64,000 nucleotides of DNA, from positions 1 to 64,000 of the forward strand of contig DATJGD010000063.1 in NCBI GenBank assembly GCA_035495255.1, in the 5' to 3' direction. Below, one piece after another: positions 1 to 64,000 of this stretch. The DNA comes from Bacteroidota bacterium (GTDB taxonomy: Bacteria > Bacteroidota > Ignavibacteria > UBA10030 > SZUA-254). Each line of letters opens with the position of its first letter. Within the stretch, counting starts at the first letter, position 1. A program made the position numbers and the translations under genes. The notes below the pieces were generated by a model. The model made no database searches. It saw nothing but the letters and a program-made list of their open reading frames with translations, and was not told where the DNA came from.

Positions 1-35
1 CAATTCAATCCGATATCAGTTGAGCGAAAAATGCC

Positions 36-1085
36 TTAGCCCTCGGTCGCGGCAAAAATATTATGATTCTTATCTATGGCGATTGATGAAACAAACGTAT
101 TCGTAATCCCTGTGTTTGATTGTACCCAGGTATTCCCATAGTTTGTTGACCGAAAAATGCCGCCTTTAAACGTGCCCGCATATATGTTGTCCGAGGAGTC
201 GATGTACATCGCGTACACGATGAGATGGGTTAGACCAGCGTTGACCTGTATCCAGCTGTCCCCGTTATCCGAAGATTTATAAATTCCGTTGTAAGGGCTT
301 CCTACGAAGATATTGTCGTTTGAAGCTATTTGTAATGGGCTGGCATAATTAGAGGGCAAACCCTTACTCGCCTTTGACCAATTCTTTCCGTTGTCCTGCG
401 AACGGTAGATCCCAAAAGGTACCCCTGCAAAAATGTCTCCTTGGGAATTAATTGCGAGGGCGCGTACATCAAAAAAGTCTGAGCCGTTTGTAAGATGTAT
501 CCATTTGTGGCCATCGTTTTTTGATACGTATATGCCCTCATTACCCGTTCCTATATAAATATGTCCATGTCTATCAAAGGCAAATGAAAAAACTATTGCG
601 GGATATGTCAGGCCCCGGTTCATTTCGTTCCAAGACTTGCCGTTATCGTCAGACCTGAATACTCCGTTGCTCGTTCCCGCGAGAAGATGCTTATGAGTAT
701 CCATAGCAAGCGTCCAAACACGCAAATTTGATAAACCGCTGTTCGCGGGCCTCCAGGTTCTTCCGTTGTCTGACGATGTGAAAATACCATCTCCGTCGGT
801 TCCGGCGAACAGGATTCCTTGAGAGGCTACTAAAAGTGACTGAACTTCCTGTGTGATTCCGCTATCTGTTTCAATCCATTTTCCCGCCCGGTCTGCTGAA
901 TGAAATACCATCCTATTTTCAGTAGCCGCGTAAAGATCTTTGCCATTACCTGAAATTCCATGGACGGTGCCTCCATACGGTCCGTTCGTTCGTTGCCAAA
1001 ACGGTATTTGACTCAATGCCAGGTTACAAAATAAGGATGCAAGGAGTAATAGCTTAGGTAGGATTCTCTCCAGACGTGGATACAT
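36..1085 (-). CDS. Secreted BNR/Asp-box repeat beta-propeller protein (Ycf48/sialidase-like). True start is MYPRLERIL at 1085; the listed ORF 36..1238 is over-extended at its N-terminus.
   Basis: There are at least five SxDxGxxW Asp-box repeats (SDNGRTW, SDDNGKSW, SQDNGKNW, SSDNGDSW, STNYGNTW). An N-terminal signal peptide is present. The ATG overlaps the TAA of the upstream gene as TAATG. Confidence 0.6.
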   Translation of the reverse strand: MYPRLERILPKLLLLASLFCNLALSQIPFWQRTNGPYGGTVHGISGNGKDLYAATENRMVFHSADRAGKWIETDSGITQEVQSLLVASQGILFAGTDGDGIFTSSDNGRTWRPANSGLSNLRVWTLAMDTHKHLLAGTSNGVFRSDDNGKSWNEMNRGLTYPAIVFSFAFDRHGHIYIGTGNEGIYVSKNDGHKWIHLTNGSDFFDVRALAINSQGDIFAGVPFGIYRSQDNGKNWSKASKGLPSNYASPLQIASNDNIFVGSPYNGIYKSSDNGDSWIQVNAGLTHLIVYAMYIDSSDNIYAGTFKGGIFRSTNYGNTWVQSNTGITNTFVSSIAIDKNHNIFAATEG

Positions 1086-1408
1086 TACCCCATGCCGACT
1101 TTCTTTCTCGCCGCCTCGGACATCATTCCCGTGTGCCACTGCGGTTCCCAGACGATGCGGATATCGCATTCGTGGACGCCCGGAAGGTCGAGTACCCGCT
1201 CGCGCGCCATGTTCGAGATCGCTCCCCCCATGCCGCATCCGGGGGTTGTCAGCGTCATTTTTACACCTACCCAGTCATCGATGATCTTAACGTCGTACAC
1301 CAGGCCAAGCTCGACGATATTTACCGGGATCTCGGGATCGTACACTTCCCGTAAAGCTTCGATGACCTGCGATTCCGTGATTTCTGTGGCGGATTTCTCT
1401 TCGTTCAT
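1085..1408 (-). CDS. DUF59 / MIP18-family Fe-S cluster assembly protein (SufT-like)
   Basis: 107 aa. The sequence carries the conserved DUF59 signature (EALREVYDPEIPVNIVELGLVY ... TTPGCG) typical of SufT/PaaD-like proteins. Confidence 0.6.
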   Translation of the reverse strand: MNEEKSATEITESQVIEALREVYDPEIPVNIVELGLVYDVKIIDDWVGVKMTLTTPGCGMGGAISNMARERVLDLPGVHECDIRIVWEPQWHTGMMSEAARKKVGMG

Positions 1409-1487
1409 GATTTTTCAAAGATATTACAATAAAAATGTAAGCGATTTATCGAAGGATTGCAACCCGCAGCCCGGACGACTAATCTGC

Positions 1488-2504
1488 TTACGCAAGATCG
1501 AGAATCGTTTCGCGGCCGCCGTCGCGAATAACGGCAATGCACCGTATTGCATCAGATTGGCGGATGATGTTCCTGGATTTGTCAATCCCCAGGACAAACA
1601 TGCCTGTTGAGAGCGCGTCAGCTCCACTAGCTGTCGGAGCGATGACGGTGCTGCTCAGGATCTTCGAGGCCGTTCTTCCGCTCGCCGGATCGAGAATGTG
1701 GCCGATACTCCCGCCGTCCGCTTCAATACTATTCTCGTAGTTTCCCGACGTTGAGAGGGCCTGATCACGAATCGTTACGCTCGTTATGATGTTCTCAGGT
1801 TCCATGGGATCGACAATTCCGACTTCCCATGCCTCTTCATCCGGTGGGGCGCCCAGGGCATATATATCCCCGCTGTGATTGACGAGCGCGGACTCGATTC
1901 CATGTTCTTTCAGAATTGTGATCGCTCTATCGATTGCAAAGCCTACGGCAATTCCTCCAAGGTCTAATTTCGTCTGAGCATACCGTAGATTCACCGTTGA
2001 GCGGCTGGCATCAACTGCGACATTACGCATTCCCACCGCGTCGAGTGTGATCGCTATTTGCTTATCTGTGGGAAAATGGTGAATGCTCTTGTCGTCACGA
2101 AATCCGTACAGCTCCATCAAAGGTTCTACCGTGATATCGAACGCACCGCCGGTCAATGCGCTATATTTTTTCGCGCTTTGCAGGACCTCGATAATTCTCG
2201 TATCGACGACGAGTTCCTTATCGAACGCACGATTATTTACAGCAGACAATTGGCTCTGTTCGTCGAACACGCTCATCAGCCTGTCGACTGATTTCATTTC
2301 GCTGATCGCTTCATCGATCGCCAGGTTGCAGCGCGCTTCGTCACCACAGTACGCCTTGAACGTAACGATGCTTCCCATCGCAAATGCCGCCCGTTCGACA
2401 TACCGCATCGGAGTGATGGTCTTCGCGAACGATTGGAAGGGCCGGAGTGTCGTGCCGAGGAGCAGTCCCGTCGAGAGCTTTAAAAATGTCCGGCGGGAAT
2501 TCAT
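1488..2504 (-). CDS. apbE: FAD:protein FMN transferase ApbE (periplasmic flavin transferase), Tat signal
   Basis: 338 aa. The N-terminus has an RRTFLK twin-arginine motif. Overall similarity is to the ApbE family (..GGIAVGFAIDRA.., ..SGNYE..). Its ATG overlaps the stop of the upstream 4-TM gene as ATGA. Confidence 0.8.
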   Translation of the reverse strand: MNSRRTFLKLSTGLLLGTTLRPFQSFAKTITPMRYVERAAFAMGSIVTFKAYCGDEARCNLAIDEAISEMKSVDRLMSVFDEQSQLSAVNNRAFDKELVVDTRIIEVLQSAKKYSALTGGAFDITVEPLMELYGFRDDKSIHHFPTDKQIAITLDAVGMRNVAVDASRSTVNLRYAQTKLDLGGIAVGFAIDRAITILKEHGIESALVNHSGDIYALGAPPDEEAWEVGIVDPMEPENIITSVTIRDQALSTSGNYENSIEADGGSIGHILDPASGRTASKILSSTVIAPTASGADALSTGMFVLGIDKSRNIIRQSDAIRCIAVIRDGGRETILDLA

Positions 2505-2995
2505 TTACGTATCCAGAGGTCCTTTAAAATAAGAAGGACCATGATGACGTAGCACGCCACCATCGAGATGCCCGAGAGGAGGACCATCCAGCTGAAATAC
2601 TCCGACACGAACCGCATCAGCCAGATTCCTCCGAATGTTGTGCCGATCGCGCCAAACGGCTCAACCAACAGGATGTCTTTGAATACGCCCGGCCGGAGAG
2701 AATGAAAATAAAAGATCGCGCCCACCGCGGCAAACACGAGTGAGAGCGATAGAATATGATTGTGGAGGAAGATATACATCTCATCGGCGCTCTTCGCGTA
2801 TTTCAGCTCCGCCGATTCCACGTTCTCCGGCGTACCCCGGAAATGTTCGCTTAAACCCCTGGTTGTGCCCGATGTGGTGTGGTCCACGAACAAGAGCCCG
2901 ATGGCATATCCCGAGCTGAGCACGATGAGGAATGCCGTAATAAATAACCGCAGCGTACGGTCCGCATCGCGCAGAGTCCAGCGCTGTCCGTTCAT
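2501..2995 (-). CDS. His-rich 4-TM membrane protein (DUF4405-like, putative b-type cytochrome / transmembrane electron carrier)
   Basis: 164 aa with four predicted TM helices. His residues sit at the helix ends (VDHTT, LHNHIL, FYFHSL). It lies between the FMN-binding protein and ApbE, and its start overlaps the FMN-binding gene's stop as TAATG. Confidence 0.45.
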   Translation of the reverse strand: MNGQRWTLRDADRTLRLFITAFLIVLSSGYAIGLLFVDHTTSGTTRGLSEHFRGTPENVESAELKYAKSADEMYIFLHNHILSLSLVFAAVGAIFYFHSLRPGVFKDILLVEPFGAIGTTFGGIWLMRFVSEYFSWMVLLSGISMVACYVIMVLLILKDLWIRK

Positions 2996-3534
2996 TATAA
3001 TGTTCCCTTCAGCAAGTCGTACGTCAGAAGAATCTTCCTGACACCAGTCGTAATCGCTCTGACTGAAATAGTCGCACCGCTGATGTTCTTGATGTCCTTC
3101 CCTGGTATCAGCTTGTCGGCCGAAGATTTGTCGCGGAACTGCCTCCGGAAAGACTCGTATGCCACTTCGCCTCCATAGGATTCGCGGTACGCTAAAATGT
3201 CGACATCCTGCACCTTGCCGTCGGTGTTTATCCCCGTGAGGTAGGTGATGAATTGGACCTTCCCTTTTACATCGTCGACAAATCCGTATCCCACGGTCTT
3301 CTGATGCGCTGAACATACGTAGACCTGCAGGGAATCGCGCTGCCATCTGCTGTGTGAGAGCCGTGCGATCGAATCTATCTCTGAACCAGACAGCCTTCGC
3401 CACGAAGAAGAGATGGCCGCTGAGTCTCCGAACATTTTGTGAAGTCCGGCTTTCGCCTTGTCTTCAATCGTCGATTGTCCCCGCGAGCTTGCTGCGAAGG
3501 CAATGAAACACAGGAAGCAGAGGAGCGATTTCAT
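2995..3534 (-). CDS. Secreted FMN-binding domain protein (FMN_bind; predicted ApbE flavinylation substrate)
   Basis: 179 aa with a signal peptide. The C-terminal motif DIKNISGATISVRAITTG matches the Dxx(S/T)GAT(S/T) flavinylation motif found in RnfG/NqrC/NosR-type FMN_bind domains. Confidence 0.65.
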   Translation of the reverse strand: MKSLLCFLCFIAFAASSRGQSTIEDKAKAGLHKMFGDSAAISSSWRRLSGSEIDSIARLSHSRWQRDSLQVYVCSAHQKTVGYGFVDDVKGKVQFITYLTGINTDGKVQDVDILAYRESYGGEVAYESFRRQFRDKSSADKLIPGKDIKNISGATISVRAITTGVRKILLTYDLLKGTL

Positions 3535-3536
3535 TC

Positions 3537-4646
3537 TCAGAAACTATATCCTATTCCGAAGTTCAGCTGTTTCGTGTTGACATCTGCGGCATTGTTGAAA
3601 AATTGATAGTCAATCTTAAACGCCGTGTTGAATGTCGGCTTGAAGGTAGCGCCGACGGTGGTGACATTCCGGTCGTAGAGCGGGTTTGCCGCAAATCCCG
3701 TGACTTTCGCCTGGGTATTGAATTTTTCGCAGCGGATAAACGGGGAGAGTGAAAATTCACTTTCGGCGCATAAGAGAGGCATCACGTCGTAGGCGCCTTC
3801 GATATAATAACCGTAGATCTGATCGGCGACATCGTTGCCATACACAGCGTTAATCTTGTCGGCGTCGCTGATGGCGGCAAAAGCGCCGACGGCCCGGAAC
3901 GTGAAACCGTTGGTGGAATACTGTGCATTGGCGGAGACGAGACCGACCGTCCCGCTTCCAAGCGCGGAATCACCTTCCGTTGTGCTGCCGACAAAAAACG
4001 AAGCGCCAAGCTTGAGGTCGGTGTTGGGTACGACATCGATGCGGCCTGTGATCGAGGGATTCATCGGCGAACTCTCGAGCGCTTCCTGGCGGCTTCCACG
4101 AAGGCCCTCTTCGCCGGACAAACCTTCAGCCCTGAGCCCCGCCATGGCGTATAATTGGTATGACGTGTTTTCCGCAAACGATCCGTAAATGCCTGCACCG
4201 GCTTCTCTCCACGTTGTCGGGATAACGACATCATCGACGCTGGGCCGTTCGACCCCGTTAAATGTCGGGGGCTCGTGGATTTGATTGATAACTCCGATAG
4301 GGGCAAGAATGATTCCGGCCTTCATCCCGAGATGTTCGGAAAAATGCCAGTCGAGGTATGCCTGCTCGATCGCGACCTCTCCTCCTTCAGCGCCGCCGGA
4401 ACCGGTCGCCTCGATCTTCGTGTGCTCAATTTCCACTTCCGACTTAAATGAAATCTTTTCATTAAACGTATGCCCCAGGTACAGGACGAACCGGTGAAAA
4501 TCGAGCGTTCCGCGGGCAGCCCCGTCCGGTTCATTGTAGTGCAGCTCGCCGTAGCCGCCGATGCTGGTGGTTTCCTGCGCGGAGGCAGCGAGAGTAAATG
4601 ACAGAGCGATGAACATGAGTGAAGTACGGCGTAGAAAGTTTTGCAT
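3537..4646 (-). CDS. Outer-membrane beta-barrel porin-like protein (start at MQNFLRR)
   Basis: It has a signal peptide ending ..AASAQ. The sequence shows an alternating amphipathic beta-strand pattern that is Gly/Ser/Thr/Tyr rich. The C-terminus ends in ..GIGYSF with an aromatic residue, as in OM barrels. Confidence 0.55.
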   Translation of the reverse strand: MQNFLRRTSLMFIALSFTLAASAQETTSIGGYGELHYNEPDGAARGTLDFHRFVLYLGHTFNEKISFKSEVEIEHTKIEATGSGGAEGGEVAIEQAYLDWHFSEHLGMKAGIILAPIGVINQIHEPPTFNGVERPSVDDVVIPTTWREAGAGIYGSFAENTSYQLYAMAGLRAEGLSGEEGLRGSRQEALESSPMNPSITGRIDVVPNTDLKLGASFFVGSTTEGDSALGSGTVGLVSANAQYSTNGFTFRAVGAFAAISDADKINAVYGNDVADQIYGYYIEGAYDVMPLLCAESEFSLSPFIRCEKFNTQAKVTGFAANPLYDRNVTTVGATFKPTFNTAFKIDYQFFNNAADVNTKQLNFGIGYSF

Positions 4647-4705
4647 TGGCAGCTTCCGTAAGTGAGTAATCGTGGTATGGAATAATGGTGACAAGGAGAA
4701 GAGCA

Positions 4706-5986
4706 CTATTGCTCTTTTGTCACGTCGAAATATTTTCTCTGTTTCTGCAAATCGACAACACGAATTTCTATATTTCCCTCATGAAGGCGCGAAGCGAGAA
4801 AGATCGGCGCGCATCCGTTACCCTCCATCGATCCGCTGTTGGAATCGTCGGGCGGCTCATCCGTCGCCTGGCGGAGCTTGCTGAGGGGGGAGGGCGCGTC
4901 ACAGAGCGAGCAAATCAGCTCGCCATTTTTCAAATAGTACTTGCCGTAGCTGTAGCAGGCATAACATGCATCAAAGGCGGTCCCGAATTTGCCAAGGCCG
5001 AGGCGGAGAATAAAGAATCGAATCTCCAGCCCGTTGTCCTCGATGGTAAAGCGATGAATTGCATTATCGCTCACGCGGGTGATCGGTATCCTCACGACTC
5101 CGGAAGAAGGTACCGGGACTGACTCTGCCGAAAAATCCATTGAAGTGTTCGACGAGAAGATCTCTCCGACCCCGAGGAAAAGAACCAGTCCCAGGGAGGC
5201 AATCGCGGCGGAGAGCTGCCAGCGCCGCTGAGGACGTGAAGATCCCGTACCGCTGCTGCGGCCGGGAATGAAGAACATTACCGCCGGAATACACACGATC
5301 GCGATAATGAAGAGCACTTCATGCTGAACGATCGGTCCCAGGATACCCATCATGTGCGGGTTTGCGGGGAACACTCCGTACTCGTAAAACTCGTGCAGGG
5401 AGTTGACGACGAGCTGGAGCGCAAAGATCAACAATGTTATCGCCGTGACCTTGAGAAAGCGGACGATGTCGATGCGGATGCTTCCGCGGATAAAGAGTAC
5501 GGCGAAGACCACGGCGATCGAAAACCCTGCAAGCGTGCCCAGCAGGCTTCCCCATGCGTTTGTGCTCAGAGAGACCGCCTGGAGAAATATCGCCGTTTCG
5601 ATTCCTTCACGGACAATCATAAAAAACGTGAAGCTGATGATACTGAGATGTGCGCGCCACTGCCCGGATGCCTCGACGATGGTGTTCACCCGCTGTTCGA
5701 TCTCTCCTTTGATCTTTTTGCCTGTAAACCACATCCAGACAACCATGGAGATGACAAAGACTGCGGCAATAAGCTGGAAGAGGCCTTCGAGCGATTCCTG
5801 GTCGATCGCCAATTTTTGAAATATCATCGCCCCGCCGATGCTGGCGACGATTGCGAGGCAGAGCCCGAGATAGACGGAGCTGACCAGGAAGGGGCTTCCG
5901 ATCTTCTGGAGGTAGACAACGAGAATCCCTATAACAAGCGCTATTTCTATTCCCTCGCGAAGGGCGATAATTAACGATTCAACCAT
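4706..5986 (-). CDS. FTR1/EfeU-family high-affinity iron permease fused to a C-terminal Cys-rich (DUF2318-like) domain
   Basis: There are two REGIE motifs (REGIEIA, REGIETA) within TM helices, which are the hallmark of FTR1 permeases. The C-terminal ~120 aa carry CYACYSYG..CSLCD, i.e. two CxxC pairs. Confidence 0.75.
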   Translation of the reverse strand: MVESLIIALREGIEIALVIGILVVYLQKIGSPFLVSSVYLGLCLAIVASIGGAMIFQKLAIDQESLEGLFQLIAAVFVISMVVWMWFTGKKIKGEIEQRVNTIVEASGQWRAHLSIISFTFFMIVREGIETAIFLQAVSLSTNAWGSLLGTLAGFSIAVVFAVLFIRGSIRIDIVRFLKVTAITLLIFALQLVVNSLHEFYEYGVFPANPHMMGILGPIVQHEVLFIIAIVCIPAVMFFIPGRSSGTGSSRPQRRWQLSAAIASLGLVLFLGVGEIFSSNTSMDFSAESVPVPSSGVVRIPITRVSDNAIHRFTIEDNGLEIRFFILRLGLGKFGTAFDACYACYSYGKYYLKNGELICSLCDAPSPLSKLRQATDEPPDDSNSGSMEGNGCAPIFLASRLHEGNIEIRVVDLQKQRKYFDVTKEQ

Positions 5987-5989
5987 AAC

Positions 5990-6436
5990 CTAAGATTTTT
6001 TCTTCGATTGGCACTTTGCGCATGTCCCGAAAATCTGAAGAGAGGAATTGCGCGGGCGAAATCTTTTCTCCTCACACACTTCCCGTTGGATCTTTTCGAG
6101 CTTATCATTGACAAATTCGATTATTTCGCCGCAATCGAGGCAAATGAGATGGTCATGACGGGGCCGGCCAAATGCTTTTTCGTACCGGGAATGATCCTCG
6201 CCAAATTGGAGCCGTGAAATCAATCCGCATTCGACAAGGAGGTCGAGGGTATTATAGACGGTGGCACGCGAGGCCTTCAGTCCTTTTTGGTTGAGAGAGG
6301 CGAACAACTGATCGGCATCAAAATGCCCGTTCGATTGCATTATCTGTTCGAGAAGAAGAAACCGCTCCTTTGTAGGGCGCAGCCTCTTTTCTTTCAAATA
6401 TGACGATAGTGTGGTTTTTGCAGCTTCGATATCCAA
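5990..6436 (-). CDS. fur: Ferric uptake regulator Fur (TTG start)
   Basis: An N-terminal winged helix is present. The HDHLICLDCGEIIEF block is nearly identical to the E. coli Fur metal-site block. There is a C-terminal CxxC. Confidence 0.8.
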   Translation of the reverse strand: MDIEAAKTTLSSYLKEKRLRPTKERFLLLEQIMQSNGHFDADQLFASLNQKGLKASRATVYNTLDLLVECGLISRLQFGEDHSRYEKAFGRPRHDHLICLDCGEIIEFVNDKLEKIQREVCEEKRFRPRNSSLQIFGTCAKCQSKKKS

Positions 6437-6450
6437 GAGAGGGACCTTCT

Positions 6451-6465
6451 TTAGACTTAGTCTAA
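6451..6465. promoter_or_regulatory. 7-1-7 inverted repeat TTAGACT-T-AGTCTAA, 15 nt upstream of fur. It overlaps the predicted -7 box and +1 of the fur operon, making it a candidate Fur-family operator.
   Basis: It is a near-perfect palindrome. The 7-1-7 architecture matches that of Fur/PerR/Zur boxes. A minus-strand TAtaTTTA -7-like element sits at 6463-6470. Confidence 0.35.
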
Positions 6466-6649
6466 ATATAAATAATTAAAACAGAAATTACAAATTGCGT
6501 CTTAACCGCGGAATACGGGAAGTGGATTTAAAGAAAGGGCGGATCAGACTGACTGAAAACACTCCGTAACACCCCTCAAAAGCGTCCCAAAAAGGGCAAT
6601 TATCCCATAGAATCCAGAACCCTCAAAAATCTTCAATTTTCCAAAGATT

Positions 6650-6690
6650 TTTCTTGCTTAATTTTGCAAATTTTATATATTTGTGCATCA
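6650..6690 (+). promoter_or_regulatory. Bacteroidetes-type sigma-A promoter (TTG ... TATATTTG) for the DHS-like gene
   Basis: TATATTTG lies at 6676-6683 and TTG about 20 nt upstream. This fits the -33 TTTG / -7 TAnnTTTG pattern. Confidence 0.3.
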
Positions 6691-6719
6691 TTAAACGTTT
6701 ACCTATTTAATATATTTAA

Positions 6720-7835
6720 GTGAAGCAGGATAAGAATAAGCATATCAAGGGCAGACCGATCGTTCCGAAGCCGGTCCCCAAGAATGTCCCCGTTACGAAG
6801 CTCGTAGACGAATATTTTCAAGCATATAATGCAGGCAGATTGAGGGAAGCATGCCATCTTTTCTCGCACAAAATGCTTGCAAAGGATGTAACAGTGGGAA
6901 TGAGCCTCACGGGTGCCTTAACTCCTGCCGGATTAGGCGGTTCATGCATCGTACCGCTCATGAAAGCCGGATATGTCGATTGGATCGTCAGCACAGGCGC
7001 GAACTTGTATCATGATACACACTTCGCTATAGGCCATACGCTTCATCGCGGAACGCCGTTTTCAGACGATCGATTGCTTCGCCAGCGCGGGATTATCAGG
7101 ATTTATGATATCGTATTCGATTATGAGGTGCTGCTCTCAACCGACGCCTACTTCAGGACACTTCTTCGATTGCCCGAATTTCAACGGGAAATGGGGACTG
7201 CAGAGCTTCATTACCGTTTGGGAAAATACATCGCAGCTCGCGAAAAAGTCCTCGGCATCAAGCACAGCAGCGTGATTGCGACGGCCTATCGATGCGGTGT
7301 TCCTATCTATACTTCTTCGCCCGGGGACAGCTCAATCGGCATGAATATCGCCGAAGTCGCGTTGACCGGCCATAAAATCAGAATTGACGTGCTCCTCGAT
7401 GTCAATGAGACGGCTGCGATCGTCCTGGATGCGAAACGCAAAGGGGGAAAGAGCGGCGTTCTCATCATGGGTGGAGGGTCGCCGAAGAATTTTGTCCTTC
7501 AGACCGAACCGCAGATTCAGGAAGTCTTGAAGATCGATGAGAAAGGGCATGATTTTTATCTCCAGGTGACCGATGCCCGTCCCGATACCGGCGGCCTTTC
7601 AGGCGCCACGCCGGCCGAGGCTGTTACATGGGGAAAAGTCGATCCGGATAAGCTGCCCGACGCCGTTGTGGCGTATCTCGACTCGACGATTGCGCTGCCG
7701 ATTATGACGTCGTATGCCCTCGCGAATGCCAAGCCGAGAAAGCTCAAGCGGCTTTACGATCAACGAAGGATTCTGGTCGCGAATCTCTATGACGAATATC
7801 AAAAAGTGTTGCGTCGCAAGAAAAAAATTAAATAA
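6720..7835 (+). CDS. Deoxyhypusine synthase-like protein (DHS family), GTG start
   Basis: 371 aa. It has the DHS-family blocks [15 protein letters not shown] and MGGGSPKNF, and its length matches the family. Confidence 0.6.
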
Positions 7836-7909
7836 CAACATAATCAAATCCCAAAAGGACTCGCCAATCAAATGGCGGGGAAAATTCATCCACATCATGG
7901 AGGGAAAAC

Positions 7910-8110
7910 ATGAGCCGATTCACCGAATTGCGGGACCTGCTGAATAGCTACGAGAAGGATTTTATCAAGTTTTACGAGAAAGGCAACAAGTCCGCCGGAA
8001 CTCGCGTGCGAAAAGAGATGAACGAGCTGAAGAAAAAAGCTCAGGACATTCGCAAAGAGATCCAGGAAATCAAGCAAAAAGCGAAGGAATCCGAAGGCGG
8101 AGGAATGTAA
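7910..8110 (+). CDS. Histone H1-like nucleoid protein (Hc1 family)
   Basis: 66 aa, highly basic. The motif KGNKSAGTRVRKEMNELKK resembles the Hc1 N-terminal domain. A GGAGGG SD lies 7 nt upstream. Confidence 0.5.
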   Translation: MSRFTELRDLLNSYEKDFIKFYEKGNKSAGTRVRKEMNELKKKAQDIRKEIQEIKQKAKESEGGGM

Positions 8111-8229
8111 TTACTTTTTAGTTCGTGTTGGCAGGAGACTTTTTCGGTTCCGTTCGCGGGGCCGGGGAAGTCTCTTGCTCTTTATAGGGGCTTTTCGTTA
8201 GATTACTCCAACCTCACAACGGAATTCTC

Positions 8230-9414
8230 ATGAAGATTTTCATTCTGGCCGCCGCGGCCATGGTCTGCACTTGCCTTTCCTTTGGCCAGGTTGCGGATTA
8301 CAAAAGAATACATTTCGATGCGCTTGTCGTCGATACGCACAACGATGTCGTCCAGCGAATGCTCGGCGGAGAAGATATTTCGAAACTGACGCATCACGGC
8401 CAATCCGATCTTCCGCGGTGGAAGGAAGGAGGGTTGGATGTTCAGATGTTCTCAATCTGGGTGCCGCCGGAGCAGACAAAGAAAAGCTATTATGCGCAAT
8501 CGGATGAGCAGATCGATTCCGTCGAAAGCCTCGCGAGGAGGACCCCCGACCGCGTTGGCATGGCCTATTCCACTAAAGATATTCAACGGCTCGTCAAGGA
8601 GGGGAAATTTGCCGCAATGCTCGGAATGGAAGGGGGACATCCGATCGATAACGACCTGAAAAAGCTTGAGCATTTCTACAAGCGGGGCGTCCGCTACATG
8701 ACCTTAACTTGGAATAACAGCCTCGATTGGGCCACCTCGGCGAAGGACGAAACCGATCCCGAAGCCAAACTGCCGCACAAGGGACTGACACAATTCGGTA
8801 AAAAGGTCGTAAAAAAGATGAACGAACTTGGAATGATGGTCGATATTTCGCATGTCGGCGAACAAACATTCTGGGATGTACTGAAGGTTACCAGGAAACC
8901 GGTCATCGCATCGCATTCCTCTGCCTGGGCGCTCTGCCATCACAGGCGAAACCTTAAGGATGAACAGCTGAAGGCGATTAAGAAAAACGGAGGCGTGGTG
9001 TTTATTAACTTCTATCCGGCGTTCATCGACAGCACGTTTAACCGAAAAGAACAGGCCATGCAGGAACAGAATAAGGCGAAAATCGATTCCTTGAACAAAG
9101 CGGTCAAGGTAGAAGGCTTTCTCCAGGGACAGTATGTTGCGGAGCTTATGAAGGACGATTACGAGCCGTTCCGCCCGCCGCTCTCTACGCTCGTCGATCA
9201 TTTTGATTACGTTGCAAAGCTTATCGGCGTCGACCATGTCGGCATCGGATCTGACTTCGACGGTATAGAAGTAGCACCCAAAGACATGGATGATGTGACA
9301 CACTACCCAAACATTACCCGCGAACTCCTCAAGAGAGGGTATTCCGAATCTGATGTCAAAAAAATCCTCGGCGGGAACTTCATGAGGGTATTGAAAGAAG
9401 TCGAAAAGCATTGA
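8230..9414 (+). CDS. Membrane dipeptidase, peptidase family M19 (renal dipeptidase-like), secreted
   Basis: It has a signal peptide. DTHND and HVGIGSDFDG metal-binding motifs are present. Confidence 0.8.
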   Translation: MKIFILAAAAMVCTCLSFGQVADYKRIHFDALVVDTHNDVVQRMLGGEDISKLTHHGQSDLPRWKEGGLDVQMFSIWVPPEQTKKSYYAQSDEQIDSVESLARRTPDRVGMAYSTKDIQRLVKEGKFAAMLGMEGGHPIDNDLKKLEHFYKRGVRYMTLTWNNSLDWATSAKDETDPEAKLPHKGLTQFGKKVVKKMNELGMMVDISHVGEQTFWDVLKVTRKPVIASHSSAWALCHHRRNLKDEQLKAIKKNGGVVFINFYPAFIDSTFNRKEQAMQEQNKAKIDSLNKAVKVEGFLQGQYVAELMKDDYEPFRPPLSTLVDHFDYVAKLIGVDHVGIGSDFDGIEVAPKDMDDVTHYPNITRELLKRGYSESDVKKILGGNFMRVLKEVEKH

Positions 9415-10205
9415 TGAAGCCAACTGCCCGCACCCGGCTCGCTCTTTGCCTCTCCGCCATCGTCATGATGTCGGGATGCGGGACCTCGCTCACCTCATTG
9501 TACCCCCGTCTTGCACCATATAAGCCGTCAATGGCGTCCGGCGCGCTTCTCGCCGACTGCGTTATCGTCGACGACATGATGGGAGACACGAACAAGGTCG
9601 ATCTCATTTTGAATAAAAGCATGGGAGGGATGATTCTTACCTACTTTTCCGACAGAATGGAAGGAAAAGGATATCATATCGACAATGATATCCTCACCTC
9701 GGTCGGGCTGGCGATGGACCGGAATCAGGTCTACAAGGTGGCGCAATCGATACGGTCCCGGGAATTGAACCAGGAAGATTTACCGGTCGCTCTTCCTCCG
9801 TTTTACCTGAATGAAATATTCAATAGCGATTCGGCCGCAGGGAATCTCCGGGAGACATACGACGCGCTCGTCCATACTACGTCCCGCAGCGAAGGCTCTG
9901 CATCGTATGTTCCGTCTGCTGCGTCTGTCGGGAAGCAGACAGGCGCGGAGACGCTTCTCATCATTCTCCTGGGTGGATTCAACGTTGCCCCGAGCGAGCA
10001 ACTGGGGGATGAAATAACGAGCGATCTTGGCACCATTGGAAAGGTAGCTGGTCAGCGCGTATCTCAGGTGACGGTCGCATTTTATATACTCGACTCCCGG
10101 ACGGGTGAACTCCTGTGGGCCGATCAGAGGATCGCGCAGGGAGGGACAGTATATAAAGAGAAAATCCTCCTCCTCGCTGACAAAATACTTGACGCTCTTC
10201 CCTGA
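9414..10205 (+). CDS. Hypothetical lipoprotein
   Basis: It has a signal peptide with a lipobox-like MMSGCG. The start overlaps the M19 stop as TGATG. Confidence 0.5.
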   Translation: MKPTARTRLALCLSAIVMMSGCGTSLTSLYPRLAPYKPSMASGALLADCVIVDDMMGDTNKVDLILNKSMGGMILTYFSDRMEGKGYHIDNDILTSVGLAMDRNQVYKVAQSIRSRELNQEDLPVALPPFYLNEIFNSDSAAGNLRETYDALVHTTSRSEGSASYVPSAASVGKQTGAETLLIILLGGFNVAPSEQLGDEITSDLGTIGKVAGQRVSQVTVAFYILDSRTGELLWADQRIAQGGTVYKEKILLLADKILDALP

Positions 10206-10393
10206 TTCGGCTATTCTGGCCGAAATACGCTGAATTCCATACTTCCCCTTACCGTTGCAGGCTAATGAAGGGTGCTATATACCCTGATTTACCTATTGAC
10301 ACAAGTTTTCGATCTTCTTATATTTATTTTACGCATAACGCCTCCCCTTGTCTGTAATTCAGTGAACTATCCACAACGAAAGGAGTGTTCAGT

Positions 10394-10876
10394 ATGGAGT
10401 CGAAAAGGAAACCCGCGGAGGAACCGGCGACGAAGAAAAGATTTTCATTACGCAAACTCGCCAGCCAGCTGATTAAGACAAAGACGATAAAGCAGAAAGA
10501 ATTTATTTCCGCGACACCGGTCGAGATTTACGACGCCCTTCTCAACGACAAGAAACATTCGGCATTTACCGGAGCAAAAGCCACCTGCGATCGCCGCGTC
10601 GGCGGCAAATTCACGGCGTGGGACGGATACATTACCGGAAAAAACGTCAAGTTAGAGAACGGCCGCCGGATCATACAGGAATGGAAGACACAGGAATGGC
10701 CGCAGGGCTATCCTCCTTCCGTCATCGAATTCACATTCAAACAGAAGCGGAACGGTACGGTGGTAAATATGGTGCAGTCACTTGTTCCCTCGATCCAGGC
10801 TCCGAACTACGAGAAGGGTTGGAAAGATTACTACTGGCGCCCGCTGAAGAAATATTTCGGAAGAAAGACGCACTGA
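10394..10876 (+). CDS. SRPBCC / AHSA1-like (Bet v1 fold) protein
   Basis: About 160 aa. It resembles Activator-of-Hsp90-ATPase-like domains in pattern and length. An AAGGAG SD lies 8 nt upstream of the ATG at 10394. Confidence 0.45.
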   Translation: MESKRKPAEEPATKKRFSLRKLASQLIKTKTIKQKEFISATPVEIYDALLNDKKHSAFTGAKATCDRRVGGKFTAWDGYITGKNVKLENGRRIIQEWKTQEWPQGYPPSVIEFTFKQKRNGTVVNMVQSLVPSIQAPNYEKGWKDYYWRPLKKYFGRKTH

Positions 10877-10993
10877 AGATCGAAGTCCTTCGTTGATGTA
10901 CCCATTCTGATCTGCCGGGGAGTACTCCACAACTGCGGATAACTCTATCCGCAGATGCACCTCTCCATCACACTCTTAATCTCCTGGAATCTC

Positions 10994-11419
10994 ATGACCC
11001 GAAAAAACATTGCCATGATAGCGGTTGTTGCCGTAGTTGCCGCCGCATTAGGAATATATATTGTGAACAGCTTCATGACGAACCGGAGCGAGGGCAGCAT
11101 GGATGACAACCTCGCCCGTTTTGCTGCCGAAGCCAATAAAAACCTCCCCGTCATGGTCGACAAGGAAACGAGGCTGGATGCCACGGAGTTCGGAGGGAAC
11201 AAGAGGTTTATCTACTCGTATACGCTGGTGAACTATTCAAAATCCGACGTCGATACAAGCCTCTTTCGAAAGAGCATGCAGCCGACGCTGATCTCGAACT
11301 ATAAAACTAATCCCCAAATGCAGACGCTTCGCGACGAGAATGTCATCCTGCATTACCAGTACAAAGATAAGCAGGGTGAATTCCTGGTCGAACTTGTCGT
11401 CAGCCCTGCGATGTTTTAA
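10994..11419 (+). CDS. Hypothetical membrane-anchored protein
   Basis: It has one N-terminal TM helix (IAMIAVVAVVAAALGIYIV). I recognised no other motifs. Confidence 0.4.
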   Translation: MTRKNIAMIAVVAVVAAALGIYIVNSFMTNRSEGSMDDNLARFAAEANKNLPVMVDKETRLDATEFGGNKRFIYSYTLVNYSKSDVDTSLFRKSMQPTLISNYKTNPQMQTLRDENVILHYQYKDKQGEFLVELVVSPAMF

Positions 11420-11494
11420 TCGACTTTACCCCCGGACTACCCTGCGGAGGCCGGGGCGGACCTCTCTTGCCTAAGTGTCCGTTTCTGCGTATCT

Positions 11495-12904
11495 TTGAGC
11501 ATTACATATTTTCTCGCACTGATGAAACTTCTCTTCTGCTCTCTCCTTCTGTCGTTATCGGTATCCGCCTATACCCAACAGGATTCAGTCCTTAATTTCC
11601 CTGTTCTGGATGCGATGGCAATTCACGCCGGCGATTCGGCACACCCGGTTGCGCTGGTGAATAATACCTCTTCAATGCTCCTGGGGGAGACAAACGCGTT
11701 GAGCCAATATGCGTGGGACGGATTCATCGTGGCAGGCCGCGAAATGATGAAAGACTATGCCTTTCAGATGGACGATCTGTCGCTGCGGCGGGACGAAGTC
11801 ACCGATGTTGTCGTGTCGCCGTATTCCCTGACACGGTTCTATCGTAATGGTGTTGAGGAAAACGTCTATTTTCTGGATTCGGTCAATGCGCTGGTTGTTG
11901 ACCTCAAGAACGCCCGCGGAAAGGGGCTGTCGGTTCATCCTTCGTTCAGCGGCGGAACACACGATATCGATTTCTCACCTCTGTTCGAGCTCAATGTGCT
12001 TATGATTTCAAGAACCAATCATATGGTCCGGACAACAAAGGAAGATTACCCGGCCACGGTCGCGTTGTCGTTTCTCAATGAACTTTACTCGGCTGCGGCC
12101 TTCTATGAATCTCAGCCGGTCGGTTCATACTTTTCTCCGGCATATATCAGCACGGTCAAGCAGGACACCCTGCACCGGCTTCTCATTACCGTCGGGGATT
12201 CTCTCAAGGATGCCTACGTTCGATTAAAGCGGGTTGCCAAGAATTTCGACCAGATCAAGCTCAACACGGATGCGCGACGGGCTGGGTTTATCTCGGCAGT
12301 ATCGCCCGCCACAGCAGATTCGACAACCCGTCTTGCCTTCTCATGGGCGGCGGCGGGATCTGCCGCGCTCTGGTCGGGCAAAGAGAATGTAAAATATCTT
12401 CAACAGCCCGCCGGGGCCGGGGCGCCTTCCATTCCGGGATCCGAACTTTTCTATCTCAACGGCGGGATGAACTATCTGCGCGCCTTGCTGGCACTTCAGG
12501 ATACCGACATAACCCGTTCGTCGTACGGTGAAATCCGGGGTTCATCGGCGTCCTCGTACGATGTTTCCGGCTGGTCCGTCCTCGCCATCGATCGATATGT
12601 GAGAGCCTCTGCAGACTCAGGGCTTGCGCGACAGCTGTATCCCTCCGTCCGCCGGACGATCGACGGGACGCTGCGCTACCGGGCCGAGCAGAACGGACAA
12701 CTAAAACACGCGTGCATGGATGGACAGTCTGTTTCTCTCTACGGAAGCGCAAAGAAAGGAAAAGCGGCGTATGCGGGGGCGCAGGCGGTTTGGCTTGCTC
12801 AGTTGGATGCCGGAATACGTCTGGGAATACGCACGGGCGACGCTGCGTCAGCCGATAAATGGAAAAAAATCCGGGGCCGTCTCGCAAAAAGCTTGAGCAT
12901 GTGA
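11495..12904 (+). CDS. Hypothetical secreted protein (469 aa)
   Basis: It has a signal peptide. I recognised no catalytic motif. Its stop is 3 nt from the PhzF start. Confidence 0.5.
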   Translation: MSITYFLALMKLLFCSLLLSLSVSAYTQQDSVLNFPVLDAMAIHAGDSAHPVALVNNTSSMLLGETNALSQYAWDGFIVAGREMMKDYAFQMDDLSLRRDEVTDVVVSPYSLTRFYRNGVEENVYFLDSVNALVVDLKNARGKGLSVHPSFSGGTHDIDFSPLFELNVLMISRTNHMVRTTKEDYPATVALSFLNELYSAAAFYESQPVGSYFSPAYISTVKQDTLHRLLITVGDSLKDAYVRLKRVAKNFDQIKLNTDARRAGFISAVSPATADSTTRLAFSWAAAGSAALWSGKENVKYLQQPAGAGAPSIPGSELFYLNGGMNYLRALLALQDTDITRSSYGEIRGSSASSYDVSGWSVLAIDRYVRASADSGLARQLYPSVRRTIDGTLRYRAEQNGQLKHACMDGQSVSLYGSAKKGKAAYAGAQAVWLAQLDAGIRLGIRTGDAASADKWKKIRGRLAKSLSM

Positions 12905-12907
12905 ATT

Positions 12908-13699
12908 ATGTCAGTCCCCATTTACCAGGTAGATGCGTTCGTTTCAGACCGAAAGTTTTCCGGCAATCCTGCGGGTGTATGCATTCTTCCGGAGAAAGCG
13001 GATGACGCGTGGATGCAAAACGTGGCGATGGAAATGAATGTCTCCGAGACGGCATTTCTCGTGAAACGCTCCGATGGTTACGATCTTCGCTGGTTCACGC
13101 CGTCGGTGGAAGTCGCGCTCTGCGGGCACGCGACACTGGCGAGCGCGCATGTGCTCTGGGAGACGGGCCAGCTCGGCAAGGAAATGCCCGCACGGTTTCA
13201 CACGAAAAGCGGATTGCTTACCGCTGAACGGAGGGAAGAATTCGTCGAGATCGATCTTCCCGCAGTAGTCGAAGCTGCTGAGACCCCTCCGCCGGAGCTT
13301 CTCATCGCTCTGGGTATCACCGCACAGTACGCCGGGAAAAACCGATTCGACTACCTTATCGAGGTTGAGTCTGAGAGCATTGTTCGCGGCATCAGGCCGG
13401 ATTTCACTACGCTTCGAAAGCTACCGGTACGCGGAGTCATGGTGACGAGCCGTTCTCAAGATCCGGCATATGATATTGTCTCAAGGTTTTTTGCGCCGGG
13501 GGCTGGAGTGGATGAAGATCCCGTTACAGGGTCTGCACACTGCTGCCTTGCACCATATTGGAGTGCAAAGCTCGGCAAGACTGAACTTGTTGCGTACCAG
13601 GCGTCGCCGCGTGGCGGAGTACTGCATCTGAAAGTTGCCGGCGACCGGGTCAAACTTGCAGGCACCGCGGTTACGGCGTTACGAGGAGAGCTGCTCTAG
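12908..13699 (+). CDS. PhzF-family isomerase (phenazine biosynthesis-like protein)
   Basis: 263 aa. The N-terminal block is typical of the PhzF/YHI9 family (IYQVDAF.. ..GNPAGV.. ..ETAF.. ..LRWFTP..E..LCGHATLA). Confidence 0.8.
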   Translation: MSVPIYQVDAFVSDRKFSGNPAGVCILPEKADDAWMQNVAMEMNVSETAFLVKRSDGYDLRWFTPSVEVALCGHATLASAHVLWETGQLGKEMPARFHTKSGLLTAERREEFVEIDLPAVVEAAETPPPELLIALGITAQYAGKNRFDYLIEVESESIVRGIRPDFTTLRKLPVRGVMVTSRSQDPAYDIVSRFFAPGAGVDEDPVTGSAHCCLAPYWSAKLGKTELVAYQASPRGGVLHLKVAGDRVKLAGTAVTALRGELL

Positions 13700-15097
13700 A
13701 CTACCCCGGTTCCCCAGTTTCCCACATCCCCACAACACCAGGCTCACGGCTAATCCGGGATACATCGGCTCAATGCCGAGGAGATACGTCCCGCTCCGGC
13801 CGGCAGCATAGCTTTCCAACAGCCACAGAAGCGAAGTAAGCCATCCACACAGCATGGAGTAAAAGGCGTACCGCGCCGGAATGTGCAATGCGGGAAAATA
13901 ACTTGCAATCAGCGGCACAAGCAATCCCGGAATGATGATCGTCCCAATCGTGTACCAGATGCTGATGACGCTGGGGAGGAGAAGCGCCAGAAGAATTGAA
14001 AACATCAATGAAAGGATGAGGCCTATCTTCGTAAGCCGCGTCGAAAGCACTTCAGGCTGGCTTGTCGTGACGGACAATCTCATGACAATATCCCTTCCCA
14101 GCGTTTGAGCAGAAACAAACGCGAGTGTATTCAGCGTCGACATGATCGTGGCAAGCATGCCAACATAAAACACCCCTTTGGCGAACGGGGGTAAGACCGC
14201 CTCTGCCAGCATGGGGTACGCCGTGACCGGATTGGCGAGGTTCGGAAGTGCAGCCCGCGCGTAGAGGCCGGCGGTCGCGGTCATAAAATCGAAAACACAC
14301 CAGAAAATTATTGAAACAAGAATGCCCCGCTGAGCGACCTTTCCCGATGACGCGGCGTAACAGCGTTGATGGAACGCCGGATCTACAAGCGTCCAGAGGG
14401 CGATGAAAAACCAGACGATGATAAACTGCATTGAGTTTCCGCCGTGCCACGTCAAATGGAGCGGGGGCAAATGCGCTTTCAGATAGTCGAACCCGCCGTA
14501 GGTCATAACAGCATAGGGAAGGATCACCGCAAATCCGACAAACATGAGAATAAATTCGACCACGTCGGTTTCGACGTCAGCCCGGAATCCGCCGGCGTAG
14601 AGGTACGATATTGCGGTGACGGCAGTAACGAGAAGACTGATCAACAAATTCCATCCGAACAACATTTGAATAAAGACGCTGAGCATAAGGATGTAGGGGG
14701 CCGGGGTCATGAGAATGAATGTCAACCCCGCACCGAGGACCGCAGTCCGCTTGTCGTACGACTGTGCGAGCTTGTCAGGAATGGAGAAGAGGTTCGTGGC
14801 CCGCACCTTCTTCGCCAGAAAGAAGGCGAACACGGCTGCGAAAACGTAATACGGGACTCCCTGAATCACCCAATTAGATATTCCGTACCGGTAGGAAAAC
14901 TCTCCCACACCAAGGATGCCCCCGTACCAGGTCGAGACGAGTGTCATGACAAAGACAGGGAGGGTGAGCGATCTTCCCGCAAGAAGAAAATCCTCCTCAT
15001 CCGCGCTGCTCTTTTTCACGGTTCGAAAACCGACGTACATCACGAGCCCAAAATAGAGTACGATGACGACAATATCCGCAGCAGCGAGGTGAATCAT
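13679..15097 (-). CDS. Sodium:solute symporter (SSS) family transporter, candidate ThiV-like thiamine/precursor importer
   Basis: It has about 13 TM helices and an SSS-family pattern. It is the last gene of the TPP-riboswitch operon, translationally coupled to TPK. Confidence 0.7.
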   Translation of the reverse strand: MIHLAAADIVVIVLYFGLVMYVGFRTVKKSSADEEDFLLAGRSLTLPVFVMTLVSTWYGGILGVGEFSYRYGISNWVIQGVPYYVFAAVFAFFLAKKVRATNLFSIPDKLAQSYDKRTAVLGAGLTFILMTPAPYILMLSVFIQMLFGWNLLISLLVTAVTAISYLYAGGFRADVETDVVEFILMFVGFAVILPYAVMTYGGFDYLKAHLPPLHLTWHGGNSMQFIIVWFFIALWTLVDPAFHQRCYAASSGKVAQRGILVSIIFWCVFDFMTATAGLYARAALPNLANPVTAYPMLAEAVLPPFAKGVFYVGMLATIMSTLNTLAFVSAQTLGRDIVMRLSVTTSQPEVLSTRLTKIGLILSLMFSILLALLLPSVISIWYTIGTIIIPGLLVPLIASYFPALHIPARYAFYSMLCGWLTSLLWLLESYAAGRSGTYLLGIEPMYPGLAVSLVLWGCGKLGNRGSLEQLSS

Positions 15098-15729
15098 GCC
15101 CGGGAGAACAGATAGAGAAGAAGCGTTCCTTTTCTTACGCTGACGGTGACGGCGGAGGAGGTAGCCTGGTTACTGATCCCTTCGCGCTTGCCGAGTTCCA
15201 GTGTTTCATTGTTCAGCGGATACAGGAGGTTGCGGGTTGTAATACCGGAACACCGGTCAAGGGGAATAAGAGAAATCTTTTGGCCTTTTTTCGCCTCGAC
15301 TTTTATTGTTCCGTGAACACGAAGAAGCATTCCATAGGCATCGTGAAAACGCAGTTCGATTCTTTCCCCAAATTCTTTAAAGCATCCGAGGCTCCCCGTT
15401 GCGTGATCGATCCGTTCCCCCAGCGCGCCGACGATGTCTGCCTGCCGGACGCCGCGACGCACACAAAACGAGATCGCCTTCTCCAGATCGGTGCTCTCCT
15501 GATCTTCAATAAGGACAATCGGTACGCGGGAAAAGTGTTTTTTTGTCGCGGGAGAAATAGAATCGAGATCGCCGAGAATGATATCGGGCTTCAGGCGTCG
15601 TTTGCGTGCCTTGTTCGCACCTCCGTCGGCACAGACGATGAGACCGGCCGCGGCAACCAGCTTGCTCAGGTTTGGTTGCGCGGGGAGAGGGCCGTTGGCG
15701 ATGATAAGAGCGGTCTTTGCACCTGGCAT
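15094..15729 (-). CDS. thiN: Thiamine pyrophosphokinase (thiamin diphosphokinase, TPK)
   Basis: 211 aa. It shows the TPK catalytic domain pattern (IIANGP.., CADGGAN.., GDLDS) and a C-terminal thiamin-binding domain. Confidence 0.7.
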   Translation of the reverse strand: MPGAKTALIIANGPLPAQPNLSKLVAAAGLIVCADGGANKARKRRLKPDIILGDLDSISPATKKHFSRVPIVLIEDQESTDLEKAISFCVRRGVRQADIVGALGERIDHATGSLGCFKEFGERIELRFHDAYGMLLRVHGTIKVEAKKGQKISLIPLDRCSGITTRNLLYPLNNETLELGKREGISNQATSSAVTVSVRKGTLLLYLFSRA

Positions 15730-15732
15730 AGG

Positions 15733-17973
15733 TTAGTACGTTACTGTTACGCCGAGCAGATAATTGCGCTCCGCGGCGGGGAAAAAGGAATCCGACTCGC
15801 CACTTGTGAAATACAAATTATTGAACAGATTCCTGACTTCTGCCCGGAGGTTCAACTTGACGCCAAACGCCTTCTCAATTGTGTAGAGGAGGCTGGCATC
15901 GGTGACGCCATACGCATCGTTCTTAGTACCCTTAAAATTATCAGTATAAAATTCTCCGACATACCGTCCTGCCAGTGAAGCCGTGAACTGTTCATCGCGG
16001 TACATCAGGCGAAGATTCGCCAGGAAGTCGGGAAACCCGGCGATAGGATTGTCGTCGAGGACCGTCAGTGTACCGCCTTCTATCACAGAAGACCGGATAA
16101 ACCTGTTGCGGGAGAGCGACAGGTTGCCGCCGAGCTCCAATCGATCGAACGGCTTGCACGAAGCCTCGATCTCCATTCCCAGGTGCCGGGTTCGCTCAGC
16201 GTTGCCGGTAACCGGCTGGCCGAAAATATCCACCTGCCCGTTGTTCACGAGCTCATCGGTGAATTCCATCCAATAGAGGTTGAATGTGAAACGATAGTTT
16301 GAAGCCGCTACGCCGAATCCAGCCTCGACGTCGAGAAGGTGTTCCGGATTCGCGAGAGGCTTGGAAAAATCGAACGTGACGGCGCCTCCCGTGGTGTCGG
16401 CTGCGAACTGCGGCGTGGCGCCGAAGTAGGAATCCTCCGCGGCATAGAGATTGCGAAGCCTCGGCTCGCGCGAGGTGTACCCGATCGAAAGATACGTATT
16501 CGCCTTTTCGTTTATGTTATAATTAACTCCAAGGCGGGGATTGGCAAAGAAATAAGAATAACTGAAATTGTTGCCGAGAAATTTTTCATTTGCAACGCCG
16601 TAGCGATTATGAATCATCTGAACGTCGGCGAGAATATTCGTCTGCTCCGAGACCCGGTATAATTCGTGCGCATAGAATGAGAAGATGTCTTTTTCACCGT
16701 TATACTCGTAGAAGTGATAGTCCGGATCGAGGTTTGGCGGCAACCCTTCGGCAAATTGTATCTTTCCCCAGTGCGTCGAGCGGTGAATTCTTGCTTCTGC
16801 GCCGACGATGAGTTTGCCGCTCGTGTGATCGATTTCAATCCGGGGAAGCCATCCGAACTGTTTGTTGCCGACGAACGCACGCACGAGAGTATTCCCGGGA
16901 TTTTGAGATGCCGGAATACCGTAGCTGTACCCGATGCGGAGCATTGACGTGTCGGCCCATGACGCATCGTAATCGAAATACCCGTCTCCGGTATAATAGA
17001 AGAACGTGTTGGCGAGGGTCAGGGCTGGCGCGATGTGCCACTCGTTGAGGAGCTCGTAATGAGGCTGTGAAAAACTTTCGGCTTCCTGGAGACGCCGTTG
17101 CTGGACAAACGAATATGCCGATCCTGTCGAGTCAGTCTCCCATGCGGCGAGATTCTGCCGGCGCAGCGCAGGATCGTCGTTGACGAACTTCGGGAGCCCT
17201 GTGTACGCCAACCCGTCGGTCAGCGGGCCACCGAAAAAATGTATCCTCGTTGTCATATCCTTGTCGTAACGGACCGCACCTAAAAAATACGAATTAAGCT
17301 CAACCCACGAGTTCTCCCGGTAGCCGTCGCTGAGAATTTTTCCGAGCCTGCCATAAAAAAGATAGCGCTGGCCGACAAGCCCGGAGTTGAAGGTGGCGCC
17401 AAACTTCCGGGTAGTGAGGGCCGTTGCCTTGTCGCCATATTCCTGAAATCCGAATATCGATTCCAGAGAGACAGACGGGTTCAGCTCGAACGGGCTGGAA
17501 ATGAGATTCACCGATCCGCCGATCGCGGGGGGGCCGTAGAACGCGCTGCCGGCCCCGCGCTGGACCTGGATGCTTCCGGTGCTCGCAAGGAGATCCGGAA
17601 AGTCGATCCAGTAGACGTTGTGATCCTCAGGATCATTTTGCGGAATGCCGTTCACCATGACGGACAACCGCCGCTGATCGAACCCGCGCAGGTTGATATA
17701 ATTGTAGCCGATCCCGTTTCCATTCTCCGAGTAATAGGTAATCGACGGAAGCTCGGAAAGCAAGAGTGGAATGTCTTGAACCGAATACCTTGTCTTCAGC
17801 TGTTCGCCGTTGAGATTCGAAAAAGTTGCCGGCGTTTCCCGCTCGCGCGCCTCGACCGGGCTGATGGTCACTGTGGGGAGGGCGTAGACTGTGTCACGGG
17901 ACGTCGTTGTGGTATCCTGCGATCGTGCAGCAGAGGCCGGGATGAGGAACAGCAGTACAAGCAAGATCTTCAT
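15733..17973 (-). CDS. TonB-dependent outer-membrane receptor, candidate thiamine receptor
   Basis: 746 aa. It has a signal peptide, a TonB-box-like TVTISP, a plug domain and a 22-strand barrel. It lies directly downstream of the TPP riboswitch. Confidence 0.85.
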   Translation of the reverse strand: MKILLVLLFLIPASAARSQDTTTTSRDTVYALPTVTISPVEARERETPATFSNLNGEQLKTRYSVQDIPLLLSELPSITYYSENGNGIGYNYINLRGFDQRRLSVMVNGIPQNDPEDHNVYWIDFPDLLASTGSIQVQRGAGSAFYGPPAIGGSVNLISSPFELNPSVSLESIFGFQEYGDKATALTTRKFGATFNSGLVGQRYLFYGRLGKILSDGYRENSWVELNSYFLGAVRYDKDMTTRIHFFGGPLTDGLAYTGLPKFVNDDPALRRQNLAAWETDSTGSAYSFVQQRRLQEAESFSQPHYELLNEWHIAPALTLANTFFYYTGDGYFDYDASWADTSMLRIGYSYGIPASQNPGNTLVRAFVGNKQFGWLPRIEIDHTSGKLIVGAEARIHRSTHWGKIQFAEGLPPNLDPDYHFYEYNGEKDIFSFYAHELYRVSEQTNILADVQMIHNRYGVANEKFLGNNFSYSYFFANPRLGVNYNINEKANTYLSIGYTSREPRLRNLYAAEDSYFGATPQFAADTTGGAVTFDFSKPLANPEHLLDVEAGFGVAASNYRFTFNLYWMEFTDELVNNGQVDIFGQPVTGNAERTRHLGMEIEASCKPFDRLELGGNLSLSRNRFIRSSVIEGGTLTVLDDNPIAGFPDFLANLRLMYRDEQFTASLAGRYVGEFYTDNFKGTKNDAYGVTDASLLYTIEKAFGVKLNLRAEVRNLFNNLYFTSGESDSFFPAAERNYLLGVTVTY

Positions 17974-17990
17974 AATTGAGGAATACGTAG

Positions 17991-18030
17991 TTGAAAATAA
18001 AAATGCCGTTCTCAGAGCAAAGAAAACGGC
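17991..18030 (-). terminator. Intrinsic terminator forming the riboswitch expression platform
   Basis: The minus strand reads GCCGTT(TT)CT-ttgctctg-AGAACGGC followed by ATTTTTATTTT. It lies between the aptamer and the receptor ATG at 17973. Confidence 0.6.
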
Positions 18031-18035
18031 ACGAA

Positions 18036-18135
18036 TTTTCTCCGTTTTCCTACGCTGGCATGATCCAGATCAGGTTTCCAGGGTTTTTCTCAGCCTCCCG
18101 ACGATTCGGGAGACACCCCTAACGGCTACACGAAA
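18036..18135 (-). ncRNA. TPP (thiamine pyrophosphate) riboswitch aptamer, THI-box
   Basis: The minus strand reads GCCGTTAGGGGTGTCTCCCGAATCGTCGGGAGGCTGAGAAAAACCCTGGAAACCTGATCTGGATCATGCCAGCGTAGGAAAACGGAG. This contains the canonical CUGAGA, ACCC and ACCUGAUCUGGAU(A/C)AUGCCAGCGUAGGA blocks, with the P1 stem formed by CCGTT/AACGG. Confidence 0.85.
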
Positions 18136-18289
18136 ATATAGGAGAATGAACGAAGGAATGCAAGTTGACTTTCCATAACCCCGTGATTATATTGGTTGTG
18201 CAAAACCGCAGCATGCCTGTCCCGGGAATGAACATTCATAATCTATCCAATCACGCGCCTTCACGCGCGCAACAAAAAGGAGAATCGCC

Positions 18290-18721
18290 ATGTCCATGAT
18301 GAAAGAGTTCAAAGAATTCGCGATGAAAGGTAATGTCGTCGACCTGGCTGTCGGCGTCATTATCGGCGCGGCATTCGGCAAAATCGTAAGCTCTCTCGTT
18401 GCTGATGTCCTCATGCCTCCGATCGGCATGGTCATGGGCGGCCTGGATTTCAGCGATCTCGTGATCACGCTGAAAGAGGCAATCGGAACGGCGCCGGCTG
18501 TCGTCGTGCGATACGGTGTCTTCATCAATACGATCATCGACTTTATCATCGTCGCGTTCTGTATCTTCATGATGATCCGGACAATGAACAGGATGAGAAG
18601 GAAGGAAGCAGCGCCGGCGGAAATCGCCTCTCCGACATCCAAAACCTGTTCCGAATGCATGATGGTTATCCCCATCGGCGCAAAACGCTGCGGACACTGC
18701 GGCGTGGAATTGCGGTCGTAA
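18290..18721 (+). CDS. mscL: Large-conductance mechanosensitive channel MscL with an atypical C-terminal zinc-ribbon (CSEC..CGHC)
   Basis: The N-terminal 110 aa are nearly identical in pattern to E. coli MscL ([35 protein letters not shown]). The C-terminus carries CxxC-x11-CxxC. An AAGGAG SD is present. Confidence 0.85.
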
Positions 18722-18767
18722 GTTAATTCTATTTCTTCACTTTATCATCTATAGGAGGTCTCTGACC

Positions 18768-20135
18768 ATGAAATATTTTATCGGTTGTACGTTACTACTG
18801 CTTCTGCTTCTGGCGCCGTTGAACGCCCAGATCAAGAAGGAAGGACTCGGCGGCGGTGTCGGTATCGGCGGGACGGTTGCGAATACCGATCTCAAACAAG
18901 GAAAGACTGAATTATTCGGAAGGGCGTTTCTGCGCTATCCTCTCGTGAATCACATCGAAGGCGACTTCGGCGCCGGCATCGGCGAAGTTCGCAGCGAAGT
19001 ATTTCGTACGCGCATCATTCCCTTCGATTATCGCTTTGTCATCAGCCCGTTCGAGTTCGAGAGCTGGAATCCTTACCTGTATGCAGGCGCGGGAGTTCTT
19101 CGTTTCGAGGTCCTGGATCCGCCGGCTGTGAGTAACGGAGACAGGCCTCAGGCGTGGACGGGAATGTTCCCCGCAGGCGTCGGCGCGCAATTCAAGATTA
19201 ACGATCAGCTTCTGTTCGAAATGAGCGGCGGCTACAACCAGACGATGACGGACGATCTCGACGCCGTCAAGACCGATCACAAGGATGGATACTGGAATTT
19301 CCTCTTCGGACTAACTGCCACCGGCGTCGGCCCGGACCGCGATCCGGATAAAGACGGCCTCCTCAATGACGACGAAAAGCAGTTGGGGACGGATCCGAAC
19401 AATCCCGATACGGACGGCGACGGACTTTCGGACGGCGATGAGGTAAATGTGTATCACACAAACCCTCTGAAGCCCGACAGCGACGGTGACGGCCTGAATG
19501 ATGGCGACGAAGTGAAAAAGCACAAGACCGATCCCAACAAAGCTGACACCGACGGGGACGGCCTGAAGGACGGCGAAGAGGTGATGAAGTATACCACCGA
19601 TCCTCTGAAAGCCGATACGGACGGCGACGGTTTGAAGGATGGCGAGGAAGTGAATCAGTACAAGACTGATCCGCTCAAGGCCGACACAGACGGCGGCTCC
19701 GTGAACGACGGGACAGAGGTCGCGAACAAGACGAATCCCCTCGATCCAAGCGACGATGTTCCGAAGAAGAAAGAAGAGTTCCAGACTGAGGTCGGAAAAG
19801 CGATCGTTCTCGACGGCATCGTGTTCAAATCCGGCAGCGCCGAAATCACCTCCGAATCGGAAGATATCCTGACGAAAGCATACAACACGCTTGAGCAGAA
19901 TCCCGAAATCGAGGTGGAAATCGACGGGCATACCGACAATTCCGGCAGGCATGCATCCAACATGAAGCTTTCACAGAACCGCGCGGATGCTGTGAAGACA
20001 TGGCTCACCGGAAAAGGCATCGCGGCTTCAAGGATCACAACGAAAGGATTCGGCCCGGACAAGCCGATCGCTTCGAACAAGACCGCCGAAGGAAAGCAAA
20101 AGAACCGGCGCATCGAGTTCCTGCGTACAAAATAA
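18768..20135 (+). CDS. OmpA-family outer-membrane protein with thrombospondin type-3 repeats
   Basis: It has a signal peptide and an N-terminal barrel. Seven or more DxDGDGLxDGxE TSP3 repeats follow. The C-terminal OmpA domain shows GHTDNSG..SQNRADAV..NRRIEF. Confidence 0.85.
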   Translation: MKYFIGCTLLLLLLLAPLNAQIKKEGLGGGVGIGGTVANTDLKQGKTELFGRAFLRYPLVNHIEGDFGAGIGEVRSEVFRTRIIPFDYRFVISPFEFESWNPYLYAGAGVLRFEVLDPPAVSNGDRPQAWTGMFPAGVGAQFKINDQLLFEMSGGYNQTMTDDLDAVKTDHKDGYWNFLFGLTATGVGPDRDPDKDGLLNDDEKQLGTDPNNPDTDGDGLSDGDEVNVYHTNPLKPDSDGDGLNDGDEVKKHKTDPNKADTDGDGLKDGEEVMKYTTDPLKADTDGDGLKDGEEVNQYKTDPLKADTDGGSVNDGTEVANKTNPLDPSDDVPKKKEEFQTEVGKAIVLDGIVFKSGSAEITSESEDILTKAYNTLEQNPEIEVEIDGHTDNSGRHASNMKLSQNRADAVKTWLTGKGIAASRITTKGFGPDKPIASNKTAEGKQKNRRIEFLRTK

Positions 20136-20148
20136 GTTCCTACTGCAT

Positions 20149-20190
20149 GCTATGCCTTCACGATGTGTGGAGGCATAGCTGTTTTTTCTC
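20149..20190 (+). terminator. Rho-independent terminator after the ompA-like gene
   Basis: The hairpin is GCTATGCCT-n13-AGGCATAGC followed by TGTTTTTT. Confidence 0.5.
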
Positions 20191-20223
20191 CAGATCTGTA
20201 AATCAATAACCTAAAGGACTGAA

Positions 20224-21072
20224 ATGAAAACCTCGATACTATGTATGCTCGTGCTGGTCGCGTCGATGATGCAGGCTCAGGATACGACCAAGCCTGCACC
20301 CGTCTATGGATGGAAACACGGCATGGTGGCGGGACTCACGCTCACCCAGGTTGCGTTTACCGACTGGGCGCAAGGGGGCGAAAATGCGCTTTCCTATACG
20401 TTTAACGCCGACGGCAAATCGGTGGACGATGAGCTGGGTTCCAACTGGGAAAACACCTACAAGTTCGCGTTCGGCCAAACACGGTTAGGCGGTCAGGGTT
20501 TGCGGAAGACCGACGACATCATCGATCTTTCAACTGTCTATACCTACAAGCTGGGGACATACCTCAATCCCTACGCTGCCGCTACGGTAAAGTCGCAATT
20601 TGCGAAAGGATTTATGTATGATCCTGCCGGAAATGAAATCGAAGTCTCGAAGTTCTTCGATCCGGGATACCTGACGCAAAGCGTGGGCGTCGGTTACCGG
20701 CCCGGAAAAGAAATCAAGACGCGGCTTGGATTTGCGCTGAGGGAAATTATTACGGATCAGTTCAATAAGTATGCCGACGATCCGACGACGGCAGCGATCG
20801 AAAAAACCTCCGTCGACGGCGGGATCGAGTCGGTCACAAACGTCGAGCTCCGGCTGGATGATAACATTCTATTCAAAACCGACCTTGAGCTCTTTTCACC
20901 CATCAAACACATGGATGAAGTTGTCGTTCGAAGCACGACCACAATCACGGGGAAGGTGAACAAGTATGTCTCGGCGATTTTCGGATTGCAGCTTATCAAT
21001 GAAAAACGCATTTCACCGCGCACGCAGGTGAAGGAAAGCATTTCGCTGGGATTGACCTACACAGTATTCTAG
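20224..21072 (+). CDS. DUF3078-like outer-membrane beta-barrel protein
   Basis: It has a signal peptide and a WAQGG motif. The alternating strand pattern ends ..LGLTYTVF with a C-terminal Phe. Confidence 0.45.
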   Translation: MKTSILCMLVLVASMMQAQDTTKPAPVYGWKHGMVAGLTLTQVAFTDWAQGGENALSYTFNADGKSVDDELGSNWENTYKFAFGQTRLGGQGLRKTDDIIDLSTVYTYKLGTYLNPYAAATVKSQFAKGFMYDPAGNEIEVSKFFDPGYLTQSVGVGYRPGKEIKTRLGFALREIITDQFNKYADDPTTAAIEKTSVDGGIESVTNVELRLDDNILFKTDLELFSPIKHMDEVVVRSTTTITGKVNKYVSAIFGLQLINEKRISPRTQVKESISLGLTYTVF

Positions 21073-21152
21073 CAGATCTACTACGACCGGCGGTTCGGGT
21101 TGAATCGCCGGTTTGCGCGTTTCCCCGCCTTCACACCTTCACGTCTCCGTGC

Positions 21153-22727
21153 TCAACGATTCGCATACTCACGCTCCTCCCTCTCGCCGACATGCCGCCG
21201 GTAGACCTCAAATTGTTGAATCGGCTCCAGCTTGTCATACTTTTCCAGGAATCCTTTCTTCCATCCGATAAATTCCAGGTACTCGCTGATCTTGAATAGT
21301 GGCGGGCAGCCCTGGCATTCCGAAGTATCAATGAAGATCAGATGAGGCTCCTTTGTAACGACGTCCTTTCCCAATTCCATAAGAAATCGTTTTTCTTCGG
21401 GGTCTGCAGAGCTCCACGTGTGGTACCGCGCGGAGTCGCTTGATGCGGCATCGTAGAGCATCGCGATCGGAAAGGCCACAGGGTAGCGGGTGCCGGGCAG
21501 GCGATCCGCGTAGATCGCAGTGGGATATGTCGGATAGACGTTCGTGGCGATAAACGTGACCCGGTCCGTCGGAGCTGTTTCATGCCGGATAAACGACACC
21601 AGGGGATCAATGTAATCGCGCTTGTCATCCGACAAATTTAATGCTCTCCGAACGACGAAGATCAGACACAGGCAGGTAAGCCCGAGGGCAATGGATCCAA
21701 GAATTGCCCGGTTGCGGTTGATCCCTATTCCGATCAGCGCGATCCCCATTCCGGTTATTGCAAAAAAGGGAATCATATGATAGAACCAGGGTTTTTGCTG
21801 GAAGATGTACGTACAAACGCCTGCGAAGGCTGCGGCGGCAAGGCACTGCGCAAGCTTCCGCTGCAGCTCCGTGAGTGAGCGTCCTGCTATGATGATAGCG
21901 GCGAAGGCTGTGAGTATTCCTGCCGGAATTAAGGTTCTCTGAATTGAATCAAGGAAGAGCACTCTCTTCCATGGACTGTCGTAGACGTGGTAATGGCTGG
22001 TGATGAACGGAATCCAGCGCGAGATTAGCGCGACACGCATGGACTGAGGGACCCAGAGAAAGTGCGCGCAGTAGATAAACACTATCCCGCAGACGATCGC
22101 AATTTCATTTCCATAGGCGAATTTCTTTGCGCGGAGTGCCAACCAGAGTTCTGCCGCCAGGAGGATGACCAGGAAATGCGGCTTCAACGATGAAGTGAGC
22201 CCCGTAAGTATTCCGATGATCCAGGGTACCGTTCGGCCGAAACTGATCGCCGAAGTCCGCGCCGCGCGAAGAACAAGCCACGGGATGCAGGCAAGGACAA
22301 ACAGGTGCTCACGCTGGCCGAAGCTTCCGGAGGCATACACGAGAATTGAAAACAAGATCCACGCCGAGATAAGAAGGAGCCTCTGCGTCGGTGTTTCGAA
22401 GGCTCCCGTTCGTTTGATCACGAGGAAGAGCAGCAGCGAACTCAGCAGACCATATCCCGCAACCAGGTATTGAAATATGTCGATGACGCTGACGCCGGTG
22501 ACATTCGCAATGAATGCCGGGATCGTGTGGAGATATAATGCCATCGGCGGATTGAGCTCGACGAAATCGACATAGGGAAGGTTGCCTTTCAGGAGAAGCT
22601 GAGCGCACTGCAGGAGGAGCGCCGAATCGTGATTCAACGGAACGGGGGAGAGAGCAACAAGAAGGAGCAGCGCAGCAAGTAAGAGAACGAGGAGTGCCGA
22701 AGATGTACCCGAACTGCCGGGACTCAT
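21153..22727 (-). CDS. GT-C fold polytopic membrane glycosyltransferase (PMT/ArnT-like, family 39/83-like)
   Basis: 524 aa with about 12 TM helices, a conserved first-loop acidic region and a C-terminal soluble domain. This call is tentative. Confidence 0.45.
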   Translation of the reverse strand: MSPGSSGTSSALLVLLLAALLLLVALSPVPLNHDSALLLQCAQLLLKGNLPYVDFVELNPPMALYLHTIPAFIANVTGVSVIDIFQYLVAGYGLLSSLLLFLVIKRTGAFETPTQRLLLISAWILFSILVYASGSFGQREHLFVLACIPWLVLRAARTSAISFGRTVPWIIGILTGLTSSLKPHFLVILLAAELWLALRAKKFAYGNEIAIVCGIVFIYCAHFLWVPQSMRVALISRWIPFITSHYHVYDSPWKRVLFLDSIQRTLIPAGILTAFAAIIIAGRSLTELQRKLAQCLAAAAFAGVCTYIFQQKPWFYHMIPFFAITGMGIALIGIGINRNRAILGSIALGLTCLCLIFVVRRALNLSDDKRDYIDPLVSFIRHETAPTDRVTFIATNVYPTYPTAIYADRLPGTRYPVAFPIAMLYDAASSDSARYHTWSSADPEEKRFLMELGKDVVTKEPHLIFIDTSECQGCPPLFKISEYLEFIGWKKGFLEKYDKLEPIQQFEVYRRHVGEREEREYANR

Positions 22728-22746
22728 AGAGTCCGTTAGCCCCCTC

Positions 22747-24204
22747 TTAATTCAGATTCTTTAAAATAGTCAGCAGCAATTTCCAGAACTTTTCGACGGT
22801 GTCAATATAGATCTTCTCGTCGGGCGAATGAACGCCTTCGAGCGTGGGGCCGAACGAGACCATATCCATCCCGGGAAATTTTTCGCCGATAATGCCGCAT
22901 TCCAATCCGGCGTGTATGGCCTTGATGAGGGGCTCTTTTCCGTAGAGCTGCTTGAATGAATCCTTCGCGATCTTCAGAATCTTTGAATGAAGATCGGGTT
23001 TCCAGCCCGGGTAGCCGTCGGAGGAGACGGCGGTCGCACCTGCCAGTTCGAAGATATCGCGGGCGGTATCGACTGCCTCATTCAGTTCGGAAGCCACCGA
23101 GCTGCGTTGGCTCGTGGCGATCGTGATTGTCTTTGCAGTCGTGCTGACGACCGCCACATTTGTCGAACTTTCTATGAGGCCGGCGATTTCAGAGCTCATC
23201 TTGAGGACGCCATGCGGGAGCGAAGAAATCACACGTGTGAGCGCAGCCTGCTGGCGTTTCTTGATGACTCTTGCCTTCTTAATCCCAACGGCTTCGGTCA
23301 GCGTAATGGCAAGATCGGGATCCACCAGGATAAGCTCCGCCTTGATCGCGGACCGCATTTCACTGACGATGCGGAACGCTTCGGTGAGCTGCTTCTTCGG
23401 AACATACACCAATGCTTCGCATTCTCTCGGAATCGCGTTGCGTTTATTGCCCCCGTCGATAGCTGCAAGCCGCACGCCGAGATCGGACAGCTTCATAAGG
23501 ACACGGTTGAGGATCTTGATGGCGTTTCCCCGGTTCTTGTCGATCTCAAGTCCGGAATGTCCTCCCTTGAGCCCCTTCACCCGCAGATGGTGCGGCGCGG
23601 CATTCTTGGGAGCGTTCTCCGGCGTGATTGAAAGCGTACCGAGAGTATCCCGTCCGCCCGAGCAGCCGACGTAGAGCGCTCCTTCTTCCTCGGAATCGAG
23701 ATTCATGAGAGTCTTGCTCTCCAGAAAATCCGATTTGAGGTTCTGCGCCCCGGTGAGGCCTGTCTCTTCGTCGATCGTGAAGAGTAATTCAAGAGGCCCG
23801 TGTTCCAGCGCTTTGTCCTCCATGATCGCAAGATTCGTCGCCACCGCGATTCCATTGTCGGCGCCGAGCGTGGTTCCGTTTGCCATGAGAACATTTCCTT
23901 TTCGGACCAGCACGATGGGATCTTTAAGGAAGTCGTGAACCGTGCCCGCATTCTTCTCGCACACCATATCGAGATGACCCTGGAGGCAGATGCTCCTGAG
24001 CTTGGTGTAGGAAGGATGCGCAGATTTCTTGACCACAACATTGCCCGCCGTATCTTGTTTTGCGACGAGCCCAAACCGCTTCGCGGTGTCCATGACGTAC
24101 TTCGCGATGGCCTTTTCATTCTTCGAGCCACGCGGAATGCGGGAAATCTCCGCAAAATATTTCCACACGAGCTGCGGTTGTAACCCTTCAATAGCTGTGG
24201 ACAA
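22747..24204 (-). CDS. pepD: Aminoacyl-histidine dipeptidase PepD (peptidase M20C, Xaa-His dipeptidase)
   Basis: 485 aa. The PepD family pattern is present (..CLQGHLDMV.., GADNGIAVA, DEETGLTGA, ..GGHSG..). Confidence 0.8.
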   Translation of the reverse strand: MSTAIEGLQPQLVWKYFAEISRIPRGSKNEKAIAKYVMDTAKRFGLVAKQDTAGNVVVKKSAHPSYTKLRSICLQGHLDMVCEKNAGTVHDFLKDPIVLVRKGNVLMANGTTLGADNGIAVATNLAIMEDKALEHGPLELLFTIDEETGLTGAQNLKSDFLESKTLMNLDSEEEGALYVGCSGGRDTLGTLSITPENAPKNAAPHHLRVKGLKGGHSGLEIDKNRGNAIKILNRVLMKLSDLGVRLAAIDGGNKRNAIPRECEALVYVPKKQLTEAFRIVSEMRSAIKAELILVDPDLAITLTEAVGIKKARVIKKRQQAALTRVISSLPHGVLKMSSEIAGLIESSTNVAVVSTTAKTITIATSQRSSVASELNEAVDTARDIFELAGATAVSSDGYPGWKPDLHSKILKIAKDSFKQLYGKEPLIKAIHAGLECGIIGEKFPGMDMVSFGPTLEGVHSPDEKIYIDTVEKFWKLLLTILKNLN

Positions 24205-24244
24205 GTGTACTCCTTTTAAATTTCATACTTTGTGAGCGGTAGGC

Positions 24245-26224
24245 TCAGTCTTTCTTCATTGCCGTACGGAATAACAATATGCCAAGCAATACGAACATGA
24301 TCGCACCGATAAGGTCCGCACCGGCGCCAAGATTTTCCCAGCCGTGTATGCCGACGGAATCGAGCAAATATTCGGCGACGGATACTTCCTTTTGCGCTCC
24401 GCCGGACATCGTCATAAAGGTTATGCCGCTGAGAATCGCGATCAACACGCCGGTCAATGATCCGCCTGCAACCAACCCGGTACTGTAGAGCATGCCCGGA
24501 CTCACTTCGGATTCTTCCTTCTTCTTCTGGATTCTATCAACAAGGGCTTTTAAGGCGCCTCCGGCAAATATCGGAGCTGTCGTCGAGAGCGGGAGATAAA
24601 CACCGACGGCGAACGAAAGCGATCGTATGCCGCACAATTCGACGACTACGGATATTGCCATGCCAATGAAGACGAGCGCCCAGGGGAGATCCTGTGCAAG
24701 CAAGCCCTTGATGATGGTTGCCATCAACGTTGCCTGAGGTGCTGCAAATTTCTCAGTTCCGATTGCATGCGGAATTCCCTTATACGCCATTGATCCGTCT
24801 ATCCATTGGAGGGTCATGCCCACGGCAAACGTAGAGACGAGCACGCCGATAATAAGCCCGATCTGCTGCCAGATCGGAGTCGCACCGACGATATATCCTG
24901 TCTTTAAATCCTGGCTCGTCGCGCCCGCGTTCGCCGCGGCGATACAGACGATGCCGCCGACGACCAGCGCGACCGATTGGAAGATATCGCCCTTCCAGCC
25001 GATGCTGACGAATATTAAACATGTTGCCATCAGTGTAGCGATCGTCATCCCGGAGATCGGATTGTTAGAGGAACCGATGATGCCGACAATTCGCGAGCTT
25101 ACGGTGACGAAGAAAAAGCCGAAGATGACGATCAACAATCCCATGAGCAAGGTGCCGGGGAATGTTCCGGGCATTTGCGGCAGGAGCGCGATGATGAGAA
25201 CGAGGAGAACCGATCCGATGACCACGTACGTGATGGGAAGATCCCGTTCCGTGCGCGATAATTTCACGCCAGACCTGTGTTCCTGCATGCTCTTAAAACT
25301 ATCCTTGAATGCAGAAACAATTGTCGGAAGCGTCTTAATCAGTGTAATAAGTCCGCCGGCGGCGACAGCTCCCGCGCCTATGTACCGCACATATCCGCCG
25401 CGAATTTCTGACGGCGACATATCTTTGATAAGCTTACCGGCAGGTTTCAGGATCGCCGGAAGGGAGTCGCCGATAAACGCGATCAGCGGAATGAGCACCA
25501 TGTACGAGAGAACGCCTCCCGCCACCAATACTCCCGCGATCCGGGGCCCGATGATATATCCCACGCCCATATACTCCGGGGTAATCTCGGCGCTGAGATT
25601 TGCGTTCGGGTATGAGGATCCACGTGGGGTTGTGTAGCCCGGAACATCCTTCCACAGGCCGAGGACGCTCATCAATGTCTTATAGGCAACTGCGATGCCG
25701 AGGCCTGCGAACAGGCGCTTCGCCATCGATCCCCCTTTTTCACCGGCCACCAGCACGTCAGCGCACGCGGCACCTTCGGGATATGGTAATACTCCGTGTT
25801 CCTTGACAATCAACGATCGTCGCAGGGGAACCATGAAGAGCACGCCGAGGATGCCTCCGACAAAGGCGAGGGTAAGAATGTTGAAATAATTGAAATAATT
25901 TTCACCGCCGGACAAAAAGATCAGTGCGGGGAAAGTAAACGCCACGCCCGCCGCGATGGATTCACCCGCAGATCCAATCGTCTGCACAATGTTATTTTCG
26001 AGGATCGTGGACTTGCCGACCCTTTTAAAGACTGCGATCGCAAGCACGGCAATCGGGATGGAGGCAGAGACCGTCAATCCGGCACGGAGCGCGAGATAGA
26101 CGGTTGCGGCACCAAAGATGAGCCCAAAGAAAGCACCGAGGAGAACCGCTTTCAATGAGAACTCGGCCATCACCGTCTCAGCAGCAACGAACGGTTGAAA
26201 TGATGATTTATTATTTTCAGCCAT
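24245..26224 (-). CDS. OPT-family oligopeptide transporter
   Basis: 659 aa with about 16 TM helices. An OPT superfamily pattern is present. Confidence 0.75.
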   Translation of the reverse strand: MAENNKSSFQPFVAAETVMAEFSLKAVLLGAFFGLIFGAATVYLALRAGLTVSASIPIAVLAIAVFKRVGKSTILENNIVQTIGSAGESIAAGVAFTFPALIFLSGGENYFNYFNILTLAFVGGILGVLFMVPLRRSLIVKEHGVLPYPEGAACADVLVAGEKGGSMAKRLFAGLGIAVAYKTLMSVLGLWKDVPGYTTPRGSSYPNANLSAEITPEYMGVGYIIGPRIAGVLVAGGVLSYMVLIPLIAFIGDSLPAILKPAGKLIKDMSPSEIRGGYVRYIGAGAVAAGGLITLIKTLPTIVSAFKDSFKSMQEHRSGVKLSRTERDLPITYVVIGSVLLVLIIALLPQMPGTFPGTLLMGLLIVIFGFFFVTVSSRIVGIIGSSNNPISGMTIATLMATCLIFVSIGWKGDIFQSVALVVGGIVCIAAANAGATSQDLKTGYIVGATPIWQQIGLIIGVLVSTFAVGMTLQWIDGSMAYKGIPHAIGTEKFAAPQATLMATIIKGLLAQDLPWALVFIGMAISVVVELCGIRSLSFAVGVYLPLSTTAPIFAGGALKALVDRIQKKKEESEVSPGMLYSTGLVAGGSLTGVLIAILSGITFMTMSGGAQKEVSVAEYLLDSVGIHGWENLGAGADLIGAIMFVLLGILLFRTAMKKD

Positions 26225-26257
26225 CGAGGATTCCTCTATAGTTGTGGCGTTAGCGGA

Positions 26258-27169
26258 TTAATTTAATTGAGATCGTGTGAAGAGTGACCTGAGAACATAC
26301 CCCGCAATCCGAGGGTTTTCCTTGAAGCGGCGGATCGAGTACTGATACCATTGTTTTCCAAATGGCACGTAGATTCTCAGCCGGTGGCCGTCGCGGAGTA
26401 TGCGCGTCCGCAGTTCGGGCCGGACACCGAGGAGCATCTGGAATTCATAGAGAGATGCTTGAAGATTCATCTGCTTTACAAGGGCCGAAGAACCGTCGAT
26501 AAGTTCGTGATCGTGTGTGGCGATCCCCACATATGCCTGCCCCTGCAGCATGGCAGAAAGAACATCGAGAAAATTCTTGTTAATTTCGTCGTGTCCCTTA
26601 AAGGCGATCGATTCCGGTTCGATATAGATGCCTTTGCAGAGCCGGAAGTTGCCGAGGCCGTCCTTCATAAGAGACTGTGCGTCGGACATCGTGCGCCGCA
26701 GATATGCCTGGAGGACGATGCCAAGATTATTGAATTCTTTTCTCAATTCCCGGTACACCCAGAGCGTATCGTCTGTGCAGGAAGAATCTTCCATGTCGAT
26801 CCGGATGAAATTGTTGAGCTCCTGTGCCAGGCGGGCGATTGACCGCATGTTTTCGAGACAGAACGACCGGTCAAGTTTCAGGCCAAGCTGGGTGAGCTTG
26901 ATGGAAACGTTGGATTGAAGGCGCTGCTGCGCGATCGTCCGGAAAAGTTCAAGAATTGAATTGGTAAAGGCAGTCGCTTCTTCGCGATGATGGAGGTCTT
27001 CACCAAGTACGTCAAGGGTTGCGAGAATGTTCTGTGCATTGAATTCCCTAACGACCCGGCTGGCATCCTCAACAGATTCACCGGCAATGTATCGGTTGGC
27101 AAAATGGCGGACAACTGGCTTCGGAACCGCAGGAAGCGCGGCGACGATCAGCTTATTTAATACATTCAT
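26258..27169 (-). CDS. Proline dehydrogenase (monofunctional PutA PRODH domain)
   Basis: 303 aa with the PRODH TIM-barrel pattern. Conserved blocks are DVLGED, LKLTQLGL, IRIDMEDS and LQAYL. Confidence 0.75.
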   Translation of the reverse strand: MNVLNKLIVAALPAVPKPVVRHFANRYIAGESVEDASRVVREFNAQNILATLDVLGEDLHHREEATAFTNSILELFRTIAQQRLQSNVSIKLTQLGLKLDRSFCLENMRSIARLAQELNNFIRIDMEDSSCTDDTLWVYRELRKEFNNLGIVLQAYLRRTMSDAQSLMKDGLGNFRLCKGIYIEPESIAFKGHDEINKNFLDVLSAMLQGQAYVGIATHDHELIDGSSALVKQMNLQASLYEFQMLLGVRPELRTRILRDGHRLRIYVPFGKQWYQYSIRRFKENPRIAGYVLRSLFTRSQLN

Positions 27170-27261
27170 TGAATCTCTATGTCCGGCGAGCGCTTCGATG
27201 TGTGAGTATTAGAGTAATGACTTGCAGAATATAGAGAAGAAGGGGATGAAAATCAAGCATT

Positions 27262-27807
27262 TCAGCCGAAAACAAGGTTTACAAGCCAGACGGAGATGAG
27301 AACAGCCGCGGCATCCACGATAATCCCCGCTAGAACCGCCTGTCTTCCCTTGGTAATTCCGACTGCCCCGAAATACACTGCGAGAACGTAAAACGTTGTC
27401 TCGCTGCTTCCCATCATTACAGAGACCATTCTGCCGATGAGAGAGTCTGGCCCGTGGGATTTTATGATTTCCGACATGACGCCGAGAGATCCGCTTCCCG
27501 ATAACGGCCGGATGAATGCCATCGGCAGCGCCTCCGGCGGCATGCCGATAAGCCTTGTGACGGGGGAGAGAAGGTTTCCGAGAATCTCCATGGCTCCTCC
27601 AGCCCGGAAGATGCCGATGGCCACGAGCATCGCGACGAGGTATGGAATGATGCGTACCCCTACATTAAACCCCTCCTTCGCTCCTTCAACGAACGCCTCG
27701 TAGATTTTGACTTTCTTGACGACGCCGTAGACAATAATGAACAGTACGAGCAGGGGGATTGCAATAATAGAGATCAACCCCATGATGTCGACGAACGACT
27801 GCATCAA
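27262..27807 (-). CDS. spmB: Spore-maturation-protein-B-like nucleoside recognition domain membrane protein
   Basis: 181 aa with the SpmB family pattern. It overlaps spmA by 4 nt. Confidence 0.65.
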   Translation of the reverse strand: MMQSFVDIMGLISIIAIPLLVLFIIVYGVVKKVKIYEAFVEGAKEGFNVGVRIIPYLVAMLVAIGIFRAGGAMEILGNLLSPVTRLIGMPPEALPMAFIRPLSGSGSLGVMSEIIKSHGPDSLIGRMVSVMMGSSETTFYVLAVYFGAVGITKGRQAVLAGIIVDAAAVLISVWLVNLVFG

Positions 27808-28820
27808 CCCTGGCCCTCAGGTTCAAGCTGCTTTCTGAAAAACGGAAGCTTCGCAAGCAACTTTACCGTAACGACGCCGATGATGAGGGTTGTGAAGGTC
27901 GCAATGAGAACCGGCCCGAGGATCTCCGTCGGGTTCCGTGAGCCCGCCGCCGCCCGTATTGCAATCACCGTTGCAGGGATGAGCTGCACGTTGCTCGTAT
28001 TGATCACAAGGAACGTGCACATCGCATCGGTCGCCGTCCCCATTTTCCGGTTCAGCTTGTTCAGCTCCTCCATTGCCTTGAGGCCTAACGGGGTTGCGGC
28101 ATTCGCCAGGCCAAGCATGTTGGCCGAAATATTCATGATCATGGCTCCCATCGCCGGGTGATCGGCGGGGACGTCGGGAAACAGCCGGGTCATGATCGGC
28201 CGGAGAAGCCTGGCCAAACTGGCGGTTAGTCCCGATTGTTCGGCGATCTTCATGAGCCCCAGCCACAGCGCCATGATGCCAATGAGGCCGATGGCGAGCT
28301 CGACCGCGGTCTTCGCGTATTTGATAATGCCGTCGTTCGTCACGGAGTTCAGGTTGACAAAGGAAACGGCGTCAAAGCTCAGGTTTGCCCCGATCGCCGT
28401 CGCGCCGGAGTCGGTCGTGAGGTGGATGCGTGCCGAAAGATAGTCGGAACTCTTTTGCGCTTTAAGCCTGCCATTCCACAGCGGCGGAGCTTTATCGTTA
28501 AGGAAAATATGGAGTGTGCCGTCGGTTGTATTGGAGAGAAGCAATTCTGCCTTCTGCGGTTCGGTTGGAGCACCGGAAAAGGTCGACGTATGGACGATCG
28601 TGGAATTGCTTTCGTTCTTGAGTGCTTCGGTTCTCCGGTAGAATACCGTGCAGGGAAGCGGCTGGTTCGGCGTGATGCGAGCCGAATCGGAGGCGAGCTT
28701 TAGTTCGACAATATCTGTCTCGCCATTATGATACTTATGCGCCGAAATGTCGCTAACATCGCCGTACACTGCAACAGCAATGCCGATGACGATAAGTCCA
28801 AGCCAGATGTAGTTGAGCAT
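27804..28820 (-). CDS. spmA: Spore-maturation-protein-A-like nucleoside recognition (Gate) domain membrane protein with a large extracytoplasmic insert
   Basis: It has an N-terminal TM helix plus C-terminal SpmA-like helices, with a roughly 150 aa insert between them. Confidence 0.6.
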   Translation of the reverse strand: MLNYIWLGLIVIGIAVAVYGDVSDISAHKYHNGETDIVELKLASDSARITPNQPLPCTVFYRRTEALKNESNSTIVHTSTFSGAPTEPQKAELLLSNTTDGTLHIFLNDKAPPLWNGRLKAQKSSDYLSARIHLTTDSGATAIGANLSFDAVSFVNLNSVTNDGIIKYAKTAVELAIGLIGIMALWLGLMKIAEQSGLTASLARLLRPIMTRLFPDVPADHPAMGAMIMNISANMLGLANAATPLGLKAMEELNKLNRKMGTATDAMCTFLVINTSNVQLIPATVIAIRAAAGSRNPTEILGPVLIATFTTLIIGVVTVKLLAKLPFFRKQLEPEGQG

Positions 28821-28882
28821 GTCGTTATGAATGTCTCAAATCGTCGATAATATACTGCAATAATGTCCTTATGTCAATAGAA

Positions 28883-28899
28883 CCCCCCCCAAAAAAAAA
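28883..28899. repeat. Homopolymeric tract C8 followed by A9
   Basis: The sequence ccccccccaaaaaaaaa was read directly. It lies 63-80 nt upstream of the spmA start and abuts the terminator hairpin. Confidence 0.9.
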
Positions 28900-28900
28900 C

Positions 28901-28928
28901 AAGAGAGACTGCGAAAACAGTCTCTCTT
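28901..28928 (-). terminator. Intrinsic terminator (11-bp perfect stem) for the flotillin gene. On the minus strand its U-tract is the T9 run.
   Basis: The hairpin is AAGAGAGACTG-cgaaaa-CAGTCTCTCTT. The adjacent C8/A9 homopolymer at 28883-28899 gives a T9 run on the minus strand. Confidence 0.55.
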
Positions 28929-28991
28929 GGTGGTAAGGTCGTACTACTATAAAGTTCGACGGCTCTTTTGCCCTAAAGCATCGTCGAAGGT

Positions 28992-30797
28992 TTATTTCTT
29001 CTGTTCACCGTTGGAATTTTTCGACATCAGAAGGAACTGGGCAAGAATCCCGTCCATAATGTTCGATCCGCCGTTATTGCCGCCCGTGATAAGAGTGTCG
29101 GGCATGATGCGAACATTGCCCCCGGAGATCTTATCGATCACCTGAAGCCTTGTAAAGTTATCCTGTCCCATCGCTTTCGTCTGAAGTTCGTAAGCGGTGG
29201 CATTGGCTTTACCGATGGCTTCGATTTTTTCAGCTTCTGCCTTGCCGGTGAGCGCGATGCGGTTCGCCTCTGCATCTGCGGATAACTTCACCGCTTTTGC
29301 ATCACCCTCTGCTTTCTTCGCAGTCGCGTCCGCGTTATTCTGAGCAATCTGGATGCCCTGCTGCGATTGGACAACTCGTTCCTGGATATCAGCAAGCGAC
29401 CGTTGCTTCTCCAACTCCTGGCGTTGCTCCTGCGCTTCCTTCTGCGCGAGATACGTGGCTTTATTCTCCTGCGCCAATTTTCGGTTGGTAAGGGTTTCCA
29501 TCAGGCTGTCGGGAGGCGTGATATCGCCGATGAGCGTGTCCACCGCTTTGACATTGTATTGTTTCAGCACACCTTCAATATGATCCCGCGCGGATCGCTG
29601 TCGTTCCTGGCGCGTCGACAGGAATGAAATAACGTCGGAGTCCTGCGCTGAGTTACGAAAATAGTTGCCGATCGTCGGCTCGAGAACCTGGGAGACGAGA
29701 TTCTTCATATTGCCGAACCTCGCAATGACCTTGGGTGCTTCGATCGCCGGCACGTGGATAATTTGTGAAACATCCAGATTGAATTTAAACCCATCTTTCG
29801 ATCGGACCGTTATGGTCGACAAATTCTCATCGAGTTTATGAGACTCTGTCCGCGCCGTCGCCCAGTTCAACACCAAATTTGTGGTCGGAACAAGTTCTAC
29901 AGACATGATAAACGGATTGATAGCGTACTTGCCCGGTCCGAGCGTTTCGTTCCAGACACCCCGCTGTCCTTTGGAGACGATATTGCCGTGTTCAAACTCT
30001 ACGCCGCTGACATCTCTCCCTTCCTCTCCGACGAACGAATTCACAACGCCGACATACCCGATGGGGATATCAAGCATCTCGATAATCTTTACCGTGACTG
30101 CCCAGGGATTGAGATTCCAGGCGCCTGCCAGTAAGACCTGCTGCTGAAGGCCTCTGAAACCGCCTGCCCCAATAAACTTGTCGAAGTCCTGGTAGTTGTT
30201 ATGGCCGGCAACAAGATCACCGGCGATTTCCCCTTGCTTCAAAGGTTTGCCGTCCTGCGTCGTAACAACGCCGACCTGGTTCGGAGGTATCTTGGTAATG
30301 GGTACCATCTGGACTTCAAAGAGCAGCGTATTGACACGATACGTTCCCGTGAGGATGACGGCCGATTGCCGCCCCTTTTGTCCGCCTTGTGTCAAAAACT
30401 TTCTGGAGTCCTGAAAGTTATCGCACTCGACCCGTTTTCCCAAAATCCTGTCCGAGTCAAGCGATGCGCCATCCCTGGCGATGACCAATCCCAATTGTCC
30501 TTCAGGAATCACAGTAAACGTCTGCTGCGTGACAGAGTACTGCCAGGGCCACAGCCCGAAGTAGAGGCCCGGCGCCAATGTGTCTGCCTGAAATCCTGCT
30601 TCACCTTCCAGCGCCACAATGCGGTCAGGCGGGAGCTCTTTCTTTGAACCGACCAGCACATATTTCTTTTTTACCAGGCCGATCTTATCCTCGGGGATGC
30701 GTACCATCCCGAAGATGAAACGAAGGATATAATTGTAGAATAAGAGGGCAAACCCTAAAAGTAGTACCCACCAGTATGATGTGATTATTTCAGACAT
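28992..30797 (-). CDS. SPFH/Band-7 domain protein, flotillin-like (YqiK-type)
   Basis: 601 aa. It has an N-terminal TM helix and an SPFH domain. A long C-terminal A/E/K/Q-rich region is predicted to form a coiled coil. Confidence 0.75.
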   Translation of the reverse strand: MSEIITSYWWVLLLGFALLFYNYILRFIFGMVRIPEDKIGLVKKKYVLVGSKKELPPDRIVALEGEAGFQADTLAPGLYFGLWPWQYSVTQQTFTVIPEGQLGLVIARDGASLDSDRILGKRVECDNFQDSRKFLTQGGQKGRQSAVILTGTYRVNTLLFEVQMVPITKIPPNQVGVVTTQDGKPLKQGEIAGDLVAGHNNYQDFDKFIGAGGFRGLQQQVLLAGAWNLNPWAVTVKIIEMLDIPIGYVGVVNSFVGEEGRDVSGVEFEHGNIVSKGQRGVWNETLGPGKYAINPFIMSVELVPTTNLVLNWATARTESHKLDENLSTITVRSKDGFKFNLDVSQIIHVPAIEAPKVIARFGNMKNLVSQVLEPTIGNYFRNSAQDSDVISFLSTRQERQRSARDHIEGVLKQYNVKAVDTLIGDITPPDSLMETLTNRKLAQENKATYLAQKEAQEQRQELEKQRSLADIQERVVQSQQGIQIAQNNADATAKKAEGDAKAVKLSADAEANRIALTGKAEAEKIEAIGKANATAYELQTKAMGQDNFTRLQVIDKISGGNVRIMPDTLITGGNNGGSNIMDGILAQFLLMSKNSNGEQKK

Positions 30798-31036
30798 GAC
30801 GTGTCCCTCCAGACGGTCAAATTATGAGCGAATAGTACCGAAAATAGACATGTGGGAAGAAATGATACACTAAAGATACGGAATTCTTTACATAGCAACA
30901 ACAACCCCTGACGCCCTGTAGTATCATATTTCTAAACGATTCATCGTTTATTCAACGGTCCGGGTTCAAGCTCAGCCGGCGTGGTTGAATGTATATGCGG
31001 GAAGTCGTAATTTGAGAAAAATCGAATGGCGTAAGA

Positions 31037-32524
31037 ATGAAAGTCTTTCAGATATATCGAAGGTCGTTGGTAGTACTTGCGATAGTGGCTGTTTCCATCG
31101 CCTCTTTTGAAATCTCCCCGGCGCAGTCGAAGCCCGAGCTCATCAGCAAGCTGCTTTCGACCTATGCTCAATACGGTATCCTGAACGGATCGGTCCTTAT
31201 TGCCGAACGGGGAAAGCTTGTGTTTGAAAAGGGTTTCGGGTTTGCCGACATCGAATGGAATGTCCCGAACGAGGTTGAAACAAAATTCAACCTCGCGTCT
31301 GTCACGAAACAGTTCGTGGCGATGCTGGTTCTCCAGCAGGTTGAAAAGGGAACGATAAAACTTGAGGACAGGATTACCGATTACCTGCCCGGGTACCCGG
31401 CCAGGACCGGCAACAGAATTACGATCCACCAGCTCCTGAATCACACCTCGGGCATTCCCAACTATACCGATCTTCCTTCGTTTGACAACGTCATCAGCAG
31501 GACGCCCTATCCGTCGCCGCAGGCGATGGTCCGCGTGTTCAGCGACTCCGCGCTGCAGTTCGATCCCGGAACGAAATACTCCTACAATAATTCCGCGTAT
31601 TTTCTCCTTGGCGTCATTCTCGAGAAGGTGACCGGCAAAAAGTTTGACGATTTGCTGCATGCGAATATTCTCGGTCCGCTGGGGCTTAAGAATACCGGCC
31701 TCGACGATCAGTATGCGTTATTGCCAAAACGCGCGATGGGGTACAACCGCGGCGTTCTGGAAAACAACCATGCGGGAGTCTGGGACCGGTCATCGTTGTA
31801 TACCGCCGGCGGCATGTATTCTACCGTCGAAGATATGTATCGATGGGAGCAGTCATTGTACACCGATAAACTTCTCCCTGACCGCTACCGGTCGTTGTTG
31901 TTTACGCCATCGATTACGATTGATTCGGTCACGAGCTACGGCTATGGCTGGGTGATCAAGCGAATGCCGACGCACATAGGAAAGGACAGCGTTACGGTTA
32001 CCTACCACACCGGTACGATCACGGGCTTTAACGCGCTTATCTTCCGCATTCCGGAACGTCGGCAGACCTTCATTTTCCTCAATAATATTCTTGTGGGAAG
32101 AGAGCGCCTTATCGCGATGGCTACGGGATGCATGAATATACTCAACGGCGCTCCGTATGAGTTCCCGCGGCGGTCGCTCGCTGAAAATCTCGGAAAAGTG
32201 TATCTCCAGGACGGGATTGGTTCCGCGGTCGGAAAGTTTCCGGAAATGAAACGCGACACTGTGCACTTCGAGCTGGTCGAAAGCGAGATGAACGATCTCG
32301 GGTACCAGCTCTTGAGATCGCACCGGCAGAAAGATGCCCTCGAAATATTCAAGCTAAATTCCGCCGAGTTTCCCCTCTCCTCCAATGCCTTTGACAGCGA
32401 AGGGGAAGCGTTCCTCAGCCTGGGAGACACGACGAACGCCGCGATGAGTTATTCCAGATCGGTGCAGCTGGATTCCACAAACTTCAACGGCAGGGAGATC
32501 CTCCGGAGGTTAAAACCCAGGTAA
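31037..32524 (+). CDS. Serine hydrolase of the beta-lactamase/PBP family (class C-like) with a C-terminal TPR-like region
   Basis: It has a signal peptide and the SVTKQF motif (SxxK). A YxN-like motif and HTSG are also present. Confidence 0.8.
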   Translation: MKVFQIYRRSLVVLAIVAVSIASFEISPAQSKPELISKLLSTYAQYGILNGSVLIAERGKLVFEKGFGFADIEWNVPNEVETKFNLASVTKQFVAMLVLQQVEKGTIKLEDRITDYLPGYPARTGNRITIHQLLNHTSGIPNYTDLPSFDNVISRTPYPSPQAMVRVFSDSALQFDPGTKYSYNNSAYFLLGVILEKVTGKKFDDLLHANILGPLGLKNTGLDDQYALLPKRAMGYNRGVLENNHAGVWDRSSLYTAGGMYSTVEDMYRWEQSLYTDKLLPDRYRSLLFTPSITIDSVTSYGYGWVIKRMPTHIGKDSVTVTYHTGTITGFNALIFRIPERRQTFIFLNNILVGRERLIAMATGCMNILNGAPYEFPRRSLAENLGKVYLQDGIGSAVGKFPEMKRDTVHFELVESEMNDLGYQLLRSHRQKDALEIFKLNSAEFPLSSNAFDSEGEAFLSLGDTTNAAMSYSRSVQLDSTNFNGREILRRLKPR

Positions 32525-32605
32525 GTTTGTACTATAGTATCGTTCGCGGTATCCTTCGCCGGCCTGCTTTGCAAATCAGCTCATTTATAGCTATATTTTC
32601 AATGA

Positions 32606-32636
32606 AATCCCGATGTCAAAGTCGGGATTATTTTTG
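32606..32636 (+). terminator. Rho-independent terminator after the beta-lactamase-family gene
   Basis: The hairpin is AATCCCGA-tgtcaaag-TCGGGATT followed by ATTTTT. Confidence 0.5.
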
Positions 32637-32652
32637 AAATATTGCCCATTTC

Positions 32653-34449
32653 ATGAACCACATCCGAAATTTCTGCATCATTGCTCACATCGATCATGGC
32701 AAGTCCACGATAGCCGACCGTCTGCTTGAGCGGACGGGGACGATCACCGAACGGGAGATGAAGACCAACCAGGTGCTCGACGACATGGAGCTCGAGCAGG
32801 AACGCGGCATCACCATTAAGCTCCATGCCATTCAAATGAACTACGCAGCGCAGAATGGAAAGAAGTACGTTCTCAATCTCATTGATACTCCCGGCCACGT
32901 CGACTTTTCCTATGAAGTTTCACGCTCGCTTGCCGCCTGCGAAGGGGCAATTCTCGTTGTCGACGCCTCCCAGGGGGTAGAAGCGCAAACCATCAGCAAC
33001 CTGTACCTCGCGATCGATGCCGGGCTGGAAATCATACCGGTCATCAATAAGATCGACTTGCCGAGTGCGATGGTCGATTCGGTCAAACACCAGATTATGG
33101 ATCTCATCGGATGCCCTGAGGACGAGATCATTCTTACAAGCGCCAAGATGAAGCTGGGCGTCGACGAAATTCTCGAAGCTGTGGTCAAACGTGTCCCGCC
33201 GCCGAAAGGCGACCCGGAAGGTCCGTTGAAAGCTCTGATTTTCGATTCCATTTTTGACGGGTATCGCGGCTCGGTCGTCTACATCCGCATCGTCGACGGA
33301 ACATTGAAGGAAAAGGACAAGGTGAGATTCTTCGCGACAAATAAGATCTTTGACGCGGAGGAGGTCGGCATCCTCGAAATGCAGCGCGTGCGGACGAAAG
33401 AACTTTCCGCCGGGAATGTCGGTTATTTAATACCGGGTGCCAAGGATGTCCATGATACGAAAGTGGGTGATACGGTCACCAGCGAGGCACAGCCTGCCGA
33501 TGGCCCGCTCCCCGGGTACAAGGAAGCAAAGCCGATGGTGTTTGCAGGGCTCTACCCCGTGAATGCCGATAATTTTTCCGAGCTCAGAGAGTCCCTTGAA
33601 AAACTCCGGATGAACGACGCATCGCTTATTTTCGAGCCGGAGTCATCGGTTGCCCTCGGCTTCGGGTTTCGTGCGGGTTTTCTCGGCCTCCTTCACATGG
33701 AGATCATCCAGGAGCGGCTGGAACGGGAATATCAGCAGGAGCTTATTACCACCGTTCCGAACGTCGAGTACCGGGTGATTACCACAACCGGCGACGTCGT
33801 TCTCGTCGATAACCCTGCGTTCATGCCGGCGCTGGGGGACATCGAACGCGTGGAGGAGCCGTACATCAAGGCGCAGATCATCACGCCGTCCGAGTATATC
33901 GGTAACGTTATGAAATTATGTACCGAACGCCGCGGCGTTTACAAGAACACGACCTATATCGACCCGACCCGGGCGGACATACGGTACGAGCTCCCGCTCT
34001 CCGAAATTATTTTTGACTTCTACGACAAGCTGAAATCGACATCCCGGGGATATGCATCCCTTGATTATGACTTTCTCGAGAACAGGGAATCAGACCTCGT
34101 CAAACTCGATATTTTGCTGAACGGCGAATCGGTGGACGCGTTGTCGACGATCGTGCACCGGGACAAATCGTACGAGTGGGGGAAGAAGCTGTGCGCAAAG
34201 CTTCGCAAACTTATCCCGCGCCAGATGTTTGAAGTGGTGATCCAGGCGGCGATCGGGAGCAAAGTCATTGCGCGCGATCAGATTTCGGCGATCAGAAAAA
34301 ATGTCATCGCAAAATGTTATGGCGGCGACATTTCGCGCAAGCGCAAACTCCTTGAGAAACAAAAAGAAGGCAAGAAGCGTATGAAACAGGTGGGACGCGT
34401 GGAGATACCGCAGGAAGCGTTCCTGGCAGTTCTCGCAATGGAAGAATAG
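32653..34449 (+). CDS. lepA: Translation elongation factor 4 (LepA / EF4)
   Basis: GTPase motifs [17 protein letters not shown] and NKID are present. The 598 aa protein matches LepA along its full length. Confidence 0.95.
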
Positions 34450-34463
34450 ACAAAAGGAAACGT

Positions 34464-35351
34464 ATGGCAAAGAAAGCGGAAGAAAAAGCAGAGGGCTCAG
34501 TGGACAAGGTGAAAGCGTTTCTCAAAGAGTTCGTCATCGTCTTCGGGGCGTTCCTCGTGCTCAACAGTTTTGTCATCGCTTCCTTCGAGGTTCCCACCGG
34601 TTCGATGGAAAATGAAATCATGACGGGAGATTTTCTCCTCGTCAATAAGTTTGTCTTCGGCGGAACAACGCCGAAAACGATTCCGTTTACCTCGACGCAG
34701 ATCCCCTCGTTCAAGCTGCCGGCCCTCTGGAAAGTCGACCGGGGCGATGTTATCGTCTTTATCTTCCCCGGCATGCGGGACGAAGTGGCCCCGGCGGAGT
34801 TCGCGTATTATCTAAAGCGCTGTATGGCGGTCGCGGGAGACACACTGCAGGTCGTGAACCGTGTCGTCTACGTGAACGGCAAGCCCGCTCCGGTCCCTCT
34901 CAATATGAAATTCAATACGCCGGTCATCAAGCCGGCGGGCTATGCGGACACGAGGATTTTTCCCGACGGCGCACCGTTTAACGAGGACAATTACGGCCCC
35001 ATTGTGATCCCGAAAAAAGGAGATCACATCGCGCTGACACCGGCGACCCTTCCGGCGTGGAGAATCTTCATCATGCGCGAAGGGCATGCCGTGGCGCAGC
35101 GCGGAACGCAGATTCTCGTCGACGGAAAACCGCAGGACTCCTACATTGTCCAGCGCAATTATGTCTTTGGAATGGGAGACAACCGCGATAACAGCCTTGA
35201 CAGCAGATTTTGGGGATTCATTCCCGAAGAAGCGGTTGTGGGCACTCCGCTCGTCGTGTACTGGTCGTGGGATCCCGACGTGTCGATCTTTGCGGTGAAA
35301 GACAAACTTTCGTCCATACGGATGAGCAGGTTCGCGACGCTCGTCCACTAG
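34464..35351 (+). CDS. lepB: Signal peptidase I
   Basis: Catalytic Ser (GSMENEI) and Lys (KRCMAVAGD) boxes are present. The GDNRDNSLDSRFWG box is also present. Confidence 0.85.
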   Translation: MAKKAEEKAEGSVDKVKAFLKEFVIVFGAFLVLNSFVIASFEVPTGSMENEIMTGDFLLVNKFVFGGTTPKTIPFTSTQIPSFKLPALWKVDRGDVIVFIFPGMRDEVAPAEFAYYLKRCMAVAGDTLQVVNRVVYVNGKPAPVPLNMKFNTPVIKPAGYADTRIFPDGAPFNEDNYGPIVIPKKGDHIALTPATLPAWRIFIMREGHAVAQRGTQILVDGKPQDSYIVQRNYVFGMGDNRDNSLDSRFWGFIPEEAVVGTPLVVYWSWDPDVSIFAVKDKLSSIRMSRFATLVH

Positions 35352-35358
35352 GTTTCCT

Positions 35359-35985
35359 ATGCTTCACAATGTCAAGATATGGAGAATCGTTTGGCCCTAC
35401 CTCCAGGTGGTCCTCGGCGCAGCTGTTGTTGCCCTCCTTCTGAAAACCTACGTCGTCGATGCGATCGTCGTTCCCTCGCATTCCATGGAGCAGACTCTTC
35501 TTGTCGGTGATTATGTCATTGTGAATAAGCTTGTTCACGGAACCGGGGAGAATTCCGAAGCAGGCATCGCTCCCCTGCCGGCGGTGCGCCGTGTGGAGAG
35601 GGGGGATGTTGTCGTGTTCCGTACGCCGTTTGAATCGCATTCGGGAGAAACCATCTTTGTCAAACGCTGCATTGCCGTTGCAGGCGACGAGATCGCCATC
35701 GAACAAGGTACGGTCCTCGTCGACGGCGTCCGGATGCCTCTGGAGCGGGGCCGCAACGACGAATCCTATGGGCCCGTTGTTGTCCCGCAGAATCATCTGT
35801 TTGTCATGGGAGACAATCGTAACCATAGCTTCGACAGCCGGGACTGGGGATTTCTTCCGGAAGAGAATGTGATCGGGAAAGCAACCTTCATCTATTGGTC
35901 GGTCGACAAGGAAAACGGCATTCACGGAATTTCTGATTTCTTTTCCTCGATCCGCTGGAATCGCGTCGGAACACTTGTTCATTAA
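35359..35985 (+). CDS. lepB: Signal peptidase I (second tandem paralog)
   Basis: SHSMEQTL, KRCIAVAGDE and GDNRNHSFDSRDWG boxes are present. Confidence 0.85.
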   Translation: MLHNVKIWRIVWPYLQVVLGAAVVALLLKTYVVDAIVVPSHSMEQTLLVGDYVIVNKLVHGTGENSEAGIAPLPAVRRVERGDVVVFRTPFESHSGETIFVKRCIAVAGDEIAIEQGTVLVDGVRMPLERGRNDESYGPVVVPQNHLFVMGDNRNHSFDSRDWGFLPEENVIGKATFIYWSVDKENGIHGISDFFSSIRWNRVGTLVH

Positions 35986-35993
35986 GAGCCCCT

Positions 35994-37133
35994 GTGGCAA
36001 GCCTGTATCTCCATATTCCTTTCTGCGAGCATAAGTGCATCTATTGTGACTTCTATTCCATCGAATCGATCGATCCGATGGAATCGTTTGTCCGCGCGCT
36101 GAAGAACGAGATTCTCCTGCACGATTCCTATGCAGCGAAGGAATCATTCGAGACGATCTTCTTCGGGGGAGGAACCCCGTCGCTGCTCTCCCCGGCCGTT
36201 CTCGGAGAGATTCTTAATTTGTTATCGAAAACGTTCACGATCACTCCCAACGCTGAAATTACGATGGAAGCAAACCCCGGGACGGTCGAACAGAAAAAGC
36301 TTGGGGACTTCCGGGCCGCGGGCGTGAACAGGATCAGCTTCGGGGTTCAGTCGTTCCATGACGATGAATTGCGATTTCTCACCCGCATTCATAGCGCGGA
36401 CGAGGCCGAGTCCGCGATCCGCTCGGCGAGAGCGTGCGGCTTCGGTAATGTCAGCCTGGATTTAATCTTTGCGCTCCCCGGACAGACGATGGAGAAATGG
36501 ATGTCGAACCTCGAACGGGCGGCGCGGCTTGACCTCGAACATCTTTCCGCCTACAGCCTGATCGTCGAGCAGAATACTCCGCTCTCGCGGATGGTGAGAT
36601 CGAAGCAGGTTTCCCAGCTGCCGTTGGAAACGGAGGCAGATATGTACCAGGCGACAATGGCATTTCTTCATGCCAAAGGATACGAACACTACGAGATTTC
36701 GAACTACGGCAAGCCGGGGTATTTTTCCCGTCATAACATGAATTACTGGAACCACTCCAACTACCTGGGGTTCGGGCCTTCGGCCCACTCGTACTGGACA
36801 GGCAAACGCTGGTGGAATATTTCCAATGTCCAGAACTATTGCGATATGATCTCAGCCGGCCGTCTTCCGCGGGCAGGGGAGGAGCAACTTGAACTTGCCC
36901 AGCTGTTCGATGAGAGAATCATGCTGGGGCTTCGCAGCGACGGCATCGACCTGGAGCGCCTCCGGCGGGAATTCGGCGGCGAAGTTCTTGCGCCGTACCG
37001 CGAGACCATCGATCTCCTGATCGGTGAGCAGCTCGCGACCGCCACCGAAGCATCTCTGCGCCTGACTGACAAAGGATATCTGCTGTGTGACGAAATTACA
37101 CAACGCTTTCTGGCGACTCCTTCCGCCGCTTGA
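35994..37133 (+). CDS. hemW: Radical-SAM heme chaperone HemW (oxygen-independent coproporphyrinogen-III oxidase-like), GTG start
   Basis: It has a CxxxCxxC radical-SAM motif (CEHKCIYCDFYS). Its length of 379 aa and the absence of the fourth Cys, which is typical of HemW versus HemN, support the call. Confidence 0.8.
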   Translation: MASLYLHIPFCEHKCIYCDFYSIESIDPMESFVRALKNEILLHDSYAAKESFETIFFGGGTPSLLSPAVLGEILNLLSKTFTITPNAEITMEANPGTVEQKKLGDFRAAGVNRISFGVQSFHDDELRFLTRIHSADEAESAIRSARACGFGNVSLDLIFALPGQTMEKWMSNLERAARLDLEHLSAYSLIVEQNTPLSRMVRSKQVSQLPLETEADMYQATMAFLHAKGYEHYEISNYGKPGYFSRHNMNYWNHSNYLGFGPSAHSYWTGKRWWNISNVQNYCDMISAGRLPRAGEEQLELAQLFDERIMLGLRSDGIDLERLRREFGGEVLAPYRETIDLLIGEQLATATEASLRLTDKGYLLCDEITQRFLATPSAA

Positions 37134-37212
37134 CCTTCCTTGCGATTGTTTCCAATTTCATCTATATTTAGTTCGCATTTTTAATGAATTTCCCTGTTTT
37201 ATTGAGGATTGA

Positions 37213-39966
37213 ATGTCTGAAAAGAAGATAAACCGAATTACCGCCGTGGGAGTTTTTCTTGCAACTCTCATCGTGTATATGAAAACTCTCTCCGTTACGG
37301 TGGTATTCTGGGATGTGGGTGAATTTTGCGCGGCTTCGCGCCTGCTTGAAGTGCCGCACCCGCCCGGCTCTCCCTTGTTTACGCTTATCGCCCGCCTGGT
37401 ATCCCTGGTTCCGTTTCTTCCGGATATCGCCGCGCGCATGCACGCCATCTCGGCGTTCGGCAGCGCTCTCGGCATTATGTTCCTCTATCTCTCCGGCGTG
37501 AAAATTATTGGCCGGTTCCATCGCATTGAAAGCAACATCGACAGATTTATCGTCTACGGGTCCGCGGCGATCGGCGCGTTCTCCCTCGCGTTCAGCACGA
37601 CGTACTGGGATAACGCGATCGAAGCGGAAGTCTACGGCCTCGGGATGTTCTTCATCTCAACGTGCGTCTGGCTTGTCCTGCGCTGGTGGGAACGCGCCGA
37701 CGAGCCGCATAATGAAAAGTATCTCATGCTCATCGCGTATGTTCTCGGACTTTCGACGGGCGTGCACATTCTCGCGCTCCTCATTGCAATACCCATTATG
37801 ATGGTGGTGTACTTCAGAAGAGTCGAATTCTCCCGCGAAAGTTTCATCAAGTTCGGGCTCCTCGCGGTCGGATCATTTTTTGTCATTTATCCCGGTATCG
37901 TGCAGGTGCTCCCGTCGTTGCTCGACGGAGAATTCAAGGGATTTAAGAGCGATCTCCTTCCTTTTATTCCGCTCTTATGCATTGTGGCGGCGGCGTACGG
38001 CGCCTGGCGCAGCATCGAAACAAAACAGAAGTTTCTCCATATCGCCTGTCTTTCGTTCCTGTTTATCGTCCTCGGGTATACGACCTATACGCAGGTGCTC
38101 ATCCGGTCGAACGTCGACAACCTCCCGATGAAGGAAAATAACCCGAATAATCTCAGCCGGCTCACGAGCTATCTGACGCGCGAGCAGTACGGCGAGACAC
38201 CGATGTTCAAAGGCGAGAGCTGGGATAACGATATGCAGAACTACAGGGAAAAACTTTTTCCCCGCAGATGGTCTCGCGAATCGATGCACGAGCCGACGCG
38301 GTCAAATTATACCAGCGACGGTGATTTTTTCTGGAATTACCAGGTGAAGCACATGTTTCTCCGCTATATCGGCTGGAATTTTGTCGGGGCGGAAGGCGAC
38401 TGGCAGGACGCGGGGGTCAGCTGGAAAGAAACCTTCGGCATCCCGTTCCTCCTGGGAATGATCGGACTGTATTATCATTTCAAGAAAGACTGGAAAATGG
38501 CGCTGGTGTTCTTTGCCGGTTTCATGATCATGGGCATTGTCCTCGATCTGTACCAGAATCAGCAGGATCCCCAGCCGCGCGAACGTGACTACTTCTACGT
38601 CGGGGCGTACTATTGTATCGCGCTCTGGATCGGCGTCGGCATCACGGGCATCGCCGGGATGATCAAGGAAGCCACGAAGGCGTCGGGTGCGTATGTTCCG
38701 GCTGTTTCAGGGTTACTCGCAGTTGCATGTATTGCGGCCCCGGTCAATCTCGCGCGCATCAACTGGCATGAGCATGATCGCAGCGGAAATTACGTCGCGT
38801 GGGATTATTCGTACAACCTCCTTCAGAGCTGCGAGCCGAACAGCGTCCTCTTTACGAACGGCGACAACGATACATTCCCCCTGTGGTATCTGCAGGATGT
38901 CGAAGGAGTTCGCCGCGACGTTCGCATCGCGAACCTCAGCCTCATCAATACGAACTGGTACATCATGGCCCTTAAACATGATAAGCCGTTCGGCACACCG
39001 GCTGTTCCGATCTCCCTGACGGATGATCAAATCGAGAAGATACAACCGACGATTTGGAAACAGAGGCAGATCGATATTCCCGTCCCGAAAGAAGTCGCAC
39101 GAAAGTTCGGAACGACCGACAGCCTCGTCCTCAACCAGGGGAAGATGTCGTTCACGATGGCCGGCGTCCCCGTTTCCCAGGACACGAGAATTGTACGTGT
39201 CCAGGATATCATGGTTCGTGACATCATACTCATGAATAAGTGGGAACGCCCGATCCACTTTGCCGTCACCTGCTCGCCCGATTCAAAGATCGGTCTCGAT
39301 AATTTCCTCTGGATGCGCGGACTTGTCTACACGCTCAAGCCGCAGCGCGTGCCGAGCACCGATGTCACAGGCGGCATCGACCGGAAGATCATGGAAGAAA
39401 ATGTCATGGGGCACGATATCAAGGCTGTGCCGACTCCTCAGAACGGGTTCCTCTATCGCAACCTCAATAACCCGGCCGTCTATTACGACGAGAACGTTCA
39501 ACGCATGGTGATGAACTACCGCGCGAGCTTCCTGCGCCTGGCCTTCCACGCGATGCGGTTTGATAGCAACATCCCAAGGGCGAAGGAGATCATGCAGCGG
39601 ATGGAAGAGGTTCTGCCGGTCACCGTCATTAAGAATCAGGACTGGCGCCTGACCGCCGATATCATGGGTGTCTTTAACCAGGTCGGCGACAGCGTAAACT
39701 TCAATAAATATTCCCATATCGTTGAAGCGCAAGCGAACGACCTCATTTCAACTGACCGCCTGGATCCGAACGATCCGTTTATGCCGTACCGTTATCTCAT
39801 CGACATTTACGATGCCCGGAAAGACTATACGTCAGCGCTCTCGATACTTCAACAGGCCGATGCGAGATTTCCCAATGTTCCCGAGCTGAAGGCGAAGATC
39901 CAGGAATATCAGACGAAGCTCAACGGCACGAGATCGGATACCGCAGCCGCTCATAAGACGCAGTGA
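37213..39966 (+). CDS. DUF2723-domain protein (GT-C-like polytopic membrane glycosyltransferase candidate, TMEM260-like) with a C-terminal TPR-like domain
   Basis: 917 aa. The N-terminus has 10 or more TM helices. The FWDVGEF motif near the N-terminus is typical of DUF2723. Confidence 0.6.
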   Translation: MSEKKINRITAVGVFLATLIVYMKTLSVTVVFWDVGEFCAASRLLEVPHPPGSPLFTLIARLVSLVPFLPDIAARMHAISAFGSALGIMFLYLSGVKIIGRFHRIESNIDRFIVYGSAAIGAFSLAFSTTYWDNAIEAEVYGLGMFFISTCVWLVLRWWERADEPHNEKYLMLIAYVLGLSTGVHILALLIAIPIMMVVYFRRVEFSRESFIKFGLLAVGSFFVIYPGIVQVLPSLLDGEFKGFKSDLLPFIPLLCIVAAAYGAWRSIETKQKFLHIACLSFLFIVLGYTTYTQVLIRSNVDNLPMKENNPNNLSRLTSYLTREQYGETPMFKGESWDNDMQNYREKLFPRRWSRESMHEPTRSNYTSDGDFFWNYQVKHMFLRYIGWNFVGAEGDWQDAGVSWKETFGIPFLLGMIGLYYHFKKDWKMALVFFAGFMIMGIVLDLYQNQQDPQPRERDYFYVGAYYCIALWIGVGITGIAGMIKEATKASGAYVPAVSGLLAVACIAAPVNLARINWHEHDRSGNYVAWDYSYNLLQSCEPNSVLFTNGDNDTFPLWYLQDVEGVRRDVRIANLSLINTNWYIMALKHDKPFGTPAVPISLTDDQIEKIQPTIWKQRQIDIPVPKEVARKFGTTDSLVLNQGKMSFTMAGVPVSQDTRIVRVQDIMVRDIILMNKWERPIHFAVTCSPDSKIGLDNFLWMRGLVYTLKPQRVPSTDVTGGIDRKIMEENVMGHDIKAVPTPQNGFLYRNLNNPAVYYDENVQRMVMNYRASFLRLAFHAMRFDSNIPRAKEIMQRMEEVLPVTVIKNQDWRLTADIMGVFNQVGDSVNFNKYSHIVEAQANDLISTDRLDPNDPFMPYRYLIDIYDARKDYTSALSILQQADARFPNVPELKAKIQEYQTKLNGTRSDTAAAHKTQ

Positions 39967-40019
39967 CCGCTGCAGCGACCGGGCTACATAGTTGTCGTTC
40001 ATCCCGCGGGAAATGACCG

Positions 40020-40991
40020 ATGAACGTTTTAATTACAGGTATCGATGGGTTTGTCGGAAGCCATCTCGCCGATGCTTTGGCGGGCAGGCCCGAACTGCGG
40101 TTGTTCGGAACGACGCGTCATTCCGGTTCACCGAAGGCAAGCCACCCGCCTGCCATCCCGCTTCATCAGATCGAAATTACCGACAAGGAGCAGGTCAAGA
40201 AGGTCATTTTTGACCTCGCTCCTCAAAAACTCTTTCATATCGCCGGACAGGCATTCGTCCCGGCGGCCCTGAGCGATCCCTACGGAACATTTCGGACGAA
40301 CATCGACGGGTTGATCAATATCCTCGAAGCAGTTCGTTTGCTGCGTCTGGAGAAGCAAGTATCCTGCTCGGTGCTGGTCGTGAGCAGCAGCGAGATTTAT
40401 GCTCCGGTACCGCTTGACAAATTGCCAATCGATGAAAACACTCCTCTCATTCCGTCGAATCCGTACGCTGCGAGCAAAGCGTGCGCGGACCTCATTGCCC
40501 AGCAATACCGGGCGGCATTCGGCGTCGACGTGGTGATCGCGCGTCCGTTCAATCATCTTGGCCCGCGGCAGAGCGAGTTATTTGTCGGATCGGCGCTTGC
40601 ACGGCAAATCGCGGAGATCATCCTCAAAAAACGCGAACCGAAGCTCCTCGTCGGCAATACCGAAACGGTCAGGGATTTCACCGATGTACGCGACGTTGTG
40701 CAGGCGTATATCCGGCTCCTTGAGCGGCCGCAAAGTAAACCGGTCTTCAATGTATGCTCGGGCCGCGGAATAGCAGTCCGTGAGATCCTGGAAACGCTGT
40801 GCTCACTGAGCGGCATCGCGATCGATGTCGTGCAGGATCCGGCACGCATGCGTCATAATGAAATCTCAACTGTTATTGGAGACGCCGGGAGGCTCCGTGC
40901 GAGCACCGGCTGGTCTCCTCAGATCCCGCTGCGCCAGACGCTTCAAGACTTACTCCACTACTGGGAAGGCCGAATCCGCAATTCTGAATGA
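40020..40991 (+). CDS. NAD-dependent epimerase/dehydratase (SDR family; GDP-4-keto-6-deoxymannose reductase/Rmd-like)
   Basis: It has a GxxGxxG Rossmann motif (TGIDGFVGSHL). The PYAASK sequence provides the YxxxK catalytic dyad. Confidence 0.7.
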   Translation: MNVLITGIDGFVGSHLADALAGRPELRLFGTTRHSGSPKASHPPAIPLHQIEITDKEQVKKVIFDLAPQKLFHIAGQAFVPAALSDPYGTFRTNIDGLINILEAVRLLRLEKQVSCSVLVVSSSEIYAPVPLDKLPIDENTPLIPSNPYAASKACADLIAQQYRAAFGVDVVIARPFNHLGPRQSELFVGSALARQIAEIILKKREPKLLVGNTETVRDFTDVRDVVQAYIRLLERPQSKPVFNVCSGRGIAVREILETLCSLSGIAIDVVQDPARMRHNEISTVIGDAGRLRASTGWSPQIPLRQTLQDLLHYWEGRIRNSE

Positions 40992-42124
40992 AGATCCTCA
41001 TCTTCAACTGGCAAGACATTAAGAATCCTCAGGCCGGAGGAGCGGAGGTCCATCTCCATGAAGTGTTTTCCAGAATCGGGGGCATGGGCCACGACGTGAC
41101 GCTTTTTTGTTCAGCCTTCGAAGGCAGTGCGCCCGTCGAAGCGGTCAACAATATCCGCGTCATCAGGAAGGGGGGACGGTATCTTTTCAATTTCCTCGTC
41201 CCGTTCATGTACTGGCTCCGCTTTCGCCGCGAGAAATACGATCTCGTGATCGACGACATGAATAAAATCCCCTTCTTCACCCCGTTGTACGTTCGCGAGC
41301 CGCTCTACATTATTACCCATCATCTCTTTAAGAAAAGCATCTTTCTCGAGGTTCCGTGGCCCATCGCAATGTACGTCTACCTGACGGAGAAAGCGGGGTT
41401 CGGGTTGTGCCGCTCACGGCACATTCCCTTTATCGTCGGCTCTCCCAGCACCAAGCAGGAACTTCTCGAGATCGGCATTCCCTCCGGCGAGGTCGAGATC
41501 ATCAACTATTGCGTCGACCACAAACTCCACCGGCCCGATCCGCCGCAACGGAGTACGGCGCCGCTCATCGGATATTTCGGACGGCTGAAAAAATACAAAT
41601 CGGTTGAGCAGCTTCTCCACGCGATGGTGATCGTGCGGAAGCAGATTCCGGGACTGAATCTTGTGATTGTCGGGGAAGGGGACAACCGTCAGGCTCTCGA
41701 AAAGCTCGCGGGCGACCTGGGATTGAATTCCAACGTGAAGTTTACGGGATTCGTGGATGAGAGCGAAAAAGTTCGCTGGCTCCAGAAGGTATGGTTTGCG
41801 GTGAATACTTCTTCAAAAGAAGGATGGGGCCTGACAGTGATCGAAGCGAACGCATGCGGTACGACGGTCATCGCCAGCGACGTACCGGGTCTGCGGGACG
41901 CGGTGAAGAATAACGATACGGGCCTGCTGTATCCGTTCGGCGACGTCAACGATCTTGCCGCAAAAATCCTCCGGCTTTGTAATGATGAGGCGGAACGGAA
42001 CAGGCTTGCCAAACATGCCTACGACTGGGCCTCGACGTTTGATTGGGATGTGGCAGCCAGGAACACCCTCACGCTGCTCGAAGGACGCGTCCGTCAGCAT
42101 TCTGCGAAAAGGCAAAACCACTGA
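40988..42124 (+). CDS. Glycosyltransferase family 4
   Basis: It has a GT-B fold pattern. The C-terminal block reads EGWGLTVIEANACGTTVIASD (E-x7-E motif). It overlaps the upstream gene as ATGA. Confidence 0.8.
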   Translation: MKILIFNWQDIKNPQAGGAEVHLHEVFSRIGGMGHDVTLFCSAFEGSAPVEAVNNIRVIRKGGRYLFNFLVPFMYWLRFRREKYDLVIDDMNKIPFFTPLYVREPLYIITHHLFKKSIFLEVPWPIAMYVYLTEKAGFGLCRSRHIPFIVGSPSTKQELLEIGIPSGEVEIINYCVDHKLHRPDPPQRSTAPLIGYFGRLKKYKSVEQLLHAMVIVRKQIPGLNLVIVGEGDNRQALEKLAGDLGLNSNVKFTGFVDESEKVRWLQKVWFAVNTSSKEGWGLTVIEANACGTTVIASDVPGLRDAVKNNDTGLLYPFGDVNDLAAKILRLCNDEAERNRLAKHAYDWASTFDWDVAARNTLTLLEGRVRQHSAKRQNH

Positions 42125-43104
42125 AGAGAGAAACCGACATTCTGTTCATTGCGGCATTTCAGGCGCCGTTTGTCCAGGAAGACATCGATATTCTCTCGAA
42201 ACACTTTCGGGTAAAAACTCTTATCGGCCACGGATTCGGCCAGGTTCTGAAGATCGCGCTGGGGGTACTGCGGGCCGACGTTGTGTATTGCTGGTTCGGA
42301 TCTGTCTACGCTTCAGTCGCTGTGATGATCGCGGGGTGGATCGGTATTAAATCGGTGATCGCCATTGGAGGGGTGGATATCTCAAAAGACGAACGGCTGA
42401 ACTACGGCATCTGGACAAGCGGGTGGAAGTCGAAGTTCGTACGGTACGCGTTCCGGCATGCCAGTCGCCTTCTCGTGAGCGATCTTTCAATGAAAGCAGC
42501 TGCCATGCGGCTTGCGGAATACTCCGGCGCCAACATCGTCTATGTTCCGCCTGCCCTCGATTCAGAGTTCTGGAAACCTCTCGGGGTCAAAGAAGAGCAT
42601 ATTCTCACAGTGGCCTCCGCTGCAAACCACCAGCGCATGCGGCTGAAGGGATTCGATATTCTCACGGAAGCAGCGCGCCGCCTTCCGCAATTTACATTCC
42701 ATGTCGTGGGGGTGGACCCCACGGTGACGTTCGAACTTCAGCCCCCGGCGAACATGACGTTTTATCCGGCGAGACCCCGGAAAGAACTGCTTCCTTTTTA
42801 TCAATCGGCAAAGATCTATTGCCAGCCCTCGGTGCACGAGGCTCTCTGCTACACCCTGCGCGAGGCCATGCTCTGCGAATGTATTCCGGTAGCATCGGAA
42901 GTCGGGGGCATGACGACCGCCGTGAGCGGGATTGGCGTTCTTGTTCCGCCGGAAAATGTTGACGCGCTTGTCGGCGGCCTGCTCAGGGCGATGCGCATGA
43001 CGCACGAAGCGGGGGAAAAAGGAAGGGCCCGGATGGTGGCGCTCTACGCAAAAGAGAAGCGTGAAGCTGAGCTCCCGCGGCTCGTCGAAGGGCTGGGTTC
43101 GTGA
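42121..43104 (+). CDS. GT4-like glycosyltransferase with an unresolved start (no in-frame ATG/GTG; TTG at 42043, CTG at 42121 or ATT at 42139 are the candidates)
   Basis: The C-terminus carries the GT4 motif (HEALCYTLREAMLCECIPVASEVGG). The N-terminus begins ~TDILFIAAF right after the upstream stop. Confidence 0.5.
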   Translation: MKRETDILFIAAFQAPFVQEDIDILSKHFRVKTLIGHGFGQVLKIALGVLRADVVYCWFGSVYASVAVMIAGWIGIKSVIAIGGVDISKDERLNYGIWTSGWKSKFVRYAFRHASRLLVSDLSMKAAAMRLAEYSGANIVYVPPALDSEFWKPLGVKEEHILTVASAANHQRMRLKGFDILTEAARRLPQFTFHVVGVDPTVTFELQPPANMTFYPARPRKELLPFYQSAKIYCQPSVHEALCYTLREAMLCECIPVASEVGGMTTAVSGIGVLVPPENVDALVGGLLRAMRMTHEAGEKGRARMVALYAKEKREAELPRLVEGLGS

Positions 43105-44489
43105 GACGATTCGCCGCAAACGTAGCCTTAATTATTACGGGGGATGCGGTGCGGAGGCTCTTCGGCTTCCTCACGATTGCCTACCTTGCACGGACGATCA
43201 CCACCGCGGATTTTGGAATCATGAATATCGGATTCACCGTCTTATCGTATGCGCTCATGGCGGCTTCCGGAGGATTGTCCACGCTCGGTACCCGTGAAAT
43301 TGCCGGCGGCGCAGAACGCAGTCTTGTAGGCTCGCTGCTCGGCCTGAAATTTGTCTGCGCACTCGCCACGTATGCCATTGTTGCGGCGGTTGTTCTCGCG
43401 TTCGTCGCTTCGGCCGCGCTAAGTTCTCTCATTCTTGTCCTTTGTGGTTCATTGGTTGTGCAGGCGCTGTTTCTGGACTGGTTCTTTCAGGGGAAGGAGC
43501 AGATGCTGCCGGTGATGGTTGCGCGCTGTGCGTCGGCGGTCGTCTACTTCGTTCTCGCGATTACCCTCGTGCACTCGCCTGCGGACCTTCTGCGCATTGG
43601 AGTGGCGGCCGTCAGTTCCGACGTCATCGCGGTGTTGGCGGTGGCTGTCATGTATCAACGGGAGTTTGGCCCGTTGAAGTTCTCATCTCATCACTGGAAA
43701 GGCCTGATTCGGCGCGCAGTACCGCTTGGCAGCGGCACGATTCTCGCGCACTTCAGCATTAACCTGCCGCCGATCATTATCGGCCTGCTCATGACAAACG
43801 CGGATGTGGGAGTCTTCAGCGCCGCCGGCAAGATGGTGTTCTTCCTCCTGATGTTTGACCGCGTCCTCGGGGCCGTACTCTTGCCTGCCTCCGCCCGTCT
43901 CTTTGCGGCTGACCCGGCGAAATTGACAGAGAGGCTCGATCTCATGCAGAAATGGATTTTCATCGTAGCGCTGCCTATTTGCGCGGGCGGGACATTGCTC
44001 GCCGGTCACCTCATCCCGTTCGTCTTCGGCGAGCAATATGCGGCGGCCGTCCCCGTGTTTCAGATCTTCATTTGGTATCTGCTTGTCACGATGATCCATA
44101 CCGTCTTTACAACCTCCATCGTCGCCGTGGGAAAAGAGAAAGAGTACAGCCGGGTCATGCTCGTGAGTGCGGCTGTCTACGCGGTTTCAATCATTGTCTG
44201 CACGAAGCTGCTCGGGATTGCGGGAACTGCGGCCGCGGTTGTGGCCTCGGAGACAGTGACGCTTCTACTGATGCGACGGGCCTTTCATGCGAGCCTGAAA
44301 ACGAGCCTGCCCCGTTCTCTCCCGGCAATTGTTCTTGCCGTCATCGTTATGTCTGCGGCCGTCCTCTTGCTTGGTAATCTGCATCTTGTGCTGGTGATTC
44401 TCATCGGCGCCCTTGTCTATGCGTCGGTTCTTTTTGTCACCCGCACGCTCTCCGTCGCCGAAGTGGCCGGCCTGGTGAAACAACCATGA
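43101..44489 (+). CDS. Wzx-like oligosaccharide flippase (MOP superfamily polysaccharide biosynthesis protein), GTG start
   Basis: It has about 12-14 TM helices and a polysaccharide-biosynthesis-protein pattern. It is coupled to flanking genes by GTGA and ATGA overlaps. Confidence 0.7.
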   Translation: MRRFAANVALIITGDAVRRLFGFLTIAYLARTITTADFGIMNIGFTVLSYALMAASGGLSTLGTREIAGGAERSLVGSLLGLKFVCALATYAIVAAVVLAFVASAALSSLILVLCGSLVVQALFLDWFFQGKEQMLPVMVARCASAVVYFVLAITLVHSPADLLRIGVAAVSSDVIAVLAVAVMYQREFGPLKFSSHHWKGLIRRAVPLGSGTILAHFSINLPPIIIGLLMTNADVGVFSAAGKMVFFLLMFDRVLGAVLLPASARLFAADPAKLTERLDLMQKWIFIVALPICAGGTLLAGHLIPFVFGEQYAAAVPVFQIFIWYLLVTMIHTVFTTSIVAVGKEKEYSRVMLVSAAVYAVSIIVCTKLLGIAGTAAAVVASETVTLLLMRRAFHASLKTSLPRSLPAIVLAVIVMSAAVLLLGNLHLVLVILIGALVYASVLFVTRTLSVAEVAGLVKQP

Positions 44490-46030
44490 ACTATCACGTC
44501 GGCATTTGCGGGAAGAGCCCCGGCTGGGAGCTGTTGCTCGCGCAGGAGGGCCTGCGATGTTCTGCTTTTTCTGAGAGCGGAAGTGGCGGCAACTACTGTG
44601 CGGTTGTCGTCAGCGATAATTTTGCTGCTGACGATGGTCCGGCGCTAAAAAAGTACCTTTCGGGGGGAGGATCAATACTCTGTTCGGGGAGAGTTTTTGA
44701 GAAAACATTCGCCGGTTCAACGGTGAGCCGTTTCATTCGCTACCTTGTTGATGATGCTTCGCTTTCCGGATTCGGACTTCTGGACATTTTCACGGAAGGG
44801 AAGATCCCGGCCGGTGCAAAATATGCCCGCACCGCACACGGGAGCCCGGCGGTGTTCATCGGCGAATACGGCGGGGGAATCCTCGCAGTTCTGCCCTTCG
44901 ACCCCGGCAGCCTGGTTCTGGATCGGCGGATTATGGCGAAGTCGTTCTACACCTCCCGCAACCGCATGCCGCATGAAACGGTCTCGATGGTGTCGAAGGG
45001 GGCGCTCCGTAAATTTGTCGCCGGAATTCTGGAAAAAGTTCACCATCTTAGAAAGATTCCCTACGTACATACATGGTATTACCCGCGCGACGGACGAAGC
45101 ATTTTCGCTCTGCGGATCGATACAGACTATGGCGGCGAAGAGGAAATCAATACGTTGTACGACCTCTCGAATGAGTTTTCGACTCCCTTTTCCTGGTTTG
45201 TTCACGTCGGTTACCGGCCGTCGCTCCTCCAAAAATATAAGGACATGAACAACCATGAGATCGGGGTACATTGTTTCGACCACATCCGGTACGAGAATTC
45301 CGGTGTTATCGCCGAAGATTTGAAAAAGGCTGTTGCGTCATTTGAATCCGCGGGCATTCATCCCCGGAGTTTTGCCGCGCCGTACGGAATCTGGAATTAC
45401 GATATTGCCAGGGCGGTTGAACAATTTCACTTTGAATATTCCTCCGAATTTTGCTATGATTACGATAATCTTCCGTCGCACACGGTGACGCAACACCCCC
45501 TGCAGGCACTCCAGGTCCCGATTCACCCTGTCAGCATCGGAAGTCTCCGGCGCCAGGGTTTTTCGGAACAGGAAATGACCGGCTATTTTGCGGAGGTCAT
45601 CGAACGAAAGATTCTACTCCGCGATCCGGTCATGCTCTATCATCACCCGAACAACAGGCATGAACGTGTTCTGAGAGAAGTCATGGCCAACATCCGGCGC
45701 ACATCGCTTCCGTCGATGCGGCTCATCGATTTCGCTGAGTGGTGGAAGAAGCGGGAGAATTCGATTCCGAATATCGAACTCCGGGGGACGACATTAGGTG
45801 CCGATGGAGCCTCCTCGGATGGCGATGTCTGGCTGCACGTCACCAGGGGAGACGGGACGGAATGTTTTATTCCGCCGGCGTCTTCTATGGATTTGAATTC
45901 GGCCGGTTGGAGTGCCCGCCCGGCACCGTTATCTTTGCCGGAAGATTATGCCCGCGTTCGTAAGTACAATCCGTGGATTGCCATTAATAAATTGGAAGAT
46001 GCCGTCACGCGTATGTTCCGATCGGTGTAA
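44486..46030 (+). CDS. Polysaccharide deacetylase-like (CE4/NodB-like) protein with an N-terminal extra domain
   Basis: There are weak matches to the CE4 motifs (RIDTDYG ~ TFDDG; HEIGVHCFDH ~ HxxxxH; AAPYG ~ RPPYG; VMLYHHP ~ LxH). This call is tentative. Confidence 0.4.
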   Translation: MNYHVGICGKSPGWELLLAQEGLRCSAFSESGSGGNYCAVVVSDNFAADDGPALKKYLSGGGSILCSGRVFEKTFAGSTVSRFIRYLVDDASLSGFGLLDIFTEGKIPAGAKYARTAHGSPAVFIGEYGGGILAVLPFDPGSLVLDRRIMAKSFYTSRNRMPHETVSMVSKGALRKFVAGILEKVHHLRKIPYVHTWYYPRDGRSIFALRIDTDYGGEEEINTLYDLSNEFSTPFSWFVHVGYRPSLLQKYKDMNNHEIGVHCFDHIRYENSGVIAEDLKKAVASFESAGIHPRSFAAPYGIWNYDIARAVEQFHFEYSSEFCYDYDNLPSHTVTQHPLQALQVPIHPVSIGSLRRQGFSEQEMTGYFAEVIERKILLRDPVMLYHHPNNRHERVLREVMANIRRTSLPSMRLIDFAEWWKKRENSIPNIELRGTTLGADGASSDGDVWLHVTRGDGTECFIPPASSMDLNSAGWSARPAPLSLPEDYARVRKYNPWIAINKLEDAVTRMFRSV

Positions 46031-46075
46031 AGCTATTTTGTTGCCTGTCGTTTTAATGAACATTGAATTTCGCAT

Positions 46076-47110
46076 ATGAACGTTTGTCTCGCTAGTTACC
46101 ACTCCGTGATGATGTTGAAGGGAGGACCCCGAACGCAGATCCTTCAGACCAAACGCTGCCTTGAGCAACTTGGTGTCAACGTCTCGCTCTTCCAATCGTG
46201 GGAAGAATTCAAAAAAGACCAGGTCGACCTCCTGCATCTGTTCGGCGCGAATATCGGGACGTATCATTTCGCGCGCGAAGTGCATAAGCTTGGAATCCCG
46301 ATGGCGGTTACGCCCATCTACTTTACACGACACTCACCGCTGTTTGTACGATCGGTTCTTGGGATCGACAGAGTCGTCCGTTCCGTAGCGAGAGGAACAT
46401 GGACCGATTACGGAATTGTCGCCGAGATCTGCCGGTGGGGGAAAGCAGTCCTTCCGAATACGCTTCGGGAAGCCCGCCTGGTGGAAAAGGGACTGGGAAT
46501 TCCAGAGGAGCTCATCACGGTCGTGCCGAACGGGGTCGACGCGCGGTTTGCCAATGGGGATCCGGCACTCTTCAAGAAGCAGTATGGGATTGAATCACCG
46601 TTCGTCCTGAACGTCGGCCATATCGGCCCCGAGAGAAAGAACGTGTTCCGGCTACTCCAGGCATTGAAGAAAGTGAACGTTCCTTCGGTCATCATCGGCC
46701 GGATTGAGGACAACGCCTACGGCAGAAAATGTCTCGAAGAGGCAAAGCGTAACCCGCGTGTCCTCGTTCTCGATTCGATTCCCAACGATTCGCCGCTCCT
46801 TGCATCTGCGTATGCCGGATGTGACGTTTTCGCACTGCCTTCTCAGTTCGAAACTCCGGGTATCGCGGCCCTTGAAGCCGGTCTCGCCGGCGCGAAAGTT
46901 GTCATCACGAAATACGGCGGCACCGAAGATTATTTTGGCCCCCTTGCCGAATACGTAGAGCCCACCTCCTGGGAGCTTATTCATCACGGGATCACGACTG
47001 CGCTGAATAAGCCGAAGGATGATGAGCTTCGTCACCGCATCCGGCAGGAATTCCTTTGGGAGAGCGTCGCGAAGAAGACGCTGGAAGCTTACCAGAAGAT
47101 CCTGAGATAA
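46076..47110 (+). CDS. Glycosyltransferase family 4
   Basis: It has a GT-B fold. The C-terminal block reads ETPGIAALEAGLAGAKVVIT. Confidence 0.75.
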   Translation: MNVCLASYHSVMMLKGGPRTQILQTKRCLEQLGVNVSLFQSWEEFKKDQVDLLHLFGANIGTYHFAREVHKLGIPMAVTPIYFTRHSPLFVRSVLGIDRVVRSVARGTWTDYGIVAEICRWGKAVLPNTLREARLVEKGLGIPEELITVVPNGVDARFANGDPALFKKQYGIESPFVLNVGHIGPERKNVFRLLQALKKVNVPSVIIGRIEDNAYGRKCLEEAKRNPRVLVLDSIPNDSPLLASAYAGCDVFALPSQFETPGIAALEAGLAGAKVVITKYGGTEDYFGPLAEYVEPTSWELIHHGITTALNKPKDDELRHRIRQEFLWESVAKKTLEAYQKILR

Positions 47111-47319
47111 CAGAAAGCACCCTGATCGGCTGTTCCTGCGATGGTGTGAACCTTTCGCGTTTGGATTGAACCCTCAACTCCTGCTTTGAATGGAGCTTTC
47201 GTGAGCCTGTCTTGAATTTCTTCCCCCTTCTCTCTATATTTTAGAAACATTCTTGATGATATTGTCCGTTGTTGAGCACTGTTAGTCAAATAGAATTGCA
47301 ACAGGCGGCAGGGGAATAC

Positions 47320-48279
47320 ATGATCCCCGCCGAGTTCGCCACCACCAGCAAGGATTCCCTCCAGAGCAGTTCGGGTGTAAAGTTCAGAGATTTCCGTAAA
47401 TCGCTCGAGCCCAGATTCGGCACCGTGTGGCTTCATATTGGTTTGGCGTATCTGGTACTGGTGCTCGTTGCGGCGGCGCTTGTGAATCTCACCGGCATCT
47501 CCATTTCCATTTCGATTCTCAGCGTCATCATCGGCGCCGGCCTCTTCGGATACACCATAGCGTTCATTCAGCTGTTTTTTCATGAGGCTGCCCACTTCAA
47601 TCTGGCGGCTGAGAAGAAGACAAGCGACGTGCTTGCCAACATCTTTGTCGGGGCGCTTGTCGGGCAGGATATCAGAAATTACCGCCCGATCCACTGGGGA
47701 CATCATAAGTGGCTCGGTTCAACGATGGACACAGAGCAAACGTACTTCGATCCGCTCAATACAAAATTTCTCATCGAGTCCCTTCTGGGGATCAAGGTGT
47801 TGAGTGTCCTTGCCAAGCGGGAAAAAAACCTCCAGGCGGAGAATGGCGAACGGAAATCGATGATCGGCTCGCAGCTCATCCTCGGGGCTTTGATCAACGG
47901 CGCGATCGTTCTCGGAAGCCTGTACGCACATCTCTGGGAGCTTGCCGCGGCCTGGACGATCGGAATGCTCATAGTCTTTCCGTTCTTTGCCTCCGTGCGG
48001 CAGGTCCTTGAGCACCGGGACGAACACGCCAGGCCGGATGTCGATTACCATACGGTCGCTCACGGGATTATCAACCGGATGTTCGGCGACGGCGTTGTTG
48101 CGGATACGCTGGGCGGTGCAGGGTTCAACCGTCATCTGCTTCACCACTGGGATCCGCAAGTCTCGTACACGCGGTTGAAGGATCTCGAGGCATATCTGAT
48201 GGAAACCCCTCTCGCAGGGGCCCTCAGGAGCCGGCAAACGACGTATTTCAGAACATTCGTCAAGCTCTTTAACAACTGA
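47320..48279 (+). CDS. Membrane fatty-acid desaturase family protein (three His boxes)
   Basis: The three His boxes are HEAAH, HWGHHKW and HLLHH, within 4 or more TM helices. An AGGGGA SD lies upstream of the ATG at 47320. Confidence 0.7.
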   Translation: MIPAEFATTSKDSLQSSSGVKFRDFRKSLEPRFGTVWLHIGLAYLVLVLVAAALVNLTGISISISILSVIIGAGLFGYTIAFIQLFFHEAAHFNLAAEKKTSDVLANIFVGALVGQDIRNYRPIHWGHHKWLGSTMDTEQTYFDPLNTKFLIESLLGIKVLSVLAKREKNLQAENGERKSMIGSQLILGALINGAIVLGSLYAHLWELAAAWTIGMLIVFPFFASVRQVLEHRDEHARPDVDYHTVAHGIINRMFGDGVVADTLGGAGFNRHLLHHWDPQVSYTRLKDLEAYLMETPLAGALRSRQTTYFRTFVKLFNN

Positions 48280-49208
48280 TGCCTTCGACGACAACGCCGC
48301 GCTGCCTTGCCTGTGGTGCGTCGAACGCTGAGCTCTGGACCACCGCGACGGACGCGGAATACAAATCGACCGATGAACGCTTCAGCCTGTACCGGTGCAA
48401 CTCCTGCGGTGTGCTCTTCATCGAGCCTGTTCCCCGCGACCGGCTGTCACAAATCTACCCGTCCAATTATTATTCCTTCCTTTCACAAAAAGATTCGTTT
48501 GTTAACAATGTAAAGAGACGGCTCGATGCCGGCCTCTTCAGGAAGATTCTCGGGAACATGCCCGGCGACTCACTCAATGCCCTTGATGTCGGAGGAGGTT
48601 CCGGCTGGGAGCTGTCGATCGCGCGCGAAGCCGATCGCCGCGTCAAGCATACGCAGGTAGTGGATTTCGATCCCGCTGCCGCCGAACTTGCCAAAAAAAA
48701 CGGGCATGAGTACTTCTGCGGACGCATCGAGGAATTTCAAACAGACAGGAAGTATGATTTCGTCCTCATGCTCAATCTCATTGAGCACGTCGAGCATCCG
48801 TTTGAGATATTAAGAAAAATCGAGAGCCTCCTCACTCCTCACGGCCGCATTCTCATCAAAACGCCGAATTACGATGCGCTCGACGCGCGGATATTCCGGA
48901 ATTCAAATTGGGGGGGATTTCATTGTCCGCGCCACTGGGTGATTTTCACTAAAGAAAGCTTTTATGAGATTGCTTCCCGCGCGGACCTTTCGGTCGCAGA
49001 GTTTTCCTATACCCAGGGCGCCCCTTTCTGGGCCTCGAGCACACTGTTTTGGATGGAGCGGCGCGGTTGGGTGAAGATTTCAAAGGAACGCCCCGTTATG
49101 TATCATCCCGCATTCTCGCTGCTGGGAGTATTCTTTGCCGCATTCGATTTTGTCCGGAAGCCATTCGCCAAGACATCCCAGATGTTTGTTGTCCTCGGGA
49201 AGAAATGA
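48279..49208 (+). CDS. Class I SAM-dependent methyltransferase with an N-terminal zinc ribbon
   Basis: CLACG..CNSCG is followed by methyltransferase motif I LDVGGGSGW. The start overlaps the desaturase stop as TGATG. Confidence 0.7.
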   Translation: MPSTTTPRCLACGASNAELWTTATDAEYKSTDERFSLYRCNSCGVLFIEPVPRDRLSQIYPSNYYSFLSQKDSFVNNVKRRLDAGLFRKILGNMPGDSLNALDVGGGSGWELSIAREADRRVKHTQVVDFDPAAAELAKKNGHEYFCGRIEEFQTDRKYDFVLMLNLIEHVEHPFEILRKIESLLTPHGRILIKTPNYDALDARIFRNSNWGGFHCPRHWVIFTKESFYEIASRADLSVAEFSYTQGAPFWASSTLFWMERRGWVKISKERPVMYHPAFSLLGVFFAAFDFVRKPFAKTSQMFVVLGKK

Positions 49209-49271
49209 CCCAACATTCTCTTTGATTCTGCCCAATTATTTTTGTATTTTGGATACAAAAAAAGACCGGAA

Positions 49272-50447
49272 ATGGCAGATCAAGACCAAGAATTTCAACA
49301 GAATCCTCCCGAATCAGCACCATCGGAGCCGCAGTTTCCCGCTCCTCCGCCTCCGGTTCAAGAACCTTCAGCGAGGACGGAACAACCGCCTCAGCAGCAG
49401 CAAGAACAACGGCAGGATCGGCGAAGGGACAGGAATCCCCGTAACCAGCGGCGTCACGACCAGCCGCAGGGACAGCGCCGCGAGCCGCGCCACGACCAGC
49501 AGCAGCACCGCCAGGGGGGACTGGAAATCTCCATTGTTATTCCGTTGTACAACGAAGAGCAATCGCTGCGTGAGCTTCACGAGAAGATTCGCAATGCGCT
49601 GCACCGGTTCAACCGGTATGAAATTATTTTTGTCGACGACGGCAGCACCGACGGGTCGTTCCGCGTCCTCCAGGAGCTTCGTCAGCGCGACCGTCGCGTA
49701 AAGATCATCCGCTTCCGCCGCAACTTCGGGAAGTCTGCAGCCCTCTCTGTGGGTTTTGCGCAGGCCGAAGGCTCGTTCGTGATCACCATGGATGCCGATC
49801 TCCAGGACGATCCCAACGAGATACCCTCACTTGTTAATGAGCTGAAGAAAGGTACCGACCTGGTCTCCGGCTGGAAGAAGAAGCGCCGCGATCCGATCTC
49901 CAAGACGATTCCATCGAAGTTTTTCAACTTCGTCACTTCGGTGATGACCGGGATCCGGCTTCATGATTTTAACTGCGGCCTGAAAGGCTATAAGAAGGAC
50001 GTCGTCAAGGAAGTGCGGATTTACGGGGAGCTCCACCGCTACATTCCCGTGCTTGCGCATTGGTTGGGATTTAAGGTCGGTGAAATTCCTGTTCAGCACC
50101 ATGCCCGGAAATACGGCAAGACAAAATTTGGGTTCGGGAGATTCTGGAAAGGATTTTTGGATCTTCTTACAGTGCTTTTTACGACGCGGTACCTACAGCG
50201 TCCGCTCCATCTCTTCGGGTTCTGGGGAATCGTTTTCTTGCTGGCCGGCACTGCGATCGACGGCTATCTTGTCTTCCTGAAATTTGTCGAAGGCTTCTCC
50301 TTGAGCAACCGTCCGCTCTTTACCGCCGGCATACTTCTTATTATCGTCGGGGTGCAGTTTATATCGATCGGACTGATCGGTGAAATGATTTCGAAAACGC
50401 GCTCCACTTCGGAAAAGGAATATTCGATCCGCGAGGTTTGGAAATAA
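49272..50447 (+). CDS. GT2 polyprenol-phosphate glycosyltransferase (DPM1/GtrB/ArnC-like) with a ~100 aa Q/R/P-rich low-complexity N-terminal extension. An alternative TTG start lies at 49242.
   Basis: The GT2 core reads ISIVIPLYNEE..VDDGSTDGS..DADLQD. There are two C-terminal TM helices. The N-terminal extension reads EQPPQQQQEQRQDRRRDRNPRNQRRHDQPQGQRREPRHDQQQHRQ. Confidence 0.7.
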   Translation: MADQDQEFQQNPPESAPSEPQFPAPPPPVQEPSARTEQPPQQQQEQRQDRRRDRNPRNQRRHDQPQGQRREPRHDQQQHRQGGLEISIVIPLYNEEQSLRELHEKIRNALHRFNRYEIIFVDDGSTDGSFRVLQELRQRDRRVKIIRFRRNFGKSAALSVGFAQAEGSFVITMDADLQDDPNEIPSLVNELKKGTDLVSGWKKKRRDPISKTIPSKFFNFVTSVMTGIRLHDFNCGLKGYKKDVVKEVRIYGELHRYIPVLAHWLGFKVGEIPVQHHARKYGKTKFGFGRFWKGFLDLLTVLFTTRYLQRPLHLFGFWGIVFLLAGTAIDGYLVFLKFVEGFSLSNRPLFTAGILLIIVGVQFISIGLIGEMISKTRSTSEKEYSIREVWK

Positions 50448-50514
50448 ACTTCCTGCCCTTCGCATTGGGACATTTCGAACAGACCCTTCAGTTTCGGATG
50501 TTACGCTCCCTCGC

Positions 50515-51609
50515 ATGACCATCACCGTCAACGACCTCAAATACGATTGCCGGCATTTCCGCGGCGACATCCCCTGCAAGCCGAACAAGCAGCACGGCGT
50601 CCACTGTAAGGACGACCAGGGGAACGACTGTGCGTATTACGATCGCACCGATAAACGGATTCTCATCATTAAGCTCGGCGCCCTGGGAGATGTCGTCAGG
50701 ACGACCCCGCTTCTGCGAAAGCTCAAACAAACCGATCATGCCGCCGAAATCTGGTGGCTCACGCTCGAACCTTCGGTCGTCCCGAAAAGCGTCGACCGGA
50801 TTCTTTCCTATACGGCACAAAGCCTCGCTACGCTGCACGCGACTCCGTTCGACACCATTTACTGCCTGGATAAAGATAAAGAAGCGTGCGCATTATGCGC
50901 GCAGCTTACCGCGCGTGTGAAGCGCGGGTTCACCCTGCGCGACGGGAAATGCGTTCCCTGCGATACGGCCGCGGAACACAAATATCTTACCGGCGTCTTT
51001 GACGATCTCAGCAAGGTAAACACAAAAAGCTACCAGCAGGAGATTTTTGAAATATGCGGGTTTGAATTTTCCGGCGAGCAGTATATCATGCCCGAGCTTC
51101 AGGAGTACGTCTGGAAATTCCCGAAGAAGAAGACGATCGTCGGCCTGAATACAGGATGCGGCGGACGCTGGACGTCAAGATTGTGGCCGCAGGCATACTG
51201 GGTATCGCTGGCCCGCCGCCTGAAAAAGGCGGGGCTCACGCCGCTTCTCCTCGGTGGAGAACAGGAGCACGCGAAGAATCTTCAGATTGCAAAAGCCTCC
51301 GGCGCTCTTTATCCCGGGCATTTTTCGCTGAATCAGTTCATGAGCGAAGTCGGTCAGTGCGATCTTGTCGTCACCGCGGTAACGATGGCGATGCATATTG
51401 CGATCGGGTACGGCAAGAACATCGTCCTGTTCAATAATATCTTTAATAAACACGAGTTCGAGCTGTACGGGAAGGGCGAAATCCTCGAACCCGATTTCGA
51501 GTGCGACTGCTTTTACTCGCCCACGTGCCCGAACAATTGCATGCAGTATCTTTCGGTCGATACCGTGTTTGAATCCTGCACGCGTCTTCTGAAGCTCCGC
51601 GCCAGATGA
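50515..51609 (+). CDS. Glycosyltransferase family 9 (ADP-heptose:LPS heptosyltransferase-like) with a Cys-rich N-terminus
   Basis: KLGALGDVVRTTPLLRKLK is the classic GT9 N-terminal motif. The length of 364 aa matches the family. Confidence 0.75.
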   Translation: MTITVNDLKYDCRHFRGDIPCKPNKQHGVHCKDDQGNDCAYYDRTDKRILIIKLGALGDVVRTTPLLRKLKQTDHAAEIWWLTLEPSVVPKSVDRILSYTAQSLATLHATPFDTIYCLDKDKEACALCAQLTARVKRGFTLRDGKCVPCDTAAEHKYLTGVFDDLSKVNTKSYQQEIFEICGFEFSGEQYIMPELQEYVWKFPKKKTIVGLNTGCGGRWTSRLWPQAYWVSLARRLKKAGLTPLLLGGEQEHAKNLQIAKASGALYPGHFSLNQFMSEVGQCDLVVTAVTMAMHIAIGYGKNIVLFNNIFNKHEFELYGKGEILEPDFECDCFYSPTCPNNCMQYLSVDTVFESCTRLLKLRAR

Positions 51610-53912
51610 CGAAAGGCAAACCTCTGACCGCGCCGCCGAAGGCGTCCAGAACGTTAGCGGGAATCAAAGACTGGCATGTCGTGAGCGCCATTGTTCTTCT
51701 CACCGTTATTTTCTTCCGGAACATAATTTTCAAAAGCGCGTTCTTCTGGGAAGATTTCATGTACTTTTACTATCCCGCCCGCAACTTCGCGGCTGTCTCG
51801 ATGGCGGGGGGTGAGTTGCCGCTCTGGAATCCGTTCACGCTAAACGGGATGCCGTTCCAGGCTGACATTCAAACAGCCCTGTTCTATATCCCCAACATGC
51901 TCCTCACGCTCTTCGTGAGCGGGGGAAAACTCTCGTTCTACTGGCTCGAGCTGGAGATCGTCGGCCATTATGTGATCGCCGGAGTGGGTATGTACTACCT
52001 GGCAAAATCGTACGGCCTCGAACGAATCTACGCCTTCTTTGCCGCACTCGTCTTCATGTTCTCCGGCTATGCGATCACGAGGGCGATCCATCAGCCGATG
52101 ATTTGCGAAACTGCATGGCTTCCCCTGATCATTCTGTTGTTCAGAAAGATGATGAAGGAGAAGTCGGCCGTCGCAATGATTCTCTGCGCCGTCGTCCTCG
52201 GCCACGCAATCCTCGCGGGGTTTCCGCAGCTGACGCTCTATATCTATTTCCTGCTGTTCCTCACCTTTGCAGTCGAGTGCATCGCTCGCTTGCGTTCGGG
52301 GGGAGTGAAGACAGCGTTTCCTGTCGCGGCGCTCGCCGGGGGTGTTGTCGTCATTTCTCTGGCTCTGGCGGCGATTCAACTCCTGCCGACAATTGAGCTT
52401 GCTCCGTATACGCAGCGGGCCGAGATGACCTACGAAAAATCTCTCGATGGCTCGCTGAGCTGGCCCGGCCTGATCACGCTCATCGTGCCGAAATTCTTCG
52501 GCGCGTACGGTGCGCAGGGTTCGGATTACTGGATGCAGGGATCGTATGGCCAGTATTGGGAAACGGTCGTGTATATCGGGATTCCCGCGCTCGTTTGTGT
52601 GGTGTTCGCATCGCTGCTTATGCGCAAAAATGCGGACGTAATGTTTCTCTTCTGTGTCGTTGTCTTTTCCCTCTTGTACGCGCTGGGGGACAGCTTCTTC
52701 CTGCACAAATTATTTTTTACCCATGTGCCGGCATTTAACAAGTTTAGGGAGCCGGGACGCCTGTCATTTCTCTGGACCTTCGCCGCCGCTATTCTTGCCG
52801 GCTTTGGCCTTCGGCAATGCGTGGAAGAATCACGGATTGCAAAGAAGTCATTGCAGAAGATTCTTTTTGGTGTAGCGCTTGCCGGCGTAGCGCTGTACCT
52901 GGCGGTACAGCAGGGCTGGCTTCAAGAGGTTCGCGGAGCCGACAGCGCCCAGGTTCATCAGATCGCGAGCTCGGCGACCACGACAGCGATGATCTTTATT
53001 CTTGGTGTGTGTGCCATACTTTTCCTCCGGTCGAGAAACGCCTTGTCAGGTACGGCCGCAATCGCACTTCTCTTCGGAGTGCAATTCATCGATATGCATG
53101 TCTTCGGGTTCGACCAGAACAACGGGACAACCAATCCCGATGATTATTTCGACAGGACTGCGAGTATTGTCACGATGGTTAAGGAGCAGGGAAGAGACGA
53201 ATATTTCCGCGTGAATTCCAGGGCGGGAAACGCCATGCTCCTCGATCGCAACCAGGGCATGATCGACCGGATTTTCACCATGGAAGGCTATTCGTCGCTC
53301 GTCCTTCAGCGTGTCTACCCGCCGGCAAAGGACCGGGATCACGTGAACAATCTTATGAACGCGAAATATTACGTCGATGTTGATGCGCAGCGGCGGACGA
53401 TGAGCCTCGGACGCTCGACAACATATGTCCCCCGCGCCTACATGGTCTATCATACCGATGTTATCAGGGACGATGCGGAACAGAAGGCGTTTATGTCGGG
53501 CGACGTGTTCAATCCCCGCAGCACAGTCGTGCTGGACGACCAGCCGGAAGTCCCGCTGACGGCCCCGGATACCACGACGCCCCCTCCGGTGAGGATCAGC
53601 TCGTACGGATTAAATACGATCGAACTCGATGTGACGACTCCGAAAAAAGGATATCTTTCCCTGAGCGAAATCTATTATCCCGCGTGGAAAGCGTATGTTG
53701 ACAATGTCGAGCATCCGGTCTATCGCGCCAACTGGAATCTTCGCGCCGTCTTCGTCGATGCCGGAACGCATCACGTCAGCCTCCGCTATGAATCAGGGAG
53801 TTTTCACCGCGGCATCTGGATCACACTCGGTGCATTCCTGCTCTGCATCATCGGCCTCGTCGTGCTCGGCCGAAAAAAGCAGCCGAAAGAACCAGCGAAA
53901 GGAGTTGCCTGA
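51606..53912 (+). CDS. YfhO-family polytopic membrane protein (GT-C-like glycosyltransferase using polyprenol-P-sugar donors)
   Basis: 768 aa. It has about 13 TM helices, a large C-terminal extracytoplasmic domain and a final TM helix. It sits immediately upstream of a GtrB-like GT2, as in the CsbB/YfhO arrangement. Confidence 0.6.
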   Translation: MTKGKPLTAPPKASRTLAGIKDWHVVSAIVLLTVIFFRNIIFKSAFFWEDFMYFYYPARNFAAVSMAGGELPLWNPFTLNGMPFQADIQTALFYIPNMLLTLFVSGGKLSFYWLELEIVGHYVIAGVGMYYLAKSYGLERIYAFFAALVFMFSGYAITRAIHQPMICETAWLPLIILLFRKMMKEKSAVAMILCAVVLGHAILAGFPQLTLYIYFLLFLTFAVECIARLRSGGVKTAFPVAALAGGVVVISLALAAIQLLPTIELAPYTQRAEMTYEKSLDGSLSWPGLITLIVPKFFGAYGAQGSDYWMQGSYGQYWETVVYIGIPALVCVVFASLLMRKNADVMFLFCVVVFSLLYALGDSFFLHKLFFTHVPAFNKFREPGRLSFLWTFAAAILAGFGLRQCVEESRIAKKSLQKILFGVALAGVALYLAVQQGWLQEVRGADSAQVHQIASSATTTAMIFILGVCAILFLRSRNALSGTAAIALLFGVQFIDMHVFGFDQNNGTTNPDDYFDRTASIVTMVKEQGRDEYFRVNSRAGNAMLLDRNQGMIDRIFTMEGYSSLVLQRVYPPAKDRDHVNNLMNAKYYVDVDAQRRTMSLGRSTTYVPRAYMVYHTDVIRDDAEQKAFMSGDVFNPRSTVVLDDQPEVPLTAPDTTTPPPVRISSYGLNTIELDVTTPKKGYLSLSEIYYPAWKAYVDNVEHPVYRANWNLRAVFVDAGTHHVSLRYESGSFHRGIWITLGAFLLCIIGLVVLGRKKQPKEPAKGVA

Positions 53913-53914
53913 AC

Positions 53915-54832
53915 ATGTATTCGATCGTCATACCGATCTATAACGAGCAGGAAACGATTCCCGAACTCTATCGCCGCCTGAAACCTGTCCTCGACGGGTT
54001 CGACGCTCCTTCCGAAGTCATCATCGTCGACGACGGAAGCCAGGACGAAACGTTCTCGATGCTCAGCGATCTCAACAAACAAGACCCGAGAATCAAGGCG
54101 CTCCGGTTTTCCAGAAATTTCGGCCACCAGACGGCGATCAGCGCCGGCATCGATGCGGCAACCGGCGATGCCGTGATCCTTATGGACGGCGACCTTCAGG
54201 ATCCCCCTGAAGTGCTGCCGCAGTTCATCGCGAAGTGGAAAGAAAAGTTCGACGTCGTCTACGCGATTCGGAAAAAGCGTAAAGAAAATATCTTTAAGCG
54301 AACGGCGTACGCGCTATTTTACCGTTTGTTGAAAAGGCTCTCCTATCTCGACATTCCGCTCGATTCCGGCGACTTCTGCCTCATGGACCGTAGAGTGGCG
54401 GAGACCATAAAGTCGATGCGCGAGCGCGCGCGATTTGTGCGCGGCCTGCGGACGTGGGCAGGGTTCCGCCAATCAGGCCTTGAGTACGAGCGCGATTACC
54501 GTTTTGCCGGCGATCCAAAGTATACCTTTTCCAAACTTCTTCGCCTGGCATACGACGGGCTGTTCTCGTTCTCCACCGTTCCGCTGCGGCTCGCCGTGTA
54601 CACCGGATTTTCCTTTTCGGGAATCGCGTTCCTCGGAGGCCTGCTGATCATTTACCGCCGGCTGGCGCACGGCATCGATGTCGTCGGATGGGCATCGACG
54701 ATCGTCATCATTATTTTCCTCGGCGGCGTCATTCTCGGAACGCTCGGGATCATCGGGGAATATATCAGCCGCATTTATGAGGAAGTCAAGAACCGTCCGC
54801 TCTACGTTGTCCAGGACAAAATAGGATTCTGA
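53915..54832 (+). CDS. GT2 polyprenol-phosphate sugar synthase (GtrB/CsbB/ArnC-like)
   Basis: YSIVIPIYNE, VDDGSQD and DGDLQD motifs are present. There are two C-terminal TM helices. Confidence 0.8.
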   Translation: MYSIVIPIYNEQETIPELYRRLKPVLDGFDAPSEVIIVDDGSQDETFSMLSDLNKQDPRIKALRFSRNFGHQTAISAGIDAATGDAVILMDGDLQDPPEVLPQFIAKWKEKFDVVYAIRKKRKENIFKRTAYALFYRLLKRLSYLDIPLDSGDFCLMDRRVAETIKSMRERARFVRGLRTWAGFRQSGLEYERDYRFAGDPKYTFSKLLRLAYDGLFSFSTVPLRLAVYTGFSFSGIAFLGGLLIIYRRLAHGIDVVGWASTIVIIIFLGGVILGTLGIIGEYISRIYEEVKNRPLYVVQDKIGF

Positions 54833-54836
54833 GCCG

Positions 54837-55565
54837 ATGGAAGATTTTCTTTATCCCCACTTCTACAAAGTAGAGAACGAGCACTGGTGGTTTGCCGCCC
54901 GTCAGCGGATCATCTGGGAGTTTATGGAGAAAAAACTGCGACTTCCGGCAGGGACGAAGCTCCTGGATGTCGGCTGCGGCACGGGTGCAATCCTCGATAT
55001 GTTCTCAAAAAAGTACAATGCCTACGGTCAGGATATCGCCCCGCAGGCGATTGAATTCTGCGCGCAGCGCGGACTGACGAATTTATTCTGCGGCACGCTT
55101 GACGCGTTTCCAAAGGAGTACGGCACATTCGATATCATCACAACGCTCGACGTCATCGAACACATCGACAACGACGCCGGCGCGCTCGCCTCGATGCATG
55201 CGCTGCTCAACGCGCGCGGTTACCTTCTCATCGCTGTCCCCGCGTTTCCTGCCCTGTGGGGAACCCACGATGTCGTCACGCACCACAAACGCCGGTACGT
55301 CAAGAAAACGCTGCGCGCGGTGGTCGAGCAGTCAGGCTTTCAGATAGAATACATGACGTATTTTAACTTCTTTCTGTTTCCCGTGGCCTACGTGCGGAGA
55401 ACGGTTGCGAGAATCACCGGCGCCGCCGAAGCGAGCGACATGGAGATTCCGTCGAAGCCCGTCAACAGCATCCTGCGCGGAGTATTTGAGTTTGAAAAGT
55501 ATCTCGTCCCGTGGCTGAAGTTTCCGTTCGGGCTCTCGCTTCTCTGCGTCGCACGAAAAGTTTAA
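54837..55565 (+). CDS. Class I SAM-dependent methyltransferase
   Basis: Motif I LDVGCGTGA is present. The length of 242 aa is typical. Confidence 0.75.
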   Translation: MEDFLYPHFYKVENEHWWFAARQRIIWEFMEKKLRLPAGTKLLDVGCGTGAILDMFSKKYNAYGQDIAPQAIEFCAQRGLTNLFCGTLDAFPKEYGTFDIITTLDVIEHIDNDAGALASMHALLNARGYLLIAVPAFPALWGTHDVVTHHKRRYVKKTLRAVVEQSGFQIEYMTYFNFFLFPVAYVRRTVARITGAAEASDMEIPSKPVNSILRGVFEFEKYLVPWLKFPFGLSLLCVARKV

Positions 55566-55591
55566 TGAAGGCCGGGCGAAGGGATTTCTGA

Positions 55592-56707
55592 ATGAAGATT
55601 GTCATCCTCGGAACTGCGTATCCTCTTCGCGGCGGCATCGCTCATTTTAACGCTCTTCTCGCGACACATCTTGCGAAACACCATTCCGTAGAAACGATAA
55701 CGTTTAAGCGTCAGTATCCTTCGTTCTTGTTCCCCGGGAAGACACAGGATGAAGGGGGAGATCTCGCCGGTGTCCGGCCCGCGCCCCAGCTTATGGACTC
55801 GATCAATCCTTTCAACTGGATCAGCGTGGCGTGGAAGGTGAAGAGGCTGAAGCCCGATCTCCTGGTCTTCAAATACTGGCTGCCGTTCTTTGGCCCATGT
55901 TTCGGAACGATTGCCCGTCTTGTCAAGAAGGGATCCTCCGTAAAAGTATTGTATGTGTGCGATAACATTATCCCCCACGAGCGCCGCCCCGGGGATGTCG
56001 TGTTCACAAAGTATGCATTCAAGCCGGCCGACTTTTTCATCGTACAATCCGATGCGGTGGAGCGGGATCTTAACGAGCATTTCCCGGGGGCCGCGTACCG
56101 GAAAGTCCCGCATCCGGTCTACGAAAATTTTGGAGCAAAGATTGACAAGGCCGAAGCACGCCGGCAGCTGGGGATAACCGAACCGAAGGTGATCTTATAC
56201 TTCGGATATGTACGCGCATACAAAGGGCTTTTGGTACTCATTGAAGCGATGAAGCACCTTGAGGATGTCGTGCTGCTTGCCGTCGGAGAGTACTATGACG
56301 ATGAGGCGAAATACCGGCAGAAGGTAAAGGATCTCAACCTCGAATCCAGGGTGCGATTTGTTTCGGACTATGTCCCCAACGACGAAGTAGCGAAGTATTT
56401 CTGCGCTTCCGACGTGGTTGTTCTTCCGTATCTCTCGGCGACTCAGAGCGGCATCATCCAGATTGCCTATAATTTCGATAAACCTGTGATCGCGACGGAT
56501 GTCGGCGGCCTCGGTGAGGTCGTGGTCGACCAGAAAACCGGGTTTATCGTCGCTCATAATAGTGTCGATGCGCTGGTGCGCGCTGTCCGGCAGTATTACG
56601 ACGAAAACAAAGAGCCCGAGTTTTCCGAAAACGTGCGGCTCGAAAAGAAGAAATACTCCTGGGAGAACTTCGTCGCCGTCATCGACGAGCTCGTGGCAAA
56701 ATCCTAG
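55592..56707 (+). CDS. Glycosyltransferase family 4
   Basis: It has a GT-B fold. The C-terminal block reads GIIQIAYNFDKPVIATDVGGLGEVV. Confidence 0.8.
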   Translation: MKIVILGTAYPLRGGIAHFNALLATHLAKHHSVETITFKRQYPSFLFPGKTQDEGGDLAGVRPAPQLMDSINPFNWISVAWKVKRLKPDLLVFKYWLPFFGPCFGTIARLVKKGSSVKVLYVCDNIIPHERRPGDVVFTKYAFKPADFFIVQSDAVERDLNEHFPGAAYRKVPHPVYENFGAKIDKAEARRQLGITEPKVILYFGYVRAYKGLLVLIEAMKHLEDVVLLAVGEYYDDEAKYRQKVKDLNLESRVRFVSDYVPNDEVAKYFCASDVVVLPYLSATQSGIIQIAYNFDKPVIATDVGGLGEVVVDQKTGFIVAHNSVDALVRAVRQYYDENKEPEFSENVRLEKKKYSWENFVAVIDELVAKS

Positions 56708-56886
56708 CCTTTTGACCGCATCTCCCCCTGGAATGGGGGTGAATTTCCTGCTAAATCTTCCGAATCGGAGTATTGACTCTCTCTTCGGGGAAGTCTATAT
56801 TCTTCCTGATTCTCTCTACCTCAATTCTCTCGCCGGGCGGCGGGAGAATATTCTTTCTCACAGGACGTTTCAGATGGGTACACATC

Positions 56887-58761
56887 ATGTTGAAGACTTC
56901 GCGGCTGCAACTGTTGGTACTTTTGTTTCTCGGTATCGCAACACGAGCTTACGCTGACACCCCGCGGGGGTTCGTTGCTTCGGTTCACCTGGACACGACC
57001 GCCTTTACGGATATATCTGCGGGAATGACCGGTGCCGTGTTTAGTTCCGGCGCTTGGGTCGATTATGATAACGACGGAGATCTCGATGTCTTTATTTCAG
57101 GGATTTCCCCGGGCTTCCAGTATTTTTCAAAGATCTACCGTAACGACGCCGGAAGCTTTACCGATATCAATGCCGGGCTTGCCGGTGTTCAATCCGAGCA
57201 CAATGTTGCATGGGGAGATTACGATAATGACGGAGACCTGGATCTTTTGCTGATGGGTCAGGCCGGCCCTCCGGTTTCACTGGCAATAACGAAGATTTAT
57301 CGAAATGACGGCGGCGTTTTTGTCAATATCGGCACTCCAATCCCGGGCCTGATGTACGGTTCGGCTGCCTGGGGAGACTATGACAATGACGGCGACCTGG
57401 ATATTCTTGTCACTGGATCGCCGGATCAGGGACTTTCGTTCTTCTCAAAGGTTTACAGGAACGACAACGGATCTTTCGTCGATATCAATGCAGGGCTTCC
57501 GGGGGTTTGGGGAAGTTCTGCGGTCTGGGGCGACTACGACAACGACGGGGACCTGGATATTTTTCTGAATGGGTACGGTGATCTTGGAGGTACGAGCCTG
57601 ATATTCAGAAACACGAACGGTGTTTTTACCAGTATTGGAGGTGGACTCGGCCTCAAGAATAGCGGCCAACTTGCAGTGGGGGATTTTGATAACGATGGCG
57701 ACATCGACGTTCTGTGCTCGGGAGATCACTTCGGAGCAGTAAACGCATTTACGACAATTTACAGAAATGACAACGGCACATTTGTCGACACGCATCCCGG
57801 TCTCGTGCAAGTAGAGGAAAGCGCGCAGGCATGGGGGGATTACGACAATGACGGCGACCTTGATATTCTCATCGCGGGATATCGTGACTCCGACGGAGTG
57901 TTTTTCACCAAGGTGTACAGGAACGACGGTGGGATCTTCACAGACATTGGCGCCGACCTGCCGGGTACGGCGAACGGCACCGTAGCCTGGGGCGACTACG
58001 ACAACGATGGAGATCTTGACATTCTTGTCGTCGGCGGGACAAGCGATACAGCCCCGTTTAGTCCGATCGCGCGAATTTACCGGAACAATCTCGGTTCGAA
58101 TACGTTTTCACCCAACTCTACGCCGACTATCCCTGCGAATCTCGCGTCCGCCGTGCAGGCTAACTCCGTCCGCTTGTCGTGGGACCGTTCGACTGATAGC
58201 CAAACCGATGCGCACGCTCTCACGTATAATCTCCGCGTCGGAACTCTTCCATCAGGCAGCCAAACGATCTCTCCAATGGCGAACGGAGCCACCGGATACC
58301 GGCAGATCGTCCAACTCGGAAATGCAAACCTTGACAGTTCGTGGACACTTAAGGGTCTGCCGGCAGGGACATACTACTGGAGCGTGCAGGCGATCGATAA
58401 TGCCTTTGCCGGGTCGCCATTCGGCGGAGAACAAAGCTTCGTAATAAGTCCAATGGGCGTTTCCGAGATCCCAGGATCGATACCCAGCGTGACCAGACTT
58501 GTTCAAAATTATCCAAATCCATTTAACCCGACGACGACGGTTCCGTTCGATCTCGCGCACGACGGTTCGGTGAGGATTGAGATCTATAACATCCTCGGTC
58601 AGAACGTCAAAAAGTTGGCGGAATCGGATCTCCATGCGGGACGATATGAGGCTGCGTTCAACGGATCCGATCTGCCAAGCGGCATCTACTATTGCAGGAT
58701 GACATTGCAGAGCGGAGGGAGCTCGTTCAATGAAATGAAAAAACTTGTTATGATGAAATAG
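56887..58761 (+). CDS. Secreted FG-GAP/VCBS-repeat protein (CRTAC1/ASPIC-like) with an FN3-like domain and a T9SS C-terminal sorting domain
   Basis: It has a signal peptide. There are about 8 WGDYDNDGDLD repeats. The C-terminus reads YPNPFNPTTTVPFDL..IEIYNILGQNVKKL..GIYYCRM, which is a Por_Secre_tail. Confidence 0.75.
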   Translation: MLKTSRLQLLVLLFLGIATRAYADTPRGFVASVHLDTTAFTDISAGMTGAVFSSGAWVDYDNDGDLDVFISGISPGFQYFSKIYRNDAGSFTDINAGLAGVQSEHNVAWGDYDNDGDLDLLLMGQAGPPVSLAITKIYRNDGGVFVNIGTPIPGLMYGSAAWGDYDNDGDLDILVTGSPDQGLSFFSKVYRNDNGSFVDINAGLPGVWGSSAVWGDYDNDGDLDIFLNGYGDLGGTSLIFRNTNGVFTSIGGGLGLKNSGQLAVGDFDNDGDIDVLCSGDHFGAVNAFTTIYRNDNGTFVDTHPGLVQVEESAQAWGDYDNDGDLDILIAGYRDSDGVFFTKVYRNDGGIFTDIGADLPGTANGTVAWGDYDNDGDLDILVVGGTSDTAPFSPIARIYRNNLGSNTFSPNSTPTIPANLASAVQANSVRLSWDRSTDSQTDAHALTYNLRVGTLPSGSQTISPMANGATGYRQIVQLGNANLDSSWTLKGLPAGTYYWSVQAIDNAFAGSPFGGEQSFVISPMGVSEIPGSIPSVTRLVQNYPNPFNPTTTVPFDLAHDGSVRIEIYNILGQNVKKLAESDLHAGRYEAAFNGSDLPSGIYYCRMTLQSGGSSFNEMKKLVMMK

Positions 58762-58820
58762 GATGGAAAAGACCGTTCGTTAAATCATCAGGAATTTTCT
58801 TATATTCAGGAGAGTTTGCT

Positions 58821-59588
58821 GTGGGAAACCGCGGAAACTCTCTTTTTTTAATGACAACACCCACTCAACATACCCCTGCGCGCGGAAAACCTGCCGACTA
58901 CGGCCAGGAGCTTGTTAAACGGCGATTCCGCTTAACTTCCTCGTTGGTAGATTTGCGCAACAAAACCGTCCTGGACTTTGGCTGCGGTAACGGTGCGCAA
59001 ACCATCGAATTTCTTGGCTCGGGATGCAGGATCACCGGAGTGGACATCGACCAGCAGGACCTCGATGTTCTCAAAGAATATCTTCAGTCGAACAATCTCG
59101 ATAGCATCGTGGCGGTACGTTATGACGGCTCGACGCTTCCATTGGAATCCAGTTCCTTCGACGTAATATTAAGTTACGAAGTCATCGAGCATGTTCAGAA
59201 CGAATCTCAAACGCTGGAAGAGTTGTCTCGGGTTTTGAAACCGGGGGGTGAAATGGTTATTTCGGTCCCCAACAAGGGATGGGTGTTCGAAACGCATGGC
59301 GCCAACCTGCCTCTGCTCCCATGGAACAGGGTTCCGTTCTTTTCCTGGCTGCCTCATTCGATCCACAGCCGCTTCGCGAAGGCAAGAATCTACAAGAAGA
59401 ACGAGATCATACGTCTTCTCGCCGATCACCGGTTCGATATTCTCACAACAATGTATATCACAGCGCCAATGGATGTCGTGAAGGCTCCCTGGCTGAAGAA
59501 TCTCCTTCGGTCGACCGTTTTCACCGGAGATACGACGATGGTTTCGATGTTGTCGACCTCGATTCTCATTCACTGCCGGAAGAACTAA
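58821..59588 (+). CDS. Class I SAM-dependent methyltransferase (GTG start supported by an AGGAGA SD; an alternative ATG lies at 58851)
   Basis: Motif I LDFGCGNGAQT is present. Confidence 0.7.
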   Translation: MGNRGNSLFLMTTPTQHTPARGKPADYGQELVKRRFRLTSSLVDLRNKTVLDFGCGNGAQTIEFLGSGCRITGVDIDQQDLDVLKEYLQSNNLDSIVAVRYDGSTLPLESSSFDVILSYEVIEHVQNESQTLEELSRVLKPGGEMVISVPNKGWVFETHGANLPLLPWNRVPFFSWLPHSIHSRFAKARIYKKNEIIRLLADHRFDILTTMYITAPMDVVKAPWLKNLLRSTVFTGDTTMVSMLSTSILIHCRKN

Positions 59589-59611
59589 TTCTTATCGAAT
59601 CTCACAAGAGC

Positions 59612-60733
59612 ATGAAGATAGCAGTCGTATTTGGAACACGCCCGGAGGCGATCAAGATGGCCCCGATCGTCAAAGAACTCGAGCGGCGAAAGCTCGACCA
59701 TGTCGTTATCGTTACGGCGCAGCACCGGCAGATGCTTGATCAGAAGCTGGAAGTTTTCGGAATCGTGCCCAAGTACGATCTGAACGTCATGCAGGCGAAC
59801 CAGGATCTCTTCCATGTCACGACCGCCGTGCTGAATGAAATCAAGCCGATCCTCGTCCGCGAAAAACCGGATGTCGTGCTGGTGCAGGGCGATACGACGA
59901 CGACATTCGCGGTAAGCCTCGCGGCATTTTATTTGAAAATTCCTGTGGGCCACGTCGAAGCGGGCCTGCGGACATGGGACAAACACAATCCCTATCCCGA
60001 AGAGATCAACAGGCAGCTGACGACGCGTCTGACAGAATTTCATTTTGCGCCCACTTCCTGGGGACGCAATAATCTTCTCAAAGAAGGAGTAAACCCGGAA
60101 AGCATCTACGTTACCGGGAACACCGTTATCGATGCCCTCCTTATGATGGTCGATCAAAGCTATGCGTTCACCGAACCTGAATTGAAGTCCATCGACTTTT
60201 CAACACGACGAGTATTGCTCCTGACATCGCATCGCCGCGAAAATTTCGGTGATCCGATGCGCGAAGTGTTCGGCGCCTGCCGTGAACTTGTAAAGTCCAA
60301 TCCCGATGTTGAGCTCGTCTATCCCGTTCATCCGAATCCGAACGTCCAGAAGGCGGCACACGAAATATTTGACGGCGTCGAACGGACGCATTTGATCGCG
60401 CCGATGGAATACCGCCCCTTTGTCCAGCTGATGAATAAATCCTACCTCATCCTGACGGACTCGGGAGGCGTGCAGGAGGAAGCACCCTCTCTCGGCAAGC
60501 CTGTGCTTGTCCTCCGGACGACGACGGAGCGTCCCGAAGCGATTGACGCCGGAACAGCGAAGCTCGTCGGCACCTCCGCGAGCCGCATTATCGGGGAGGC
60601 GCAGAAACTCCTGACGGATAAACGGGAATACGACTCGATGGCGACAAAGGCCAATCCGTACGGTGACGGCAAGGCCGCAGGCAAGATCGTCGACATACTG
60701 GTAGAGAAATTCGCTCAGCAGCCGCACGCCTGA
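59612..60733 (+). CDS. wecB: UDP-N-acetylglucosamine 2-epimerase (non-hydrolysing). The listed ORF 59279..60733 is over-extended upstream.
   Basis: MKIAVVFGTRPEAIKMAP.. matches the WecB family along its full length, including the HVEAGLRT and DSGGVQEEA blocks. Confidence 0.9.
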   Translation: MKIAVVFGTRPEAIKMAPIVKELERRKLDHVVIVTAQHRQMLDQKLEVFGIVPKYDLNVMQANQDLFHVTTAVLNEIKPILVREKPDVVLVQGDTTTTFAVSLAAFYLKIPVGHVEAGLRTWDKHNPYPEEINRQLTTRLTEFHFAPTSWGRNNLLKEGVNPESIYVTGNTVIDALLMMVDQSYAFTEPELKSIDFSTRRVLLLTSHRRENFGDPMREVFGACRELVKSNPDVELVYPVHPNPNVQKAAHEIFDGVERTHLIAPMEYRPFVQLMNKSYLILTDSGGVQEEAPSLGKPVLVLRTTTERPEAIDAGTAKLVGTSASRIIGEAQKLLTDKREYDSMATKANPYGDGKAAGKIVDILVEKFAQQPHA

Positions 60734-61614
60734 TGGCCACGTATTGTAATATTTGCGGCAGCGGAAACGGATTCACCCAACAAGAGCTGGGGAGAGAAGG
60801 TTGGCTTTGCAAAAACTGCAGCGCGTCCAACCGGCATCGTGCGGTCATGTACGGCCTGGGATTATGCCTCGGCTGCCTGGATAACCCGGTTGCGGCATGG
60901 AAGCCTCACAAGGAATTGAAAATCCTGGAGTCGAGCGGACGGGGCTCGTATCCGATGATGCTGAAGGATAAGTTCGACTACTATAATACGGAGTACGATC
61001 CGAACTCCGAGCTTATCCGAAAACCTTTTTCGCACATCGCCGATTTTCAGCAGCTCGCATACGGGGATTCCCAGCTCGATTTCATCATTGCGTCCGATGT
61101 CTTTGAACATGTCAGGGAAGACGAACGGGCATTCCGGGAAATGTACAGGACGCTCAAGCCTTCCGGCATTTTTGTTCTTACCGTCCCCTATGTCCATGAA
61201 TGGGAACAGACCCTTATCCGTGTGAAGGTTGAAGGAGCCAAGGATGTTCATCTTCTTCCTCCGGAGTATCACGGCGGCGGCGGCCAGACGCTCTCGTACC
61301 GGACGTATGGGCGGGATCTCATGGACCGTCTCAGGCTCCTGGGCTTTTCCGTCGCCTATGTCAACCTGGATGTTCCGGAGTGCGGTATTACCCCTCAAGC
61401 GGTATTTCTCTGTGGAAAGGCTTCGTACGTCGATCTGACTCCGATGCGCCGCGCACTGGCGCCGGCCACTTCAGCGAATCATGCCTCAGTTTCTCCGTTG
61501 ATTCCCTTCAGAGTTTTCCTGTTGTTCAAGTACAATCTTCTCTCGATGCGCCATTTTATGAAGGAAATAGTGAGAAGAATGACAGACGCCTTCAGCGGCA
61601 AGCCCAAAGCATAG
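60733..61614 (+). CDS. Class I SAM-dependent methyltransferase with an N-terminal CxxC..CxxC zinc ribbon
   Basis: CNICG..CKNC is present. A methyltransferase fold pattern is present (DFIIASDVFEHV). The start overlaps the wecB stop as TGATG. Confidence 0.6.
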   Translation: MATYCNICGSGNGFTQQELGREGWLCKNCSASNRHRAVMYGLGLCLGCLDNPVAAWKPHKELKILESSGRGSYPMMLKDKFDYYNTEYDPNSELIRKPFSHIADFQQLAYGDSQLDFIIASDVFEHVREDERAFREMYRTLKPSGIFVLTVPYVHEWEQTLIRVKVEGAKDVHLLPPEYHGGGGQTLSYRTYGRDLMDRLRLLGFSVAYVNLDVPECGITPQAVFLCGKASYVDLTPMRRALAPATSANHASVSPLIPFRVFLLFKYNLLSMRHFMKEIVRRMTDAFSGKPKA

Positions 61615-61620
61615 TCACCC

Positions 61621-62559
61621 ATGGCCGAATCTCCCACAGTCTGTTGTATCGTTCTCACATGCGGGCTACATCCCGACGGAAGGGTGAAGAAGCTCCTGTT
61701 GGACACGCTCGATTCGGTGACGAACATGACGTATCCCAACTTCAACGTCATTGTCGTGGACAATGGATCGATCGACGGAAGCCAGGATGCTGTCCGTGCG
61801 GCCTATCCCGGCATGAAGCTCATTGAAAACGGTGAGAACCTCGGCTTCATGAAAGGAAGCAATGTCGGGCTCCGGTACGCCCTTGAGCAAAAAGCCGATT
61901 GGGCGCTGCTTCTGAACAACGACATCAGTGTCGATCCTCAGATGCTGAGCGAAATGATGAAGGTAGCCGTTGCGGATGATACGGTTGGCATTGTCGCCCC
62001 CAAAATTTACTTCTTCTCCGAACCGAATAAGATATGGTACGGCGGAGGATCGATCAATTACTTTACCGGCATCATTAAACATCTCGGCCTGCGGGAAGAA
62101 GATCACGGCCAGTACGACCAGACGGTCGAAACAGGATATATCACCGGCTGCGCGATCCTCATCAGGCGTCAGGTCATGGAGAAGATCGGCCTGCTCGACC
62201 CGATTTATTCGCCGATGTACTCCGAAGATGCGGATTTTTCCGTTCGCGCCTCAAACGCCGGCTACAAGCTCATGTATGTCCCGAAAGCGAAACTCTGGCA
62301 TAAAGTTTCATCGTTTACCGGCGGGGGATTGACGCCGGTAAAAACGCGGCTGAAGGTCGAACACAATCTTATCTTTTTCAAGCGCTACGCGCGCTGGTAT
62401 CACTGGCTCACGATTCCGATCTGCATCGGATTCATGACGCTTCTCTTCGTGGTGAAAGAACTGTTCAAAGGAAACTTCGCCATCGTCGGCGCACTCGCAT
62501 CGGGGATCGGTAAATCCATCCTTTCGCTGGGGAAGCGGGTCGACTCCACGCCGGCATAA
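61621..62559 (+). CDS. Glycosyltransferase family 2
   Basis: The VVDNGSIDGS motif and a DxD-like DAD are present. The length of about 310 aa matches GT2 rhamnosyl/galactosyl-transferase-like proteins. Confidence 0.75.
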   Translation: MAESPTVCCIVLTCGLHPDGRVKKLLLDTLDSVTNMTYPNFNVIVVDNGSIDGSQDAVRAAYPGMKLIENGENLGFMKGSNVGLRYALEQKADWALLLNNDISVDPQMLSEMMKVAVADDTVGIVAPKIYFFSEPNKIWYGGGSINYFTGIIKHLGLREEDHGQYDQTVETGYITGCAILIRRQVMEKIGLLDPIYSPMYSEDADFSVRASNAGYKLMYVPKAKLWHKVSSFTGGGLTPVKTRLKVEHNLIFFKRYARWYHWLTIPICIGFMTLLFVVKELFKGNFAIVGALASGIGKSILSLGKRVDSTPA

Positions 62560-62612
62560 CCTCCCATCAGCGGCGGCGTAACCTCCCTTCAACGGCTGCA
62601 TAACCTCCCCAA
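62555..62612. repeat. Three imperfect tandem copies (period ~22 nt) of (C/G)ATAACCTCCC + ~11 nt, at the 3' end of the GT2 gene
   Basis: The sequence reads cataacctcccatcagcggcggcg / taacctcccttcaacggctg / cataacctccccaaccacctccgcg. Confidence 0.6.
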
Positions 62613-62743
62613 CCACCTCCGCGTCAACCTTTGAACGCTCGCGAACTTCGTCACACAGGTGCTTGATATTCTTTCGTTTTTTTTCTATTTTAAGCGACAA
62701 TACATGAACAACAAGGCATTCTCATCTCAATTTCTCATCGTAA

Positions 62744-63313
62744 ATGCAAGTTAAGATCGAATCGCAGCATCTCAATGGAATCGTCGTCATTATGCCGGAG
62801 GTTTTTGAGGATGCGCGAGGTTTCTTTACAGAAGTCTATCGCGAAGATCAATTTAAGCAGCTCGGTCTTCCGACTAATTTTGTCCAGGATAATCATTCCC
62901 GCTCCGTGAAGGGCGTTGTCCGCGGATTACATTTTCAATGGGAACCTCCCATGGGGAAGCTCATGCGGGTGACCATCGGGAGCGCGTTCCTGGTCGCCGT
63001 CGACATCAGGAAGAATTCTCCGACACTCGGGAAGTGGTTTGGCATCGAAGCGTCGGCGCAGAATAAGAAGCAGGTCTGGGCCCCTGCGGGGTTTGCGCGG
63101 GGCTTCTGTGTTACTTCGGATGTTGCCGAGATCCAGTATAAGTGTACCGGCATCTATAATAACGGGGGCGAGTCGGGCATCCTGTGGAACGACCCGAAGA
63201 TCGGCGTACAATGGCCGGTCGACAATCCCATTCTTTCGGGCAAAGACGAGAAAGCCCAGACGCTCGATGAGTGGCTGGTGTCCCCGAATTCTGACAAGTT
63301 TCAATATCGCTAA
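62744..63313 (+). CDS. rfbC: dTDP-4-dehydrorhamnose 3,5-epimerase
   Basis: 189 aa. The RmlC family pattern is present (..FEDARGFF.E.. ..VQDNHS.S..GVLRGLH.Q ..KLV.V..G). Confidence 0.9.
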   Translation: MQVKIESQHLNGIVVIMPEVFEDARGFFTEVYREDQFKQLGLPTNFVQDNHSRSVKGVVRGLHFQWEPPMGKLMRVTIGSAFLVAVDIRKNSPTLGKWFGIEASAQNKKQVWAPAGFARGFCVTSDVAEIQYKCTGIYNNGGESGILWNDPKIGVQWPVDNPILSGKDEKAQTLDEWLVSPNSDKFQYR

Positions 63314-63322
63314 AGGTTGTCT

Positions 63323-64000
63323 ATGAAAATTCTCATTGCCGGCGGCGCCGGCTATATCGGATCGGCCCTCGTTCCAAAACTCCTGGACAGGGGATATGAC
63401 GTTGATGTCATTGACCTGCTCTGGTTCGGGAACAATTTGCCGAAAGAGGCGCGCATCATTCAAAAAGATATTTTCAAATTGGAAGAGCAGGACCTCAAGA
63501 ATTACGAGCAGGTTATTTTCCTTGCCGGCCTTTCCAACGATCCGATGGCGGAATTTTCCCCCGGAAAGAATTTTATCTCGAATGCAGCGGCTCCGGCCTA
63601 TCTCGGCTACCTGGCAAAACGGGCCGGCGTCAAACGGTTCATTTATGCGGGATCATGTTCGGTGTACGGATATACCGTGAACGAACTGTATGACGAGCAT
63701 AGCCCCGCGGTCTCCCATTATCCGTACGGCATCTCAAAGCTTCAAGGCGAGCAGGCCGTCATGTATCTATGCGAACCGAACTTCTCGGTCATCTGCTTCC
63801 GGCAGGGGACCGTGTGCGGATTCAGTCCGCGCATGAGGCTCGATCTTGTCATCAACACGATGTTCAAGAACGCCATGCTGACGAAAGGCATCACCGTGAA
63901 TAACCCGGCGATCTGGCGTCCCATTTTGGGAGTGCAGGATGCCGTCAGCGCCTACGTCCGCGCGATCGAAGCGAATAACGAGATCTCGGGAATCTTCAAT
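63323..64000 (+). CDS. NAD-dependent epimerase/dehydratase (SDR family, UDP-sugar 4-epimerase-like). It is 5'-complete and truncated by the window end.
   Basis: MKILIAGGAGYIGSAL provides the Rossmann GxxGxxG motif, and YGISK provides the YxxxK. The reading frame stays open to position 64000, and it is absent from the ORF track because no stop falls in the window. Confidence 0.75.
   Translation, partial: MKILIAGGAGYIGSALVPKLLDRGYDVDVIDLLWFGNNLPKEARIIQKDIFKLEEQDLKNYEQVIFLAGLSNDPMAEFSPGKNFISNAAAPAYLGYLAKRAGVKRFIYAGSCSVYGYTVNELYDEHSPAVSHYPYGISKLQGEQAVMYLCEPNFSVICFRQGTVCGFSPRMRLDLVINTMFKNAMLTKGITVNNPAIWRPILGVQDAVSAYVRAIEANNEISGIFN

Follow-up and report, generated by a model that had tools for sequence, protein, structure and literature searches.

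In Campylobacter jejuni, the periplasmic domain of FetA is a DUF2318 domain and is required for iron uptake by FetMP (PMC10783030). FMN_bind genes have been described in P19/FTR1 clusters (PMC6083913, PMC8238504), and flavinylated extracytosolic systems encoded beside ferrous transporters, some of them Fur-regulated, have been proposed to act as assimilatory iron reductases (PMC8238504). Fur control has been reported for some of the PepSY-like clusters (Méheust 2021, PMC8238504; Huang 2024, PMC11334425). An initial annotation of the DNA analysed here mentioned surveys that place FMN_bind near iron transporters, and Liu 2018 (PMC6083913) and Méheust 2021 (PMC8238504) bear this out. We examined an eight-gene operon in a 64-kb stretch of DNA (the window) and lean, at somewhat better than even odds, toward reading it as a soil Bacteroidota/Ignavibacteria-type iron-starvation operon, in which Fe(II) transporters are supplied by a periplasmic flavin-based module that reduces ferric iron and is repressed by Fur. 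It would be a new form of a scheme already in print, in which flavinylated proteins act as assimilatory iron reductases.

Organization of the operon

The operon is real as first described, with eight co-directional, tightly packed ORFs on the minus strand. Its first gene, fur (5990-6436), starts with TTG and encodes a 148-aa Fur-family regulator (Pfam FUR, 1.8e-30). There follow an FTR1 permease fused to an FtrD-like domain (4706-5986; Pfam FTR1 1.3e-31, FtrD-like, the old DUF2318, 8e-16), an outer-membrane 16-strand OprP-like porin with a signal peptide (3537-4646), a secreted RnfG/NqrC-like FMN_bind protein (2995-3534; Pfam FMN_bind 1.3e-10) and an inner-membrane protein with four transmembrane helices (4-TM; 2501-2995). 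The last three genes encode a Tat-exported ApbE flavin transferase (1488-2504; Pfam ApbE 3e-75), a cytoplasmic DUF59 (SufT-like) protein (1085-1408; Pfam FeS_assembly_P/DUF59 1e-19) and a secreted BNR/Asp-box beta-propeller (36-1085; Pfam BNR/Sortilin repeats).

Reading the junctions in the sequence corrected two details. Gaps of 3, 59 and 2 nt separate fur from the permease gene, the permease gene from the porin gene and the porin gene from the FMN_bind gene, and the largest gap, between ApbE and DUF59, is 79 nt, beyond the 2-60 nt given initially. Three junctions overlap rather than four: FMN_bind/4-TM and DUF59/BNR by 1 nt each (TAATG), and 4-TM/ApbE by 4 nt (ATGA). A fourth overlap would arise only if the porin began at GTG, which is improbable; with its ATG start the porin matches a 369-aa NCBI model identically.

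The permease carries two REGIE (RExxE) motifs, and an eighth TM helix links it to a periplasmic Cys-rich FtrD-like/DUF2318 domain (CYAC-x14-CSLC-x29-C). It is a FetM-FetA-type fusion. A clade of such fusions, 33% identical, retains FetB/C-like FtsX permeases and a FetD-like ATPase; neither P19 nor a cupredoxin is encoded in the operon studied here. The porin scores below threshold against Pfam Porin_O_P, and its invariant residues are rich in His and Glu.

The FMN_bind protein has RnfG as its closest solved structure (1e-6) and carries SGATIS at residues 152-157, with flavinylation predicted at Thr155; the motif [ST]GAT[IL]S is kept in 73/73 homologs. ApbE, whose N-terminus (MNSRRTFLK) contains the twin-arginine motif SRRTFLK, probably flavinylates the SGATIS threonine.

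Pfam assigned the FUR, FTR1, DUF2318/FtrD-like, FMN_bind, ApbE, DUF59 and BNR families as originally proposed, and only the identity of the 4-TM protein had to be revised. Annotated as a candidate bis-His electron conduit, with DUF4405 as the family to test, it gave no Pfam match to DUF4405 and falls instead in PF27139 (Aq_1264_TM), a family of 623 clusters at 50% identity. Only G54, H78 and H80 are invariant, the HxH lying at the periplasmic start of TM2. A four-histidine di-haem conduit was rejected, as the four conserved histidines are absent and the two invariant ones sit at one membrane depth. The AlphaFold model (pLDDT 82) has four long helices; structural and PDB searches returned no specific relative beyond generic four-helix bundles, and no cofactor or quinone site is recognisable. 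With two invariant histidines, no such site and no structural relative, a role for the protein as electron entry point is argued from position, not chemistry.

The last two genes stand apart from the flavin system with which they had been grouped. The DUF59 protein, below the cut-offs of the NCBIfam SufT and SUF_assoc models, is encoded after Fur-FTR1/FtrD even at loci that have no porin-FMN_bind-4TM genes (L094, L097, L100 and L103-105), and so belongs to the Fur/transporter module. The BNR gene is translationally coupled to DUF59 at this locus, and an in-frame TAA at 36-38 cuts its ORF within a repeat unit (IFAATEG*GIFRSTDIGLN). No BNR homolog was found near about 170 related loci, and we rejected the propeller as a conserved part of the system.

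A conserved porin-FMN_bind-4TM triad

Porin, FMN_bind and 4-TM genes form a conserved triad across the Fibrobacteres–Chlorobi–Bacteroidetes (FCB) superphylum, an independent and unstudied unit. Rosettibacter primus and Fodinibius sediminis are among the organisms in culture that possess it. Among 80 species-level loci from FCB phyla with a 4-TM homolog, FMN_bind adjoins the 4-TM gene in 76 and the porin lies directly upstream in 74, and contig ends account for all but one of the exceptions. Gene order is permuted at one locus (L175) with the triad link kept, and the order Fur-FTR1-porin-FMN_bind-4TM recurs at 27% identity (L172). ApbE directly follows the 4-TM gene at 21/80 loci; a distant 4-TM homolog overlaps ApbE (L173). 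In Melioribacteraceae, a secreted MsrB is encoded upstream of the triad.

The iron transporter that accompanies the triad is interchangeable. Where at least 3 kb lies upstream of the porin (53 loci), we found FTR1 at 4, FeoB, confirmed by Pfam, at 11 and Fur at 14. The triad stands behind Fur-FeoAB at 10 species-level loci and behind Fur-FTR1 at 4; at L033, FeoAB precedes it and Fur was not detected. Most triads are stand-alone, with no adjacent iron transporter in 38 of these 53, so that the operator described below is their sole link to iron. Genes that do attach to the triad are always concerned with iron or haem uptake: besides FTR1 and FeoAB, an SBP gene precedes it in Balneolaceae and an HmuY-like gene flanks it at other loci. 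The pairing of a flavin module with FTR1, central to the initial annotation, holds at this locus but is not FTR1-specific, and Fur-FTR1/FtrD-DUF59 in turn occurs in sister genomes that lack the triad. At L107, the genes for FMN_bind, 4TM and ApbE give way to one for a Tat-exported Rieske protein, located behind a paralogous porin. This points to a redox partner as the functional slot and parallels the way in which thioredoxin and FMN_bind alternate in Fet clusters (PMC6083913).

The regulator and its candidate operator

The Fur-family regulator falls below the cut-offs of all NCBIfam Fur and PerR models, and its sequence does not by itself assign it to Fur over PerR or Zur. Iron is its likely signal because the genes that it heads are FTR1 or FeoAB. 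A candidate Fur operator, the 8-1-8 palindrome TTTAGACTaAGTCTAAA (6450-6466, minus strand), abuts a -10-like TATATT and occurs once in the window, against a chance expectation of 0.05 matches. A consensus scan places a promoter-like site here, TTGTAA and TATATT with a 17-nt spacer (6465-6493, minus strand); TTGAC-type -35 and TATATT -10 elements recur at the same distance in relatives.

The operator is conserved. It sits just upstream of fur in every Fur-headed relative, and in stand-alone triads it lies upstream of the porin, again abutting a -10 element. Allowing at most one mismatch, it is found within -130 to +30 of the fur or porin start at 37/68 species-level loci, at a density of 2.95 per kb versus 0.0088 per kb elsewhere (about 335-fold; Poisson P about 3e-79); about 45% of testable loci have no recognisable operator. 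Each half-site of the Marinimicrobia palindrome, tGAGAATnATTCTCa, is one mismatch from the classical Fur 7-1-7 box. The operon is thus probably repressed by Fur and induced by iron starvation.

Proposed mechanism and alternatives

The operon consists of two modules, each also found separately. One comprises Fur, the inner-membrane iron permease (FTR1-DUF2318/FtrD-like) and cytoplasmic DUF59, and the other the porin-FMN_bind-4TM triad, here with its own Tat-exported ApbE. In the mechanism that we propose, the porin would pass an iron cation or small ferric complex across the outer membrane, and the covalently flavinylated periplasmic protein would reduce Fe(III) to Fe(II). Electrons would run toward Fe(III), reaching the flavoprotein through its 4-TM partner; as the 4-TM family has no cytoplasmic domain, the quinol pool is their most likely source. 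Fe(II) would then be imported by the co-encoded inner-membrane transporter, FTR1-FtrD here and FeoAB in sister genomes. Both the neighbourhood comparison, with Fur-FeoAB outnumbering Fur-FTR1, and the Fur-box-like operator present in most lineages favour ferric reduction feeding an Fe(II) route, as the initial annotation had suggested. Counting against it, the reaction classically linked to FTR1-family permeases is oxidation of Fe(II), not reduction of Fe(III), and the Fur-FTR1/FtrD-DUF59 module also exists without the triad.

The triad may instead serve another function and lie near iron transporters through a shared regulator, which we regard as unlikely. It could spare iron in starvation by supplying a periplasmic flavin carrier in place of an iron-containing one, or the HxH 4-TM protein could be an inner-membrane metal channel whose substrate the flavoprotein conditions. 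The many triads with no neighbouring transporter fit such a role, since the product is then either not iron or iron that something else must bring in. Lying where the membrane meets the periplasm, the invariant HxH resembles a metal site as much as a cofactor site, the His/Glu-rich porin invariants are those expected of a cation or metal pore, and the Melioribacteraceae MsrB also speaks for this view. Tight coupling to an outer-membrane porin, however, runs contrary to a purely internal electron carrier, and the attached genes always serve iron or haem uptake. The TM helices hold few conserved polar residues, atypical for a transporter, and in one 4-TM homolog the periplasmic loop bears a haem-c motif (CxxCH), which points to redox chemistry.

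It is less probable still, and in our view doubtful, that electrons run the other way, from iron to flavin to membrane. Fe(II) would then be oxidised at the mouth of the permease and the resulting Fe(III) imported by FTR1, as in yeast Fet3/Ftr1 and Bordetella/Brucella FtrABCD, and FMN_bind with the FtrD-like domain and the 4-TM protein would form an electron sink replacing P19/cupredoxin. Both RExxE motifs and the FtrD-like domain are indeed present and P19/cupredoxin is missing; the Cys domain takes its Pfam name from FtrD, reportedly the proposed electron acceptor in the FtrABCD model. Studies of the Fet system leave the redox direction open (PMC10783030). Against this reading, the triad accompanies FeoAB at 11 loci versus 4 for FTR1, and FeoAB transports Fe(II) without any need for oxidation. 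The triad is usually stand-alone and so is not an FTR1 accessory, and FTR1/FtrD is itself found without it. Studies of the Fet system leave the redox direction open (PMC10783030).

A conduit spanning the cell envelope and serving dissimilatory (respiratory) reduction of extracellular Fe(III), a flavin-based analogue of porin-cytochrome complexes, would share the layout of inner-membrane protein, periplasmic redox protein and outer-membrane barrel, and Gram-positive extracellular electron transfer does use flavinylated proteins (PMC8238504), but one FMN cannot span the periplasm and outer membrane, and the Fur-type operator and uptake-transporter linkage indicate assimilation, making this reading highly improbable.

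Comparison with known systems

The porin is 12% identical to the Pseudomonas phosphate-specific porins OprP/OprO, and, judged from residue identities, its invariants appear dominated by His/Glu rather than by an arginine ladder. The FMN_bind protein shares its fold and SGAT flavinylation motif with RnfG/NqrC of the Rnf and Nqr complexes. It differs in having a cleavable-looking signal peptide instead of a TM anchor and an unrelated 4-TM partner, and no other Rnf or Nqr subunits are encoded here.

Like Bordetella/Brucella FtrABCD, the operon has an FTR1 permease (FtrC) that would act with a membrane redox protein resembling FtrD when iron is limiting, PF10080 being 'FtrD-like' in Pfam. It lacks P19 (FtrA) and the cupredoxin (FtrB), whereas FtrABCD has a proposed Fe(II) oxidation and no flavoprotein.

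[quoted passage not shown] Here, by contrast, FetM and FetA are fused in one protein, and P19/FetP, the FetBCD ABC module and the thioredoxins give way to an outer-membrane porin, the PF27139 4-TM protein, ApbE and DUF59.

Flavinylation-associated systems with PepSY-like/FoxB, MsrQ-like, NapH-like or DUF4405 proteins, proposed to be assimilatory iron reductases (Méheust 2021, PMC8238504; Huang 2024, PMC11334425), likewise place ApbE and an extracytosolic FMN_bind protein beside a small membrane protein and a ferrous-iron transporter. The membrane partner here is PF27139, with two invariant histidines at one depth and not four in two layers, the transporter is FTR1 or FeoAB instead of VIT1, and a dedicated porin belongs to the unit.

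Results

The operon at 36-6466 carries eight co-directional genes on the minus strand. An ORF listing and direct reading of that strand bore out this part of the initial annotation and gave the order fur (5990-6436; Pfam FUR, 1.8e-30), an FTR1 permease fused to a Cys-rich domain (4706-5986; FTR1, 1.3e-31; FtrD-like, the renamed DUF2318, 8e-16), an outer-membrane barrel or porin (3537-4646), FMN_bind (2995-3534; 1.3e-10), a four-transmembrane (4-TM) protein (2501-2995; PF27139 via its homologs), apbE (1488-2504; 3e-75), DUF59 (1085-1408; FeS_assembly_P/DUF59, 1e-19) and a BNR propeller (36-1085; BNR-type Pfam repeats). Pfam thus assigned the FUR, FTR1, DUF2318, FMN_bind, ApbE, DUF59 and BNR families as anticipated. 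From fur to the propeller the junctions are a gap of 3, a gap of 59, a gap of 2, an overlap of 1, an overlap of 4, a gap of 79 and an overlap of 1 nt. Three junctions therefore overlap rather than the four first described, and the largest gap exceeds the 2-60 nt range given for them. A GTG start for the porin that would overlap the FTR1 stop was rejected in favor of the ATG at 4646, which is preferred by the signal peptide and by an identical 369-aa NCBI model; that model, from 'MAG TPA Bacteroidota bacterium' (locus tag VL633_08850), matches the window porin at 100% identity. A soil-type metagenome contig (L092) is likewise 100% identical to the window from FTR1 through ApbE. Counts of intrinsic terminators and additional promoters within the operon did not exceed those in shuffled sequence.

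The chromosomal neighborhood of the operon is conserved. Upstream, on the plus strand at 6720-9414, lie deoxyhypusine-synthase-like, Hc1 histone-like and M19 dipeptidase genes, identified by translation similarity, and they keep their order in related MAGs such as L004. An extra short-chain dehydrogenase gene in the relatives' neighborhood is missing from the window. Elsewhere in the 64 kb, the sole Rfam match is a TPP riboswitch at 18030-18130 on the minus strand (RF00059, 71.7 bits), and no tRNA genes were found.

Porin, FMN_bind and 4-TM genes form a conserved triad. The 4-TM alignment was run against one genome per GTDB species and picked up 80 loci, spread over Ignavibacteria, Melioribacteraceae, Rosettibacter primus, Balneolaceae including Fodinibius sediminis DSM 21194, Neomarinimicrobiota and Calditrichota, and neighboring genes were mapped by tblastn of the window proteins. 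In 76 of the 80 loci FMN_bind immediately precedes the 4-TM gene, and in 74 the porin in turn lies before FMN_bind; all but one of the exceptions fall at contig ends. The association survives deep divergence. Locus L172 reads Fur, unfused FTR1, porin, FMN_bind, 4-TM, with a 4-TM protein 27% identical and a porin 37% identical (2e-76) to those of the window. In the permuted L175, a 372-aa protein separates 4-TM from FMN_bind; it has no Pfam match and weakly resembles the window porin (E 0.009). In L173 a 4-TM homolog overlaps ApbE.

The locus fits an ApbE-dependent flavinylation system, in which FMN attachment is predicted. The FMN_bind protein begins with a hydrophobic, signal-like N-terminus and carries the expected acceptor motif SGATIS at residues 152-157; its consensus, [ST]GAT[IL]S, is kept in 73 of 73 homologs. 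ApbE, which had been called Tat-exported, does open with a Tat motif (MNSRRTFLK). Its start overlaps the 4-TM stop in the window, and it comes next after the 4-TM gene in 21 triad loci. In one Ignavibacteriales group (L038, L047, L069), a Tat-signal NusG_II-domain protein sits between the two.

The membrane component belongs to PF27139 (Aq_1264_TM), a small family. Precomputed annotation places this domain on all but one of 118 4-TM homologs; the model is newer than our local Pfam copy, and the window protein's assignment follows its homologs' annotation. Distant relatives were drawn from a representative library, the profile homolog search having listed only close ones. An exhaustive HMMER search of 1.84 billion representatives returned 623 clusters at 50% identity. 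The DUF4405 identity expected for the window protein did not hold, giving no local Pfam match at E up to 10; PepSY, MsrQ and other known cytochrome families gave none either at E = 10, and the protein had no hit of any other kind in the local Pfam or NCBIfam models. A search of PDB sequences with the 4-TM profile found no relative, and the literature yielded no published description of the triad or of PF27139. Since its link to FMN_bind and ApbE holds across diverged loci, PF27139 is, by gene context, a flavinylation-associated membrane family, one not listed in the 2021 and 2024 surveys. The text supplementary tables of Méheust 2021 (PMC8238504) hold no Ignavibacteria, PF10080 or PF03239 entries.

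Conservation in the 4-TM protein centers on a single HxH motif. Just three residues (G54, H78 and H80) stay invariant across 37 diverse members, with the HxH at the periplasmic start of TM2; H39, H51 and H98 of the window protein are not conserved. PepSY, MsrQ and DUF4405 cytochromes instead bind two b haems through four conserved histidines arranged in two layers (Huang 2024, PMC11334425). With only two invariant histidines, two residues apart on TM2, a four-histidine di-haem wire of that style is excluded. One homolog, P0279 (L089, 1201-1932), has ~70 extra residues in its periplasmic loop, immediately ahead of the HxH helix, and this insertion contains a CVVCH haem-c motif; the start of P0279 overlaps a URO-D-like gene upstream.

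The porin is unusually rich in invariant histidine and glutamate. Its 16-strand barrel falls in the general/specific porin class (OprP-type), and it scores 19.2 bits against Pfam Porin_O_P, whose gathering score is 20.9. The invariant residues are mostly His (H36, H51, H59, H75, H124) and Glu (E34, E70, E72, E74, E94, E125, E133, E148), together with an invariant loop, NxxHEPPTFNGVERP. Because E70, E72 and E74 alternate on one strand, they face one side. We infer that these residues may line a cation- or metal-selective lumen.

A conserved palindrome marks the head of the operon. Directly upstream of fur, at 6450-6466, lies a perfect 8-1-8 palindrome, TTTAGACTaAGTCTAAA, which occurs once in the window, where chance would give 0.05 matches, and abuts a -10-like TATATT. 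Every Fur-headed relative has TTTAGAC[CT]AA[GT]TCTAAA at the same place, with variable flanks; stand-alone triads carry the same palindrome ~45-100 nt upstream of the porin start, and in Balneolaceae it precedes a gene for a solute-binding protein (SBP). Allowing at most one mismatch, 37 of 68 testable loci have it close to fur or the porin, where its density is 2.95 per kb, compared with 0.0088 per kb in other sequence (Poisson P ~3e-79). The classical 7-1-7 Fur box is TGATAATnATTATCa, and a Marinimicrobia variant, tGAGAATnATTCTCa, differs from it by one base per half-site, so the motif reads as a diverged Fur box. In five Melioribacteraceae/Rosettibacter loci (L034, L043, L055, L057, L067) the candidate operator is a shorter palindrome, ATTTAGtCTAAAT, nested in a longer 14-1-14 repeat. 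The regulator itself scores below cut-off with the NCBIfam Fur, PerR, Zur and Irr models, which fail to type it as Fur versus PerR or Zur; its iron specificity is inferred from the FTR1 and FeoAB cargo. The locus pairs a Fur-family regulator with a conserved inverted repeat, a candidate operator overlapping the putative promoter.

The operon is modular. In 53 loci the sequence upstream of the porin covers at least 3 kb; it holds Fur in 14 of these, FTR1–FtrD (the permease fused to the FtrD-like domain) in 4 and FeoAB in 11, with FeoB confirmed by Pfam; the remaining loci have housekeeping neighbors, and most triads lack an adjacent transporter. Other iron-related neighbors are the SBP gene, which lies ahead of the triad in Balneolaceae, and the HmuY-like lipoproteins on either side of it in L085. 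Conversely, scanning metagenomes with the FTR1–FtrD alignment uncovered Fur–FTR1/FtrD–DUF59 with no triad in close relatives (L094, L097, L100, L103-105), and the triad plus ApbE inserted between permease and DUF59 in L093, L095 and L096. In a close relative, L107 (9376-10969), a paralogous porin comes after Fur–FTR1/FtrD, and next to it a Tat-exported Rieske [2Fe-2S] protein stands in place of FMN_bind, 4-TM and ApbE, a non-homologous replacement of the periplasmic redox partner. Because a Rieske protein takes the place of the flavin genes, the functional slot appears to be that of a periplasmic one-electron carrier.

Other loci carry additional genes beside the triad. The Fur-headed operon of L028 (5866-8220) has DoxX, DUF438–hemerythrin–PAS_10 and DUF1858 proteins between FeoB and the porin, which may be oxygen- or iron-sensing additions. 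The five Melioribacteraceae/Rosettibacter loci encode a secreted MsrB (SelR with a signal peptide) and a SPOR-domain protein, co-directional and just upstream of the triad.

The two genes at the 3' end differ in their ties to the system. DUF59 occurs in 15 triad loci, all within the window's clade, and belongs with the transporter module, plausibly handling Fe-S in the cytoplasm. The BNR propeller, counted as a component in the initial annotation, was dropped, having no counterpart near any related locus. Its ORF stops at a TAA at 36-38 (minus strand) within a repeat unit (IFAATEG*GIFRSTDIGLN), and the repeat runs on in frame past it to the window edge (1-200, minus strand); the in-frame TAA could reflect a nonsense mutation or pseudogene, an error in sequencing, or a gene split in two.

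The permease is a fusion of Fet-type parts. Its FTR1 portion has two REGIE (RExxE) motifs at residues 10 and 126, and its Cys domain reads CYAC-x14-CSLC-x29-C, a pattern kept in four aligned fusion homologs; a PDB sequence search returned no match for the fusion. No P19/FetP gene is present in the operon, all eight genes falling in other families, and Pfam found no FetBCD ABC module (two FtsX permeases and an ATPase) there. Only in a separate, large soil clade of FTR1–DUF2318 fusions at ~33% identity (L108-L171, for example L171 at 12098-13303) do two FtsX/MacB-type permeases and an ABC ATPase come next; this clade is a FetM–FetA fusion with FetBCD. Its ATPase carries a fused DtxR-type Fe_dep_repr_C metal-binding domain, an uncommon pairing of ATPase and sensor, and upstream lies a 171-aa protein, often in multiple copies, that has no Pfam match.

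Discussion

The locus is best interpreted, from sequence and synteny, as a Fur-repressed reductive iron-uptake system. The porin would admit iron or a small ferric complex across the outer membrane, and the ApbE-flavinylated periplasmic protein would reduce Fe(III). The HxH 4-TM partner would give electrons to the flavoprotein, probably from quinol, since no PF27139 member has a cytoplasmic domain. Fe(II) would then enter through FTR1–FtrD in the window and through FeoAB in sister genomes. The flavin-dependent reductase first proposed for this locus is thus partly supported: modular synteny sharpens the picture, and the 4-TM identity and BNR membership fell away.

Two steps of this scheme admit other explanations. 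The 4-TM protein's electron-transfer role is argued from position, not chemistry. The triad might have a different Fur-regulated function, or the 4-TM protein might be a transporter; we regard this as unlikely. The second concerns direction. FTR1 usually works in an oxidase–permease direction, and the flavin module might act as a sink for electrons from Fe(II) oxidation. Reduction is favored chiefly by the interchange of FTR1 with FeoAB, which is Fe(II)-specific, and we consider the electron-sink explanation improbable. That the triad is a conduit for dissimilatory Fe(III) reduction seems very improbable.

Returning to reductive uptake, a broader and more tentative proposal is that the triad is a self-contained, Fur-controlled trans-envelope machine for reductive iron acquisition across the Fibrobacteres–Chlorobi–Bacteroidetes superphylum, with PF27139 as a new class of quinol:flavoprotein oxidoreductase and a metal-selective porin. 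We hold this possible, with somewhat more doubt than confidence. PF27139 would then be a further flavinylation-associated transmembrane electron-transfer type beyond the 2021 and 2024 catalogs, with a cofactor site built from the HxH, possibly across a dimer, and the porin would be a His/Glu-lined metal-selective channel.

These loci bear on how Gram-negatives lacking siderophore machinery make importable Fe(II) from insoluble Fe(III) in the periplasm, and on where FTR1/P19-type systems obtain reducing power. The gene set is compact, conserved in several phyla and clearly marked by its regulatory signature, and it comes with natural experiments in which the module is swapped between FTR1 and FeoAB or replaced by a Rieske protein. 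Cultured carriers, Rosettibacter primus and Fodinibius sediminis, make the idea directly testable. The analysis gives a first functional context for PF27139 and for P19-less FTR1–DUF2318 fusions, and the proposed Fur-box variant of Ignavibacteria and related lineages could be used to map iron regulons.

The system extends a published concept rather than introducing a new principle. Several flavinylated membrane systems beside ferrous transporters, some Fur-regulated, have been proposed as assimilatory iron reductases, and 260 P19 clusters with FMN_bind were counted (Méheust 2021, PMC8238504). This locus follows the same logic with a different membrane partner and a dedicated porin. The general concept already stands as a bioinformatic hypothesis; new here are the composition, the membrane family, the porin and the operator. 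A phosphate-selective arginine ladder marks OprP-type porins; the invariant residues of this porin are mostly His and Glu.

The closest comparison is with Fet/P19 clusters. In Campylobacter jejuni, iron-limited growth depends on FetA together with FetM (FTR1) and FetP (P19); DUF2318 is the periplasmic domain of FetA, and a redox or Fe-S-binding function has been suggested for its conserved CxxC…CxxC…C motif (PMC10783030, PMC6083913). In the position where Proteobacteria encode thioredoxins, Actinobacteria, Firmicutes, Spirochaetes and Synergistetes carry an FMN-binding protein instead (Liu 2018, PMC6083913). The operon shares with these clusters a two-RExxE FTR1 permease and a FetA-type periplasmic DUF2318 domain. 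It differs in lacking P19, FetBCD and thioredoxins, in fusing FetM to FetA, and in having a different membrane partner and its own porin.

Follow-up and report, generated by a model that had tools for sequence, protein, structure and literature searches.

A predicted TPP-repressed thiamine scavenging operon whose symporter belongs to a separate, thiamine pyrophosphokinase-linked clade of the SSS family

In the stretch of DNA analysed here (64,000 nucleotides in full, referred to as the window), a thiamine pyrophosphate (TPP) riboswitch is followed on the minus strand by three tightly packed open reading frames, for a TonB-dependent outer-membrane receptor (TBDR), a thiamine pyrophosphokinase (TPK) and a sodium:solute symporter (SSS) family protein. 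We regard it as probable that they form a thiamine scavenging operon repressed by TPP. Across phyla, the symporter remains linked to the TPK, the receptor and the riboswitch, and by its sequence the symporter is a member of a separate, unnamed SSS clade linked to TPK. The features of the locus are as follows.

18030-18130, minus strand: TPP riboswitch aptamer (THI element), a full-length match to RF00059
18042-18050, minus strand: 3' arm of P1 and neighbouring bases, GGAAAACGG, with an alternative pairing to 18021-18029
17993-18032, minus strand: intrinsic terminator (expression platform), from the terminator scan and leader folding
15733-17973, minus strand: TonB-dependent outer-membrane receptor of 746 aa, candidate thiamine receptor, with Pfam plug and barrel
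15094-15729, minus strand: thiamine pyrophosphokinase of 211 aa, TIGR01378 equivalog
13679-15097, minus strand: sodium:solute symporter family protein of 472 aa (PF00474), candidate inner-membrane Na+/thiamine importer

The Rfam covariance-model scan gave a single match in the 64 kb window, and this was the TPP riboswitch, which reaches 71.7 bits where the gathering score is 54.3 (E 3.8e-12) and has an untruncated alignment to positions 1-105 of the 105 in the RF00059 model. The cores CUGAGA and ACCUGAUCUGGAUCAUGCCAGCGUAGG, both of the conserved type, can be read in the sequence of the aptamer, which is predicted to bind TPP. The interval that the earlier note gave for the operon stops just short of this riboswitch, which the note itself had named. 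The terminator comes directly after the aptamer and ends 20 nt ahead of the receptor start codon; its stem pairs 18032-18022 with 18013-18003 around a loop of 8 nt and is followed by a U-run at 18002-17993 (11 pairs and then TTTTATTTTC in the terminator scan). This hairpin is present in both the minimum-free-energy and the centroid folds of the leader, with a z of -3.3 relative to shuffles. When the leader is folded without the 3' arm of the terminator, GGAAAACGG pairs with CCGUUUUCU (18021-18029) to form an antiterminator helix of -15.2 kcal/mol in the sub-sequence and -39.8 kcal/mol in the nascent transcript. In other words, the terminator and antiterminator helices are mutually exclusive, with P1 involved in the choice, as in the switching platform of a TPP riboswitch.

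From the letters alone, the earlier note had placed a TonB-dependent receptor, a TPK and an SSS-family transporter, in this order, behind a TPP riboswitch with 3-nt and overlapping junctions, and the profile scans and coordinates bear out each part of that description. The first product has a signal peptide (its N-terminus, MKILLVLLFLIPASA, is hydrophobic), an N-terminal plug (PF07715 Plug, 61 bits, residues 44-153) and then a 22-strand-type beta-barrel (PF00593 TonB_dep_Rec_b-barrel, 92 bits, residues 265-716). It reached no equivalog in the NCBIfam scan, and its nearest solved relatives by profile, YncD/PqqU, are distant (about 65 bits). It occupies the position of the OMthi/BT2390 type, directly behind a TPP riboswitch and adjoining a TPK and an inner-membrane carrier, and its orthologues, with 44-68% identity, precede the TPK and SSS genes in most related loci; its substrate is presumably thiamine. 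The second product is assigned as a TPK, the enzyme that converts thiamine and ATP to TPP and AMP, from its score of 151 bits against the thiamine diphosphokinase equivalog TIGR01378 (EC 2.7.6.2; cut-off 76.4) and from the presence of both the catalytic (PF04263 TPK_catalytic, 93.7 bits) and the B1-binding (PF04265 TPK_B1_binding, 49.9 bits) domains. Among solved structures, its closest relative is 2omk (E 2e-28), which we take to be the TPK of Bacteroides thetaiotaomicron, and the motifs GDxDS, DQExxD and GxxGxRxDH are aligned.

The receptor and TPK genes are separated by 3 nt (15730-15732), and the TPK and symporter genes overlap by four nucleotides, ATGA (15094-15097). Because of this gap and this overlap, one transcript with coupled translation can be argued, and we infer that the three genes are co-transcribed. 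The gene order is not a matter of chance, since it recurs in dozens of species-level genomes. It is another question whether the riboswitch governs all three genes or only that of the receptor, with the TPK and the symporter expressed constitutively from internal promoters and no single regulatory unit. In B. thetaiotaomicron, expression of tnr3, which encodes the TPK, does not respond to thiamine (its mRNA is unchanged; PMC5613172), and for this reason one should not simply assume that the riboswitch governs the distal genes as well. Sigma-70-like matches do occur within the receptor coding region of the window, but their number (5, against 3.3 +/- 2.1 expected) is at chance level. Together with the close junctions, the only strong terminator-like site in the scan is the riboswitch's own, and in the Armatimonadota a riboswitch precedes the TPK and SSS genes without any receptor. 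On this evidence, we consider control of the receptor gene alone quite improbable.

As a TPP-repressed scavenging operon, the locus would operate in the following way. Transcription of the minus strand would begin a short way upstream of 18130. At high TPP, the aptamer would bind TPP and lock P1, so that the hairpin of the terminator (18032-18003) forms together with its U-run and transcription ends ahead of the receptor gene; at low TPP, the 5' arm of the terminator would instead be paired to the 3' arm of P1, and all three genes would be read through. The receptor would then carry thiamine, and perhaps thiamine phosphates or further vitamers as well, over the outer membrane, the SSS protein would move free thiamine over the inner membrane by means of the Na+ gradient, and the TPK would turn the imported thiamine straight into TPP, which closes the feedback loop.

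The symporter matches PF00474 (SSF) with 102.6 bits against a cut-off of 22.8, and stays below the stricter cut-off of the superfamily model TIGR00813 (108.6 against 184 bits). Its AF2 model (pLDDT 81.6, pTM 0.83) is predicted to have the SSS/LeuT fold, with TM scores of 0.79-0.81 to SGLT2 and CHT1, and both the profile and the modelled fold place it in the SSS family (TC 2.A.21). In the Na2-site motif M319-S320-T321, the Ser/Thr pair is kept in 23-24 of 27 family members. The clade comprises 316 clusters at 50% identity (E<=1e-30); it has no NCBIfam entry, the NCBI name of its members is merely “sodium:solute symporter family protein”, and our literature search found no experimental study of any of them. 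The label “ThiV-like” in the earlier note holds as a functional analogy and fails by sequence, because the match to SAR11 ThiV amounts to 43 bits (24% over 156 aa) and BLAST gives no hit to SSSP or SSSQ, whereas these three score 110-152 bits among themselves; this comparison covers SAR11_0811, SSSP and SSSQ, the original ThiV set being that of Methylobacillus and haloarchaea (Rodionov 2002).

The nearest characterised relative is the pantothenate symporter PanF of Escherichia coli (27% identity over 378 aa, 98 bits), and one might suppose that the protein is a PanF-like or otherwise unrelated carrier that merely shares the transcript, while thiamine enters by an unlinked transporter. The earlier note had itself raised a grouping with proline, pantothenate or acetate symporters as a counter-case. 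PanF is indeed the closest characterised protein, but the score against TIGR02119 (100 bits) is far from the PanF equivalog cut-off of 328, and the score against TIGR02121 for the sodium/proline symporter PutP is 47.6 bits against a cut-off of 515.5. The best 150 family representatives at 50% identity score 184-580 bits against the window protein and at most 98 bits against PanF. Two orthologues (L065 and L078, 49-50% identity) do lie in unrelated, non-thiamine contexts. The linkage to TPK and riboswitch is nevertheless kept across at least five phylum-level groups, and hitch-hiking would not preserve such a linkage; we hold an unrelated carrier to be very improbable.

That linkage was surveyed in 80 species-level loci with symporter orthologues (47-71% identity) from the Ignavibacteria, Kryptoniota, Calditrichia, Armatimonadota and others. 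A TPK gene lies directly upstream of the symporter on the same strand in 68 of the 75 evaluable loci, a TonB receptor lies upstream in 60, and all four parts (riboswitch, receptor, TPK and symporter) are found in 45. The core motif of the TPP aptamer was found upstream in 52 of 69 evaluable loci, and this motif search did not find it in the other 17. When 12 of the motif-positive loci were re-checked with Rfam, nine passed the gathering score, with 66-76 bits; the remaining three were L076 and two loci that gave 36-38 bits (E 2e-4 and 6e-4) on a second test. In the Armatimonadota, the riboswitch is followed by a different gene and then by TPK and SSS, so that the link to TPK persists without the receptor.

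TPK acts on intact thiamine only, which points to thiamine, not HMP, as the cargo of the symporter. If the symporter instead imported a precursor or degradation product of thiamine (HMP, HET, FAMP or the like), as proposed for SAR11 ThiV, the TPK would serve only thiamine arriving from the receptor or by another route, and a precursor importer would require ThiD and ThiE, neither of which is linked to it here. Such import has a precedent in SAR11, where riboswitch-linked SSS proteins are HMP importers by whole-cell uptake (PMC11452348). One surveyed locus, L010, has thiM-thiE-thiL upstream of the receptor, TPK and SSS genes in a single riboswitch-controlled operon, and therefore leaves room for a precursor or vitamer substrate. 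Pairing with thiM/thiE is however limited to this 1 locus of the 80, against the predominant pairing with TPK, and the symporter falls outside the ThiV/SSSP clade by the scores given above. As the earlier note had stated, the window contains no recognisable thiamine biosynthesis genes: Pfam gave no Thi-family match among the 52 non-overlapping ORFs that are 90 aa or longer (8 of which match no Pfam family), and tblastn with ThiM, ThiE and ThiL of L010 gave no match. The same Pfam search found no PnuT/NMN_transporter match, that is, no other inner-membrane thiamine carrier in the window. Taken together, we judge precursor import unlikely. The complete scavenging route from the outer membrane to the cytoplasm that the earlier note had envisaged is supported by the Rfam, NCBIfam and Pfam assignments, by the terminator/antiterminator anatomy and by the cross-phylum linkage, and also by published work on the comparable loci of Caldithrix abyssi and Bacteroides, with thiamine as the presumed substrate of both transporters.

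Auxotrophy for thiamine and the exchange of vitamins shape communities in soil, in sediment and in the gut, and surveys of B1 transporters use the marker sets thiB, thiT, pnuT, thiV, omr1 and cytX. These sets would probably miss the present clade, since it differs from ThiV and bears only a generic name at NCBI. On a wider view, towards which we lean slightly, the TPK-linked symporters would be a third SSS lineage for B1 uptake, recruited independently and distinct from ThiV/SSSP/Dur31 and from PanF. They would import thiamine with high affinity, driven by Na+, and would stand in for PnuT in the Ignavibacteria, Kryptoniota, Calditrichia, Armatimonadota and neighbouring groups. Beyond this, the TPK-SSS core may take different partners in the outer envelope. 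The partners may be a TonB receptor in lineages of the FCB group and, in the Armatimonadota, a prepilin-type DUF1559 protein under riboswitch control; if true, the very large DUF1559 family would gain its first hint of a function. Since the clade is well defined and its context signature very consistent, one uptake result could settle the annotation of how thiamine crosses the inner membrane in several poorly cultured phyla. As a solution, the operon is ordinary.

The characterised analogue of the window operon is OMthi-pnuT-tnr3 of Bacteroides, for which Rodionov et al. in 2002 are reportedly also a source. In this TPP-riboswitch operon, an outer-membrane receptor (OMthi, BT2390), an inner-membrane carrier and a TPK are encoded together, as they are in most gut Bacteroidetes, and the OMthi and PnuT transporters have genetic support (Costliow & Degnan 2017, PMC5613172). 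The window shares the riboswitch, the TonB receptor, the inner-membrane carrier and the TPK, whereas its inner-membrane step is a 472-aa SSS protein, probably Na+-coupled, in place of the small PnuT facilitator (a non-orthologous displacement), and its expression platform differs in being a clear intrinsic terminator.

The architecture as such has already been described in the genome paper of Caldithrix abyssi, of which the window is a further example, and the novelty implied at first is lower for this reason. [quoted passage not shown] 2017, PMC5317091). The layout is shared and the host differs, the window being from an Ignavibacteria-like “Bacteroidota bacterium” MAG; in both, the function is predicted from the genes. 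Orthology of the proteins would follow through L072, a Calditrichia MAG with orthologues of the receptor (46% identity), TPK (32%) and symporter (50%), a riboswitch of 75.9 bits against RF00059, and an extra 205-aa ORF between receptor and TPK that has no Pfam match.

ThiV (SAR11_0811), eukaryotic SSSP and Dur31 of Candida are likewise SSS carriers under TPP riboswitches, linked with uptake of thiamine or HMP (PMC11452348, PMC5997356). The window symporter lies in another clade of the superfamily than these, and SAR11 ThiV is tied to HMP salvage and not to TPK, whereas the window symporter is tied to TPK. With E. coli PanF, finally, the symporter shares the predicted fold and the MST motif that is conserved at the Na2 site, but its genomic context is that of thiamine and not of CoA.

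The minus strand of the window carries three ORFs in a tight head-to-tail array behind a TPP riboswitch:

18030-18130, minus strand: TPP riboswitch, full-length RF00059 match (71.7 bits, gathering score 54.3, E 3.8e-12)
18032-18022 with 18013-18003, minus strand: terminator hairpin of 11 pairs, directly 3' of the aptamer
15733-17973, minus strand: TonB-dependent receptor (TBDR), 746 aa, Plug domain and TonB-dependent barrel (Pfam)
15094-15729, minus strand: thiamine pyrophosphokinase (TPK), 211 aa, both TPK domains, TIGR01378
13679-15097, minus strand: sodium:solute symporter (SSS), 472 aa, PF00474, 102.6 bits

The gap between the receptor and TPK genes is 3 nt, and the TPK and symporter genes share 4 nt (ATGA). 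With 151 bits against a cut-off of 76.4, the TPK is called by TIGR01378, the NCBIfam equivalog model for thiamine diphosphokinase. The three-gene order behind a TPP riboswitch, with its 3-nt and overlapping junctions, had been claimed in an earlier note; it is borne out by the ORFs, Pfam, NCBIfam, and Rfam, as are the assignments of the receptor, TPK, and SSS by their Pfam domains and TIGR01378. The riboswitch lies slightly beyond the interval 13679-17973 to which the operon had been assigned, is the element that was meant, and is the sole Rfam match in the whole 64 kb window. Other contigs with an identical symporter protein have the same neighbourhood. In the public gene call of a contig with an identical operon, a 95-aa hypothetical protein (17891-18178, plus strand, in the window) is placed opposite the riboswitch and leader; this ORF is almost certainly spurious, because the RF00059 match occupies that site.

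In the leader, the U-run of the terminator, TTTTATTTTC, stops 20 nt short of the receptor ATG, and the hairpin is present in both the MFE and the centroid folds (z = -3.3 relative to shuffled sequences). In a fold of the leader that lacks the terminator's 3' arm, the 5' arm, CCGUUUUCU (18029-18021), forms a helix with GGAAAACGG (18050-18042) instead. The latter segment includes the 3' strand of P1, so that this antiterminator cannot coexist with P1 plus the terminator; the arrangement is that of a classical transcriptional OFF switch. A crude scan found a comparable hairpin and U-run in 26 of 49 related leaders, and the remainder may use other platforms or have hairpins that the pattern missed.

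Two neighbouring genes lie outside the operon unit: a divergent MscL gene (18290-18721, plus strand), and a convergent PhzF-family gene (12908-13699, plus strand), which shares 21 nt (13679-13699) with the 3' end of the symporter gene. There is no terminator-like site between the symporter and PhzF-family genes. A PhzF neighbour is also present in L008, one of the 80 species-level loci with a symporter orthologue. A Pfam scan of all 52 non-overlapping window ORFs of 90 aa or longer found neither thiamine biosynthesis families nor PnuT; eight of the ORFs had no Pfam match. This agrees, within the window, with the statement that thiamine biosynthesis genes are missing. Elsewhere in the window, the region 1488-6436 (minus strand) looks like an iron-uptake cluster, with Fur (5990-6436), an FTR1 permease fused to an FtrD-like domain (4706-5986), ApbE (1488-2504), and two ORFs lacking Pfam matches. 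A long same-strand surface-glycan cluster (37213-63313, plus strand) encodes a TMEM260-like O-mannosyltransferase, several GT1, GT2, GT4, and GT9 glycosyltransferases, methyltransferases, a flippase, YfhO, a UDP-GlcNAc 2-epimerase, and a dTDP-sugar epimerase, and is interrupted by a T9SS-sorted FG-GAP protein (56773-58761).

The 80 loci, numbered with the prefix L, come from a one-genome-per-species scan and hold symporter orthologues of 47-71% identity; the three window proteins served as tblastn queries against them. They were drawn from MAGs of the Ignavibacteria, Kryptoniota, Calditrichia, Armatimonadota, Eisenbacteria, Cloacimonadota, Marinimicrobia, and Dormibacterota. TPK lies immediately upstream of the symporter on the same strand in 68 of 75 evaluable loci, and a TonB receptor lies upstream in 60 of 80. 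The TPP aptamer core motif is found upstream on the same strand in 52 of 69 evaluable loci (49 by core-motif search and three more by Rfam matches), and all four parts are present in 45 loci, although the regular expression over-calls slightly, a caveat for counts that include six long-insert loci. When 12 motif-positive loci were re-checked with Rfam, nine scored 66-76 bits, above the gathering threshold, and three with an insert of ~70 nt fell below it; two of these three scored 36-38 bits (E 2e-4 and 6e-4), and the third is L076. The TPK-SSS pair survives in loci without a receptor. TPK acts on intact thiamine only, and its conserved linkage is therefore the strongest argument available that the cargo of the symporter is thiamine rather than HMP. 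Taken as a whole, the unit is likely a TPP-repressed operon for thiamine uptake and activation; that the symporter itself carries thiamine is probable, with somewhat less assurance.

The linkage has exceptions. Among the evaluable loci with 300 nt or more of sequence ahead of the first gene of the operon, 17 lack a TPP aptamer that reaches Rfam's gathering score (L025, L037, L038, L039, L043, L049, L053, L059, L060, L065, L069-L071, L073, L074, L078, and L079); several of these (L043, L053, L059, and L060) still keep TBDR-TPK-SSS. Two symporter orthologues of 49-50% identity have unrelated neighbours, namely an M29 peptidase and a patatin-Omp85 protein (L065:7001-8353), and an acyltransferase and a molybdopterin oxidoreductase (L078:6914-8326), so that the linkage to thiamine is not universal near 50% identity. 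In L012, L021, and L034, a different TonB receptor, 35% identical to that of the window and with an N-terminal extension of ~100 aa, abuts the symporter, and TPK is absent between them; the aptamers of L021 and L034 have a long P3 insert and score 36-38 bits in Rfam.

In four Armatimonadota loci (L063:5213-8494, L067, L068, and L076), the order is riboswitch, prepilin-type DUF1559 protein, TPK, and SSS. Rfam detects the riboswitch in three of them (66-79 bits), and L076 has the core motif only, below the gathering score. The 231-aa protein, which combines a prokaryotic N-terminal methylation (prepilin) motif with a DUF1559/SBP_bac_10 domain, fills the slot of the TonB receptor in the Ignavibacteria operons. 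For the huge DUF1559 family, which has no assigned function, this thiamine-regulated member may offer a clue, possibly to a role in binding or capture. In the Ignavibacteriae MAG BY39 (L010:1471-8380), a single riboswitch precedes thiM, thiE, and thiL-like ORFs, followed by TBDR, TPK, and SSS; if these calls, which were read from ORF translations alone, are correct, this operon merges precursor salvage with thiamine uptake.

The symporter had been described as "ThiV-like". We compared it by BLASTP and phmmer with SAR11_0811 (ThiV), its eukaryotic relatives SSSP and SSSQ/Dur31, PanF, PutP, and SiaT, taken from the supplement of PMC11452348. It scores 98 bits against Escherichia coli PanF (27% identity over 378 aa), 43 bits against SAR11 ThiV (24% over 156 aa), and 40 bits against PutP, and the eukaryotic SSSP and Dur31 gave no match. 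Because the mutual scores among ThiV, SSSP, and Dur31 are far higher (110-152 bits), the symporter lies outside the ThiV/SSSP clade and ThiV orthology is ruled out. PutP and PanF identities are likewise both ruled out by NCBIfam cut-offs (for PanF, TIGR02119 at 100 bits against 328) and by comparison with a representative library. A HMMER scan of this library (1.84 billion 50%-identity representatives) gave 316 proteins at E<=1e-30, and the best 150 of these 316 all score 184-580 bits against the window symporter and at most 98 bits against PanF. Judged by these scores, the symporter and its relatives form a discrete, unnamed SSS clade, the closest members of which (63-76% identity) are from Ignavibacteria-type MAGs. 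Its likeness to ThiV is one of predicted function and does not extend to membership of the ThiV clade; "ThiV-like" holds only as an analogy. One representative, P0155, is a predicted 1238-aa protein in which a family symporter (residues 11-458) is joined to a complete Plug and TonB barrel. Since a single polypeptide cannot occupy both membranes, we set this fusion aside as probably a gene-call or read-through artefact; the symporter and receptor genes are adjacent in reversed order in some genome.

The AlphaFold model of the symporter (pLDDT 81.6, pTM 0.83) has the SSS/LeuT fold, with TM scores of 0.79-0.81 to SGLT2 and CHT1, and its top PDB sequence match is the high-affinity choline transporter (61.7 bits). 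Sequence and fold searches of solved structures returned generic SSS proteins only (CHT1, SGLT, SiaT, and NIS), with no substrate-specific information. Family members keep the Ser/Thr pair of the Na2-site motif (M319-S320-T321), in line with a predicted Na+ coupling. For the receptor, searches of solved structures, profile included, gave only distant TBDRs (YncD/PqqU, FecA, and CirA), so that its specificity cannot be read from them.

The thiamine-uptake interpretation of the operon is thus supported, with two corrections: the symporter stands outside the ThiV clade, and the operon type was already known. Literature searches returned no experimental work on the clade of the window symporter; one on symporters with a pyrophosphokinase and a TPP riboswitch gave only the Candida Dur31 paper. 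Of lasting interest are a clearly bounded candidate family of predicted Na+/thiamine importers and, beside it, the riboswitch-controlled DUF1559 pseudopilin-like protein of the Armatimonadota version. As cited in PMC2211319 and PMC5613172, Rodionov et al. (2002) predicted TPP-regulated omr outer-membrane receptors, PnuT, and ThiV. Costliow and Degnan (PMC5613172) showed genetically the role of OMthi (BT2390) and PnuT in thiamine uptake by Bacteroides thetaiotaomicron, and OMthi-pnuT-tnr3 is a single riboswitch-controlled operon in most gut Bacteroidetes (PMC5613172). Most relevant is the Caldithrix abyssi genome paper (PMC5317091), which describes a locus made up of a TPP riboswitch, a TonB receptor, a sodium-solute symporter, and TPK. 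In that paper the receptor is called "highly similar" to BT2390, and the organism is predicted to be a thiamine auxotroph. In our Calditrichia MAG locus L072, a 75.9-bit RF00059 match precedes orthologues of the three window proteins. The architecture is therefore already in print, and the window operon is a further member of it.

Follow-up and report, generated by a model that had tools for sequence, protein, structure and literature searches.

The 64,000-nt stretch of DNA analyzed in this study (contig DATJGD010000063.1, positions 1 to 64,000; hereafter referred to as the window) carries on its minus strand a TPP riboswitch aptamer followed by a hairpin and a U-rich tract, all located in front of a three-gene operon. 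Our reading of this arrangement, to which we assign a probability of roughly 0.8, is that of a terminator-type OFF riboswitch heading a thiamine-uptake operon, which encodes (i) a TonB-dependent receptor, (ii) a thiamine pyrophosphokinase (TPK) and (iii) a ThiV-like symporter. The analysis established directly that the aptamer belongs to the TPP family, that the hairpin with its U-run is present and conserved, that an alternative pairing exists within the leader, and which genes the operon contains.

Identification and conservation of the TPP aptamer

Analysis with Rfam cmscan placed a TPP riboswitch aptamer (THI element, RF00059) at positions 18130..18030 of the minus strand. The score of this match was 71.7 bits, which exceeds the gathering score of 54.3, the threshold against which a preliminary description of this DNA had proposed to check such an element. 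Over the 64-kb window as a whole, the E value was 3.8e-12; the match spanned model positions 1-105 (of 105), and zero non-canonical pairs were flagged in the alignment, all of whose helices are canonical. This was the sole Rfam match within the window.

The THI-box blocks on which the preliminary description had relied (CUGAGA, ACCC and ACCUGAUCUGGAUCAUGCCAGCGUAGGAA), as well as a P1 helix formed by CCGUU/AACGG, were all located by reading the minus strand, whose sequence between 18140 and 17970, given as the reverse complement, is UAGCCGUUAGGGGUGUCUCCCGAAUCGUCGGGAGGCUGAGAAAAACCCUGGAAACCUGAUCUGGAUCAUGCCAGCGUAGGAAAACGGAGAAAAUUCGUGCCGUUUUCUUUGCUCUGAGAACGGCAUUUUUAUUUUCAACUACGUAUUCCUCAAUUAUG. The 5′ strand of P1 (CCGUU; 18121..18125) was defined by the cmscan alignment, and its 3′ strand (AACGG; 18046-18042) by the sequence together with that alignment. 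The sole deviation from the consensus is the missing optional P3a stem of the Rfam model; E. coli thiM, which is likewise devoid of P3a, has the same minimal form. By its family membership, the element is classified as a canonical TPP riboswitch.

The blocks that contact the ligand (CUGAGA and ACCUGAUCUGG...GCGUAGG) are intact in the window and invariant across an alignment of 51 orthologous aptamers. Following the solved thiM and thiC structures, we take CUGAGA to be the pyrimidine pocket, and ACCUGAUCUGG with GCGUAGG to be the pocket for pyrophosphate and Mg. The integrity and invariance of these blocks argue against the very improbable case in which the switch would respond to another thiamine-related compound (thiamine, TMP or an HMP-PP-like precursor) instead of TPP. 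Such a specificity might be favored by an operon that serves uptake and phosphorylation rather than synthesis, and variants with a changed ligand preference are known from other classes of riboswitch. However, a permissive Rfam scan of positions 17900-18300 returned TPP again as the only meaningful match: neither a second or tandem aptamer nor a terminator-embedded HMP-PP motif was detected in this region, and the only other entry was a chance-level match to ybhL (E 7.2). The predicted ligand is TPP itself.

The conservation of the aptamer was analyzed among relatives of the receptor gene that follows it. These relatives number thousands in metagenomes, and 556 were confirmed in species-representative genomes; the best 80 of these 556 share 53-69% identity and all come from Ignavibacteria, Ignavibacteriota, Bacteroidota or Chlorobiaceae MAGs. 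In 78 of these 80 loci the aptamer is located directly upstream of the receptor gene, and the remaining two end at a contig edge. These 78 aptamers were located with our own covariance model, built from 51 leaders of receptor relatives, which scored the window aptamer at 88.3 bits.

Standard pairs were present in 94.6% of the cells across 79 orthologous aptamers, compared with 59% or less in controls with slid partners. Double-sided changes were found at 15 of the 23 pairs, and none of 500 shuffles matched the observed values, although the alignment used for these counts had been fitted to the model and is biased towards its structure. An RNAalifold consensus computed on the first alignment failed to recover P1, because the sequence of this helix is nearly invariant; for this reason we introduced P1 manually and evaluated it by counting pairs. 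Over the 79 sequences, 86% of the cells in the P1 columns pair, and the outermost pair shows CG-to-UA double changes. A three-way junction composed of P1, P2/P3 and P4/P5 is thus backed by covariation within these alignments.

The region of the aptamer is overlapped on the plus strand by a 95-aa ORF (17891..18178), which raises the question of a coding region, a chance match or a decayed relic in place of a functional aptamer. With an E value as low as the one given above for a 64-kb window, and a covarying aptamer retained at the same position in 78 related loci, we consider such an origin of the signal to be practically negligible. The ORF itself was rejected as a coding sequence: no protein family matched it (best E 0.087), and it extends into the receptor gene in antisense orientation.

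An additional GC-rich hairpin (GGCGC...GCGCC) was observed within the aptamers of several related loci (L067, positions 3715-3867; L068, positions 3711-3825; similarly in L053, L063 and L074). It is inserted between ACCCU and ACCUGA, i.e., at the P2/P4 junction, and not at the usual position of P3a.

The predicted terminator and antiterminator

A terminator scan identified one site only on the minus strand, an intrinsic-terminator hairpin at 18032..18003 with 11 pairs (5 of them G-C) and an 8-nt loop. The arms of its core are GCCGUUUUC (18030-18022) and GAGAACGGC (18013-18005), which enclose the loop 18021-18014, and its tail, TTTTATTTTC / UUUUAUUUU, follows directly. Folded in isolation, the hairpin has an energy of -16.1 kcal/mol. 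The U-rich tract AUUUUUAUUUU (minus strand, 17994..18004), defined from the sequence and the terminator scan, is interrupted by one A and is hence imperfect. This hairpin and U-run are those noted in the preliminary description; the distance from the end of the U-run to the receptor ATG, given there as 18 nt, is in fact 20 nt (17994 to 17973).

The leader contains a switching sequence, GAAAACGG (minus strand, 18042..18049), the last five bases of which constitute the 3′ strand of P1. Read from 18049 to 18042, this segment can pair without a mismatch with CCGUUUUC (18029-18022), in the 5′ arm of the terminator. The resulting antiterminator comprises 8 perfect pairs, or up to 10 when G-U and A-U pairs are added, and its hairpin alone folds at -10.4 kcal/mol. 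In these models, the antiterminator can coexist with neither P1 nor the terminator.

For nascent RNA that ends before the terminator 3′ arm (18130-18014), the minimum free energy (MFE) structure is the antiterminator (-37.7 kcal/mol), and the fold in which the aptamer is closed by P1 reaches -35.7 kcal/mol. These nascent folds are only 2 kcal/mol apart, and ligand binding could therefore plausibly tip the balance between them. The MFE structure of the full leader combines the aptamer and the terminator (-49.5 kcal/mol, compared with -46.1 kcal/mol when the antiterminator is forced). Since this full-length structure contains the terminator even without ligand, and P1 consists of 5 pairs only, the switch must be kinetic and may be leaky.

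The following sequence of events, a classical kinetic OFF design, would account for these structures. Transcription would be initiated from a TTGCAT-17-TATATT promoter, about 3 nt ahead of P1. At low levels of TPP, 18049-18042 would pair with 18029-18022, and the antiterminator, having formed first, would occupy the 5′ arm of the terminator and permit RNA polymerase to read into the operon. When TPP is bound, the aptamer would close P1 and hold the switching segment; the hairpin 18032-18003 could then form before the U-run, and transcription would be predicted to stop about 20-30 nt before the start codon of the receptor gene.

Conservation of the expression platform

A hairpin with a U-run of -11 kcal/mol or better was present between the aptamer and the ATG in 78 of 78 leaders (all those with an assignable start codon, the window included), with a median of -20 kcal/mol; in the shuffle control this value was reached by 7 of 156 sequences (4.5%). 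In most of the terminators, the 5′ arm is GCCGUUU(U)C and thus complementary to the P1 3′ strand. Five or more bases of the terminator 5′ arm are paired with the aptamer 3′ tail in the nascent MFE structures of 66 of 77 leaders. The modeled energies of the antiterminator duplex across the loci show a modest excess over those of shuffled arms (-11.8 versus -9.2 kcal/mol), and this comparison lends weak support to the antiterminator.

Judged from the leader sequences, the terminator/antiterminator platform is a conserved trait of the receptor family and no peculiarity of the window. The P1 sequence CCGUU/AACGG is also for the most part retained throughout the clade, probably owing to the need to match the terminator arm as well. 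The OFF switch acting by termination, as envisaged in the preliminary description, is accordingly supported computationally by the hairpin and U-run that follow the aptamer, the 8-bp antiterminator that shares the P1 3′ strand, the nearly balanced nascent folds, and the presence of the hairpin with its U-run in every leader, set against 4.5% of the shuffled sequences.

The alternative that has to be weighed most carefully is that of a genuine TPP sensor acting mainly on the initiation of receptor translation, or on both transcription and translation. In such a case, TPP-dependent refolding would alter access to the A/U-rich stretch preceding the AUG, and the hairpin with its U-run would be a structural element, not a terminator. 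The TPP riboswitches of transport operons in B. thetaiotaomicron are indeed reported to act on translation and not on transcription, and those of gut Bacteroidetes are located on average 21 nt from the start codon (10.1101/867226). In the window, moreover, UUCCU, which lies shortly before the AUG, is paired with part of the aptamer 3′ tail in the MFE structure of the full leader. A Shine-Dalgarno sequence is apparently not used here, the stretch before the AUG being UUCCUCAAUU.

Three features argue against translational control. Firstly, the AUG is left uncovered by the hairpin, whose end lies 29 nt ahead of it. Secondly, the aptamer lies more than 60 nt from the AUG in the window (median 83 nt in the 78 leaders), which corresponds to the class, separated from the start codon by more than 40-50 nt, that is reported to act transcriptionally (10.1101/867226). 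Thirdly, a U-run directly follows the hairpin in 78 of 78 leaders, and this would be needless for translational control. We therefore regard a translational switch as rather unlikely and favor transcription termination.

A different arm of the terminator was noticed in one sub-clade. In its leaders (L008, L009, L022, L023, L030, L040, L050 and L076, and also L016, L028, L033, L035 and L044; about positions 3900-4000, upstream of the receptor gene), the 5′ arm is UUCCCGCGCCGG and not GCCGUUUUC. By eye, UUCCCGCGCCGG appears complementary to the conserved aptamer core sequence CCAGCGUAGGGAA (the 3′ strands of P5 and P4), and not to P1, a pairing that would represent a second antiterminator design within this receptor family. 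The nascent folds show no more than a pairing of this arm with the linker or the 3′ part of the aptamer in most loci of the sub-clade.

Probable promoter and transcript start

Two hexamers resembling promoter elements were recognized in the minus-strand sequence upstream of the aptamer: a −10-like TATATT at 18135..18140 and, 17 nt upstream of it, a −35-like TTGCAT at 18158..18163. They probably constitute a sigma-70-like promoter (TTGCAT-17-TATATT), which would place the start of the transcript near 18128. A promoter scan returned no minus-strand promoter at its threshold, because TTGCAT matches TTGACA at only 3 of 6 positions.

Of 69 leaders, 34 (the window included) have the motif TTGnnn-N16-18-TAnnnT at an equal distance from the aptamer, and many related loci keep (G)TATATT 19-23 nt ahead of the P2 sequence GGGGUG. 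The conserved upstream signal is a sigma-70-like TTGC(A/T)T-17-TATATT. The Bacteroides-type promoter TAnnTTTG was also considered, and gave only scattered single matches upstream of the aptamers.

In more distant loci (L014, L025, L027, L031, L049, L051, L053-L057, L059 and L062-L078), the TATATT box is located about 30 nt further upstream, and is followed after 8-12 nt, before P1, by a conserved GTTCTTT which is not found in the window. These elements fall within the region 20-50 nt upstream of the aptamer.

Genes of the downstream operon

The first gene of the operon (minus strand, 15733..17973) encodes a TonB-dependent outer-membrane receptor of 746 aa with a signal peptide, assigned on the basis of Pfam matches to Plug (61 bits) and TonB_dep_Rec_b-barrel (92 bits). 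None of the NCBIfam equivalogs for siderophore or B12 receptors reached its cut-off for this protein. In the public (JGI) annotation, the receptor (gene call P0001) is shorter, at 712 aa, with its start placed 34 codons further downstream; translated from the ATG at 17973, the 746-aa form includes the signal peptide MKILLVLLFLIPASAA and aligns with its homologues from residue 1.

The second gene (minus strand, 15094..15729), which starts 3 nt past the receptor stop codon, encodes a thiamine pyrophosphokinase (TPK/ThiN/Tnr3) of 211 aa. It matches TIGR01378 (151 bits, cut-off 76.4), PF04263 and PF04265. The third gene (minus strand, 13679..15097) overlaps the TPK stop by 4 nt and encodes a sodium:solute symporter (SSF) family protein of 472 aa (PF00474, 102.6 bits), which we describe as ThiV-like. 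Its best specific NCBIfam model is PanF (TIGR02119), with 100 bits against a cut-off of 328; this score rules out PanF itself and indicates a paralogue.

From the domain content of its products, the operon is predicted to provide outer-membrane uptake, inner-membrane uptake and the conversion of thiamine to TPP. These genes form a logical regulon for a TPP sensor.

The order receptor-TPK-SSF is kept in most of the 80 related loci. An SSF match is missing in 20 of the 80, all among the more distant ones, some of which end soon after the receptor gene. In one distant relative (L074), a PnuC-family transporter (PF04973) is present in place of the SSF protein, and the order is receptor-TPK-PnuT. 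In another locus (L006), a TenA/THI-4-family gene (PF03070, E 1.2e-11; plus strand, positions 3009-3908) is inserted downstream of the riboswitch and its terminator and ahead of the receptor gene, and adds a pyrimidine-salvage enzyme to the regulon.

Comparison with known systems

The aptamer has the same elements as the E. coli thiM and Bacillus subtilis tenA and thiC leaders, namely P1, P2-P3 with the CUGAGA bulge, and P4-P5 with its two conserved blocks. The expression platform resembles that of the terminator-coupled tenA and thiC leaders, in which the P1 3′ strand is likewise shared with the antiterminator, and a hairpin and U-run follow. In contrast to these three systems, the window riboswitch precedes an uptake operon and not a biosynthetic one, occurs in an uncultured Ignavibacteria/Bacteroidota-type lineage, and has a short P1 (5 bp).

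A counterpart with respect to gene content is the OMthi-pnuT-tnr3 operon, which is controlled by a TPP riboswitch, is widespread in gut Bacteroidetes and has been studied genetically (Costliow & Degnan 2017, PMC5613172); TPP-riboswitch OMthi/pnuT/tnr3 operons of Bacteroidetes are also the subject of a later preprint (Costliow et al. 2019, bioRxiv 10.1101/867226). Both this operon and that of the window combine a TPP riboswitch with genes for a TonB-dependent receptor, an inner-membrane transporter and a TPK. They differ in two respects: (i) the third gene of the window, as in most of the 80 loci, encodes an SSF protein (PF00474) and not PnuT (PnuC family, PF04973), and (ii) the window leader is long and bears a conserved terminator, whereas the average distance in gut Bacteroidetes is the 21 nt mentioned above.

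The symporter can be compared with ThiV. Comparative genomics has revealed THI elements in front of genes for outer-membrane receptor homologues (omr) and for the PanF-like symporter thiV (PMC2211319), and ThiV is listed as a transporter of B1 or of pyrimidine (PMC6593275, PMC10881298, PMC11452348). As in ThiV, the window protein belongs to the SSF family, is nearest to PanF among the named models and is encoded in an operon led by a TPP riboswitch. In SAR11, ThiV is encoded by a single riboswitch-proximal gene and is thought to import the pyrimidine precursor HMP (PMC11452348). The window symporter gene, in contrast, stands third, after those of the receptor and TPK, which suggests intact thiamine as its substrate.

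The riboswitch class, the type of expression platform and the type of operon are therefore all known. The differences lie in the detail: a new host lineage, the SSF symporter that replaces PnuT, and the consistently long, terminator-bearing leader in the receptor family. We lean slightly towards the view that these features together reflect a displacement of PnuT by an SSF protein beside an OMthi-like receptor and a TPK in an Ignavibacteria/Bacteroidota-type lineage, with the operon switched off by a conserved P1-coupled terminator rather than by the translational mechanism of the Bacteroides type. If this is correct, the ThiV-type symporter is predicted to carry intact thiamine and not HMP, and the related loci would offer a clean natural set of about 80 TPP platforms of the terminator type, covering two or more antiterminator designs.

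Knowledge of riboswitch mechanisms is left unchanged by these results, whose practical value is in annotation. Through the riboswitch, the receptor, TPK and symporter can be recognized as a thiamine-uptake regulon of an uncultured lineage; without it, annotation would label the receptor an "iron complex outer-membrane receptor" and give the symporter no more than a generic name. The functional prediction extends to a large family of TonB-dependent receptors (the 556 confirmed genome relatives), which are probable components of thiamine uptake. The name given to the receptor by JGI, "iron complex outermembrane receptor", is contradicted by the riboswitch context.

Neighboring genes

The mscL gene (plus strand, 18290..18721) is divergent from the operon. 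Downstream of it, the region 18768-20135 of the plus strand encodes an outer-membrane protein of 455 aa, composed of a beta-barrel, four bacterial TSP3 (calcium-binding) repeats and an OmpA domain, an architecture that fits an Ignavibacteria/Bacteroidota-type origin. A 469-aa ORF without a Pfam or NCBIfam match (plus strand, 11495-12904) is located beside a PhzF-family gene.

Follow-up and report, generated by a model that had tools for sequence, protein, structure and literature searches.

What does a dense run of carbohydrate genes in an uncultured soil bacterium, an Ignavibacteria-like Bacteroidota metagenome-assembled genome (MAG), build, and to what are its sugars attached? Within the window (the whole stretch of DNA that was analysed, 64,000 nucleotides), the region 40020-64000 holds 21 open reading frames, all on the plus strand and with short or no gaps, and Pfam and NCBIfam families placed nearly all of them in glycan synthesis. 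This bore out the glycan biosynthesis cluster proposed in a preliminary description of the same DNA. The word "island" used there suits a gene cluster but not a mobile element, which was rejected given the flat GC content and the lack of tRNA genes, flanking repeats or an integrase. Rather, the region probably makes up the opening two-thirds or so of a chromosomal locus for cell-envelope glycans, whose length exceeds 27 kb here and reaches at least 41 kb in the nearest relative. The locus is a large but fairly ordinary cluster for methylated cell-surface sugar chains; less familiar is its conserved core, which consists of membrane enzymes for extracytoplasmic sugar addition and is unstudied in Gram-negative bacteria.

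The GT9-like, YfhO, Wzx, CE4-domain, desaturase-like, wecB, rmlC and two SDR genes listed earlier were all found by Pfam. Four SAM methyltransferases were likewise present, two of them (MT1 and MT4) with an N-terminal CxxC...CxxC zinc ribbon. The glycosyltransferase tally had to be lowered, with four GT4 enzymes rather than five and three GT2 enzymes rather than four. Weak GT4-like Pfam matches in WecB may account for one miscounted glycosyltransferase. The locus has a mosaic structure, and we consider it likelier to be a conserved backbone joined by variable cassettes and passengers than a single pathway.

The conserved backbone

The backbone, which would serve extracytoplasmic glycosylation, comprises a DUF2723/TMEM260-like GT-C enzyme, two GtrB-type synthases, YfhO, the GT9-like enzyme, MT2 and GT4d. 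Its first member lies outside 40020-64000, just upstream on the plus strand (37213-39966, 917 aa, PF11028 E 3.8e-49), as described earlier; it is HTK82413, named DUF2723 protein at NCBI. It has about 11 TM helices and a large periplasmic C-terminal region, and adjoins YfhO in 8 other loci. In its match to the human TMEM260 structure 9rql (E 6.7e-17), residues D34 and H49 correspond to D52 and H67 of the human enzyme, and D551 to its catalytic base, D441. YfhO (51606-53912, 768 aa, PF09586 53.5 bits, gathering score 28.5; HTK82424, NCBI name YfhO family protein) has about 12 TM helices, and its loop-1 motif FFWEDF contains an Asp that is invariant across 26 homologues. These conserved residues suggest that both enzymes are catalytically competent.

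The two GT2 enzymes described as DPM1/GtrB-type each showed the expected GT-A domain and two C-terminal TM helices. GT2a (49272-50447, PF00535 E 5e-37), of the GtrB/ArnC type, carries in addition an N-terminal extension rich in Q, P and R, about 90 aa long, and aligned over its full length with ArnC (197 bits) and PgfS (172 bits), both under the equivalog cut-offs. GT2b (53915-54832, PF00535 E 1e-34), of the GtrB/PgfS type, gave full-length alignments of 262 bits with the PgfS model and 185 bits with ArnC. The GT9-like GT-B enzyme (50515-51609, PF01075 28.6 bits, gathering score 22) has an ATGA overlap with YfhO and eight invariant Cys residues. Its AF2 model (pLDDT 82) found 3tov, WaaC and WaaF as best Foldseek matches (E 1e-12 to 4e-14), and of its more than 4000 homologues the best 120 are all at least 67% identical. 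MT2 (54837-55565, PF13489 E 4e-16) is a class I SAM methyltransferase, and GT4d (55592-56707, PF13692 and PF00534 E 3e-24) closes the backbone operon.

The order GtrB-GT9-YfhO-GtrB-MT2-GT4d recurs in loci L005-L007 and L039 at 42-84% identity, a synteny drawn largely from related MAGs, so that the lines of evidence are partly non-independent. GT4d lies 3' of YfhO/GT2b/MT2 in L004-L007 and L039 (60-72% identity). The MT2 orthologue stands immediately 5' of YfhO in 5 Kapabacteria-type loci, is fused to a GT2 in L009 and P0497, and adjoins a PMT_2 GT-C in L035; judged by these neighbours, MT2 appears to travel with the YfhO/GT2 module. Five Ignavibacteriota MAGs showed the order lepA-lepB-hemW-DUF2723-DUF2723-GT2-YfhO-GT9, and the block at 40020-49208 therefore fills a spot that is empty in those genomes.

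Variable cassettes and passenger genes

The first candidate cassette, which separates the DUF2723 gene from the other backbone genes, would be SDR1-GT4a-GT4b-Wzx-CE4-GT4c (40020-47110). SDR1 (40020-40991, PF16363 E 7e-63, PF01370 E 1e-53) belongs to the NDP-sugar 4,6-dehydratase/epimerase family and reached no NCBIfam equivalog cut-off. It is followed by the glycosyltransferases GT4a (40988-42124, PF00534 E 6.8e-43) and GT4b (42043-43104, PF00534 E 7e-15), a MOP-family, Wzx-type lipid-linked oligosaccharide flippase (43101-44489, PF01943 E 1e-26, PF13440 E 2e-18, NF007773 MOP flippase E 3e-13) with about 10-12 TM helices, a CE4-domain protein (44486-46030, 514 aa) and GT4c (46076-47110, PF00534 E 3e-19), which closes the operon. 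The six genes had been described as joined by ATGA/GTGA overlaps, and this held at three of the five junctions: SDR1/GT4a (ATGA, 40988), GT4b/Wzx (GTGA, 43101) and Wzx/CE4 (ATGA, 44486). It failed at GT4c, which is preceded by a 45-nt gap, and at GT4a/GT4b, where the junction reads CTGA. The start of GT4b is uncertain: the sole canonical candidate, TTG at 42043, would make the two genes overlap by 82 nt, and the alternative, CTG at 42121, is non-canonical; the orthologue in the closest relative has 294 aa. The CE4 (polysaccharide deacetylase) domain (PF01522 E 3e-7, residues 214-318) is only the central part of its protein, between N- and C-terminal domains. This protein has weak PDB matches to chitin deacetylases, and with neither a TM helix nor a signal peptide predicted it is listed as cytoplasmic.

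A second cassette would consist of MT3-WecB-MT4-GT2c-RmlC-SDR2 and, beyond the window, RmlD, Gmd and a second flippase. MT3 (58851-59588, PF08241 E 1e-23) and MT4 (60733-61614, PF08241 E 6.5e-12) are class I SAM methyltransferases. WecB (59612-60733, PF02350 E 1e-120; called as 373 aa on other contigs) is a UDP-GlcNAc 2-epimerase that provides ManNAc. GT2c (61621-62559, PF00535 E 2.5e-21) is of a rhamnosyltransferase-like subfamily (TIGR01556 63 bits, under its cut-off), RmlC (62744-63313, PF00908 E 8e-63) is a dTDP-4-dehydrorhamnose 3,5-epimerase, and SDR2 (63323-64000, PF01370 E 2.5e-29), an SDR epimerase/reductase, is cut by the window end from a complete length of 318 aa. Past the window, the L001 sequence continues with RmlD (TIGR01214 310 bits, over the cut-off of 224), then Gmd, then a second MOP flippase whose N-terminus is homologous to the flippase of L007. 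The earlier assignment of rmlC to dTDP-rhamnose stands as far as the gene itself, but rmlA and rmlB are missing from the locus and Gmd lies nearby, so the 6-deoxyhexose chemistry is wider than dTDP-rhamnose alone.

The FG-GAP gene, MT3, MT4 and Gmd have no counterpart in the closest, syntenic relative (L039); MT3 and MT4 are thus variable content. Identity to L039 is 54% for Wzx, 46% for CE4 and 46% for GT2c, compared to 72-86% for their neighbours. L039 has three flippases, and its 10 kb downstream encode further MOP flippases, together with FkbM-type methyltransferases, C-methyltransferases and a LamG lipoprotein.

Two parts of the locus look like passengers. An FA_desaturase-family membrane di-iron enzyme (47320-48279, PF00487 E 1e-22) with visible His boxes and homologues of about 50% identity in many phyla precedes the class I SAM methyltransferase MT1 (48279-49208, PF13489 E 2e-18). 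The MT1 orthologue is paired with the desaturase-like gene in five of six contexts examined, and adjoins it at 54-65% identity in L034, L035, L036 and L038. MT1 as a sugar methyltransferase is disfavoured, and probably wrong, because this cassette is spread across phyla and in most cases lies away from glycan loci; the pair probably tailors a lipid. The other putative passenger is a secreted FG-GAP beta-propeller protein (56887-58761, PF13517 E 7e-36, PF18962 E 9e-10) with a signal peptide, six repeats and a type A T9SS C-terminal sorting domain (Por_Secre_tail). A promoter-like site (56773-56801) and a hairpin (56824-56849) lie 5' of the gene, which suggests a separate transcription unit, and two similar genes are present in L006. 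This T9SS cargo gene was not among the components in the preliminary description.

Assembly of the sugar chains and their acceptor

Decoration on the periplasmic face had been proposed. The GtrB-type synthases and the two GT-C enzymes point to such transfer, but cytoplasmic, flippase-dependent assembly is encoded too, by four GT4 enzymes, one GT2, Wzx and the second flippase just past the window. At least one MOP-flipped lipid-linked oligosaccharide, and probably several, is assembled in this way. For donor sugars and order of steps we infer that the two GtrB/ArnC/PgfS-type synthases would load single sugars onto undecaprenyl phosphate at the cytoplasmic face, and that after flipping YfhO and the DUF2723 GT-C would transfer them to periplasmic acceptors. 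From ManNAc and 6-deoxyhexoses the cassettes may make short lipid-linked oligosaccharides, which would be methylated and then flipped. Methylation is placed in the cytoplasm, before flipping, because none of the four methyltransferases has a signal peptide. Heavy O-methylation was also proposed, but the four methyltransferases are not one functional set, with MT1 a desaturase partner, MT2 associated with YfhO/GT2, and MT3 and MT4 variable.

A classical capsule locus is unlikely, since Wzy, Wzz, Wza and Wzc were absent from the window, as noted before, and also from the 3.2 kb past it (L001) and the 10 kb downstream in L039. No initiating phosphoglycosyltransferase was found in the 64 kb, and no GtrA-type flippase, ligase or oligosaccharyltransferase in the sequence examined. 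Since this sequence encodes no polymerase, no chain-length regulator and no outer-membrane export, an oligosaccharide rather than a capsule is the expected product, although a Wzy or WaaL gene may lie elsewhere in the genome. The targets suggested earlier, A-LPS or a T9SS cargo anchoring glycan, gained nothing specific: no Wbp/Vim, WaaL, Wzy or PorU/Z genes were found, and the cargo gene, with a promoter-like site of its own, has no counterpart in L039. LPS core as the acceptor is a possibility close behind protein. YfhO has the GT9-like gene as a neighbour in 14 of 27 loci, and lptF/G in Kapabacteria-type loci, which points to LPS rather than protein.

Secreted or envelope proteins, modified on Ser/Thr, are our tentative leading guess for the final acceptor, at least of the TMEM260-like enzyme. 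On balance we favour the mosaic envelope glycan locus with backbone, cassettes and passengers as the best overall explanation. Counted against it were the score of Wzx with the NCBIfam O-glycosylation flippase model (27 bits, cut-off 720) and two negatives for the FG-GAP protein, in which the Bacteroidetes O-glycosylation sequon was not enriched (2 observed, 3.4 expected) and no Ser/Thr-rich disordered region was found. The literature offers precedents: YfhO acting with GtrB or PgfS adds sugars to teichoic acids and to Ser/Thr-rich regions of proteins (PMC5836110, PMC12041528), and TMEM260 is an O-mannosyltransferase of proteins (PMC10214176). Another is the 27-kb protein O-glycan cluster of T. 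forsythia, with wzx, five glycosyltransferases, three methyltransferases and wecB (PMC6120980).

Gene content and chromosomal setting

From position 40020 to the window end, 21 open reading frames were found, all on the plus strand and joined by overlaps or gaps of 0-210 nt. Gene families were assigned with Pfam and NCBIfam. Directly upstream, at 37213-39966, lay the gene for a 917-aa DUF2723/TMEM260-like GT-C enzyme (PF11028, E 3.8e-49). The 21 genes encode, in order, an SDR dehydratase/epimerase, two GT4 glycosyltransferases, a MOP/Wzx flippase, a 514-aa cytoplasmic CE4-domain protein and another GT4; a membrane enzyme of the FA_desaturase family, the SAM methyltransferase MT1, a GtrB/ArnC-like GT2 (GT2a), a GT9-like enzyme and YfhO; a GtrB/PgfS-like GT2 (GT2b), MT2, the last GT4 (GT4d), a secreted FG-GAP propeller with a type A T9SS sorting domain and MT3; and finally WecB, MT4, a third GT2 (GT2c), RmlC and an SDR (SDR2) interrupted by the window end. 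Glycan genes of these kinds had been listed in a preliminary description of the locus, but with five GT4 and four GT2 genes where we counted four and three, and without the T9SS cargo gene that is present here. The same description joined the first six genes into one operon through ATGA/GTGA overlaps. This was true for three of the five junctions; of the other two, one was a CTGA with a doubtful start codon and one a 45-nt gap. The zinc ribbons noted in two of the methyltransferases could be read in the translations of MT1 and MT4, as could the GT-A domain plus two transmembrane (TM) helices of both GtrB-type enzymes.

RmlC matched PF00908 with an E value of 8e-63. The off-window RmlD scored 310 bits against TIGR01214 (cut-off 224) and was the only protein to pass a curated NCBIfam cut-off; none of the glycosyltransferases or methyltransferases reached an equivalog cut-off. 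RmlA and RmlB were found neither in the window nor in its 3.2-kb extension, where Gmd was present instead. Gaps of 160-210 nt with promoter-like sites were located at 47110-47320, 56707-56887 and 62559-62744. A sigma-70 promoter and terminator scan, which is of limited value in this phylum, served only as a hint for the FG-GAP gene; upstream of that gene, at 56773-56849, were a promoter-like site with 10 of 12 matches and a GC-rich hairpin of 11 bp. Three tandem 22-nt repeats (62545-62609, consensus ..GC(A/G)TAACCTCCC) spanned the stop codon of GT2c and were followed by a promoter-like site at 62663-62691, ahead of rmlC. The Rfam scan gave no match within the locus.

The first 32 kb of the window contained housekeeping genes. 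On the minus strand, a TPP riboswitch (18030-18130, Rfam RF00059, 71.7 bits) was followed downstream by genes for a TonB-dependent receptor (15733-17973), a thiamin pyrophosphokinase (15094-15729) and a sodium:solute symporter (13679-15097), and together these look like a thiamine-scavenging operon. The order lepA-lepB(-lepB)-hemW directly upstream of the DUF2723 gene or genes (32653-37133 in the window) was conserved in Ignavibacteriota MAGs (loci L008, L010, L013 and L017), and the window carried two tandem signal peptidase I genes. Window proteins were identical to the NCBI entries HTK82409 (LepA) through HTK82428 (FG-GAP), and soil metagenomes held fragments identical to the window. LepA was 80-82% identical to proteins of Ignavibacteriota MAGs, and the nearest YfhO homologues came from MAGs of Ignavibacteriales, Ignavibacteriota and Kapabacteria. 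The GC content across the locus was 0.52-0.575 compared to a window mean of ~0.53, and no tRNA, integrase or flanking repeat was found at the locus. A mobile-island origin was thus ruled out, and we regard the locus as a chromosomal gene cluster.

The locus extended past the window in both sequences that could be followed further, L001 (contigs identical to the window end) and L039 (the closest syntenic relative). The L001 contigs added the remainder of SDR2, RmlD and a classical GDP-mannose 4,6-dehydratase, and they ended 34 codons into a further gene, the product of which matched at its N-terminus a 434-aa MOP flippase of another compared locus (L007). The exact-match soil-metagenome contigs, obtained through RmlC and GT9 look-ups, ended 100-230 nt into this next flippase gene, and when the metagenome collection was scanned for exact 31-mers, the same contig alone came back. 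The downstream boundary was inferred from a single syntenic relative, L039.

Methyltransferases and membrane-associated glycosyltransferases

The four methyltransferases had been read as sugar enzymes, and this probably does not hold for MT1. The start of MT1 overlapped the stop codon of the desaturase-like gene, whose family has members of ~50% identity in cyanobacteria, proteobacteria, Planctomycetota, myxobacteria and Bacteroidota. An MT1 orthologue directly followed the desaturase-like gene in five of six contexts, with 54-77% identity over the full length including the zinc ribbon. The contexts of this cassette were mostly non-glycan (PATR/PEP-CTERM proteins, a stand-alone pair, or a position beside a second desaturase), so MT1 is probably part of a lipid- or small-molecule-tailoring cassette. 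For one of the four enzymes, this partly bears out the reservation in the preliminary description that the methyltransferases could be unrelated small-molecule enzymes. The pair adjoined YfhO once, directly upstream of it in L036. As a unit, the cassette of desaturase-like enzyme and zinc-ribbon methyltransferase (47320-49208 in the window, and in L034, L035, L036 and L038) was 45-65% identical across several phyla.

MT2, a member of a large family of stand-alone proteins of ~245 aa with 1,873 representatives at E <= 1e-30, is linked to GT-C systems by its gene neighbourhoods. In the window and its relatives the gene was positioned beside GT2b and YfhO, in Kapabacteria-type loci an orthologue was directly upstream of YfhO, and in another Bacteroidota genome a homologue was found beside a PMT_2-family GT-C. 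Two independent fusions of GT2 and the MT2 family in a single reading frame were observed, one at 8483-9928 of L009, directly upstream of YfhO, and one in a 509-aa protein (P0497). As Rosetta-stone evidence, these fusions indicate that the methyltransferase acts together with the sugar-lipid synthase. MT3 and MT4 were generic class I enzymes among the sugar genes and varied between relatives, with FkbM-type and C-methyltransferase-type enzymes in their place in L039. No signal peptide was found in any of the four methyltransferases, and any sugar methylation must therefore precede flipping. The richness in methyltransferases, described earlier as unusual, was a property of the clade and not exceptional, since the O-glycan cluster of T. 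forsythia has three in 27 kb.

YfhO matched PF09586 with 53.5 bits (gathering score 28.5, E 1.9e-14), had ~12 hydrophobic segments and is named YfhO family protein at NCBI. The first loop contained the motif (F/L)W(E/D)DF, here FFWEDF, with an Asp that was invariant in 26 homologues; a sequence search returned no solved YfhO structure. GtrB-type genes flanked YfhO, with GT2a 1.1 kb upstream and GT2b 2 nt downstream, and a GT2 gene adjoined YfhO in at least 10 other loci. As to a small flippase of the GtrA/GtcA type, no unassigned small multi-TM reading frame was present in 37213-64000, and such a partner could have its gene elsewhere. Over their full length, GT2a and GT2b, each with a C-terminal TM pair after the GT-A domain, matched the models of ArnC and PgfS with scores of 172-262 bits, which is below the equivalog cut-offs, and the best curated match was PgfS for GT2b and ArnC for GT2a. 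GT2a had an N-terminal extension of ~90 aa (49272-49540) that was Q/P/R-rich, of low complexity and highly charged, and the extension was also present in the orthologue of the closest relative (388 aa, 80% identity). An Arn-like pathway for lipid A aminoarabinose, with the ArnC-like GT2 and the CE4 protein as members, was rejected on the absence of the ArnA formyltransferase/decarboxylase, the ArnB aminotransferase and ArnT.

The N-terminal GT-C module of the TMEM260-like protein aligned with the human TMEM260 structure 9rql (E 6.7e-17). Residues D34, H49 and D551 aligned with human D52 and H67, which bind the donor, and D441, the catalytic base. In the human enzyme D441 is located in a luminal domain that positions an extended peptide, and the conserved equivalent, D551, therefore favours a protein acceptor for the TMEM260-like enzyme. 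C-terminal TPR 'fingers' that hold an extended peptide acceptor are a feature of the TMEM260 type. In the bacterial protein the C-terminal 350 aa, including residues 590-917, gave no Pfam match to a TPR family, and the relative's orthologue had a precomputed match to PF28495 (TMEM260_2).

The GT9-like protein (50515-51609) matched PF01075 with 28.6 bits (gathering score 22) and fell below the equivalog cut-offs of TIGR02193 (51 bits, cut-off 185) and TIGR02195 (35 bits, cut-off 135). A Foldseek search with its AF2 model (pLDDT 82), which has a GT-B fold, gave 3tov (E 4e-14), WaaC (1e-13) and WaaF (3e-12) as the closest matches. Over 4,000 homologues of the protein were found, and identity was at least 67% for each of the top 120. 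The heptose genes gmhA, hldE and gmhB were not found in the window. Two clusters of cysteines (C12, C21, C31 and C39; C330, C332, C338 and C342) were invariant or nearly so in 32 homologues, which suggests metal sites; the N-terminal cluster was modelled with low confidence. The eight invariant cysteines prompted a comparison with the iron-finger protein heptosyltransferase TibC, and an assignment to this type was rejected as TibC was found only at E 4.5e-7 compared to ~1e-13 for WaaC, WaaF and 3tov.

Synteny of the YfhO backbone and likeness to known systems

The closest relative, L039 (JGI Ga0247727_10000316, 116.8 kb, also present as GCA_974761725.1), retained the entire order from DUF2723 to RmlD at protein identities of 46-86%. 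Wzx (54%), CE4 (46%), GT2c (46%) and YfhO (63%) had diverged more than the flanking genes (72-86%), a pattern that is usual for specificity-determining surface-glycan genes. Gene content also varied within the window clade, as the FG-GAP gene, MT3, MT4 and Gmd were absent from L039. After RmlD, L039 had two MOP flippase genes, separated by those for an 829-aa LamG lipoprotein and an FkbM-type methyltransferase; genes for two small unknown proteins, a C-methyltransferase-type enzyme and a further GT9-like protein came next, and the locus had not ended 10 kb downstream. The lipoprotein, encoded at 12304-14793 of L039 in place of the FG-GAP cargo gene, had three LamG (concanavalin-like) domains and CPPPPP linkers. 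A large secreted protein was embedded in each of the three well-sampled loci of the window clade.

The neighbourhood of YfhO was compared in 27 genome loci. The order in the window clade was [GtrB]-GT9-YfhO-[GtrB]-[MT2]-GT4d, and five Ignavibacteriota MAGs had lepA-lepB-hemW-DUF2723-DUF2723-GT2-YfhO-GT9. In L009, DUF2723 was followed by the single-ORF GT2::methyltransferase fusion, YfhO and GT9. Five Kapabacteria-type MAGs had an MT2-like gene and YfhO with a 1-nt gap and then lptF/G, and L030 had DUF2723-YfhO-GT4-(10-TM protein)-GtrB-GT4. The block at 40020-49208 of the window sits between DUF2723 and GtrB/GT9/YfhO, a site at which the other lineages have nothing; the locus as a whole has a mosaic structure. 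In relatives, YfhO adjoined additional multi-TM proteins that end in TPR repeats (L005, 5329-7278, with 11 TM helices plus TPR, and L004, 1-1131); these have no detected Pfam catalytic family and may be further GT-C-like enzymes.

GT-C enzymes of the YfhO and TMEM260 types have been studied only in Firmicutes and only in humans, respectively. Across the Gram-negative lineage examined here they belong to a conserved syntenic module that also has a polyprenyl-phosphate sugar synthase, a methyltransferase and a GT9-like enzyme. In itself the locus is one more surface-glycan cluster of an uncultured bacterium, and its value is that of a pointer. The module offers concrete enzyme candidates for the modification of LPS or the O-glycosylation of proteins in the FCB group. 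In 2022 the Bacteroidota enzyme responsible for attaching O-glycans to proteins was still reported as unknown (PMC8729774), and neither a characterised DUF2723 protein from bacteria nor work on YfhO in a Gram-negative organism turned up in full-text literature searches.

The window shares parts with each of the nearest known systems and at the level of the locus is a full member of none. The three-component systems compared were GtrA/GtrB/GtrC (Shigella, Salmonella), ArnC/ArnE-F/ArnT, CsbB/GtcA/YfhO (Bacillus, Listeria), and GtrB/PgtC2 and PgfS/PgfM1 (streptococci). As in these, the gene for a GT-C has as its neighbour one for a GT2 whose GT-A domain precedes two C-terminal TM helices; in the window the GT-C is a YfhO-family member with the loop-1 Asp. 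A gene for a secreted protein is embedded in the window, and the streptococcal pgf operon likewise carries the adhesin genes for its own substrates (PMC12041528). In contrast to these systems, the host is Gram-negative (work on YfhO has been confined to Firmicutes); the window has no GtrA/GtcA flippase gene, it has two synthases and two unrelated GT-C enzymes, and MT2 and the GT9-like enzyme are constant companions.

Human TMEM260 has equivalents of the donor-binding and catalytic-base residues found in the window protein. The bacterial protein is longer, with 917 aa compared to 729 residues in the 9rql chain, and its donor would be an undecaprenyl-P-sugar instead of Dol-P-Man. The length of human TMEM260 is 707 aa.

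The 27-kb general protein O-glycosylation cluster of T. forsythia, compared here together with the lfg loci of Bacteroides, is similar in size, co-directional and from the same phylum in the GTDB sense. Besides wzx and wecB it has genes for five GT-A/GT-B glycosyltransferases and three SAM methyltransferases but none for a polymerase, and its product is a methylated oligosaccharide (PMC6120980). The window likewise combines Wzx with several glycosyltransferases and methyltransferases and no polymerase. However, the T. forsythia cluster lacks GtrB-type synthases, GT-C enzymes and a GT9 gene and has genes for the synthesis of Pse and ManNAcA, which the window lacks. The Wzx of the window missed the O-glycosylation flippase model NF058658 (27 bits, cut-off 720), and the embedded secreted protein showed no sequon enrichment.

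The LOS cluster of B. thetaiotaomicron (BT3362-BT3380) starts with a GT9 gene and encodes 13 glycosyltransferases, tailoring enzymes and a GtrA-like protein without a polymerase (PMC5850320). A GT9-type gene, many glycosyltransferases, tailoring enzymes, a Gtr-type component and the lack of a polymerase are thus common to both. In contrast, the LOS cluster has an LPS kinase and no Wzx, whereas the window has MOP flippases, two GT-C enzymes and no kinase.

Proposed pathway, acceptor and alternative readings

Family membership, topology, catalytic motifs, operon structure and conservation were established for the locus, and a pathway can be proposed from them. The GT4 and GT2 enzymes would put together at least one short oligosaccharide on undecaprenyl (pyro)phosphate, using as building blocks UDP-ManNAc from WecB, dTDP- or GDP-6-deoxyhexoses from RmlC/D, Gmd and the SDRs, and a sugar that is possibly de-N-acetylated by the CE4 protein. 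Cytoplasmic methyltransferases would modify the oligosaccharide intermediates, and MOP flippases would carry them across to the periplasmic side. GT2a and GT2b would meanwhile produce undecaprenyl-phosphate monosaccharides, and YfhO and the TMEM260-like enzyme would draw on these donors in the periplasm. An initiating transferase, an Und-P-sugar flippase and a final ligase or oligosaccharyltransferase were not found in the sequence available. The preliminary description had proposed a decoration with methylated glycans in the periplasm. Glycosylation by GT-C enzymes there is plausible, but the decoration reading is too narrow, because the locus would also build flipped oligosaccharides and some of the methyltransferases do not appear to be sugar enzymes.

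The core of the locus consists of a GtrB-type or soluble GT2, MT2, YfhO, the GT9-like enzyme and often one or two DUF2723 proteins. We put forward, as a tentative and rather unlikely reading, that this core is an undescribed system that would give pre-methylated lipid-linked sugars to envelope proteins or LPS in Gram-negative Ignavibacteria, Kapabacteria and relatives. A monosaccharide would be methylated on undecaprenyl phosphate, flipped, and transferred by a GT-C to envelope proteins or LPS; the methylation must be cytoplasmic because SAM is cytoplasmic. The GT2::MT2 fusions, the 1-nt MT2-YfhO pairs and the MT2 homologue beside a PMT_2-family GT-C point to this order of events. The pentofuranose three-component systems, in which lipid-linked donors are tailored before GT-C transfer, are a precedent (PMC11127046). 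The idea that results is that methyl-sugars may reach the periplasm as ready-methylated lipid-linked donors. If so, the TMEM260 homologue of bacteria would become the first protein O-glycosyltransferase of its family from a prokaryote.

Protein is a realistic candidate for the acceptor, at somewhat less than an even chance. YfhO members glycosylate teichoic acids (PMC5836110) and, together with GtrB or PgfS, Ser/Thr-rich regions of proteins (PMC12041528). The sequon D(S/T)(A/I/L/V/M/T), which is that of Bacteroidetes and maybe not of this lineage, was not enriched in three of the four proteins tested, including the FG-GAP and LamG proteins, and L006a had 12 sequons compared to 6 expected, so that the test is a weak one. 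The FG-GAP protein also had no Ser/Thr-rich disordered region, and it was rejected as an obvious glycosylation substrate. An LPS core or lipo-oligosaccharide locus is a possible but doubtful alternative. The GT9-like, GT4 and GT2 enzymes would then extend lipid A-Kdo in the cytoplasm, a single Wzx-flipped O-unit would be ligated unpolymerised, and YfhO would transfer a sugar from Und-P-sugar to LPS in the periplasm, like ArnT or GtrC. This would agree with a GT9-family gene within a few genes of YfhO in 14 of the 27 loci, with lptF/G after YfhO in the five Kapabacteria-type loci, and with a GT9-like protein that is strongly conserved, as a housekeeping envelope enzyme would be, and has a modelled fold nearest to WaaC and WaaF; the make-up of the B. 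thetaiotaomicron LOS cluster also argues for it. However, the window encoded neither a WaaL ligase nor a Kdo transferase, genes for an LPS kinase and for the synthesis of ADP-heptose were likewise absent from it, and the GT9-like protein is far under the WaaC/WaaF equivalog cut-offs. The Cys-rich GT9 of the window and the L008-type GT9 are of different subfamilies, without a mutual BLAST hit. Furthermore, DUF2723/TMEM260-like enzymes are on record with a protein acceptor only, and the equivalent of the peptide-positioning catalytic base is conserved.

The other readings concern the locus as a whole. With its Wzx (PF01943 and PF13440), several GT4 and GT2 enzymes and sugar-nucleotide genes, it has the usual content of a canonical Wzx/Wzy O-antigen or capsule locus, the polymerase, chain-length regulator and export genes of which could be further downstream or elsewhere in the genome. 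The cluster runs past the window end, a second flippase starts just past it, and Wzy proteins often escape detection by Pfam. We still consider this decidedly unlikely, in line with the earlier view that this is no classical capsule. Wzy, Wzz, Wza, Wzc and an initiating phosphoglycosyltransferase were absent from the 64-kb window, the additional 3.2 kb of L001 and the additional 10 kb of L039, WbaP being likewise absent from the 64 kb and 3.2 kb, so that capsule genes do not lie just beyond the window in the sequence that could be read. All multi-TM proteins in the window and the next 10 kb of L039 were assigned as MOP flippase, YfhO, DUF2723 or GtrB-type, and the three flippases in the L039 locus point to several short glycans and not to one polymer. 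It is also unlikely that the genes are no single system and form independent envelope-glycan operons that share only the neighbourhood downstream of lepA-lepB-hemW. The mosaic structure with promoter-bearing gaps of 160-210 nt would be explained in this way, and two of its parts, the FG-GAP gene and the desaturase-like/MT1 pair, can be shown to be separable. Against it, the 21 genes run without exception in one direction, a relative with proteins of 46-86% identity has the complete gene order between DUF2723 and RmlD, and DUF2723, GT2, MT2, GT9 and YfhO co-occur repeatedly in distant lineages.

Finally, it is very improbable that the locus makes an anionic-LPS-type glycan that anchors T9SS cargo, a target that had been among the first candidates and that the gene content does not support. 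A cargo gene with a type A CTD is located inside the locus, two such genes follow the same backbone in L006, and A-LPS of P. gingivalis depends on a GT9-like 'rfa' gene. However, the window contained no Wbp/Vim linking-sugar, WaaL, Wzy, WzzP or PorU/PorZ genes, and of this pathway only a cargo protein (with PF18962) was present. A promoter-like site and a hairpin of its own precede the cargo gene, and it is missing from L039, which instead has the LamG lipoprotein elsewhere in the locus. FG-GAP/CTD proteins appear to be common in related MAG loci (e.g. L019 and L023), and the adjacency of the cargo gene therefore carries little weight. The FG-GAP cargo gene itself contained six repeat units at a spacing of ~156 nt.
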